A stretch of 33,231 bases of DNA, taken from a virus. Taxonomy: Duplodnaviria > Caudoviricetes. Both the position numbers and the translations under genes were made by a program. Below the pieces are notes generated by a model that ran no database searches, had not been told where the DNA came from, and saw only the letters and a program-made list of their open reading frames with translations. This document shows positions 1 to 33,231 of the stretch, one piece after another; the first letter of the stretch is position 1; every line of letters begins with the position of its first letter. The stretch covers positions 1 to 33,231 of IMG/VR virus record IMGVR_UViG_3300020045_002400. One strand, given 5' to 3'.

Positions 1-91
1 TTTTTTTATATGCTAAATATAGCAATAAGAATTGACTTTGTGTTATCTTATTTTCACAAATAAAATCTACGTATCTTTCTTCTAGTAACAC

Positions 92-1492
92 TTATATATC
101 GTTTATATTAAAATAATTAGGTTGTGGTCTATAAGATACATCATTAATATCATCAATAAAGATAGGGGAAGTATTATTATTTTCCTGTCTTTTTCTTAGC
201 CATACTTCATCTTGTGTATTTTTAATATAAAGATTAACATTTAGAACAGGGTCATCATTATCTTCTTTTCTACCTATACGAGATTTTCTTTGTGTTTCTT
301 GGTCAACACTGGATGTACCAGATGTAATTATAGAAAATCTTAAATCAGGAACATTAAGTCCTTTATCTAATGATTTAGTAGTGGAAAGTACTTTTATACT
401 ACCACTAATAAGTCCTTCTATAGCTTCTCTTTTTAATCTTACTACACCAAACTTAATAAGTTTACCTCCTTTACCGGGTTTCATAACAGCTTTAAGTTTA
501 GAGTGAAATACTGAATTAGCTATATTAGCATCAGTTAATAATAAACCTATTCTATCAGCAAATTTAGTTGACTCACTAAATACAATTGTTTTAGTATTAG
601 GAAACTTCTTGATTAGTTTAATAGTAGTACGTTGTTTAACTTCTGCATCAGATAATAGTTTCTTTCTTTTATTTACTATTTGTAATAATAAATTAGCATT
701 ACTAATAAAAGCAGAAGGATTATACTTTCTATCTATCTCTTTATGTTCAGGGATATTCATATCAAGTTTATTACTCCAACCTTTTTGTAATGCTAAAGCC
801 ATAGCCCATTGTCCACCTTGGTATTTTTGTCCGTCTTTAGGATTAATACCACCGTAACAAATGTATTCAGCTTTTTTAAGATTACTATCAAATAATGGCA
901 TTAAATTATTAATAAGAGTACTATAATTTTCATAAGTACGTTGTTCATTAGGGTCTAATTCTAATCCTAAATTATACTCAATCATTTCAGCAATAAAACC
1001 TTTAGATTTAGCTTCATATTCAGATAAAGTATCAACTATTTTATAATACTTAAGAACATTCTTAAAATTAGGATGATTTGTAGTACCAGTTAAACCAAGA
1101 AACCCTCTATGTTGTATAATAGATTTATCTAATAAACATTCAGCAGTTTCTGTAGTATATTCGTGTATTTCATCAATAATAAAAAGTCCTACATCACGAT
1201 AAAGTATTTTTTCGTTTATTAATTGACCTTTAGTTTTAACTATAATTCTTTGTTTAAGATTAACAGGAAAAGATTCTATGAGTTTAACCCATTGTTTATA
1301 TATAATATCATTTGGTACTGAAATTACATAAGTAGTTTTCCATCTTTTCTCAAGTCTTTCTATAGCAAGCATAGCTAAAAAGGTTTTACCTGTACCTGGA
1401 TAATGGTCAGCAATACCATTAAAATCATTAGCTTCCCATTTATCTAAAGCTTCATTTTGCCGTTCTAATCGTTTTGGGTCAATTTTCAACAT
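92..1492 (-). CDS. Superfamily 2 (DExH) helicase, UvsW/ResIII-like
   Basis: 466 aa with Q-motif (RQNEAL), Walker A PGTGKT, Walker B IIDEIH, motif III GLTGT, motif V GLNVPDL and motif VI QRKSRIGR. Confidence 0.9.
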   Translation of the reverse strand: MLKIDPKRLERQNEALDKWEANDFNGIADHYPGTGKTFLAMLAIERLEKRWKTTYVISVPNDIIYKQWVKLIESFPVNLKQRIIVKTKGQLINEKILYRDVGLFIIDEIHEYTTETAECLLDKSIIQHRGFLGLTGTTNHPNFKNVLKYYKIVDTLSEYEAKSKGFIAEMIEYNLGLELDPNEQRTYENYSTLINNLMPLFDSNLKKAEYICYGGINPKDGQKYQGGQWAMALALQKGWSNKLDMNIPEHKEIDRKYNPSAFISNANLLLQIVNKRKKLLSDAEVKQRTTIKLIKKFPNTKTIVFSESTKFADRIGLLLTDANIANSVFHSKLKAVMKPGKGGKLIKFGVVRLKREAIEGLISGSIKVLSTTKSLDKGLNVPDLRFSIITSGTSSVDQETQRKSRIGRKEDNDDPVLNVNLYIKNTQDEVWLRKRQENNNTSPIFIDDINDVSYRPQPNYFNINDI

Positions 1493-2108
1493 AATGGTCT
1501 AATTCGTTAATAGGGTAAAAATCACCGTCTTCAAGATATGCAATTACAGCAGTTCTATCATTTAAAGCTACAAATTTAATATCCTTAATAATTCTAGGTT
1601 GAGATTGCAATAAAGCTTTAGTATTAACAATGCTTTTAAATCTAAAGTTAACAATTACTTTATCATCTATCATAAACCTAGTACTAGAATGTTTAATAAC
1701 ATTATAATGTTCAGGATATAAATTAGGTATTACGTCAATAATATCAACTGTAGATTCAGATACATTAATAAAATCATCAAAACAATCTAAATCACTATTT
1801 ATTATCTTACTCATTATATCAAGTATAACAAATACTTTAGGATATATTTCTATTTTCCTATTGGTAGGATAGTCTTTAAGAGTAGTAGCTTTAACAACAG
1901 GAGATTTTCTTGTTGTAGGTTTAGTAATCTTAGGTTTTTTAATAGTAGCTTCTCCTTGTGCATTTGCACTTTCAAGACCTATATCGTTTAAACTCTTTCC
2001 TATGGGCAAAGTTTGTCCAATATCGTCTTGCTTGCCCGTAGTAGAGAGTTTATTCGTGTCTTGTGCAAGAGTCTTAAAATTTCTTTGTTTATCCATTACT
2101 TTACCCAA
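1479..2108 (-). CDS. Hypothetical protein with low-complexity K/T-rich N-terminus
   Basis: 209-aa ORF overlapping both neighbours in the replication operon; its N-terminal coding region carries two copies of the 24-bp motif. Confidence 0.75.
   Translation of the reverse strand: MGKVMDKQRNFKTLAQDTNKLSTTGKQDDIGQTLPIGKSLNDIGLESANAQGEATIKKPKITKPTTRKSPVVKATTLKDYPTNRKIEIYPKVFVILDIMSKIINSDLDCFDDFINVSESTVDIIDVIPNLYPEHYNVIKHSSTRFMIDDKVIVNFRFKSIVNTKALLQSQPRIIKDIKFVALNDRTAVIAYLEDGDFYPINELDHYVEN
1985..2056. repeat. 24-bp motif pair 1 (+ copy 1985-2008, - copy 2033-2056)
   Basis: cgtttaaactctttcctatgggca (+) and cgaataaactctctactacgggca (-); 1988-2008 is identical over 21 nt to 15668-15688. Confidence 0.9.
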
Positions 2109-4417
2109 TGTTGTGCTGTCACATGGTCAGCTTTAATTGTTACATTATGTAAATATCTATTAGCAACAGTTACCATAATATCATTTTTGGCTTCTGCAAT
2201 ATCCTTATAAAATTCACCTTTTTTAAATTTATGAGGTAAAAGTTTAGGGTCTATATTAGGATTAAATTCTAATAGTAAATCATCTTTAACTTTATCTACA
2301 ATTTCATCGTGTACCCACAATAATATTTTAGCTTTAAGTTTACGTTTACGATAGTATGTTCCTAATACTACACTAGCTTCTTTAACAAAATCAGCTTGTG
2401 TACCTTGTATTCTAATATTTCTAGCATCAGATTCATCTTTACTTATTTCTAAAAAATGCGTATCTTTATTTATTTCACCTTTAAGTTGTTTAATAAGATT
2501 AGGAAACCAAGCTCTAGAATTAGTTCTATAATTTAAAATAACGTAACCTTGTGCAATAGCGGCTGCTGTAGCACTTTTAACCATTCTAAATGTATCGGGT
2601 AATTCTTTTTCAATAGTATCTATTACTATCTTACCTTCTTCTTTAGGAATATTAAGGGATATACCTGCTTTCTTAGGATACATTCCATATATTACTCCGA
2701 ATGTCATTTTCTTAAAATCTTTTCTATATCCTGGAGGATCAGTTTTAGTAACAGTAAAATTTTTACCATTTTCTATGAATTTTTCCCATTCAGAATATAA
2801 AGCTTCACGAATACCACCAACAACTTTATTTAATTGTTTATAAATATTACCAGCACGTCGTTTAAATATAGCTCTCCAACAAACAGTAGCCATATAACTA
2901 TGCATATCTATTTTAGATAAACTAATAAGCTTAAAATCTTGAGCGTGAGAAGCCATAACAATTAATTCAGCACCTTCATAATCAGATGTACGTAATTTTT
3001 CACCTTCAGGAGCAATAAAACAACTTCTATATTCAAAAGTAGCAGGAACATTTTGAGATTGAAATTTATCAGGTTCTTTATTACCTCCACCTGATTGCAT
3101 TCTACCTGTAACAGCGTGATTTTGTCTATAAATAGTATGAAGTTTACCTGTAATAGGGTTAATTTTATTAATATAATTAAGACCGTAATTAGTAATTTTA
3201 GTATTAACTTCACTAAAACTATCAAATAAAAGTATAAAATCTTTCATTATAGTATTAGGTTTATCTATTAAATATCTTTCAAAACCAACAGTACTGACTG
3301 TATAATAATTTGAACCATTAACAATTTTTCCTTTATCAGTGATATTAGGTATTGCATATCCATTTTCAATAGGTAAAGGTTGATTGAGTCTACCAAATAT
3401 TCTAATAACTTCAGAAGGAGAGTTATAATCAGGATTTAAATTTCCATCTTCTTTATAATCTTTCTTATTAGTTAAAGCTTTAATAGTAGCAGGTTCACCA
3501 AATAAATCAAATACATTAGTAGTTTTATCACTATTGATTAATATACTTGCTTGTGCAGGACGTCTAATTTCATTATACTTTTTACCTCCTAAAGTTAAAG
3601 CAGGAGATAAACCCTTATAAAGCTCGTGATGTACAATAAAATCTCTTACCTTACGAATTTCTTCATCCATAGCTAATTGTAGTTCAAACTTTTTAGTTTT
3701 ATTAGCATTAAGAATACTAGTCCATTTTTCAATATCAAAATCAATACCTTCATTTTCACTATCAGCTAGTATAGATATTAGAGGAAATTCAATACCATAA
3801 ATAAGAAACTCCATCTTAAATTGTTTAATTCTAGGACGTTGTAATTGTCTTATTTTAAGAGGGTCATTAAGGTCATTAGCTAAATACTTAATATGATGAT
3901 ATTCAATATTAAAAGTTTCAACATTTTTATCTACAAATTCTAATCTAGTATCTTTATCTCTATATTCTTTAAGGTATCTTTTTACAAGTTCACCTAAATT
4001 ATTATATTGATAAAACTTCATATAAAGACGTTGTTCAGCAAGAATAACATCATATACACGAGTTAATAATAAACCATATTTAGCTTGTATAAATTTAATG
4101 TCAAATTTAAGATTAGCACCACATATTACAATTTTGTATTTAATAATATGTTCATATAAAAATGTAAGGTCAATATCATAACCAAATATAAATTGATTAG
4201 ATAATGTACCTATACCTGTTAACATAATATTAGATACATAAGGGTCTAATCCTGTAGTTTCTAAATCCAGTGATTGCATTTTAGATTTACCTATTACATT
4301 ATGGTACATTTTTCTACCATAGGCTTCATCTATAATAACCATATCTTCGAACTCTTTAATAGTAGGATTAAGTCTTTCTCTATAATATTCAGGTTTATTA
4401 GTTACAAAATATATCAT
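2096..4417 (-). CDS. polA: DNA polymerase family A with 3'-5' exonuclease domain
   Basis: ExoI DLETTGL, ExoII NLKFD, ExoIII YLAND; TGRMQS; motif A SDYEGAEL, motif B RKDFKKMTFGVIYG, IQGTQAD and motif C VHDEI. Confidence 0.96.
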   Translation of the reverse strand: MIYFVTNKPEYYRERLNPTIKEFEDMVIIDEAYGRKMYHNVIGKSKMQSLDLETTGLDPYVSNIMLTGIGTLSNQFIFGYDIDLTFLYEHIIKYKIVICGANLKFDIKFIQAKYGLLLTRVYDVILAEQRLYMKFYQYNNLGELVKRYLKEYRDKDTRLEFVDKNVETFNIEYHHIKYLANDLNDPLKIRQLQRPRIKQFKMEFLIYGIEFPLISILADSENEGIDFDIEKWTSILNANKTKKFELQLAMDEEIRKVRDFIVHHELYKGLSPALTLGGKKYNEIRRPAQASILINSDKTTNVFDLFGEPATIKALTNKKDYKEDGNLNPDYNSPSEVIRIFGRLNQPLPIENGYAIPNITDKGKIVNGSNYYTVSTVGFERYLIDKPNTIMKDFILLFDSFSEVNTKITNYGLNYINKINPITGKLHTIYRQNHAVTGRMQSGGGNKEPDKFQSQNVPATFEYRSCFIAPEGEKLRTSDYEGAELIVMASHAQDFKLISLSKIDMHSYMATVCWRAIFKRRAGNIYKQLNKVVGGIREALYSEWEKFIENGKNFTVTKTDPPGYRKDFKKMTFGVIYGMYPKKAGISLNIPKEEGKIVIDTIEKELPDTFRMVKSATAAAIAQGYVILNYRTNSRAWFPNLIKQLKGEINKDTHFLEISKDESDARNIRIQGTQADFVKEASVVLGTYYRKRKLKAKILLWVHDEIVDKVKDDLLLEFNPNIDPKLLPHKFKKGEFYKDIAEAKNDIMVTVANRYLHNVTIKADHVTAQHWVK

Positions 4418-4426
4418 AAGTACGAA

Positions 4427-4741
4427 TTAAAATGGTTGTCCTTCAATAGGATGAATATGTTTCTCTAGTTTATATAAAATATTAGTAACAGTTTTCATTC
4501 TAAGAGTTTGATGATTATTATCAGGGTAATCAAAGTGAAGATTACATAAAGCTTCTAAGAAAGATACTTGTCTAAATTCTATATAAGATATTATTATACT
4601 CATAAGGTAATCAAGAGGTACTTTTTCATATACTATATTAAGGTCTGCTTTGTTATTATTTAAATTACAAAATGCTCTTAAACCTATATAAGTATTAGGA
4701 TACTTAACTTTAATATTAGCAATATAGTCTTTACTTGTCAT
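4427..4741 (-). CDS. Hypothetical protein
   Basis: The ORF track gives 4427..4786 from a non-ATG start; the ATG at 4741 (MTSKDY) overlaps the end of the helicase gene and is the more plausible start. Confidence 0.7.
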   Translation of the reverse strand: MTSKDYIANIKVKYPNTYIGLRAFCNLNNNKADLNIVYEKVPLDYLMSIIISYIEFRQVSFLEALCNLHFDYPDNNHQTLRMKTVTNILYKLEKHIHPIEGQPF

Positions 4742-6104
4742 TATCGTAGAATAATAATGTTTTACTTGTACGAGATGCAGCAACATATAGTAAACTACGT
4801 CTAGTAAAAGGATGATAACACTTTCTAAATGATGGTATATAAATACCTACATTGTTATATGTACTTCCTTGACTTTTATGAGTAGTTTGACAATAACCAT
4901 AATCAAAGTCTTTCTTAGCTACTTTATCATTGTAATTATTGAATACTTCATAGTTAATAAGTAATTTATTTTTAAAGTCATAAAAAGCCTTCCAACTTCT
5001 AAATTGTACACCATTAGTATGACGCATTACAAGTTCAGTTTCAAAATCAACTTTACTATCAGGATGTAACATAGTTAAAATATTACTATTACCAACAACA
5101 CTACATTCATAAACTTTGTAATATTGTTTTAGTACTTTAACATCTTTAATTTGTACATCTTTAATAATATAATCTTCTGAATTTCTAATATGACTAGAGT
5201 AATAAGGTGGAGTATCTGTTTCTTCTCCTACAGTATTATAACCTTTAATTATATCTCCAGGTGCTACTAATTCAATAGAAGGATTAAGTTGTTTTCTTAA
5301 AACTCCATTAACAGCAGTAACTGTAGCATTATCAAAAGCTAATAATTTAGTATCATAAGGGTCATTATGAGCTTCATCACTTCTATAATGTCTAAGTATT
5401 TCATCAACATAAGATTTACCTTTACGTAATAAATAACCTTCTCCTAAATCATTAAATGTATCTTCTATTCTCATTACTTGTGGTAAGAATAAATCTGTAC
5501 CATTAATAACATCTTGAGTAGCAGTATAGATTAATTCATTAACAGGGTTACTATCAGCTTGTCTTACTATTTCAGTAAGGGCAACTTGAGGATATTGAGT
5601 AAATGTAGGACTTATAGCAAAATCTTTCTTATCTTTTTCAACAGGGGGTAATTGGTATCTATCACCAATGAATAATATTTTTACTTTGTATTCTTTAGAA
5701 AGCTTTTTAATTAAGTTATTAATATAACCTCCAATCATAGAACATTCATCAATAATAACTAAGTTATATTTTGATATACGTTCCATACCTTGTGGCATAA
5801 ACATAACATTAGTAGGATCAAAGTCTTCCATATTAACATTAGGTCTTAAACCTAATAAAGCTTGTATTGTTTCTCCGGGGTAACCTGTCATTCTATTAAT
5901 AACAGTTTTAGCTTGATGGGTAGGAGCAGATACTGCTACATTTCTTATTGTACTCTTTCTAATAATTTCTTTAACAATGGTAGATTTACCACTACCAGCA
6001 GGACCAGTAAGAGTAAGTATATCATTACTATCAAGAACATATTTAGAGTTAATAAAATTTCCTACTACTTCAATGGCATTTAATTGTCCATTAGTGAAAA
6101 TCAT
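4731..6104 (-). CDS. Dda/RecD-like superfamily 1B DNA helicase
   Basis: GPAGSGKS, APTHQA, TIQALLGL, IIDECSM, IGDRYQLPPV, LTEIVRQ, TTHKSQGSTY and LLYVAASR. Confidence 0.93.
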   Translation of the reverse strand: MIFTNGQLNAIEVVGNFINSKYVLDSNDILTLTGPAGSGKSTIVKEIIRKSTIRNVAVSAPTHQAKTVINRMTGYPGETIQALLGLRPNVNMEDFDPTNVMFMPQGMERISKYNLVIIDECSMIGGYINNLIKKLSKEYKVKILFIGDRYQLPPVEKDKKDFAISPTFTQYPQVALTEIVRQADSNPVNELIYTATQDVINGTDLFLPQVMRIEDTFNDLGEGYLLRKGKSYVDEILRHYRSDEAHNDPYDTKLLAFDNATVTAVNGVLRKQLNPSIELVAPGDIIKGYNTVGEETDTPPYYSSHIRNSEDYIIKDVQIKDVKVLKQYYKVYECSVVGNSNILTMLHPDSKVDFETELVMRHTNGVQFRSWKAFYDFKNKLLINYEVFNNYNDKVAKKDFDYGYCQTTHKSQGSTYNNVGIYIPSFRKCYHPFTRRSLLYVAASRTSKTLLFYDNDK

Positions 6105-6339
6105 AAATTCTATTTGTTATTAAGTTAATTTCGTCTAAAGGAAAACAAGTAAATCTTAATCTTTGTCTACGTAAGACTTCAGCTTTAAGATTATCTCTTA
6201 TATCTTTCCTACGTCTTTGTACTTGAAAATGTACACGTTTATCTCTACATAAAGCTTCATAATAAATAATAGCATTATCTAAATAAGCTTTAGTCATAGT
6301 TGTTACATCAAGTTCTTTACCTTCTAAATTTATATACAT
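6091..6339 (-). CDS. Hypothetical protein
   Basis: 82-aa ORF, co-oriented with and overlapping the helicase start. Confidence 0.7.
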   Translation of the reverse strand: MYINLEGKELDVTTMTKAYLDNAIIYYEALCRDKRVHFQVQRRRKDIRDNLKAEVLRRQRLRFTCFPLDEINLITNRIYDFH

Positions 6340-6344
6340 ATTAA

Positions 6345-6692
6345 TTAATTTAAAGATATTATAGAAGAAGCTACATTTACATTATGTAAATAATCTAAAA
6401 GTAAATCACTATCTACTTTATTAAAATCTTTATCCAATCCTTCTCTATTTCTAGGTTCAACAATTTGTTTAGCTATTAATGTATATTCAACAGGATTTAT
6501 AGATGCCATATAAAAATAATTATATGGTTTAAGTAGATTATGTAGATATGATAATCTAACAAAATCAGGATAAAATTGTAAATTATTATAAGTATCTATT
6601 CTTTCCCATTTTAATACTAATATAAATAAAGCTTTAAGTATTAAAGAATTTGAATTAGGTAAACGTTCTTGTTGAAAAGTTGTAAAATTCAT
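6345..6692 (-). CDS. Hypothetical protein
   Basis: 115-aa ORF, tightly packed in the operon. Confidence 0.7.
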   Translation of the reverse strand: MNFTTFQQERLPNSNSLILKALFILVLKWERIDTYNNLQFYPDFVRLSYLHNLLKPYNYFYMASINPVEYTLIAKQIVEPRNREGLDKDFNKVDSDLLLDYLHNVNVASSIISLN

Positions 6693-6716
6693 ATTAATAG
6701 TATTAGGATTAAGAAA

Positions 6717-6746
6717 TAAATAGCCTATTATTACATAGACTATTTA
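6717..6746 (-). terminator. Probable intrinsic terminator
   Basis: 12-bp stem taaatagcctat/atagactattta whose single mismatch is G-U on the minus strand; T-rich tail on the minus strand; lies just after the 6755 stop. Confidence 0.6.
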
Positions 6747-6754
6747 ATTTATAA

Positions 6755-7123
6755 TTATTCAGTAATTTGAGGTATTTCATCTTCTATCTTAGCAAAAATA
6801 CTACCTGTATATATTGCAGCAAGTTTAGGCATATCATAGCCTTCAATAGGAAATGTGATAGGATTCATAGCGGAACGAGGAATCATAATAATATCTCCTT
6901 CATTATATTCTACTATAATTTCTTCATTTTTCTGGTTTCTAGCCCAATATTCTCCTGAACTTTTTACTACTTTAGCAAGTAAATAAGGACATCTATCTTT
7001 TTCTCTAGATATAATATCATCAGTTTTAGCAATTGTACCTACGTGGGTATATACTACAGGTTCTAAAATTTCAGCAATAAGTACATTAGGTTCAGTAATG
7101 TTAATTTGTTTTAATTTAAGCAT
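6755..7123 (-). CDS. GroES/Cpn10-like co-chaperonin
   Basis: 122 aa with a GroES-like pattern: AKVVKSSG...EYNEGDIIMIPRSA...IFAKIE. Confidence 0.6.
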   Translation of the reverse strand: MLKLKQINITEPNVLIAEILEPVVYTHVGTIAKTDDIISREKDRCPYLLAKVVKSSGEYWARNQKNEEIIVEYNEGDIIMIPRSAMNPITFPIEGYDMPKLAAIYTGSIFAKIEDEIPQITE

Positions 7124-7157
7124 AATTTTAAGTATTTATTTGTGTTTATAATTATTA

Positions 7158-7871
7158 TTATAAGTTTTGATTTATATAATCATTTATAGTATATTGATTA
7201 CAGTCTATTTTATCCTCTAAATTTCCTCTACCCCTAGCTATTCCCATACTATAAAAATGGTCGGCTATTATATGTAAAGCTTCTCTATTCCAACTATCTT
7301 TTACTTCTTTAATATTAATAGTATTATCATTAGGATTGACTTTGATTATTTGTTTATCATAACCATAAGCATCTTGTTCATCTACGTATTCTTTGCCTTT
7401 ATATTTATACTCAACTATCACATTATTAATAACTTCACCTTTATTATAAGATTCAATATATTTAGTAATGAATTGTTGAGATGGCTGGGGTAATATTATT
7501 CCTCCCCCATCTTTAGATATTGAAGTAGTACTATCATAGGGTAGTTTCAATGAAGTATCTGTAGTAGATATAATCTTTTTAATATAAGATAATATTCTTG
7601 CATCACTTAGGTTATTTTTATTTATAATACCCCCGTAATGATTATCCTTAGTATTAAATACATGGTCACCTTCTTTTATTTCATCATCTGAAATAATATA
7701 TAAATGTTGAGGTATAGCAGTCTTATATTCAACTAAAGTATTAAATACATTTTGTATTAAATGTTCTTTAGTACATAAAAATAAACCTGTAACATTATTT
7801 AAACATATTGTGTTTAAATCTATTTTATCTGTTGGTAACATTAATACCTGTGCTCTTTTAAACTGTTCCAT
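7158..7871 (-). CDS. Hypothetical protein of a type common in Bacteroidota phages
   Basis: 237 aa with QHLYIISDDEIKEGD, KKIISTTD and LPQPSQQFITKYIESYNKG blocks, recognised from memory. Confidence 0.75.
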   Translation of the reverse strand: MEQFKRAQVLMLPTDKIDLNTICLNNVTGLFLCTKEHLIQNVFNTLVEYKTAIPQHLYIISDDEIKEGDHVFNTKDNHYGGIINKNNLSDARILSYIKKIISTTDTSLKLPYDSTTSISKDGGGIILPQPSQQFITKYIESYNKGEVINNVIVEYKYKGKEYVDEQDAYGYDKQIIKVNPNDNTINIKEVKDSWNREALHIIADHFYSMGIARGRGNLEDKIDCNQYTINDYINQNL

Positions 7872-7906
7872 GACTTTGTTTTTAAGATTATTAATTGTTT
7901 ATTTTA

Positions 7907-8034
7907 TTATTATACAAATTAGTTCCCCTCTTGGGTCTGTAGATACTCGGTTATTTTCGTAAGAGATAAACATAAATGGTTATCATAATTGCTATCTATA
8001 AGGACTATGGTGACACCCTTAATTTATATAATAA
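7907..8034 (-). ncRNA. Candidate structured small RNA (stem-closed 128-nt unit)
   Basis: 15-bp closing stem 7907-7921/8020-8034 whose single mismatch is G-U on the minus strand; fills most of the intergenic gap. Confidence 0.4.
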
Positions 8035-8041
8035 GAGATTA

Positions 8042-8362
8042 TTAATCTATATCTATAATACCTTTAGGAAAGTATTCTAGTTTTTCATCATTCCATTGTA
8101 TATCGTGATAATCTGTAAAGAACATACCACCAAAATAATCAACAGCTTTAGTTCTACCCTCTTGTGCATTTTTTGCTTGAAATCTAGCAACAGTATCACA
8201 ATCTAATGTTTTACCATTAACTCTATGAGTATGTATTTGTCCAAATGTAACATAATGATTATATGTTTTTTCTTCTTTAGGTTTACATTTAACACATAAT
8301 CCATCATTATCTTGAAATTCATCAGTGGTAATAGGTTTACCACAATATTCACAATGTGCCAT
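8042..8362 (-). CDS. Hypothetical protein with N-terminal Zn-ribbon
   Basis: CEYC-x14-CVKC followed by a YVTFGQIHTH domain. Confidence 0.8.
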   Translation of the reverse strand: MAHCEYCGKPITTDEFQDNDGLCVKCKPKEEKTYNHYVTFGQIHTHRVNGKTLDCDTVARFQAKNAQEGRTKAVDYFGGMFFTDYHDIQWNDEKLEYFPKGIIDID

Positions 8363-8401
8363 AATATTGTATTTATTTGTTGTTATTGTTGTTGTATTAG
8401 C

Positions 8402-8997
8402 ACCCTTCTTATATCAATACATAAACTTGAGTTAGATTATATATAAGAGTAGGGTCACGTAGTTATTTATAAATCTCTTTATATATTAAATAGGTATATC
8501 GTCCTATATAATAACTACTTGCTGAGAACTCATTTGTGTTGTCAACCATGTTTATAGTTGCTTCTTATGTTTGATTCCTTTCTCACAGGAACAACACATC
8601 TAGGATTACTCCAACCTGCATCATATCATTACGTATTACTACGGTTTAGAATCTGGCATTTAACTAAGTAAATTATATCTTAGCAGTTATACTGTTAATT
8701 CAGTATTAGTATCTTTATGTAAATTATAGATAAGACTATTTGCTTATTTTATACTATAATTTACAAAGGTATTCAATGTTTAACCTATTCTAATCAACAA
8801 TTGGAACGGCAGATTAGTATTTAATATATCCGACTTTAACGGTTTAATTTACATATTAATTTTATACGTATTTTAAGTCTTGATTTACACTACTATAAAC
8901 CTTACTTCAGTTTTATCTATCGTTCAGGGTTATAATATATTAAATTATATGTAAATTGTGTATTGTAGGTCTATATCTACCTACAGATTCACAATTT
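8402..8997 (-). ncRNA. Multi-hairpin, mostly intergenic array; candidate structured RNA(s)
   Basis: Stems at 8402-8455, 8535-8598 (three-way junction), 8718-8765 (12-bp perfect) and 8953-8997. Confidence 0.4.
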
Positions 8998-9110
8998 CTA
9001 TAAATTTTACCTTGTCCTTTTAATATTGCACCATTAGAATCAAGTAAATAACCATTTACAGTTTTTCTATGTTGTTTTTTAAGTTTTTCTGTTGTTTTAA
9101 TTCCAGCCAT
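8940..9110 (-). CDS. Small basic hypothetical protein (56 aa, not in ORF track)
   Basis: MAGIKTTEKLKKQHRKTVNGYLLDSNGAILKGQGKIYRNCESVGRYRPTIHNLHII*; starts 11 nt after the stop of 9122..9451. Confidence 0.6.
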   Translation of the reverse strand: MAGIKTTEKLKKQHRKTVNGYLLDSNGAILKGQGKIYRNCESVGRYRPTIHNLHII

Positions 9111-9121
9111 AATTATAAGTA

Positions 9122-9451
9122 TTAAGTTAATTGTTTAATGAATTGTTCAAGGTATTCTAGTCTTTTGATTTTACGTTCTTTAGTAGTATGTGTATGAAAT
9201 AAAGTTTCTAGTACTTCATCTGTTAATTCAGGGAAAGCTTTACACGTTTCTTGATAAGACCAGTCATTTCCATCCGGTGATGCAGCTATAAATGTATTTA
9301 AATCCCATAATAATACAGGTAATATAATACATAATCCAAATCCTTTTGTTTGAATAGGATTATTTATATATTCTACAGCTTTAATATATACCTCTAATCT
9401 TATTTCTTTAGGTACTTCTTGTTTTAGATTTAATATGTGTGTATTTATCAT
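9122..9451 (-). CDS. Hypothetical protein
   Basis: 109-aa co-oriented ORF with GLC...FPEL pattern. Confidence 0.75.
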   Translation of the reverse strand: MINTHILNLKQEVPKEIRLEVYIKAVEYINNPIQTKGFGLCIILPVLLWDLNTFIAASPDGNDWSYQETCKAFPELTDEVLETLFHTHTTKERKIKRLEYLEQFIKQLT

Positions 9452-9568
9452 TGTGTTATTATGTATTAAATTATTGACTTTTTGACTACATTACTATTGT
9501 TACTTGGTATATTAGTGGTTAAGTGTGTTAGTATATGTAGAAACATATCGTCAGATGTTAGTAGAACC

Positions 9569-9624
9569 TGCCCATAGAGAAAGATTAATTCGAACTTACT
9601 CGTTATCACTCTCTACTATGGGCA
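9569..9624. repeat. 24-bp motif pair 2 (- copy 9569-9592, + copy 9601-9624)
   Basis: cgaattaatctttctctatgggca (-) and cgttatcactctctactatgggca (+), 8 bp apart and intergenic. Confidence 0.9.
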
Positions 9625-9650
9625 GTCTACAATCCAACTACACAACACTC

Positions 9651-9896
9651 TTATATTACAGCATTTAATATATTATTAAATTCCTGTAAATTACTTATAT
9701 TACCTTTAAATCTAGTATCACTAATATCTTTATATACTATATGGAGATGATGAGGTCTTTTTACTCTATTAGTAATAACCCAATTAATTACCATACAAGT
9801 AGTAACATTATAAGCTGATATTATATGGTCTTGTTCTTTAGCTAGGATTTTAAATCCTTTATTCTTTAGGTAATCTGTTATTACTTTATAATTCAT
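9651..9896 (-). CDS. Hypothetical protein
   Basis: 81-aa co-oriented ORF. Confidence 0.7.
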   Translation of the reverse strand: MNYKVITDYLKNKGFKILAKEQDHIISAYNVTTCMVINWVITNRVKRPHHLHIVYKDISDTRFKGNISNLQEFNNILNAVI

Positions 9897-9922
9897 AATG
9901 TTAGTTATTAGGTTAATTTTAT

Positions 9923-10471
9923 TTAGTCAGTTATTTCTATTACCCAATTAATTAAAGCATTATAACATTGTTCTGTTATAGTATCTTTATATTTATTAGC
10001 TAATTGTTTTATATAATTTTCTTTAGTAACTTTATAAGCAGCAAAAGCCAATTCTATAGTTTTATATGTACCTATTGAAGTCTGTTTTCCTTCTATACTT
10101 ATTCTACTTCTAAAAGAATTTCCTCTTTTATATACACCTACAGGATATAAACCTCTACTTGTATTAGATAATGTAAATACTACATTTATATCATTTGGTA
10201 CAAAACAACAAGTTTCAGGACTATATACTTTATTACCTTTAACTAATATATCTTTATCTAAACAATAGTTTTCTTTATAATTATCGTAATACCATTTAGC
10301 AAATATTTGAAAATTATGCCATTCTTCTGATACTGTACATCCTATATAATAAGGTTTCTTTTTTTGAATAGTATCATTATAACAACGTGCTAGCATATTT
10401 CTCCACGTTTCATAACAAGGAGTATGAGCTTTATAATCACCATTCCCGTGTATTCCAATAAGTCTTGTCAT
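9923..10471 (-). CDS. HNH-type homing endonuclease-like protein with AP2-like C-terminal domain
   Basis: YETWRNMLARCY, GCTVSEEWHNFQIFAKW and LDKDILVKGNKVYSPETCCFVPNDIN, followed by AP2-like GVYKRGNSFRSRI...IGTYKTIELAFAAY. Confidence 0.85.
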   Translation of the reverse strand: MTRLIGIHGNGDYKAHTPCYETWRNMLARCYNDTIQKKKPYYIGCTVSEEWHNFQIFAKWYYDNYKENYCLDKDILVKGNKVYSPETCCFVPNDINVVFTLSNTSRGLYPVGVYKRGNSFRSRISIEGKQTSIGTYKTIELAFAAYKVTKENYIKQLANKYKDTITEQCYNALINWVIEITD

Positions 10472-10492
10472 ATTCTTTTAATTTTAATTAGC

Positions 10493-10863
10493 ACCATCTT
10501 ATTTATATTATTAAATAAAATGGTCATTATGCTGGTAACTCCTGCTATAATCATCAAGATACATTACAGTAATAGGAACAATGTCAAGGAAGTTCTATTA
10601 ATAATCGTCTTTAAGTTCACTCTCGAATACCATTTCAAGTGTTATAGCCCATCCCTTATGTATTCGGGTATGGTTTATTTTGTATAATATAGATAATTAA
10701 AGTAGCAAATCTATGCTGTTAAATTTATTGTCGACTAAGCATTGTCTTACTTTTAGACGAGGCTTCTTTTTATCTATTTACAAGGACATAGGTTTATCCT
10801 CCGGATCAAGTATTAGTATAAGCATTAGTAAATGGGAATAAACTAACGAGAATATTTAATACT
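10493..10863 (-). ncRNA. Tandem stem-loop array; candidate structured RNA(s)
   Basis: Successive stems at 10493-10524, 10570-10600, 10622-10668, 10680-10783 and 10809-10863 span the intergenic gap. Confidence 0.4.
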
Positions 10864-10865
10864 AT

Positions 10866-11054
10866 TTAAAGGTTAGCAAATTTGTAACCGTAACTATTAT
10901 AATTAATAGCGTTAAAATGTGTAATAACTTTAACATTAAGGCTCTCAAGGAACTTAAGAGTATTACGTGTTTTGTAATCATTAGATGTAACTAATACACC
11001 TTTAGAGACTCTAGGTCTTCTTTGTTTTGTTGTTGTAACTGTAGTTGTACTCAT
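10866..11054 (-). CDS. Small hypothetical protein
   Basis: 62-aa co-oriented ORF with ATG start and AT-rich leader. Confidence 0.65.
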   Translation of the reverse strand: MSTTTVTTTKQRRPRVSKGVLVTSNDYKTRNTLKFLESLNVKVITHFNAINYNSYGYKFANL

Positions 11055-11088
11055 AATATTAATTAGAGATTAAAATGTGAATATATAT

Positions 11089-11460
11089 TTATTCACAAAA
11101 GTTAGTTGTTATTAGATTTCTATTTGTTAGTTCAATGTACAAGTATTTAATAGCGTGTATTTGTATTATAACTGTAAGCTTTTCAAGAGAATATTTAGTT
11201 TTAGCTATTGCATACTTAGTATTACTATTTTTGTATTGATTATACATATTAAGAAATAACTTATAAGATTTATACTTTTTATTGTCTGTTACATATAATC
11301 TAATAAGGTAGTGTGATACTTCTATTTGAGTATCTAATTGGTCTTTCTTATATACTATTGTAGAATTGTCTTTATGTTCAATGATATAATCATTTTTCTT
11401 TATAACAAATTCAATAGTAGAAATAGACATACTAAAGTATTTTGGATTAGCACTATACAT
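11089..11460 (-). CDS. Hypothetical protein
   Basis: 123-aa co-oriented ORF. Confidence 0.65.
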   Translation of the reverse strand: MYSANPKYFSMSISTIEFVIKKNDYIIEHKDNSTIVYKKDQLDTQIEVSHYLIRLYVTDNKKYKSYKLFLNMYNQYKNSNTKYAIAKTKYSLEKLTVIIQIHAIKYLYIELTNRNLITTNFCE

Positions 11461-11487
11461 AATTATATGTGTATTAATTATAGTATA

Positions 11488-11625
11488 TTATACCCAATGA
11501 GTCTTCTTATATTCTTTATCTCGTACATTGATTTGTTCAATAGGACAAGATGGAATAGAAGGGTTAGACTTTGGGTATAATTTATACTTTAGTTTGGTTA
11601 GTAATTGAGTTAGTTTTGATATCAT
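11488..11625 (-). CDS. Small hypothetical protein (45 aa, not in ORF track)
   Basis: MISKLTQLLTKLKYKLYPKSNPSIPSCPIEQINVRDKEYKKTHWV*; starts 2 nt after the stop of 11628..11882 and fills the gap. Confidence 0.55.
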   Translation of the reverse strand: MISKLTQLLTKLKYKLYPKSNPSIPSCPIEQINVRDKEYKKTHWV

Positions 11626-11627
11626 AA

Positions 11628-11882
11628 TTATTTACTGTTATCTTTAATATCTTTGATGGTATAAATACCTTGATGACCATTATCCATTGGGATAACTTGT
11701 GTATCATCAGGTAATAGGTGTGCAATAGGATTAGTAAATCTAATACCATTACTTCTAAAAGCAATAGGTATAAGATATTCTTCTATATTATCTGGATTTG
11801 TTTCTGTATTACTAGAGTATTCCATATAATCATTATCTCTTATTAGAGATTTAGGGATTGATATTCCAAATGTTGTTGACAT
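11628..11882 (-). CDS. Hypothetical protein
   Basis: 84 aa, MSTTFGI...DNGHQGIYTIKD. Confidence 0.75.
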   Translation of the reverse strand: MSTTFGISIPKSLIRDNDYMEYSSNTETNPDNIEEYLIPIAFRSNGIRFTNPIAHLLPDDTQVIPMDNGHQGIYTIKDIKDNSK

Positions 11883-11904
11883 AATATATGTATTAAGGTT
11901 AGTA

Positions 11905-12171
11905 TTATTTTATAACATTATATGTTTTTAATTCTAATAATTCTGCTACTTTTTGTATAGCATCTTTAAAAGTATAAGCTGGGCTCTTTATTAATTCTTT
12001 ATAATTTAAACCTATACCTAATACTTTTTCATCTGTTGATACAATTAAAATATGTATTGTTTTATCTTCATTATATATTTCATCTATATAACCATTTGTT
12101 ATAGTATTAAGATTCTTTATAGATTCGGATGCTAATGTAGCTTTTAACCATTCTTTAGTAAAAGGGTTCAT
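11905..12171 (-). CDS. Hypothetical protein
   Basis: 88-aa co-oriented ORF. Confidence 0.7.
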   Translation of the reverse strand: MNPFTKEWLKATLASESIKNLNTITNGYIDEIYNEDKTIHILIVSTDEKVLGIGLNYKELIKSPAYTFKDAIQKVAELLELKTYNVIK

Positions 12172-12201
12172 AATATTTGTAGTTTTAATGGTTAATGTAT
12201 C

Positions 12202-12529
12202 AGTTATAAGATATGTAGGTTAAAGTTTAGATATTAATGATAATGTAGTATTAACTTTTCTTCTGTTAAATAACCTAATACATCAGCAGTAATAGGTGTA
12301 GTATAATCTAATTTACCGTCTTTATCTAATACTGCTAATTCCCATAAACCTTCTTCGTGTCCATAAGAGAAAGAATGTTGTACAATACTAGCTCCATAGC
12401 CATTATCGGCTTTAAAATGAATATTGTATTCCTCCATTAATAGGTCTTGAAGGTAAAGTTTTAAAATCTATTGTATTGTCAGTTGTGTTCATAATAATTT
12501 GTTTAAATTGGTTAGTTATAAGATATGTA
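12202..12529. repeat. 16-bp perfect direct repeat agttataagatatgta (12202-12217 and 12514-12529)
   Basis: Read directly; each copy lies 21-30 nt upstream of a minus-strand ATG. Confidence 0.8.
12220..12492 (-). pseudogene. Small phage protein (NGYGAS...GLWELAVL type) with two compensating frameshifts
   Basis: The ATG 12492 frame reads MNTTDNTIDFKTLPSRPINGGIQYSF*. The core lies in another frame (12234..12437) and the tail VNTTLSLISKL* returns to the first frame. Total span is 273 nt. Confidence 0.6.
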
Positions 12530-12565
12530 AGTTTAACTTAATATTATTACTATATCGGGTTGAGG

Positions 12566-12575
12566 TGCAAAGGTA
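12566..12575 (-). promoter_or_regulatory. Bacteroidota sigma-A -7 promoter element
   Basis: Minus-strand TACCTTTGCA matches TAnnTTTG, ~75 nt upstream of the first small leftward gene; no clear -33 TTTG. Confidence 0.55.
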
Positions 12576-12599
12576 GGGATTTTGTTGAGAATGTTAATG

Positions 12600-13100
12600 A
12601 AATGTGGGCTAAAGGTTGAAAAATAGGCGGTTGGTTGTACGATAATTTGATGGAAATAATGTTAATCCATTGTGAACGATGTATTTGGAAATAGGCTGGA
12701 TTTGATTGAGATTGTACCTATATATATATAGGTGTAATTAGTCAGCTAGTTGTTTGAGGATTTTGATTACTTGTTTTAATAGGTAAGTGAGTGTTATTAT
12801 GAGAGTTATAAGTATTAAGATAGAAATAATAGGATGGAATGTGAAAATAGATTGAATAAATGACATAAGTTAGACGGTTAAATGGTTGAGGATAAGGTTA
12901 TAAAGGTTAATATAAATTGGTATTGAAGATTATAGGTTGTAATTGATTGATTTAGAAGGGGTAAAGGGGTTTATGAGGGTATTAGTTGAGGTAATAGTGA
13001 AAAGGACTTGGGAGAGAAGGGGATTTAAGGGATAAGTGAAAAACGGGAATATGAGGTTAATTTAGAGGTGTTGAGGGATATGTGGATATTGGTGTATGTA
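12600..13100. other. C-depleted, G-rich non-coding tract
   Basis: Only 4 C in 12781-13080; no ORF in the track. Confidence 0.9.
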
Positions 13101-13143
13101 CATCTGTAGCTGTATAGCTGTGCCTCTTCTCGATTATTTCATA

Positions 13144-13575
13144 AATAATAACAATTATATAGGCTGAATAACATAAAGATTACCTTGCATTATACTATCA
13201 CTCCATAGCTTTACAAATTAAGGGGTAAACTGAGTTCTTGTTAGACTACTTAAAACCTATATAATTGTATTATTAATAACAGTCCAGAGTAATAGTAAAT
13301 TAACCTTAAAAAACTACCACTCTATCGGACTGTTACAACTACTATAAGCGCATTACTAGTCATACCTATGTTTACTAGCCGTTATGTGCCACTTATGCTA
13401 CGGATATTATGAGGTACTATACTTCACTCAAAGTCTATTATCTCTTATAGTAGTTTAATCATCATTACCAAACCTCTTTTAATCCAGTAATAACAATATA
13501 TTAATATCTTTTACCCTGCTACTACTAGCTCTCCTAGGTTATATACATTTACATCACTAGTAGTAAGGGCAAAGA
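13144..13575 (-). ncRNA. Array of four stem-closed units; candidate structured RNA(s)
   Basis: Stems 13144-13163/13256-13274, 13277-13296/13313-13335, 13337-13348/13444-13455 and 13507-13528/13557-13575; A-C mismatches become G-U on the minus strand. Confidence 0.55.
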
Positions 13576-13583
13576 GTGGATAG

Positions 13584-14144
13584 TTATTCACTATCTTTAC
13601 GTTCAAATTCAATTGGGTTATAAGTATCTCTTTCAGGTATTATATCAGCAGGAATTTTAAAAGCCTTTTTAGGTAATACAGGTTCAGTAGCAAGAGCAAT
13701 ATCTCTAGCCATATTATTATTATTCTCTTTAACTATATCAGCAGTATTTTTTAACGGTTTATTTTTATTCTTTAAATAATCATAAACGTGAACCTTCTTT
13801 ACCAATGTATTACTAGCTCTTTCTATCTTTTTAATTACTTCATTATATTCTTCTTCATCAATATGGTTAACTAATTGCATAATTTTACGTTTAGTACACC
13901 ATAGTTTATAGTGTTTATTAGCTTGAGTAAAAGAAACTATAGCAAAAGTAAAAGATATAATAGCAAGAGATAATAAAAGAATACATTGAAATAAGAAAGT
14001 AATACCAAAGTTATAGACTTCTGTAGTACCAAGTGGTTGGAAGTCTGTGGTTATGTTGTTGTATGATAATACAGCGTACTTTATTAGTAATACTGTGATG
14101 AATAAGGATAGTAATCCTATTAATGATAGTTTAATTGTTTTCAT
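13584..14144 (-). CDS. Membrane protein with two N-terminal TM segments and a basic soluble tail
   Basis: Hydrophobic runs LSLIGLLSLFITVLLIKYAVL and FGITFLFQCILLLSLAIISFTFAIVSF. Confidence 0.75.
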   Translation of the reverse strand: MKTIKLSLIGLLSLFITVLLIKYAVLSYNNITTDFQPLGTTEVYNFGITFLFQCILLLSLAIISFTFAIVSFTQANKHYKLWCTKRKIMQLVNHIDEEEYNEVIKKIERASNTLVKKVHVYDYLKNKNKPLKNTADIVKENNNNMARDIALATEPVLPKKAFKIPADIIPERDTYNPIEFERKDSE

Positions 14145-14212
14145 TTGTGTATGTATTTATGTTAGTTGAATGTAATGTGAGTTTGATTAGTAATCTGAGT
14201 TTAATTAGAGGT

Positions 14213-14261
14213 AAAAAATAGTTCCCGTATCCTGCCTCGAGAGCACCCATTACGGGCACTA
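14213..14261 (-). terminator. Possible intrinsic terminator with an alternative pairing
   Basis: Minus strand reads tagtgcccgta-(21 nt)-tacgggaacta-tttttt, downstream of 14312..14941. Confidence 0.5.
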
Positions 14262-14311
14262 CACGAGAGCAGTTTACGAGAGCTATTAATCAAGCAGGAC
14301 TAGCTACCTTA

Positions 14312-14941
14312 CTATTTAGCAGGTTTAGCAGGTTTAACTGATTTTTGAGTAGCATCTTCAGGAACCATATCAAATACTGTTTCAGCTGGTGTTTCAACAA
14401 CAGGAGCAACAATAGCTTGCGGTTCAACAGGAGCAGATGCAACAGCAGGAGCACCAATACCAAACAAACCTTGCATAATAATCAAAGGATTAGCACTAGC
14501 AAGGAAAGCTCTTTGAGCATTCTCCAAATCAGTCAATGGGAATGTTACAAAGCCTTCAATACGAGAACCTTTCTTTTCAGTGAAAAGTATTTGTCCTACT
14601 TTAGCCTCTCCACGTACTACAGCAGAACTAACTTCTGTAGCTACATATTCAGCACCAGCCTCGTAGAATTCAACATCGGCAAATCCAGATTTACCAATCA
14701 ATCCAATGATAGACTCACGGAATAGATTATGCATAATAGGATTAGCACTATCAACTCCATTATCATATAGACCAGAAGGTATATTAGATGCACGAGCTGA
14801 TTTGTGTAAGTCAAGCAATGCTTGTTTACAAGTTCTAGCAATTTGTTGTGTTGTTCCATTAACAACTACAGTTAGACCTACGAATGGCTCTGTTCCAGCT
14901 TTCGTAATAATGTCTGAGGCGATAACATTGAATGTTTTCAT
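14312..14941 (-). CDS. Hypothetical protein with Pro/Ala/Glu-rich C-terminal tail, probably highly expressed
   Basis: 209 aa, somewhat higher GC with biased codons; first credible gene of the left arm. Confidence 0.85.
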   Translation of the reverse strand: MKTFNVIASDIITKAGTEPFVGLTVVVNGTTQQIARTCKQALLDLHKSARASNIPSGLYDNGVDSANPIMHNLFRESIIGLIGKSGFADVEFYEAGAEYVATEVSSAVVRGEAKVGQILFTEKKGSRIEGFVTFPLTDLENAQRAFLASANPLIIMQGLFGIGAPAVASAPVEPQAIVAPVVETPAETVFDMVPEDATQKSVKPAKPAK

Positions 14942-15140
14942 AATTAAAATATTTAAGGGTTAAAGATTACAAGTGGTTAACACGTTCATAGGCAACTAAA
15001 CTAACACTATCATAAGTTTCTACAAACTTGAATTAATATGTGTCTTGAATACCAATTTTAGTTTCAAGTTTAATTGCCACGGAATGTGGACGGGGTATGT
15101 TAAATCCCCGAAATGATGTGGGGGTAATTCCACGGGTGGG

Positions 15141-15441
15141 TCTATATCCATATAACTCATATATAATTTTACCTCCAATACATCAATATATACTAATCTC
15201 TAAAATCCTATCCTTTTAATCCTTTTCTAAACTCTTACCAATTTCTTCTTCAATAACCTCTTACAACCCTATATAACCTCTCCCTATTTTCCCAAAATTT
15301 TTTATATCTACTAATACCCAAAAATTTATATTTAATTTTATATTTACCAACATCAAAAAATCTACCATATTTTATAATATTTTTTTTATTATACTTCTAT
15401 ATATAATAACCTTTCCATATCTATATCTATATCCTACTCTC
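15141..15441. other. 301-bp tract with no G on the plus strand
   Basis: Last G at 15140, next G at 15442. Confidence 0.95.
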
Positions 15442-15517
15442 GTAAAATTGGTAATAATACCTATAAGTTCATTAGTACTAACAAGTCTAGGATGGTATAT
15501 AGGAAGAGGGTCAAGAC

Positions 15518-15688
15518 TGCCCTTAGGAGAAGGTTTATACGTGTTAGTAAGATTTAACAAAATTTTAACATTTTAAATTAGGACTATATAGGTGGTATTG
15601 TTATATTTCAAATATATATATTTATATATAGTATTATATACTTAAATGTATATAAAACCTAAGACGATTAAACTCTTTCCTATGGGCA
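15518..15688. repeat. 24-bp motif pair 3 (- copy 15518-15541, + copy 15665-15688)
   Basis: cgtataaaccttctcctaagggca (-) and cgattaaactctttcctatgggca (+), located in the strand-switch region. Confidence 0.9.
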
Positions 15689-15866
15689 GGCTATTACTGC
15701 TCGAACGACATACAGAATTATACATACTTGTACACATGGAACTGAGGCTATTACTACAGGTAATCCTACTTATGCCTAGGTAGTTGCCCCTCGTCCGCCA
15801 CCTTCACACACAAATAATAATGAAACAAATATAACATTTACTAACATAATTTAAAACATAATAACG

Positions 15867-16388
15867 ATGGCAAACGGTATTATTCCTATCAAACTACAAT
15901 TATATAGAGATTTACTTACTACTTCTCTTAATTCTCTTACTAATGAAATGTATGCTAATAACATTAAAACAAGTTATAAGTATGATTTCACTGCTGTACC
16001 TAAAACAGCTTATCCTTCTATTGCTAATCCACATAAAGCTTTATACTTATTTAGAGTATTTGCAATAGATAAATCTAGAAATCCAATTGGAGAAACTCAC
16101 TACCTATACAACCAATACTACTCTAAAGATATTATTGAAGCTGTACATCTTATAGAAACTAAAGCTATTCAAGAATGGTTTGTTATGTCTTCTAAAGCTT
16201 TATATAATGTTATGCATGATATGTATATTGATGAAGCTAAAGCTAAACAAGATATTAAAGACTCTTTTGCTGCTGAAGGTGTAACAGAACAAAACCTTAA
16301 AGCTAAAGGTGATGCTGAATTTGATAATGTTATTAAGCAACAAGAAGCTAAGATAGTAAAAATGATGCCTAAGATTATTACTGAATAG
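15867..16388 (+). CDS. Hypothetical protein
   Basis: 173 aa, first gene of the rightward module. Confidence 0.8.
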   Translation: MANGIIPIKLQLYRDLLTTSLNSLTNEMYANNIKTSYKYDFTAVPKTAYPSIANPHKALYLFRVFAIDKSRNPIGETHYLYNQYYSKDIIEAVHLIETKAIQEWFVMSSKALYNVMHDMYIDEAKAKQDIKDSFAAEGVTEQNLKAKGDAEFDNVIKQQEAKIVKMMPKIITE

Positions 16389-16390
16389 CA

Positions 16391-16825
16391 ATGAATATTG
16401 ATAATACTTTAGCAAAGATAATAACAGAAACCCAAAAGGCTATTGCTAAAGAATATGGTATAGATTTAACATTTGAACAAGTACATGAAGTTATAGAAGT
16501 TCAATTAACTTCAACTGTATATGCTCTTACTAAGAATATACCTATTCATTGGCGTGGTTTCTTAAAGTTTATATGGACTAATAAAAGAGCTCGTAAAGCT
16601 GAATTTGACCCTGTCTTTAAAGCTATACAAGATAATGCTCATAATCTTACTGATAAGGAAATTGATTATTATACTTACTTAGCTGGTGTTGCGGCTAGTT
16701 CTGCTAAACAAGAATTAGAAAGATTAAGTCAACATTCTAAAGTTCTTAGTCCGGAAGAAGTAAAAGCTATTCCTACTAAGGTAGAAAAGTTTAGACAATT
16801 TACTTGTTTAATTAAACAAAAATAG
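16391..16825 (+). CDS. HU/IHF-like DNA-binding protein
   Basis: AIAKEYGIDLTFEQVHEVIEVQL...ALTKNIPIHWRGFLKFIWTNKRARK matches the HU/IHF helix and RGFxxF pattern. Confidence 0.65.
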   Translation: MNIDNTLAKIITETQKAIAKEYGIDLTFEQVHEVIEVQLTSTVYALTKNIPIHWRGFLKFIWTNKRARKAEFDPVFKAIQDNAHNLTDKEIDYYTYLAGVAASSAKQELERLSQHSKVLSPEEVKAIPTKVEKFRQFTCLIKQK

Positions 16826-16827
16826 TT

Positions 16828-17496
16828 ATGGTAAGACATTATGTAGGAGAAGAGGAAAATGAGATTGTAGTATTTAAGAAACAATGTCTTATTATACCTG
16901 AATTTAAAGAACTCTTCGATAGGGATAAAGGATGTAAAGCTGATCCTAATGGTAGAAAGCAACTTGTAGCTTGTGCTGAACTTAAATATATATATTATTA
17001 TAACGACCCACGTAGTGAGTATTATAATACCCCATTAAGTGCCTCTCAAGATACTGTACGTGATTTAAGTGGTGTACCTAAAAATTGGAAGACTGATAAA
17101 GTATTTGATAAAGCCGTTGAGAAGTATAAAGAACTACAAAGACTTAGTTCTGCTGGTAAAGCTTATTTTTCTGCTGATGCTGCATTATATGATTTAGGTG
17201 CTGACACTAGTGAATTATTAGAAATAGTCAGGGATTTAAAGACAGACCTTAGAGTCGCAGTACAGTTAACACAAAAGAAGACAAAGGAATATACACTTGA
17301 AGAATTAGAACTAGTAACTAAACTAATAAACAAATTAGACAATGTTACTAATACCCAAGATAAAATAATTAACATTATTAATAAATTACCAAAACTTATA
17401 ACTACTATTAAAAGTTTGAAAGAACAATATGCTCAAGAAGATAATGAAGGAGAGATGTTAATAGGGGGAAGAGAAAAAGGTAATAGAGAAGATTAA
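16828..17496 (+). CDS. crAss-like conserved protein upstream of terminase (possible small terminase)
   Basis: 222 aa, helical/coiled-coil, with ELKYIYYYNDPRSEY; function inferred from position only. Confidence 0.55.
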   Translation: MVRHYVGEEENEIVVFKKQCLIIPEFKELFDRDKGCKADPNGRKQLVACAELKYIYYYNDPRSEYYNTPLSASQDTVRDLSGVPKNWKTDKVFDKAVEKYKELQRLSSAGKAYFSADAALYDLGADTSELLEIVRDLKTDLRVAVQLTQKKTKEYTLEELELVTKLINKLDNVTNTQDKIINIINKLPKLITTIKSLKEQYAQEDNEGEMLIGGREKGNRED

Positions 17497-17500
17497 TATT

Positions 17501-18472
17501 ATGATACCATTAGTAGAATCACAAGCCAAAGAATTAATCTTTACTGAACACAACCATAAATATCGTGATGAAAATAATGTTGTATATACATCTGTTACTA
17601 CACTTATAGAGAAATATAAGAATCCTTATGATAGAGAATTTTGGAGTATGTATACTGGTCTTAAAGATGCTGGGTATAGACTTAAACCTTATCCCGAAGA
17701 ACAAGCTATTAGATTAGGAAGTGTTAAATATAAACTTGCTGATTTAAAGAAAGAAACTTATTATGTACAATTACAAGACCTTACTAAAGCTAAGTGGGAT
17801 TTAAAAACTACAGAAGCTTGTATGCGTGGTAATGGTATACATAATGGTATAGAACTTGGTATTAATAAAACTCGTAATGATATACAAGCTAGAGATAATG
17901 ATTTAATTACTTATGAAACTAATCCTTTTAAATACGGTAAGAATATATCTAGTCTTAATGATTTAGACGCTTCACCACTTAAAACTGATTATCCTTTTAT
18001 ATATAATAAATTAAAACCTCTTGTAGAAGGCGGAGCAACTGTTTTAGCAGAGAAACGTGTATATCTTTCTAAATATAAATTAGCTGGTACTATTGATTGT
18101 CCTATTATAAAAGGTAAATATTTTTGTATTTTAGATTGGAAATCTAATGCTGCTGATATGCATGATACACCGGGTTATTATCAGAAAGTAAATATAGGTG
18201 GTGAATGGATAAAATCAGATAATTGGATAATAACAGAAGATAAGTTTAATGCTCCTATTAGTCATATACCTGCTTCCAAGTTTCATACATACTGTTTACA
18301 ATTAAGTATATATGCTTATATTATGGAACAATGGGGATATACTCTTATACAAAATGGTCTTGCCATCGTCCATTATCCTCTTAACAAAGAGCCTGTATAT
18401 CTCCAAGTTCCATATTTAAGAAATGAAGTTATAGCCTTATTAACTGACCATAACAGAAAGCTCTCCGCATAA
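17501..18472 (+). CDS. PD-(D/E)XK nuclease (RecB/Cas4-like fold)
   Basis: SVTTLI, RGNGIH, AEKRV, AGTID, ILDWKSN and YCLQLSIYAY. Confidence 0.88.
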   Translation: MIPLVESQAKELIFTEHNHKYRDENNVVYTSVTTLIEKYKNPYDREFWSMYTGLKDAGYRLKPYPEEQAIRLGSVKYKLADLKKETYYVQLQDLTKAKWDLKTTEACMRGNGIHNGIELGINKTRNDIQARDNDLITYETNPFKYGKNISSLNDLDASPLKTDYPFIYNKLKPLVEGGATVLAEKRVYLSKYKLAGTIDCPIIKGKYFCILDWKSNAADMHDTPGYYQKVNIGGEWIKSDNWIITEDKFNAPISHIPASKFHTYCLQLSIYAYIMEQWGYTLIQNGLAIVHYPLNKEPVYLQVPYLRNEVIALLTDHNRKLSA

Positions 18473-18482
18473 GGGAGCTTTT
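18457..18482 (+). terminator. Probable intrinsic terminator
   Basis: aaagctctcc-gcataa-gggagctttt, overlapping the nuclease stop codon. Confidence 0.6.
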
Positions 18483-18507
18483 ATTATTAACCATAAATCT
18501 AAATATT

Positions 18508-18951
18508 ATGAATAATGCTTTATTTTTAGATATACCTAATATAATCAAAACTAATAGTAAACAAGCGTTTCCTATACATAGAGAAGATTGGTTTATCCCG
18601 CAAGCAGTTAAAGATATTATTAAGAAACATCTTGAATTTAATTATAAGATTGTTCTTATTGGTAATTATCCTGAAGTATATGTAAATAAACGTGAACTTA
18701 ATCCTATAGAAAATTTATTACGTAATATTGCAGATAAACTTGAAGATGAATTTAAAATGAAACCTTTTAGTATTAGTTATGATTATTCTACTGATTCTAA
18801 TTCATTTGAACATTTACCTCTTCCAGGTATGTTTTATAATCTTGCTTATGAACACGAGTTGTTATTAGGTTATTCTTTTATAATTACTAATGTAACTATA
18901 GGTAAATTTATACAACAATATTCAGGTATTAAACCTATAATAATAGAATAA
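18508..18951 (+). CDS. Degenerate HAD-family (PNKP/GmhB-like) phosphatase homologue
   Basis: ALFLDIPNIIKTNSKQAFPIHREDW resembles FxDLDGTLIxTxSGxxFPxxxxDW; IVLIGNY and LPLPGMF correspond to motif II (TNQ) and motif III (KPxxGM). Confidence 0.55.
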   Translation: MNNALFLDIPNIIKTNSKQAFPIHREDWFIPQAVKDIIKKHLEFNYKIVLIGNYPEVYVNKRELNPIENLLRNIADKLEDEFKMKPFSISYDYSTDSNSFEHLPLPGMFYNLAYEHELLLGYSFIITNVTIGKFIQQYSGIKPIIIE

Positions 18952-18952
18952 T

Positions 18953-21319
18953 ATGAGAAGGTCAGATTCAGAAGCCTATGATTTAGTAGCTAAGTTAGAA
19001 GCAGTATTACCAACGTTACCTATTAATACTAATACTTATAGTACTCCATTTAAATCTGTTCCTTATATAAATCCTGAGAATGACCAAGAGGATGCTTTAG
19101 AGATGTTTGACTTTGAAGATATAGCTTTTGTTAATACTAGTGAAGCATCTTCTACTGCTGCTCATTTTAAAAAGTTTGGTTGTTATACTAAATTACATCC
19201 TAAATGGGATAGACGTGAATATAATGCTTTTTGGGATGAAGAAGAAAGAAAATGTAAAGAAGGTTTAGTTCTTCCCGGTAAGTTATTTAAGAATGAACAA
19301 GGGTTATATGAAATACAAAAAATACATATAACAGGAGAGCATTATGGTTACCTTAATTATTCTAAAATTCAAGCCTCTTCTGACTTTAAAGTTAGTAAAG
19401 GAGCTTTATATAGTCCTAGTGGCGAACTTCTTACTGCTACTGAAAGTGGTATTGTAAATAAGTCTGCTGAATTTCCTTCATTTTGGGATGGAGACTATTA
19501 TTTCTTTAAATCTATAGAACTTGCTAGAAGAGTTGGTAGACATATTGTTGTAGGTAAAGCTAGACGTAAAGGTTACTCTTATAAAAACGGTTGGCTAGTT
19601 GCTAATCAAGCAAACTTATATAGACGTAGTACTTCAGTAGTTGCTGCTTATGATGGTGCTTCTTTATTTGAAGATGGTACTATGAATAAGGTTATGTCTT
19701 TCCTTGATAACTTAAATGATAATACTGATTGGAATAAGGGTAGACTTCATAATACTCTTGAACATATAGAACTTGGTTACAGACTTAAAGGTAACCCAGC
19801 TAAAAAAGGTTTTTTATCTAAAATCTATACTGCTATATTAGGTAAAGATGGTGGTAAAATTAGAGGTAAGGATGCTATGCTTATTCTTATAGAAGAAGCT
19901 GGTAAATGTGCTAATCTTACTGATGTATTAGATGCTACACTTAAATCATTAGAAGATGGTTCATTAATGACAGGTCTTATGATTGTCTTTGGTACGGGTG
20001 GTGGAGCTGAGACAGCTTGGGCTGGTTTTGAGGATTTATTCTATAATGTTATATCTCGTAAATTCCTTGCATTTGTTAATAATTGGGATGAGGATTCTAC
20101 AGATGATTATTGTGGTTTCTTTCATCCTTGTTATATGTCTAAACCTGGTTTATATAAAGGAGAACCTCTTATAGATAGACATGGTAATAGTAATGTTAAG
20201 GCTTCTATGGCATTTGAAAAACAAGAGTTATTACGTTATGGTAGTGATGATGGTAAGATTACTGCTCACTTAATGGAGGAACCTCCTTCCCCTTCTCATG
20301 CTTTTAGTAGAGCTAAATCTGTTATCTTTAATGCACAACTTCTTGATGCTCAATTTAAGAAAACTGTTAAGTTAGCAAGTAGAAATACTATTGGACGTGA
20401 AGGTATGTTTATCAATACAAGTACTAAAGTAGTATTTAAAGATAGAGCTTTAATGGATGAAGATGAATTAGCTAATACACCTAAAGCTATTAAGAACTAT
20501 CCTATCTCTAAATCAGATGATGCTAGAGGTTGTTGGGTTATATATGATGAACCTTATCGTGACCCTGCTACAGGACTTATACCTGAACATCTATATCACG
20601 TATGGAATGATCCCTTTGCTATATCTAAAACTAAAGATACGTTTACTACTAGAGATTCCTTAGCGTGTACTATTATATATGAAGCGGCTAATAATATGAC
20701 TGCTTCTAAAGGAGATAAGATAGTTGCTGTATATGTTGGTAGAACAGAAGATACTACTGATTATGACTTACAAATGTTCTTGGGTGCTACCTATTATAAT
20801 GGTAAGATATTATATGAAAATGATAGAGGTGACGTTTATGCAAATGCCTTGAAATTAGGCTATTTGAGCCTTCTAAAATTTGAAACGACCTTTCAACATC
20901 AAAAAGATTTACAAAAGGGTGGAATGGGTAGGAAATACGGTATTTCGATAGCATCAAACCCACAAAGGAAAGCAACCGGAATTGTGTATTTAAAGAATTG
21001 GTTGATAACTCCTAGAGGTAAAGATATACACGGAAATACGATTTTAAATTTGCATTTAATATATGATTTACCTATCTTGAAAGAATTATTAAAATATGAT
21101 GGTTCTAAGAATGCTGATAGAGTATCTTGTTTGATAATAGGAATGTTTGATATTAAAGAAGCTCTTTATAAGAATCAAGTACCCGAAAAACCACAAGCAA
21201 ATATAGATAATTATTTTAATAATCCTTTTGATTATAATATAGATGATAATAACTCAATTTATAATGAGGAATCTAATAATGTTCAAGGAGTGAATTTTGA
21301 CCCTTATTTCTCTAATTAG
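18953..21319 (+). CDS. terL: Terminase large subunit
   Basis: ITGEHYGYLNY, Walker A KARRKGYS, Walker B LILIEEAG, FGTGG; nuclease domain WNDPF, YENDRG and NADRVS. Confidence 0.93.
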   Translation: MRRSDSEAYDLVAKLEAVLPTLPINTNTYSTPFKSVPYINPENDQEDALEMFDFEDIAFVNTSEASSTAAHFKKFGCYTKLHPKWDRREYNAFWDEEERKCKEGLVLPGKLFKNEQGLYEIQKIHITGEHYGYLNYSKIQASSDFKVSKGALYSPSGELLTATESGIVNKSAEFPSFWDGDYYFFKSIELARRVGRHIVVGKARRKGYSYKNGWLVANQANLYRRSTSVVAAYDGASLFEDGTMNKVMSFLDNLNDNTDWNKGRLHNTLEHIELGYRLKGNPAKKGFLSKIYTAILGKDGGKIRGKDAMLILIEEAGKCANLTDVLDATLKSLEDGSLMTGLMIVFGTGGGAETAWAGFEDLFYNVISRKFLAFVNNWDEDSTDDYCGFFHPCYMSKPGLYKGEPLIDRHGNSNVKASMAFEKQELLRYGSDDGKITAHLMEEPPSPSHAFSRAKSVIFNAQLLDAQFKKTVKLASRNTIGREGMFINTSTKVVFKDRALMDEDELANTPKAIKNYPISKSDDARGCWVIYDEPYRDPATGLIPEHLYHVWNDPFAISKTKDTFTTRDSLACTIIYEAANNMTASKGDKIVAVYVGRTEDTTDYDLQMFLGATYYNGKILYENDRGDVYANALKLGYLSLLKFETTFQHQKDLQKGGMGRKYGISIASNPQRKATGIVYLKNWLITPRGKDIHGNTILNLHLIYDLPILKELLKYDGSKNADRVSCLIIGMFDIKEALYKNQVPEKPQANIDNYFNNPFDYNIDDNNSIYNEESNNVQGVNFDPYFSN

Positions 21320-21335
21320 ATAAACAAATATAAAA

Positions 21336-23693
21336 ATGCTATTACCTAATCAACTACTAACAGCTACAGAAAAAGCTAAAAGAAATCAAGATACTGGACT
21401 TACAAATATAGAAGAAACAATTGTTCACTATATAGATAGTTCAGGTTGGAAAAAAGAATATGATGAAGTTAATAAACTATTTGCTGCTGTAGAAGGTATT
21501 ATAGATTATAGTGAATATAAAGCTATATTTGGTTCTACTAATCAAGATAATGGTGCTAATACAGACTTTATGTATAAAGCTAAATTAGCTAATTATAATA
21601 TCCTTATGGGTATTGTTAAATTATTACTTGGAGAATATGGTACACGTTCCCATGAATATGAAGTTGTTAATCTAAACCCTAATGATGATATTAGTCGTCA
21701 GCAGGGTTTATCTATATTACTTAAAGAGTATCATAAAAAGAAAGTTCTTATGGACTTTCAAAAAGTAACAGGTTTAATGCCTACAGAAGAACAACCTTTA
21801 CCTGAGTTACAAACTATTGTAGATAACTTTAATACTACTTTTAATGATGCTACATTAATAAAAGGTCAAGAAGCTTTAGATTTTATTAGATTTTATTGCG
21901 ATATTGACCATAAAATTATAGATGCTTATTACGATTGGATTGTAACAGGTGGAGCTTATACATATAAAGATGTTCTTAATGGGGAAGTTATTTATGAACA
22001 TGTACCTAGAAATGAACTCTTTGTTATTAATATGAAACCGGGTTCTAGTTTAGTAGAAGAAGCTGATGTTCATATTAGACGTAGAATAATGAGTCCTTAT
22101 CAAGTCCTAGAAATGCTTCAAGATGAGTTAAAAGAAGATCATATTAAGGCTTTTGAAGAAGAAGTTAATAATGGATTTAATGAATATAATCAACAATATA
22201 CAAGTACAGGTAGAAATGGTGTAATGTCTTCACCCTCTAATTATGTAAATTCTACTATACCTATGATATGTTATACTAATGGATTAGAAGTATTCCACGT
22301 AGTATATACTACTTATAAAGATGTATATATTTTATCTTATTTAGATGAATTTGGTTTACCGCAAGAAAAGGAAATTACAGCTGATTATGAATTACAACCT
22401 GACCTTGGAGATATAGAAATAACTATGGAATGGTACACTTGTAAATATCAAGGTTATAAAGTACTAGATTATTTCTTTAAATGTGGAGAAGTAGAATTTG
22501 ACCGTTCTGATGTAGATTCTAAAGGTAATTTAAAATCTTGTTATAATGGTATTATTGCTCGTACTAGAGTAGGAGAAATTAATTCTATTGTTAAAGATGG
22601 TATGGTATATCAACGTAATGTTAATGTTATTAAATTTAGTATAGAGAAATTAATCAATAAAAATAAAGATAAAGTACTTGTTTTACCATACGGATTAGTA
22701 CCTAGAACAAAAGGTATTAGTACAGCTAAACAAGCCTATCACATGGAAGCTACTTCTGTATTATGGGTTGATGAAGCCGCTCCTAATGCTGCTTTTGCTT
22801 CTCAAATGATTAAAGTTGTTGATATGTCATTAAACAGTATTATCAAAGAACTTAGTGATTTAGTTATACAAACTAAAAATGAATATTGGGAAGCTATCGG
22901 TATGAATGCTCAAAGATATTCTGATGTAAGTCAATATGCAGGTAAAGCTACTACAGAACAAGCTATTGTACGTAGTGCTATTATTACTTATGAACTTACT
23001 CGTGCTTTTGATAAGATGTTAGAAAAAGATTATCAAGGTTTATTAGATATATCTAAAATAGCTTGGATTAACGGAGTTAAAGAAGCTTACATATATAGTG
23101 ATGGTTCACGTGGTGTATTTGAAATGAATGTTGATGATGCTAACTACCACGCTAGTTCTAATTACAATGTATTTGTTAAGGATGCTACTACCAATACTAG
23201 AGGTATAGAAGCTATGAGAAGTTTTGCTGGTGCTATGATTCAAAATGGAGCAACGGCTAGTGCTGTCAGTAAAATGTATACTACTAATAGCACGTCTAAA
23301 GTTAGTGTATTACTTGAAAAAATGGAAAAAGCACAACAAACTATAGAAGAACAAAAAGCTCAAGCTGACCACGATAGACAAGTACAATTACAAGAAATGC
23401 AAAATGAATTACAACAAGCTATATCAGACTTAAAAGAATATGAAATTGATAGTAGATTAGAAGGTGTTAAATACACTGCTGATATGCAATATGCAGGAAA
23501 AGAGTTGACTGTTGATGATAATGACAGCCAAGACTTGCCCTTAGAAGAGGATAATACGTTTGATGAATACCTTGCAACTAGAGAAACTAATAGAAAAGAT
23601 AAAATGGATAACCATACTATTAGAAAAGATAATAAAGAATTAATACTTAAAGAGAAAGCTTTAAAACAAAAGAAAGTAACAAGTAATAACTAA
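21336..23693 (+). CDS. Portal protein
   Basis: 785 aa directly after terL; NYNIL...LLGE and EAIGMNAQRY...KATTEQAI segments; helical acidic C-terminus; crAss-like synteny. Confidence 0.85.
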   Translation: MLLPNQLLTATEKAKRNQDTGLTNIEETIVHYIDSSGWKKEYDEVNKLFAAVEGIIDYSEYKAIFGSTNQDNGANTDFMYKAKLANYNILMGIVKLLLGEYGTRSHEYEVVNLNPNDDISRQQGLSILLKEYHKKKVLMDFQKVTGLMPTEEQPLPELQTIVDNFNTTFNDATLIKGQEALDFIRFYCDIDHKIIDAYYDWIVTGGAYTYKDVLNGEVIYEHVPRNELFVINMKPGSSLVEEADVHIRRRIMSPYQVLEMLQDELKEDHIKAFEEEVNNGFNEYNQQYTSTGRNGVMSSPSNYVNSTIPMICYTNGLEVFHVVYTTYKDVYILSYLDEFGLPQEKEITADYELQPDLGDIEITMEWYTCKYQGYKVLDYFFKCGEVEFDRSDVDSKGNLKSCYNGIIARTRVGEINSIVKDGMVYQRNVNVIKFSIEKLINKNKDKVLVLPYGLVPRTKGISTAKQAYHMEATSVLWVDEAAPNAAFASQMIKVVDMSLNSIIKELSDLVIQTKNEYWEAIGMNAQRYSDVSQYAGKATTEQAIVRSAIITYELTRAFDKMLEKDYQGLLDISKIAWINGVKEAYIYSDGSRGVFEMNVDDANYHASSNYNVFVKDATTNTRGIEAMRSFAGAMIQNGATASAVSKMYTTNSTSKVSVLLEKMEKAQQTIEEQKAQADHDRQVQLQEMQNELQQAISDLKEYEIDSRLEGVKYTADMQYAGKELTVDDNDSQDLPLEEDNTFDEYLATRETNRKDKMDNHTIRKDNKELILKEKALKQKKVTSNN

Positions 23694-23823
23694 AATTAAT
23701 ATATTATGACAGACGATGTTATAAACAAACCTAATGACCAATTTAGTTCATTAGATGATGTAAGTTTAGAGGGAATACATAATCCTATAGAAACAACCCC
23801 GAATAACCCTTCTCCTACGGGCA
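23536..23823. repeat. 24-bp motif pair 4 (- copy 23536-23558, 23 bp; + copy 23800-23823)
   Basis: cgtattatcctctt-ctaagggca (-) in the portal 3' end and cgaataacccttctcctacgggca (+) in the 5' end of the next gene. Confidence 0.85.
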
Positions 23824-25070
23824 ATCCTGCACCAATAGTTCCTGCTAACCCAGCACCTACAAAAGGAGATAATGATTTATCTGATGCCGCTAATAATACA
23901 GATGATGATACAGATGATAATAATCCTACTTTTAATATTAAAAGCTTTGAGGATTTAACTAATTTATTAACTACTAAATCTTCTGACCAATTATCAGACG
24001 AAGAGAATAATGAATTAGCTGATATTGTTGATGCTTTTGGTGGTACTGCTTTTAATGATAAAGGAGAAATTGTTGATGCTGAAAATAAAGTATTATTTAA
24101 TGCTGAACAACTTAAACATTATTTAGAAACTAATGAGTTACCTGTTGATGATAAAGGTGATTTTATTGATGCTAATGGTAATGTAATTAAAACAAAAACA
24201 GAATTATATAGAGAAAGTACTACTGTAGGAGCAGTAATGAATGCTTTAGCTAGAAATTTTGCTGTAGATTTTGTTGAAACTTTTATGCCTGATGATACTG
24301 AAGATTCTTTAGTTGATGTAGTTAATAAAGTAGTAGGTGTAGTAGAACAAGGTAGTGTTGAACGTTATATGCAAGCTAATCCTGAATTAGAAGCTTTCCG
24401 TAAACATTTACTTTTACATGGTTCTGCTAAAGGTTATAATTCTAGTGTTGTAGATTATGATAAGATAGATGTAAAAACTCTATCGAAAGAAGCAAAAGGG
24501 TTATATGTATCAGAAGCTTATAAAGCTACAGGTAGAACTTTAACACCTGCTTATGCTAAATATTTAGAAGGTCTTGATGAAGAAACTTATAATATCGAAG
24601 TAATTGATAATATAAAAGTGTTAAAAGACGTTCAAACAAATAAACAAAAAGAAGTCGATACCCAACTTAAAATTAAAGAAGAAAATAGAATTAAAGAAGC
24701 AAAACAATATTGGAATACTGTAGAAACTACCATCAAAAATGGTAAACTCTCGAACCTTAATATTCCAATACCTGAAAGAGAAGCATTTTTAAATTATGTT
24801 ACTACACCGGTAAAAGACGGTAAAACAAAAGATATTTTAGATGCTGAAAAAGAAGATGTTAATGCTGATTTACTTATGTCTTATTTAAGATATAAAGGGT
24901 ATGATTTATCCGTTCTTGCTAAAAATATTGCTACTACTCAACAAGTACAGAGTCTTAGAGAGAAAATAGGCAGGAACAAAGCACGTAATACTAGTAATAG
25001 TGATAAAGGAAGATTACCTAAAACACAAAACAATGATTACATACCGAATCTAAGTGAGGTAAATTTTTAA
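23706..25070 (+). CDS. Putative capsid assembly/scaffolding protein
   Basis: Very acidic, disordered N-terminus and helical C-terminus; lies between portal and MCP. Confidence 0.6.
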   Translation: MTDDVINKPNDQFSSLDDVSLEGIHNPIETTPNNPSPTGNPAPIVPANPAPTKGDNDLSDAANNTDDDTDDNNPTFNIKSFEDLTNLLTTKSSDQLSDEENNELADIVDAFGGTAFNDKGEIVDAENKVLFNAEQLKHYLETNELPVDDKGDFIDANGNVIKTKTELYRESTTVGAVMNALARNFAVDFVETFMPDDTEDSLVDVVNKVVGVVEQGSVERYMQANPELEAFRKHLLLHGSAKGYNSSVVDYDKIDVKTLSKEAKGLYVSEAYKATGRTLTPAYAKYLEGLDEETYNIEVIDNIKVLKDVQTNKQKEVDTQLKIKEENRIKEAKQYWNTVETTIKNGKLSNLNIPIPEREAFLNYVTTPVKDGKTKDILDAEKEDVNADLLMSYLRYKGYDLSVLAKNIATTQQVQSLREKIGRNKARNTSNSDKGRLPKTQNNDYIPNLSEVNF

Positions 25071-25117
25071 ACCTTAGAGCCTTTATTAATATTATTAATT
25101 ATTAAACAAAAACAAAC

Positions 25118-26596
25118 GTGGAAAAAGCAAGAATTATGATTCATCCTTCATATAATGAAGATGGATATACATCTAACCTTAGTTTAGCTAAAGCTAGAAT
25201 GTCAAAAAGTGATACAATTAATCCTGTAGTTACCTTTCTTCAAGGTAATGACCAAAAACTCTTTCCTTTATTGTTTCTTACAGAAGGACAATTAAAAGGA
25301 GTTCAATGGAAAGGTATAGAGGATGTTGAATATGATTGGCCGATCTTTGGTAAACTTAAACATACATCTGAAGTTGTATCTCATGCTTATACTGGTGTTA
25401 CATCTGTTGGTAGTATTCCGGGTGAAGAGATTATGGTAGTATTTAAAGATGCTTTCCTAAAGTTTCAACATAACGTTATATCTCCTAACAACGTAATGTG
25501 TAGAGTTATACGTAGACCTGTTAAGGTTGCTAATGGTTATCTTTATGCTTTACAATTAGTTAAAAACGCTAATACACCTAATCTTCCTATTGGAGAAATT
25601 GCTGGAGGTACATTATGGGGTATGATTGGTGGTGCTAACGTAAGTGAAGCTTACTCTGTTGGTAATGAATCTAACAGACGTATGCCAGGTAAAGCTAAAA
25701 ACCAAATTGGTATTATTAGAAAATCTTATGAATTTGCTGGTAATATTGGTAACCGTACTGTAGAGTATTTATTGCCTACTAAAAATGGTGTTACTAAGCT
25801 TTGGCAACCTTTCGAAGAGTACGAACATGAAATGAACTTTAAACGTTCTTGTGAAGAATCTCTTTGGGAATCTCAATATAACAGGGATGCTAATGGTGTA
25901 GTACTTACAATTGACCCTGATACAGGATTACCAATTCCATACGGTGCTGGACTTAAAGCTCAAATTCCAAATAGAGGTACATATAGTATCTTGACTTTCA
26001 AGAAAATTACTAAGATTGTTTCTGATATTTTTTATGGTGCTTCTGATAAACAAAATGTAAATGTTGTTTTATTTACAGGTACTAGTGGGAAAGAAGAGTT
26101 TAGTAATGCTATTATGACTGAAGCTAAATCTTGGGCTATCTATGAAGGCGCTTTAAATAGTACTATTACTGGTTCTCCTATGAATCTTACTTTTGGTTCT
26201 GCATTTACTCATTTCCGTCATATTGATGGTCATATTGTATCTGTTGTTACTGTTCCTTATTTCGATCATTCAGGATATGCTGATAAATCTCCTCGTCACT
26301 CTGTATCTGGACGTCCACTTTCATCTTATGAAATGCACTTCGTTGATATGTCAGTTTATGATGGAGAAAACAACGTTCAATTGGTTAATCAAAAAGGACG
26401 TTCTATGATTAGAGGTGTTGAACAAGGTATGACTTTATTGAAAGGTAATAGCTTTGCAGATTACTCTGGTAATGGTAAAGATTTAGTAGTATCTACTTCA
26501 CAAGATAAATCAGCTGTTCACTTCCTTAAAACTTTAGGAGTAGCTGTACGTAGAAACACACATTGTTTCTCATTGTATTGTGATGCTGCGGCTTAA
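25118..26596 (+). CDS. Major capsid protein
   Basis: 492 aa with GTG start; FPLLFLTEG, NQIGIIRKSY, GAGLKAQI and VLFTGTSG; strongly biased codons; followed by a terminator. Confidence 0.9.
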   Translation: MEKARIMIHPSYNEDGYTSNLSLAKARMSKSDTINPVVTFLQGNDQKLFPLLFLTEGQLKGVQWKGIEDVEYDWPIFGKLKHTSEVVSHAYTGVTSVGSIPGEEIMVVFKDAFLKFQHNVISPNNVMCRVIRRPVKVANGYLYALQLVKNANTPNLPIGEIAGGTLWGMIGGANVSEAYSVGNESNRRMPGKAKNQIGIIRKSYEFAGNIGNRTVEYLLPTKNGVTKLWQPFEEYEHEMNFKRSCEESLWESQYNRDANGVVLTIDPDTGLPIPYGAGLKAQIPNRGTYSILTFKKITKIVSDIFYGASDKQNVNVVLFTGTSGKEEFSNAIMTEAKSWAIYEGALNSTITGSPMNLTFGSAFTHFRHIDGHIVSVVTVPYFDHSGYADKSPRHSVSGRPLSSYEMHFVDMSVYDGENNVQLVNQKGRSMIRGVEQGMTLLKGNSFADYSGNGKDLVVSTSQDKSAVHFLKTLGVAVRRNTHCFSLYCDAAA

Positions 26597-26614
26597 TACA
26601 TAATTAGATATTTA

Positions 26615-26642
26615 AAACCCCTCTAACTTGAGGGGTTTATTT
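26615..26642 (+). terminator. Intrinsic terminator after MCP
   Basis: aaacccctc-taactt-gaggggttt-attt. Confidence 0.8.
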
Positions 26643-26686
26643 CGTAAATTAAAAAAGTAATATAAACTATAATAATAACAAATACA

Positions 26687-27757
26687 ATGGAAGATAATAA
26701 AAAACCTGAAACTACCGGTACTGCTACAAACTTAACTAATCAAATTAATAACGCTGCAAATAAACCTGTAATTAAAAAATTAACTTTAGCTTGTAACGTT
26801 AGACTTAAAAAAGGTCTAGTTGCTTTACCTAATCAATCATCAGAAGAATTTAATTATTATATTGAATCTATCTTAGCTCCTAGTGGTGGACCTTTAAAAG
26901 GTGTTACAGGTACGTTAGAAAGGTTTATAATGCCATCTATTATAGATGTATCAACTAATGATAATAGTTTTCAAACTCATATTAAAGAATATTGGGCAAA
27001 TTTTAGTAATATTTTAGACCCTGATTCTGAAAATAAAAGAGATACCGAACAAGGTGTTAAAATGGAAGTTAAATTTAGTTTACATACCGCTTCTCATATT
27101 GCTAGATATGAAAAATTAACTAGAGTAGATGAACAATTTAAATTTATACATGATTTATTAGAAGAACAAGAACAAAGTAAAACACAAGGAGATAACTCTA
27201 ATCGTTTTATTACTCTTAATTCTGAATATTATTCTGATTTTGTTAAGCTTGCTTTTATATTAAAACATTCTCGTATTGCTAACCGAGCAGAAGATAAAGA
27301 TAAATCTCCTAAAATCTTTGGTTATATATATGAAAAATCTATTGATTTTAAAGCTCAAGAATCTGAAATGGAAGTATTCAATAAATTCTCTGATAATCTT
27401 AGAGAACTTGATGACGAGAAAAAAGCTAATGCTATATTACTTGCAATAGGTGAACAAGTTACAGATGTTGATTCTTTATCTGATAAGAAAATTATCATTT
27501 ATAACTTAGGTAAAACTACTCATGCAATTAGAGTTAAAGTTAATAACTTATTTTCTGATGAAAATTGGATGGAAAAATACTATATCCAACAAGGTTTGTT
27601 TTTCCAAATTTTTAAACAACCTGTTAATAGTAAATTGATACAATATGGTGACCATATTATTGGTAATGATTTAGAGTCTGCGGCTTCTTATTTAAAAACT
27701 AATGCTGAGGGTCCTACTCTTATACACATGATTAAATCTAAATTAAACATTAATTAA
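26687..27757 (+). CDS. crAss-like conserved protein downstream of MCP
   Basis: 356 aa with EYWANF and IIGNDLESAASYLK; assigned by synteny. Confidence 0.65.
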   Translation: MEDNKKPETTGTATNLTNQINNAANKPVIKKLTLACNVRLKKGLVALPNQSSEEFNYYIESILAPSGGPLKGVTGTLERFIMPSIIDVSTNDNSFQTHIKEYWANFSNILDPDSENKRDTEQGVKMEVKFSLHTASHIARYEKLTRVDEQFKFIHDLLEEQEQSKTQGDNSNRFITLNSEYYSDFVKLAFILKHSRIANRAEDKDKSPKIFGYIYEKSIDFKAQESEMEVFNKFSDNLRELDDEKKANAILLAIGEQVTDVDSLSDKKIIIYNLGKTTHAIRVKVNNLFSDENWMEKYYIQQGLFFQIFKQPVNSKLIQYGDHIIGNDLESAASYLKTNAEGPTLIHMIKSKLNIN

Positions 27758-27763
27758 AAACTT

Positions 27764-28849
27764 ATGACTGTTTCCGAAATCCACATAGGCTTAGGAATAC
27801 TGTTACAGAAGGTAAATACACATAAATCAAAGAACTTCCTACCACAGGAATTAGATATGTTATTTAACTTTACATCTTTAAATTATAAAGATAAACGAAC
27901 AGATTCCCTTTCTAATCCAAAACAAGTATCACTTTTTGATACTCAAACAACCTTAGATAGTCTTAATAGTTTATTTGAAACAGAAACATTATATCCAATA
28001 AGTAATACTAAAGAGGAAGCAGTTATATTGCTTCCTCTTGATTTTTACGGTTGGATTAGTGCTTCTGCTAACGTAGCTTATGACTGTACAGGTACTTATA
28101 CTACACAAATTGGTGGTGTTATAACTAAAGAGTATTCTATGGTTAATTTAAAAAACATAAATTTAACTAATATAACAAGTTTTAAAATTGAACTTAATTA
28201 TGTAGATAAAAATAATGTTTCACAATTAGTTACTATATTTGATTATACTTTATTACCTAATGACTATTTACCTCAAGATGGTATTAAAGATTATAAACGT
28301 TCTTTTATTTTTATTAATGCTTTAGTTAATACTATTAACTTAAAACTTGTTGATATAAATACAAAGAGTAAAGATAAAATATATTGTAAGTATGATAATA
28401 AAACTGAGCAATTAGTTATTAGTTCTATTAATAATATAATGTTATCTTTAACTACTAATGTAGCTGGTTATTCTTTTATTATTAAAAATACTGTTAGTGA
28501 TAAAATTAATCTTATTACTGGACTTACTTCTCCTGTTGCAATTAGTGACTTAGAATATAATCCGTATATAAACAATTCACACCTCTCACATAGCCGAGAA
28601 AGTGAAATACGAGCCGACAGGACTAGGGAAAACATGAAAGTATATATTCCAAAAGGGTTAACATTTTCAAGCCTTACGCTCCATTATATCCGTAAACCTC
28701 GACAAATTGACTACCTTTTGGGTATAGGTTCAGATTTACCTAATGATATAGTTAATAAAATAATAGCTGATACAGCTCAATTTATTAAAGGTATTATAGC
28801 TTCTGATTCCTATGATAAATTTGTTAGAGAAAATATATTAATTGAATAA
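27764..28849 (+). CDS. Putative tail ring/adaptor protein
   Basis: MTVSEIH...FLPQELDMLFN N-terminus, LPLDF, and LHYIRKPRQI...DLP C-terminus, as in crAss-like ring proteins. Confidence 0.65.
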   Translation: MTVSEIHIGLGILLQKVNTHKSKNFLPQELDMLFNFTSLNYKDKRTDSLSNPKQVSLFDTQTTLDSLNSLFETETLYPISNTKEEAVILLPLDFYGWISASANVAYDCTGTYTTQIGGVITKEYSMVNLKNINLTNITSFKIELNYVDKNNVSQLVTIFDYTLLPNDYLPQDGIKDYKRSFIFINALVNTINLKLVDINTKSKDKIYCKYDNKTEQLVISSINNIMLSLTTNVAGYSFIIKNTVSDKINLITGLTSPVAISDLEYNPYINNSHLSHSRESEIRADRTRENMKVYIPKGLTFSSLTLHYIRKPRQIDYLLGIGSDLPNDIVNKIIADTAQFIKGIIASDSYDKFVRENILIE

Positions 28850-28861
28850 ACAAAAAAGAAG

Positions 28862-29782
28862 ATGGAAAACATTTTATTTGGAACAACAATTCCTGCCCTT
28901 ACAGGTTTAGACTTAGATGATTTAACCGAAGGACAAATCGGTTTACTATTGTATAATACTGATGAACGTACTCCTCCTATTGTTAGAGGTAATGAAGTTA
29001 CTAATACTGAATTATTAACTGCTAAAGGTATTCAATTTGTTAAAAAATCAGGTACTGGTTTTGAAGCGTCTTTGATTATTCCTAATAAAACAACTAATAA
29101 TAGAAACTATCAAGCTTATGTAGCTGGTGTTGCAGGAGTATTTAAAATAGGTGATAACACTTCATCTGGACCTGACCTTACTTTTGCTACCCCAGGAGAG
29201 GGTAATATTAGATTAACTGATTTAACTAATACATATAAAGTAGATAATTTCCCTGCTAATATTAGTGTTACTAAAAAAGCAACAGAAACTAATTTACAAT
29301 ATGTAACTAGAGTAGCTGCAGCTATTAATGCTGATCCCGTTGCTAAACTATTAGTTACTGCTGTTGTTGAAACTAATACAGGAAGATATCAAATTAAATT
29401 AACTACTACTAGTTATAAAATTAAATTAGGTATTGCTGTTGATGGAGTATTTTTACCTTATCAACCTATTACTGTTACACCTAGAGTATTAGCTGTTGGT
29501 TCAGGAGAACAAATGCAAGAAATTGAGAAACAACTTACCGTATTTAAAGGTAATGGTAATTATACTGAATGGTCACAAGAGTATTTTAGTTTACCTTTAG
29601 CTTCTAGTATTGCTACTAATTATAATACATTATCTCTTACTTGGACAGCTATAGCTCAACCTACTGTTTCTACAACAATGGCTGTAGCATCTGTAAATTT
29701 ATTAGTATGTGTACCTGCTGGTGATAGTACATTATTAGATATTTACAATACTTTTATAACTCCTGATGTTGTTGAACCTTAA
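28862..29782 (+). CDS. Virion structural protein (possible auxiliary capsid protein)
   Basis: 306 aa, Thr/Val/Ala-rich, with VAAAINAD and AVGSGEQMQEIE; assigned by synteny. Confidence 0.55.
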   Translation: MENILFGTTIPALTGLDLDDLTEGQIGLLLYNTDERTPPIVRGNEVTNTELLTAKGIQFVKKSGTGFEASLIIPNKTTNNRNYQAYVAGVAGVFKIGDNTSSGPDLTFATPGEGNIRLTDLTNTYKVDNFPANISVTKKATETNLQYVTRVAAAINADPVAKLLVTAVVETNTGRYQIKLTTTSYKIKLGIAVDGVFLPYQPITVTPRVLAVGSGEQMQEIEKQLTVFKGNGNYTEWSQEYFSLPLASSIATNYNTLSLTWTAIAQPTVSTTMAVASVNLLVCVPAGDSTLLDIYNTFITPDVVEP

Positions 29783-29836
29783 TACAGTAGAGAAAACGAC
29801 TTAGTTTTTTAATTAAAATTTTGAATTGATTGTTGG

Positions 29837-29867
29837 AAACCTACTGTTACTTGTTGACAGTAGGTTT
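29837..29867 (+). terminator. Probable intrinsic terminator
   Basis: aaacctactgtta-cttgt-tgacagtaggttt followed by an AT-rich tail. Confidence 0.7.
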
Positions 29868-29891
29868 ATTAATTTTAACCCTATTGATATT

Positions 29892-30998
29892 ATGTATTAT
29901 AAAGATAATTATACTGAAATTAGATTAGGCGTAGGGATTATGGATTTTATTAGTATTCTAGGTATAACCTTAGATTATAAATTAATAAAACTAATACCTA
30001 ATGAACCTGAAATACTTATTGCTGAATTTACATCTGATGAACCTTTAACAGTTTACCCTAAAGATGATGGTAATTATAAATTAGAAGTAGCAAATGAAGC
30101 TTTTACTACTTACTATATTTATATTACTATTAGAGATAAATTTATTACTGAGTTTATTACTAAAATTATAGATACTATTTGTAATTGTGGTTGTAATGAT
30201 ACTTTTAATCCTTGTACTGAAACGCAAATGGGTAATATAGCATTAAAACGTCAAAAGCTATTTAATACCACATCTATATTACCTTACACGATTAAACCCT
30301 TCTCTACGGGCGAGGCTTTAACGACAAATGATAAACTTATATCAATTTATCAACTTTATTATAATACATCTATGGTTGCAAAATTAGATGAATTAGGTAA
30401 AGAATATTTTGATTATTATATTAAAGGTACTAATGTTATTAATATGAAGTTATTTAAAGATATTATAGCTTTAAATTATTATGCTTTATATTATTATACA
30501 AGAACTGAAATATTACCTACTGCATTAGAAAAAAGAAATGAATATATTAAACAAATTGATGCTTTTTTTAATTATAATACAGTTAATACTTGTTTAGCTT
30601 GTACTGACCTTATATCTAATATTGAAGATATAATTAATAATCCCCCTCCTTTTACTTCTCCTGTTATGATTTATTATTGGCAACTTCCTTTATCTAATAC
30701 ATTAGAAGATATTATACCTACTTTTAATGAGCCTGCTTATATAAATAAACCTCATGAAACTTTAGTCGTATTTAATACAGGGGTTGCAATTGAAAATATT
30801 TCTATAGGTCGTTTAGCTTTAGCTGTAACTAATACTGAAAATATTGAATATGAAATTATCGATATTATAACAACTAATAATATAACTGCTTTATTTGAAT
30901 CTCATTATTTTGAAGATTTAGGTGTATTATTATATGTATCTATAGTTCCTTATAGCTTATCTACTTTTAACATTAAAATTAAAAAACTAATACCATAA
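29892..30998 (+). CDS. Putative tail/vertex structural protein
   Basis: The track start 29826 runs through the terminator hairpin, so ATG 29892 is preferred; contains CNCGC and CLAC. Confidence 0.6.
30289..30312 (+). repeat. 24-bp motif, single copy
   Basis: cgattaaacccttctctacgggcg inside the CDS. Confidence 0.85.
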
Positions 30999-31000
30999 TT

Positions 31001-31981
31001 ATGCCTAATAATATTATACCACCGAATGATACTCCGGGAAAATTAAGAGTACCCGCTCAAGTAGTATTAGATGCTAAAACAAAAATAGCAACTATAGCTT
31101 CTCTTATAGATTTAGGTCTTGATGATAATTTAGCCTTTACTTATTATAAAGGTTTAGTTGTAAAAGTTGATGAAGATTTAAGTTCTTGGGAATGGAGAGA
31201 GGTTAGTGTTCCTGAAGAAGTTGGATTAAGACCTGTACATTTTTTATATCCTACTGATTATATAGTAGATGGGGTTGATTATTCTAATAAACTTTATAAC
31301 TTTTTTCTACCTAAAGCTATACAAAGTGTATTAACAGGAACAAGTTATAAAAGAACAATAGCACAAATAAGAGCTTTAACTGGTATTTTACCTACTAATC
31401 TTTTTTATACAATTGATTTAGGAAAAGAAGGTAATTGGTATTATGATGCATCGGATACTACAAGTGTAGATAATACAGGAACTGTTTTAGTTACACTAGA
31501 TGGTAAAAGAATTAAGAGAATTTATAAAGACGCTGAAATAGTTTCTTGGTTTGATTCTCCAAATAACTCTACTGATTTAGCTTTATTTAACAAAATAATT
31601 GCATCTTCTACAACTAAAAAAATAATATTTGATAAAGGAACATTTAACTTACAAGCTTCTAATGCTCCTTTAGTAGCTGGATTAACTTTAATAATGCAAG
31701 GTAGTGTTATACAAAATGGTGATTTAACAGGTAATGGGGCAGTAATCGAAAGTACTTATGAATATGAGGCACTTAAATTAAGTTCTTCTGGTGTTTTTGG
31801 ATATACTTCTCAGGTATATTATTATAAAACTATGCAAGTTGCTAAAGCTAGTAGGCACTGGGGAGGAAAAAGAATTGTTACAGGAGGTTTTTGGTATGAA
31901 AATGATGGAGGAGGTGCTGAATATACAATACTAAGTCATTCAGAAGCTAATGCAGATAATATTTATTTTAATAGTTATTGA
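31001..31981 (+). CDS. Tail fibre/tailspike protein, probably truncated
   Basis: Modules [30 protein letters not shown] and [15 protein letters not shown] are typical of tailspike N-terminal regions; ends at TGA next to a compositional shift. Confidence 0.65.
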
Positions 31982-32052
31982 AATAATATATAATGTAGTT
32001 AAATAAAAGACAAAGAATGGTTATTTTAACCATATAAAAAGAGAGGTGTCCC

Positions 32053-32589
32053 ATTTGTGATCCGGTAACAATGACCACAATCGCTGTCGGCGCAACAGTA
32101 GCATCTGGTGCATATTCAGCACACAGTCAATATGCTCAAGGACTTGCTCAAAAGAATCTATATAAAGCTCAAGCTGCTCAAGCTCGTGAACAAGGTGCAT
32201 TAGCTATTCGTGAGTCTGAACGTCAAAGCACTTTAGTTCAAGATACCGCAAAAGAAGAAGGTAAGCGTCTTAAAGAATCCCAAGCAGAATTTAATGCTTC
32301 TACTCGTGCTTCTATGGCAGCTGCTGGTGTTTATGGTGGAACAGCAGAAGATATTCTATCAAACAATATTAACAAAGAACAGCGTGATGAAATGGCTTTG
32401 CGTTATAACGCTGATGTTAAATCTTGGGAAGCTATTACTCAAGGTCGATATAGTAAATGGGCATCTGACGTAGAATCAGAAAATTTAGAATACGCAGGTC
32501 GTCAAGCTAAAAAGGCTGGTAAACGTGCAGCTATTGGTACGTTATTAGGTACGGCTGGATCAGCATTTAATATGGTTAAATTGAAATAA
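32053..32589 (+). CDS. Podovirus-type internal virion (ejection) protein, T7 gp14-like
   Basis: Ala/Gln-rich helical protein with QAEFNASTRASMAAAGV and Gly-rich hydrophobic ends; in-frame upstream ATT-CDPVT gives the typical MCDP start. Confidence 0.65.
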   Translation: MCDPVTMTTIAVGATVASGAYSAHSQYAQGLAQKNLYKAQAAQAREQGALAIRESERQSTLVQDTAKEEGKRLKESQAEFNASTRASMAAAGVYGGTAEDILSNNINKEQRDEMALRYNADVKSWEAITQGRYSKWASDVESENLEYAGRQAKKAGKRAAIGTLLGTAGSAFNMVKLK

Positions 32590-32595
32590 TATAAT

Positions 32596-33231
32596 ATGCC
32601 AAAAATACAAACATATGAGCAAAGAATAGGTTTAGACACACCAAACGTTCCAACCCCCCGTCAACCAGGTAATAATAGTTTATTAATGAGTGGTTTAAAT
32701 GCTGAGTTTGAAGCTAATCAAAACATTGCATCTACCGTCGGTAAATTAGGTGGCATGCTTGGAGATTACGCTAAGCAGCAACAAAAAGAATACAACGATA
32801 CTCTTATTGCTAATAACTATAATAATTATCTTCGTGAGATGGATGATAAGATGTATAGTTCAGAAACAGAGACTGTTGATATTAATGGGCAAAAACAAGA
32901 TCGTATAAAGGGCGTTTTAAACAGACCATTAGATTCTGCTGCTGGATCATTTAATGAAACAGAAAATTATTACAATACAAAAGTACGTAATAAATATTTA
33001 GATTCTATTCCTGATAAAAGTGCTAAGTTAGAATTAGCACGCATGATGGATAAGAATTATTATACGACTTATCGTGAAGCATCTCTAAAACATGAAGCTA
33101 AGCAAGTTCGTGAATCTAAAATTGCACAGTTAATACATCCACGTTTTGGTTTACTTTCTTTTACTTTTTTTATAAATTCAGGTTTATATCTTATCTTCAT
33201 TATTTTAATCCAATATATTGTCCAAGTTCTA
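32596..33231 (+). CDS. Podovirus-type internal virion protein, partial (open to window end; not in ORF track)
   Basis: MPKIQTYEQRIGLDTPNVPTPRQ... with no stop before 33231; the last ~33 codons look unrelated. Confidence 0.55.
   Translation, partial: MPKIQTYEQRIGLDTPNVPTPRQPGNNSLLMSGLNAEFEANQNIASTVGKLGGMLGDYAKQQQKEYNDTLIANNYNNYLREMDDKMYSSETETVDINGQKQDRIKGVLNRPLDSAAGSFNETENYYNTKVRNKYLDSIPDKSAKLELARMMDKNYYTTYREASLKHEAKQVRESKIAQLIHPRFGLLSFTFFINSGLYLIFIILIQYIVQVL

Follow-up and report, generated by a model that had tools for sequence, protein, structure and literature searches.

The window, by which we mean the whole stretch of 33,231 nt analysed here, carries nine copies of an asymmetric motif, CG-N13-CTA-H-GGGC (N12 in one copy), which extends over 23 bases or more and lies among genes for replication, repair and virion proteins. 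The features are as follows (coordinates of minus-strand copies start at the left end of the 24-mer):

92..1492, minus strand: SF2 (XPB/SNF2-like) helicase gene, present in all motif-bearing genomes tested
1985..2008, plus strand: motif copy, antisense within a 205-aa gene, convergent with 2033-
2033..2056, minus strand: motif copy, sense, in the same 205-aa gene
2096..4417, minus strand: family A DNA polymerase gene (motif-bearing Intestiviridae have family B instead)
4731..6104, minus strand: Dda/RecD-like SF1B helicase gene (PHROG 325; T4 Dda 3upu, E 8e-19)
9569..9592, minus strand: motif copy, intergenic, divergent partner 9601+
9601..9624, plus strand: motif copy, intergenic, paired with 9569-
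15518..15541, minus strand: motif copy in the spacer at the gene-direction switch, divergent partner 15665+
15665..15688, plus strand: motif copy, the first rightward gene about 180 bp further on
17501..18472, plus strand: exonuclease gene (PHROG 298), co-occurring with Dda, RecT-like and ligase genes
23536..23558, minus strand: motif copy, spacer of 12 bases, antisense to the portal gene within its last 60 codons
23800..23823, plus strand: motif copy, sense, at codon 31 of the post-portal gene (probable scaffold)
30289..30312, plus strand: motif copy, sense, in a virion-module gene, with no partner within the window

All nine copies were recovered at the positions and on the strands given to them by an earlier sequence-only reading, and the fixed CG-to-GGGC distance it described was found in eight, with 13 bases between CG and CTA; copy 23536- has 12, a spacer kept in the relatives G001-G004 and G025. 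Re-scanning gave the same four clusters with one copy per strand, one convergent (first-G to first-G distance 33 bp) and three divergent (47, 162 and 279 bp), and a partner of copy 30289+ is present in G002, 220 bp away. Only the share of all GGGC/GCCC words had been set too high, at about half, the actual figure being 9 of 26 (35%). The pattern CG.{12,13}CTA.GGGC, observed nine times, had a mean of 0.005 and a maximum of 1 in 200 dinucleotide shuffles, and with a leave-one-out matrix each of the eight full-length copies ranked within the top eight window positions. The motif thus survives shuffling, and it recurs in relatives, with 18 exact copies in G001 (a complete relative of 81.8 kb), 11 in G002, 4 in G003 and 8 in G004 (reversed-pattern control: 0 matches); close relatives hold copies at matching places. 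Motif copies occupy synonymously rare codons and tolerant protein stretches, and these data together with the shuffles rule out chance or a codon artefact. No Rfam family matched the motif at gathering score, and a hairpin was rejected because, although some spellings could pair, the second stem position varies freely in the window clade. Our literature search found no description of the motif.

Distant crAss-like phages, including crAss002 and the prototype crAssphage (31 copies), use other spellings, and common to all of them are a pyrimidine tract, a YTAN-like core and an invariant GG. An enriched, regular word, CTTCTGGAG, is present in crAss001 (10+/17-; p 0.04 and 0.001). No regular motif was found in three Suoliviridae, ProJPt-Bp1, phi14:2, DAC15 and cr126_1 by de novo scans, which may miss weak motifs (G017 and G029 give only hints) and in whose block-shuffle control word enrichment by itself produced one high score; the genome set is without G027, G028 and G030 and covers W01, W07 and W10 to 100,000 bases only. 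At Carjivirus-like loci, themselves picked by motif, seven of the 14 positions spanning -8 to +5 show polymorphism at no more than 3% of sites (background 14.5%), and polymorphism beside the sites showed no polar change. One exact spelling (14 specified bases) had no match in 185,579 bacterial/archaeal genomes, a set that may lack the host.

The motif recurs every 4-10 kb on each strand, even inside essential genes. In G001 the gaps are regular on the plus strand (15 sites, CV 0.41, p 0.0002) and on the minus strand (10 sites, CV 0.45, p 0.01), random placement being expected to give a CV of about 1, and they are not regular when the strands are pooled (CV 0.88); strand-wise regularity was likewise found in G002, G005, G011, W03, W04 and W13. 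Regular series per strand suggest a process that handles the strands separately, as a translocating enzyme does. Evenly spaced inverted pairs had been described from the window: the even spacing stands for each strand, but the pairing, above chance in the window clade, is absent in several relatives and varies in both distance and orientation (4-1460 bp; 64 pairs divergent, 52 convergent). By context the G001 sites are sense (10), antisense (8) or intergenic (7), and only 2 of the 25 lie 250 bp or less upstream of a same-strand gene start, which, with the strand-wise regularity, favours the proposal of a genome-wide, gene-indifferent protein handling site; an HU/IHF-like gene was not identified in G001. 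A site for a recombinase of the invertase type was rejected, since the motif is asymmetric without dyad arms and pair geometry is variable. No strand-change joints were seen at sites in eight runs of contigs, which drop rare forms, and where contig joints fall at motif positions they consist of matches of 20-38 bases to other copies. A scan of positions 9000-16500 for Sigma70 promoters and terminators remained at shuffle level. The comparison of crAss002 with DAC15 had pointed to a tie with circular permutation, which was dropped given the regular word of crAss001; the prototype crAssphage may also carry fixed repeats (bioRxiv 2024.03.20.585998).

Motif distance was compared with protein distance in a partial Mantel test with other core proteins held fixed. 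Among 19 conserved proteins, the Dda-like helicase alone co-varied with the spelling more than common descent would explain (partial r 0.49, 0/2000 permutations), the test being a correlation over 15 genomes at 30-55% identity whose permutations are lenient for related genomes. With lineage (per-genome) rates removed, Dda still ranked highest of the 19 (r 0.29, 0/500), and its value was 0.45-0.57 in a jackknife, 0.60 in environmental genomes only (p 0.003, n 11) and 0.53 in a set with one Intestiviridae only (p 0.002). The signal is stronger for the motif core (-5..+5, 0.47) than for the upstream part (0.27), and peaks at residues 55-169 of Dda, where motifs Ia-II lie; these helicase motifs contact single-stranded DNA. 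Partial r was 0.08 for the primase and 0.06 for the virion RNA polymerase core, and negative for terminase, portal and capsid; the exonuclease (r -0.27) and the SF2 helicase did not co-vary with the motif, whereas r also reached 0.33 (p 0.004) for one family of virion proteins (window 27764-28849). Of the processes proposed earlier, these values tend to favour a replication or recombination helicase over packaging proteins or the virion RNA polymerase. A small protein whose gene (1028-1645 in G001) is flanked by the RecT-like and SSB-like genes is present in 15/15 motif genomes and in no Steigviridae or Suoliviridae tested, and did not co-vary with the motif. The DnaB-like helicase and the polymerase type were rejected as trackers, as neither follows the spelling.

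Each of the 15 genomes whose motif is well defined has a Dda-family gene, and none was found in the three Suoliviridae, ProJPt-Bp1, phi14:2, DAC15 and cr126_1. The match is imperfect: crAss001 has a regular word yet no Dda match, Fpv3 has remote, split Dda matches and no motif, and in G013, which encodes Dda, 49 kb yielded no motif. In one new gut clade Dda is nearest to that of G022, the motif nearest to that of G022 or W03 and the SF2 helicase nearest to that of G020, a weak check, as most of the new Dda loci have G022 for their closest reference. Species-like grouping was not rejected for the Dda tree (AU p 0.35), and transfer of the gene together with the motif is therefore not supported. 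On these correlations, the Dda-like helicase is the likely candidate reader of the motif, or a partner of the reader.

The motif is a word with strand-wise spacing, kept up inside genes and spelled by clade around an invariant GG, and it probably serves as a signal in DNA replication or repair. Our preferred reading, tentative and of somewhat less than even probability, is a one-way signal marking stations, about every 4-10 kb per strand, where a Dda-like 5'-to-3' helicase would load or pause and where DNA synthesis would start or restart. Dda, or a tightly co-evolving partner, would read the motif core of about 10 bases, priming by the phage primase would then begin at the GG or close to it, and close opposite-strand pairs might act as two-way start points. 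The present data do not separate loading for priming from stopping. The sawtooth in base composition that long Okazaki fragments could leave was not seen between sites (G and C slopes null at 115,786 fourfold sites in 16 genomes). A T trend between sites was noted in sense genes only, where it is confounded with position in the gene. More doubtful is the wider proposal that a stand-alone Dda-like SF1B helicase of crAss-like phages reads a private one-way word, the evenly spaced sites on both strands forming a self-recognition lattice. Phage DNA would thereby be licensed for restart or protection and host DNA would stay unmarked, with helicase and word co-evolving across the order. To our knowledge, no SF1B helicase reads a sequence by itself.

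The co-variation of Dda also serves an unlikely alternative, a Chi-like signal of self, at which Dda and the exonuclease, resecting ends, would stop once a correctly oriented motif is reached and a RecT-like annealase would follow, whereas wordless host DNA would be degraded non-stop. Chi sites, octamers or shorter and abundant in the host chromosome, are read by RecBCD/AddAB; they halt this helicase-nuclease and bring on the loading of a recombinase. Like them, the crAss motif is polar, G-rich, over-represented, dispersed on both strands, gene-indifferent and tied to an SF1 helicase and a nuclease; a Chi-like role would account for both orientations and for the gap ceiling of about 10 kb, and it fits the joint presence of Dda, exonuclease, RecT-like protein and ligase in the motif-bearing clade, the absence of the tested spelling from bacterial genomes and the Gam-like host nuclease inhibitor annotated in the prototype crAssphage. 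Unlike Chi, the motif is bipartite and three times longer, its even spacing goes beyond enrichment, and it is private to phage clades, the spelling tested having no match in a genome set that may lack the host. The candidate for reading it is a Dda that stands alone, no counterpart of RecC/AddB having been found; the exonuclease shows no co-variation, close pairing would be needless, and crAss001 has its word without this gene set. It is quite improbable that the motif is an extended start site of the phage primase itself, by which Okazaki fragments on either strand would be fixed at 4-10 kb. All motif-bearing genomes, crAss001 included, encode a primase, a DnaG-type protein with ZBD and catalytic domains (in G001 at 80665-81792, outside the window, with Toprim homologues and a predicted fold matching Aquifex ZBD+RPD 2au3, E 2e-6), and the invariant GG would suit primers that begin with a purine. 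The T7 primase makes use of a 3' flank of 10 nt, in which it avoids C, and the strong T7 gp4 sites (PMC12839067) share with the motif a short core with an informative flank, a C-poor would-be template and kilobase intervals. Against this, primase co-variation was never significant in a low-powered test (r 0.02-0.29), primases are also encoded where no motif was found, the sawtooth is missing, and T7 priming intervals are about 1-6 kb with far more sites; the crAss flank extends to -20, and its sites are far fewer, far better conserved and on both strands throughout.

Single-subunit phage promoters are bipartite, with a preferred spacer, an AT-rich stretch and a GG start. The motif resembles them (preferred spacer 13, range 12-14), one divergent pair lies at the gene-direction switch, and a giant DFDVD protein is encoded as candidate virion RNA polymerase; a promoter for this enzyme, serving DNA pull-in or priming R-loops and not mRNA, is nevertheless very improbable, with half of the genic copies antisense, only 2 of the 25 G001 sites shortly upstream of a same-strand gene start, no co-variation of the polymerase catalytic region (about 900 aa covered) and both orientations in crAss001, which is reportedly fixed-ended. 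In phi14:2 the middle/late promoter motif is also repeated in Crassvirales genomes, but it is sigma70-like, mostly intergenic and sense, unlike the mostly genic, strand-neutral crAss motif, and early transcripts have no common motif in the part available of the source (bioRxiv 2020.03.07.982082). That the motif marks programmed single-strand nicks in the virion DNA, like those of T5, phiKMV-like phages and tf, is very unlikely, although the phiKMV consensus CGACxxxxxCCTA/CTCCGG has the same CG...CTA order and the nick motifs are likewise dispersed (14 sites in tf) and asymmetric (PMC3517423). Nicks lie in the top strand in tf and only in the non-coding strand in phiKMV, whereas the crAss motif, with a different 3' half, occupies both strands (exact copies 12+/6- in G001, 13+/18- in W04), some opposite copies being 4-50 bp apart so that nicks there would break the duplex; a candidate nicking enzyme was not identified. 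The usual repair step of a nanopore kit would seal nicks. For this reason the virion reads of about 100 kb reported for crAssphage (bioRxiv 2024.11.15.623857) were not weighed against them.

T4 Dda and ICP1 HelA/HelB belong to the same SF1B family as the candidate reader and are tied to replication, repair and recombination, and the part available of their description mentions no dispersed recognition word (PMC9040626). The replication mode of Crassvirales is stated to be unknown in a review (PMC10136315), and a conserved lattice of 20-30 sites in the prototype crAssphage, the cultured crAss002 and Rudgehvirus jaberico offers a handle on it. What is new here is that spelling co-variation singles out a Dda-like helicase among 19 proteins, and a named candidate reader turns the pattern into a one-protein, one-oligonucleotide assay with clade-swap controls, the spelling also being usable as a clade marker. 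A sequence-reading SF1B helicase, if true, would be new enzymology, and its co-evolution with the word would include the most abundant human gut phage.

All nine copies of a 23-24-base one-way word, CG-N13-CTA-H-GGGC (N12 in one copy), that the sequence-only reading had listed in the window were found at their places (1985+, 2033-, 9569-, 9601+, 15518-, 15665+, 23536-, 23800+, 30289+), and the pattern CG.{12,13}CTA.GGGC occurs nine times, where 200 dinucleotide-shuffled sequences average 0.005. Leave-one-out scoring recovered 8/8 full-length copies. The share of GGGC/GCCC taken up by the motif had been put at roughly half; it is 9/26. Rfam held no match for the motif, and one exact window spelling was matched in none of 185,579 prokaryotic genomes.

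The 33-kb virus record encodes PolA, a Dda-like helicase, an SF2 helicase, an exonuclease, terminase, portal and capsid, and because its capsid protein shares 30-33% identity with those of Intestiviridae, e.g. crAss002, we assign it to an environmental clade of crAss-like phages. A complete relative, G001 (81,848 bp; capsid 95% identical), served for comparison of three features of the window:

9923-10471, minus strand: HNH endonuclease gene; the matching place in G001 lacks it
14240-14258, plus strand: weak variant, CG-N10-TTACGGGC, with a leftward gene on either side; G001 retains it at 18.8 kb
32071-32589, plus strand: internal-virion-protein gene of higher GC; the record switches after 32.0 kb; not seen in the G001 gene list

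Beyond 32.0 kb the record is possibly a misjoin or an insert. Two long non-coding stretches (12440-13580 and 14942-15866) show strong GC skews of opposite sign: the sequence is G-rich around 12.6-13.1 kb and C-rich around 15.2-15.4 kb. Lying beside the motif pair at 15.5-15.7 kb, these stretches possibly mark an origin or genome-end region.

The expectation that close relatives carry the motif was borne out: G001 has 18 exact copies (25 by iterated matrix), and in the close relatives G002-G004 and G025 sites persist at corresponding codons despite changes in the spacer letters and in the amino acids. Among 43 distinct copies, a set whose selection fixed CG, TA and GGGC, information content spans about -27 to +6 and a G-poor pyrimidine tract precedes CTA. 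Genic copies place G and C at third codon positions, although each fills only about 3% of fourfold sites; selection is therefore on the DNA itself.

Even spacing holds on each strand alone (CV 0.41 and 0.45 in G001) but not for the pooled strands (CV 0.88), with site lists from the iterated matrix and uncorrected p-values. Opposite-strand pairing, measured as the number of minus sites lying no more than 600 bp from a plus site, exceeded a shifted-lattice null in 8/16 genomes (G001: 7/10 minus sites, p 0.013) but not in the other 8/16, which include G016, crAss002, cr8_1 and crAss001; tolerant spots in proteins common to both strands' sites could explain part of it. Pairs were divergent in 64 cases and convergent in 52. 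The proposed indifference to genes agrees with about equal numbers of sense and antisense copies.

De novo scans of 42 records revealed one common design (pyrimidine tract, YTAN-like core, GG) under different spellings, GG being the sole invariant part.

Spellings of the motif in crAss-like phages (genome: spelling, copies)
G005: CTAHGGGG, 18
G006: CTANAGGC, 19
G007: CTANAGGG, 14
G011: CTANTGGGG, 20
G012: CTTTCGGC, 10
G016, G019: TTACAGGG, 25 and 15, respectively
G018: ATACCGGG, 13, spacing irregular
G020: CAAAGGCG, 12
G021: TATAGGCAG, 11
G022: CTACAGGGA, 8
crAss002: CCTNNANGGGGG, 26
prototype crAssphage: CCTCNACGGGG, 31

Variants also occur in G014, G015, Rudgehvirus jaberico and cr8_1. The genome of crAss001 carries the word CTTCTGGAG in 27 copies. 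A further gut crAss-like clade (loci L467, L572-L589) has the spelling CTCYCCCACCGGG. The same scans found no regular motif of the design in phi14:2, cr126_1, Fpv3, ProJPt-Bp1, three other Suoliviridae, G008, G010, G013, G024, G026 or DAC15, the last with one enriched, irregular word; its presence in cr127_1 and G023 is uncertain. In cr127_1 (W08, L252-L256) a GC-rich repeat of about 40 bases containing CGCCCTTGTGGCC occurs ten times, five per strand, and may be a different element. G024 (L230-L234), a distant crAss-like genome that lacks the polar motif, carries instead the palindrome CCCNGGG at even intervals (11 sites, CV 0.29).

Primase, SF2 helicase, terminase, portal, capsid, several virion proteins and a giant RNA polymerase occur in all motif genomes; Dda (window 4731-6104, minus strand), exonuclease, a RecT-like protein and ligase occur in all except crAss001, and the DnaB-like helicase and polymerase family differ. 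In partial Mantel tests on 15 genomes (motif against protein distance, other core proteins held fixed), a type of test inflated by relatedness, Dda alone stands out (r 0.49), although one virion protein family also reached p 0.004. Its co-variation was stable under jackknife and genome subsets and, with lineage rates removed, ranked top of 19 proteins (r 0.29). The Dda tree separates G016/G018 from the window clade, as terminase, capsid and primase trees do not, but Dda data do not reject the usual grouping (AU p 0.35). The 111 new loci, 25 with two further marker genes, came mostly from one or two clades, with G022 as hub in the comparison. Relatedness, the AU result, these narrow loci and their hub, the virion family and crAss001, which lacks Dda, make Dda a lead and not a result.

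Other genes of G001 have features of their own. In the zinc-binding-like domain of the primase (80665-81792; L028:665-1792), the Cys/His ligands normally present are mostly missing, as they are throughout 102 homologues, yet the confident predicted model of the primase matches ZBD+RPD. The DnaB-like helicase (2793-3890, L024; about 350 aa) resembles DnaB in the ATPase part alone, and is preceded by, and co-occurs with, a conserved 184-aa gene. The fast-evolving protein at 1028-1645 (L024), crAssphage gp19, was restricted to the motif-bearing clade among the genomes tested; by eye, we take its pattern to be AbrB-like.

A 5'-to-3' translocating enzyme that encounters a polar word would explain why each strand carries its own series, why genes make no difference to placement and why gaps have an upper limit. 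Loading or pausing sites for restart are ranked first, tentatively and at somewhat under an even chance, on three grounds: the position of Dda within the replication module, the invariance of GG and the two-way starts that opposite-strand pairs would allow. A Chi-like stop to resection follows close behind as a less likely but real possibility. Reading by primase alone is a weaker proposal. RNA polymerase promoters, the alternative offered earlier, and nick sites are likewise weaker readings than restart. The sawtooth and polymorphism tests, potentially evidence for priming, gave null results.

A search of the open-licence literature yielded no description of the motif, and no crAss paper there contained the crAssphage spellings as exact strings. 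The portions covered of PMC4111155 and PMC8042965 use the term 'motif' 0 times, and those of PMC3517423, bioRxiv 619015, bioRxiv 2020.03.07.982082, bioRxiv 2024.03.20.585998, PMC10136315, bioRxiv 2024.11.15.623857, PMC9040626 and PMC12839067 contain no description of it. The motif is real, is kept across much of the order and is apparently new to the literature; judged from sequence, it has in Dda a candidate reader, a lead that is open to testing.

Follow-up and report, generated by a model that had tools for sequence, protein, structure and literature searches.

A 301-nt G-free tract beside the predicted edge of a direct terminal repeat in a crAss-like phage

Why one strand of a phage genome should run for 301 nt without a single G is the question raised by the locus described here. 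The window (the whole stretch of DNA that was analysed, 33,231 nt) was assigned to a crAss-like phage: it encodes the TerL, portal and major capsid proteins by which Crassvirales are recognised, all three matching crAss families, and conserved-block matches were obtained to phrog_6681, 6547 and 11589 and to PF23898 (E = 4.6e-45). All 60 TerL matches listed, out of 148, were crAss-like, Fpv or gut phage records. Among the matches listed, identity to cultured crassviruses was below 33%, and the clade is therefore uncultured. Giant ORFs with the DFDxD motif (virion RNA polymerase) were present in both complete relatives (2/2), the gene lying outside the 33-kb window. PolA and two helicases are encoded on the opposite arm of the window; no DnaG-type primase marker was detected among the window ORFs scanned. 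An HNH endonuclease gene is located in the early arm (9923-10471). At the other end (31981-33231) a tail-fibre-like ORF is cut early and followed by a T7 gp14-like internal virion gene of higher GC, and the frame ends in a T-rich stretch; this last ~1.2 kb of the contig is foreign-looking and likely includes one or more chimeric joins, which leave the tract unaffected.

Composition and conservation of the tract

The tract, its mirror partner and a promoter match were delimited as follows:

15141..15441, plus strand: G-free, C-rich tract (C-free and G/A-rich on the minus strand), adjoining the predicted right repeat edge on the outside
12557..13098, plus strand: mirror tract, poor in C (G161/C17), outside the predicted left repeat edge
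12568..12575, minus strand: match to TAnnTTTG, which we take to be the Bacteroidetes-type -7 promoter consensus, at the distal end of the mirror tract and directed toward the early genes

The base count over 15141-15441 was T129 A103 C69 G0, and the next-longest G-free run anywhere in the 33-kb window was 63 nt. Under an independent-base model the expected number of 301-nt G-free runs is ~3e-18 at the G frequency of the window, and still 6.6e-4 if G were 5%. No tandem array spanning the tract was found with TRF, which returned pieces of 17-29 nt only. The MFE of the tract RNA was -4.5 kcal/mol over 301 nt, the same as that of shuffles (z -0.24), so that the lack of folding is a consequence of composition. 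The original prediction, which had described an exact and non-repetitive run of 301 bases without G, beyond chance and free of structure as a single strand, is borne out by these values; it had overlooked the mirror tract, which lies ~2 kb to the left with two minus-strand genes in between and contains C-free runs of 131 and 93 nt on the plus strand.

As DNA, a 150-nt segment within the tract gave folding values of -2.9/-3.7 against a window-wide median of -8.8, and segments within the two tracts ranked among the weakest folders on both strands, A-T stems still being predicted in the distal tract. The G+C content of the tract equals that of the surrounding locus. All six frames are interrupted over the tract and G has no frame bias (p = 0.34); as judged from its sequence, the tract is non-coding DNA.

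Relatives were gathered via the 209-aa protein described below, TerL and two alignments. Identical or same-species contigs were counted once and L065, L067 and L069, which end too soon past the G-run box (see below), were excluded, leaving 16 readable loci. A strong G-poor tract of 111-332 nt was present in 12 of the 16 (L004-L008, L010, L011, L015, L018, L020, L064, L068), one had a weak tract (L058), and it was missing in three (L055, L061, L063). G-free runs at the same place in relatives reach 326 nt, and in both complete relatives (82 and 83 kb) tracts of this kind are confined to this locus. Six gut-type loci (~30% identity) had no tract in the stretch examined, which covered at least 3 kb upstream of TerL. 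In L063 a GIY-YIG endonuclease gene occupies the place of the tract (reverse strand, directly past the G-box).

Pooled over 13 right tracts, the composition was A.33, C.31, G.007, T.36; over 12 left tracts, taken in the direction leading away from the repeat, it was A.34, C.30, G.02, T.34. Composition, not sequence, is retained in the 12 relatives, and the alignments of the window with L007 and L005 break across the tract. Substitution rates within it are ~neutral, with many indels; in the right tracts of the three closest pairs only 1 of 65 substitutions involves G, against ~12 gains of G expected from 153 control non-coding substitutions (P ~2e-5). Free gain of G in homologues, the outcome which the original prediction had held to speak against it, was therefore not observed. 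These data favour selection on the composition of the tract, with very fast strand-specific loss of G as a less likely alternative. The 301-nt run is not unique in kind but stands at the extreme of such flanks.

Several other elements were observed around the two tracts. The promoter-match site at 12568..12575 was also seen in L004, L005, L007 and L008, and a TTAACA pair lies upstream of it (12568-12600). A conserved palindrome with an internal TA run is located inside the left tract (~12713-12735). A 31-nt direct repeat (12202-12232 and 12514-12544, 84%) upstream of two small minus-strand early genes is a possible early promoter or operator. Beyond the right tract, 15518-15688 holds an inverted pair of ~25-nt motifs (TGCCC core) that encloses a TA-rich core and two copies of TTTAACA and is retained in L004-L008 and L010; its variable positions fail to pair consistently, which points to protein sites rather than an RNA stem, and the pair appears origin- or regulator-like. 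Rfam gave no match at E <= 1 over 12000-16000, a sigma-70 scan remained at chance level (24 vs 21.2), and no terminators were found.

The G-run box and the predicted genome ends

The features between the two tracts, and the exonuclease gene beyond them, are:

15090..15140, plus strand: conserved G-run box, with runs starting at 15092 and 15120 (28 nt apart) and G3 runs at 15134 and 15138
13090..13110, no strand: G-rich/C-rich switch, predicted left repeat edge (G37/C2 in the 100 nt to the left, G12/C18 to the right)
13101..15138, no strand: predicted direct terminal repeat of ~2.04 kb, placed by homology
14312..14941, minus strand: 209-aa gene, predicted OB-fold ssDNA-binding-like protein, first gene in the predicted repeat
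13584..14144, minus strand: second gene within the predicted repeat, 186 aa, its product hydrophobic in the N-terminal half
17501-18472: PD-(D/E)XK-type exonuclease gene

Before the tract the original prediction had placed a GC-rich hairpin. Its stems are not conserved and its folding is no better than that of shuffles (z -0.93), and a box of spaced G-runs fits better. A spacing of 27-30 nt between two G-runs was found in 11 of 12 crassvirus sequences checked (the window, DAC15, DAC17, crAss001, crAss002, Fpv1, phi14:2, cr1_1, L055, L058 and L061); the twelfth, prototype crAssphage, has a single G-run. A scan of viral contigs with the G-box motif yielded 120 loci, 103 of them with a GC of at least 45%, and was abandoned, none (0/120) matching proteins of the clade.

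The ends were predicted by comparison with DAC15 and DAC17 (MT074136/MT074138), which are near-identical and therefore count as one independent mapped case. An exact direct terminal repeat occupies positions 1-1842 of the DAC15 record and holds minus-strand genes at the strand switch; according to the available part of bioRxiv 2020.03.04.977157, it was assigned by PhageTerm. In both phages the mapped right end lies 18 nt past the start of the second G-run, and in DAC15 it is followed by 50 C-rich nt (G2/C13). The mapped left end of DAC15 is a switch from a G-rich (G14/C4 before) to a C-rich sequence (G2/C16 after). From the 18-nt offset, the right cut of the window is predicted at ~15138, three bases before the G-free run. 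The predicted ends of the window thus share the sequence context of mapped crassvirus ends, represented by one independent case.

When switches were scored over the whole 33 kb, 15141 ranked first and 13101 third; the best switch in the last 6.5 kb of DAC15 was 6 nt off the mapped end. The distance from box to left switch was 1.64-2.45 kb in 12 clade loci, some from the same genome. At 2.04 kb, the predicted repeat of the window falls in the published range of 1.84-2.45 kb. Repeats of crAssphages mapped from reads are given as 1,853-2,452 bp in Table S6 of PMC6712665, in its available part as lengths without coordinates; in prototype crAssphage both switches are present at a distance of 1,913 nt, versus a listed repeat of 1,853. 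Among the 21 contig ends near the anchor gene in 21 contigs, six fell within 70 nt of a predicted edge versus 1.0 expected (P ~6e-4), the other 15 lying elsewhere and L045 being a possible seventh, uncounted, and the contig L065 (2,051 nt) covers the predicted repeat almost exactly, but the comparison is confounded, as G-runs alone can break assemblies and L065 contributes two ends that depend on each other. The tract is real, its composition is conserved and probably selected, and it most likely forms the flank of a terminal-repeat edge; the predicted position at the edge of a direct terminal repeat is put forward with good confidence.

Other crassviruses differ in what has been reported of their ends. 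The available passages of PMC8042965 describe crAss002 as pac-type headful; a sharp left switch and a full G-box occur there 2.2 kb apart (L196:5347, L196:7499), and a repeat may have been overlooked. The repeat of crAss001 is given as 576 bp (PMC6235969, available part), the box being present without a G-poor tract and without a strong left switch. Three isolates were reported without repeats in the available part of PMC10028833. The crAssBcn records begin at arbitrary points and permit no mapping of ends, and the stretches compared from ProJPt-Bp1 and cr127_1 stop short of the strand switch. L060 and L061, two separate contigs, start at the identical base ~930 nt before their G-box, possibly the physical end of a shorter repeat.

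The model of the 209-aa protein is an OB barrel (pLDDT ~90 over residues 1-150). Similarity was obtained to a crassvirus protein that bears the name SSB (E = 5e-4), and the gene of the 209-aa protein occupies the slot in which prototype crAssphage has its annotated SSB, gp02; a profile comparison of the 209-aa family with gp02 gave no match, and Foldseek on PDB with the model returned nothing at E <= 0.001. Against SSB, RPA and telomere OB domains the model gave middling Z values of 5-7 (best 7.0), which indicate its predicted fold, not its function. The 186-aa protein had membrane-family matches below cutoff only. A weak HU/IHF-like match, below cutoff (16391-16825), and a PNK3P phosphatase match (18508-18951) were each found in a gene before TerL.

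Proposed role of the tract and alternative readings

The two tracts agree in polarity: in each, the strand that is G-rich and C-free points 5' to 3' toward the repeat and stops at its edge. Inside the edges the 3'-terminal strands are also G-rich, through the box at the right and a C-rich plus strand at the left (L005-L007, L011, L020, L068, DAC15 and crAssphage). Terminase or an associated nuclease would cut ~18 nt past the start of the second G-run. Should the repeat be duplicated in concatemer packaging through staggered nicking and strand displacement, the C-free strand would serve as primer; should the ends be resected 5' to 3' and joined via the repeat, it would be the one left single in the gaps. 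In T7, 5' resection of the ends is followed by joining through the terminal repeat. A three-letter strand forms no G-C snap-backs, so its free 3' end would stay extendable; it would also be accessible to the predicted OB-fold protein encoded within the repeat. That the tract is kept G-free so that its strands cannot fold back when single-stranded during end processing is proposed with the chances evenly balanced; taking the terminus assignment as given, such a fold-free role is somewhat favoured. Fold avoidance alone leaves the choice of G or C for each strand unexplained, the tract of DAC15 is short, and L055, L061 and L063 have none. Since some relatives are without it, a long tract would assist the process but not be required for it.

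A landing zone on single-stranded DNA or RNA, serving as an origin unwinding element, a rut site or an entry region for virion RNAP, had been suggested by the original prediction. The structure-free strand stands, but these three functions ignore the position at the predicted repeat edge and the mirror partner. Entry of virion RNAP is a possible use of the exposed strand. The virion polymerase of phi14:2 uses ssDNA as its template, and no motif is common to its early transcripts (available part of bioRxiv 2020.03.07.982082). Two abundant non-coding RNAs of phi14:2 were rejected as homologues of the tracts, as they lie at 2904-4602 of its record, skew-free and distant from its G-box. A wider proposal, offered tentatively and considered unlikely as a whole, is that crassvirus ends are telomere-like: every strand ending 3' at a repeat edge would be G-rich and C-poor, the tails, exposed by resection after injection, would bind the OB-fold protein and load virion RNAP, and the box would be an order-wide terminase signal. 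If so, early transcripts without a promoter motif would be explained and genome ends could be predicted from sequence alone via the two-G-run box.

The tracts could instead be Rho-loading (rut) sites that insulate the genes of the terminal repeat from the operons on either side, early and late. Such sites are C-rich, G-poor and unstructured, and the tracts (C ~30%, G <2%, unstructured, >100 nt) have this composition over more than the minimum of at least 70 nt. The C-rich strand of the left tract is the sense strand of the two repeat genes, downstream of which this tract lies, with the promoter match behind it, whereas the right tract is C-rich on the plus strand, with neither an upstream plus-strand gene nor a TAnnTTTG match within the predicted repeat. 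An enrichment of TC was seen in right tracts (346 vs 299 expected), left tracts being close to expectation (380 vs 374). For the C-rich stretch just inside the left edge a third, antisense transcript would be required, and the coincidence of the switches with mapped ends is left unexplained. This reading is regarded as doubtful.

Equally doubtful is a replication origin, in which the tracts would be unwinding elements, or R-loop leaders whose G-rich RNA primes synthesis, with initiator sites at 15518-15688. The duplex at 15301-15450 is the second least stable of 662 windows, but the left tract does not melt easily (133rd most stable of the 662, at 12901). Hybrid advantage (R-loop score) ranks 1-3 for plus-strand RNA over the left tract and 5 for minus-strand RNA over the right one, scores that composition alone explains. 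At 15609 the window, L005 and L007 have a leftward promoter match, which in L006, L008, L010, L011, L018 and L020 is found on the opposite strand. Location of an origin near the termini would be compatible with a terminal repeat, and two origins ~2.6 kb apart were predicted computationally here in prototype crAssphage (PMC10983915, available part); those rest on OriFinder, skew and coverage, and a terminal repeat would be expected to yield the same signals.

In an improbable reading, strand-specific mutation (ssDNA deamination) and micro-duplication beside genome ends left the tracts behind as a neutral scar. This reading accords with the polarity, which matches the strand exposed after 5' resection, with the ~neutral sequence turnover, with tract lengths from 0 to 330 nt and with the co-variation of A/T balance between both tracts within genomes (rho 0.75, n = 11, kinship uncorrected). 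Deamination, however, should reduce G+C, which stays at the level of the locus, and should render the C-free strand T-rich, where A equals or exceeds T in most genomes; the left tract of the closest pair (3/219 substitutions) shows no rate excess. Sequence exchange between right and left tracts was above shuffles in 2 of 11 genomes only, both rich in micro-repeats, and a specific inverted repeat across the left switch was not clear individually at any of 17 junctions (z -0.9 to 1.9).

A low-complexity acidic peptide encoded by the purine-rich strand in codons without C is highly improbable: the tract of prototype crAssphage is covered by the annotated gp01 and contains a 52-aa frame rich in D/E/N/G, and 3-nt periodicity occurs in L018, L068 and crAssphage, but the interrupted frames and lack of frame bias contradict it in the window, no peptide is common to 13 clade tracts, and the periodicity is compatible with micro-repeats of 3/6/9 nt. 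A sequencing or assembly artefact, to which the foreign-looking last 1.2 kb of the contig might point, is very unlikely indeed, because G-free runs at this position reach 326 nt in relatives and the tract recurs in 12 independently assembled relatives, as well as in prototype crAssphage.

With the flank of a terminal repeat as the preferred reading, the box and the two switches give a base-level, testable prediction of both termini, applicable to the cultured crAss001, crAss002 and phi14:2 and to metagenomic genomes filed as circular. The terminus rule can be tested directly, while the role of the tract is a proposal. The prediction puts the headful call for crAss002 in question and allows the two predicted origins of prototype crAssphage to be read differently. 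It also bears on how crassviruses form, duplicate and join their ends (PMC10136315, available part) and on the start site of a virion RNA polymerase that prefers ssDNA (bioRxiv 2020.03.07.982082, available part). No description of the tracts or of the G-run box was found in the literature searched, of which coverage was partial; the tracts are not described in the available passages of PMC10983915, PMC6235969, PMC6712665, PMC8042965, PMC10136315, PMC10028833, PMC8375218, PMC5923468 and PMC7886860, or of bioRxiv 2021.06.01.446427, 2020.03.04.977157, 2020.03.07.982082 and 460113. In their available parts, crassvirus papers give repeat lengths or name the sites origins, and Fig. S7 of PMC6712665, a 100-bp GC skew with the repeats boxed, may already display the spikes.

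Comparison with known systems

DAC15 and DAC17 (Steigviridae) resemble the window in a repeat of ~1.84 kb with the first minus-strand genes, a two-G-run box just inside the right end and a G-rich/C-rich switch at both ends. Their flanks are ~50 nt and not fully G-free, whereas those of the window are 300-540 nt.

Prototype crAssphage (Carjivirus communis; repeat ~1.9 kb) likewise has this gene order, with a putative SSB inside and a PD-(D/E)XK nuclease and TerL outside, and both switches, with G-free runs of 41 and 184 nt that meet at the record origin. It differs in its one G-run, in the ORF annotated over the tract and in repL after the tract; the annotation of gp01 over the G-poor tract may be spurious. 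Near the two switches (L193/L194; record 96671-62, ~1975) lie the two origins predicted in the literature, and the repeat edges are predicted near positions 60 and 1975 of BK010471.

Variable repeats beside both termini are described for the T7-like fPS phages (PMC5923468, available part). For an analogy to T7 hairpin ends, no paper was found in the literature searched. In T7 itself, G-runs lie inside the right end of the 160-bp repeat and are followed, ahead of the first promoters, by a non-coding stretch rich in C and poor in G; the G-to-C switch is 3 nt from the right end of the repeat, with C57/G22 beyond. This stretch is presumably the SRL (left-end short-repeat region), an array of one heptamer. 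The tract of the window is likewise non-coding, with more C than G, directly past a right repeat end, which here is predicted. T7 retains 22 G in 190 nt and its other flank is not C-poor; the window has no unit repeat, only weak 4-5-mer preferences, and its two flanks are mirror images. With rut sites the tracts share a C-rich, G-poor and unstructured composition, but they are longer and form a mirror-image pair, one member being on a strand without an upstream gene. Taken across these systems, the tract most likely represents an extreme variant of a pattern common to DAC15, crAssphage and T7.
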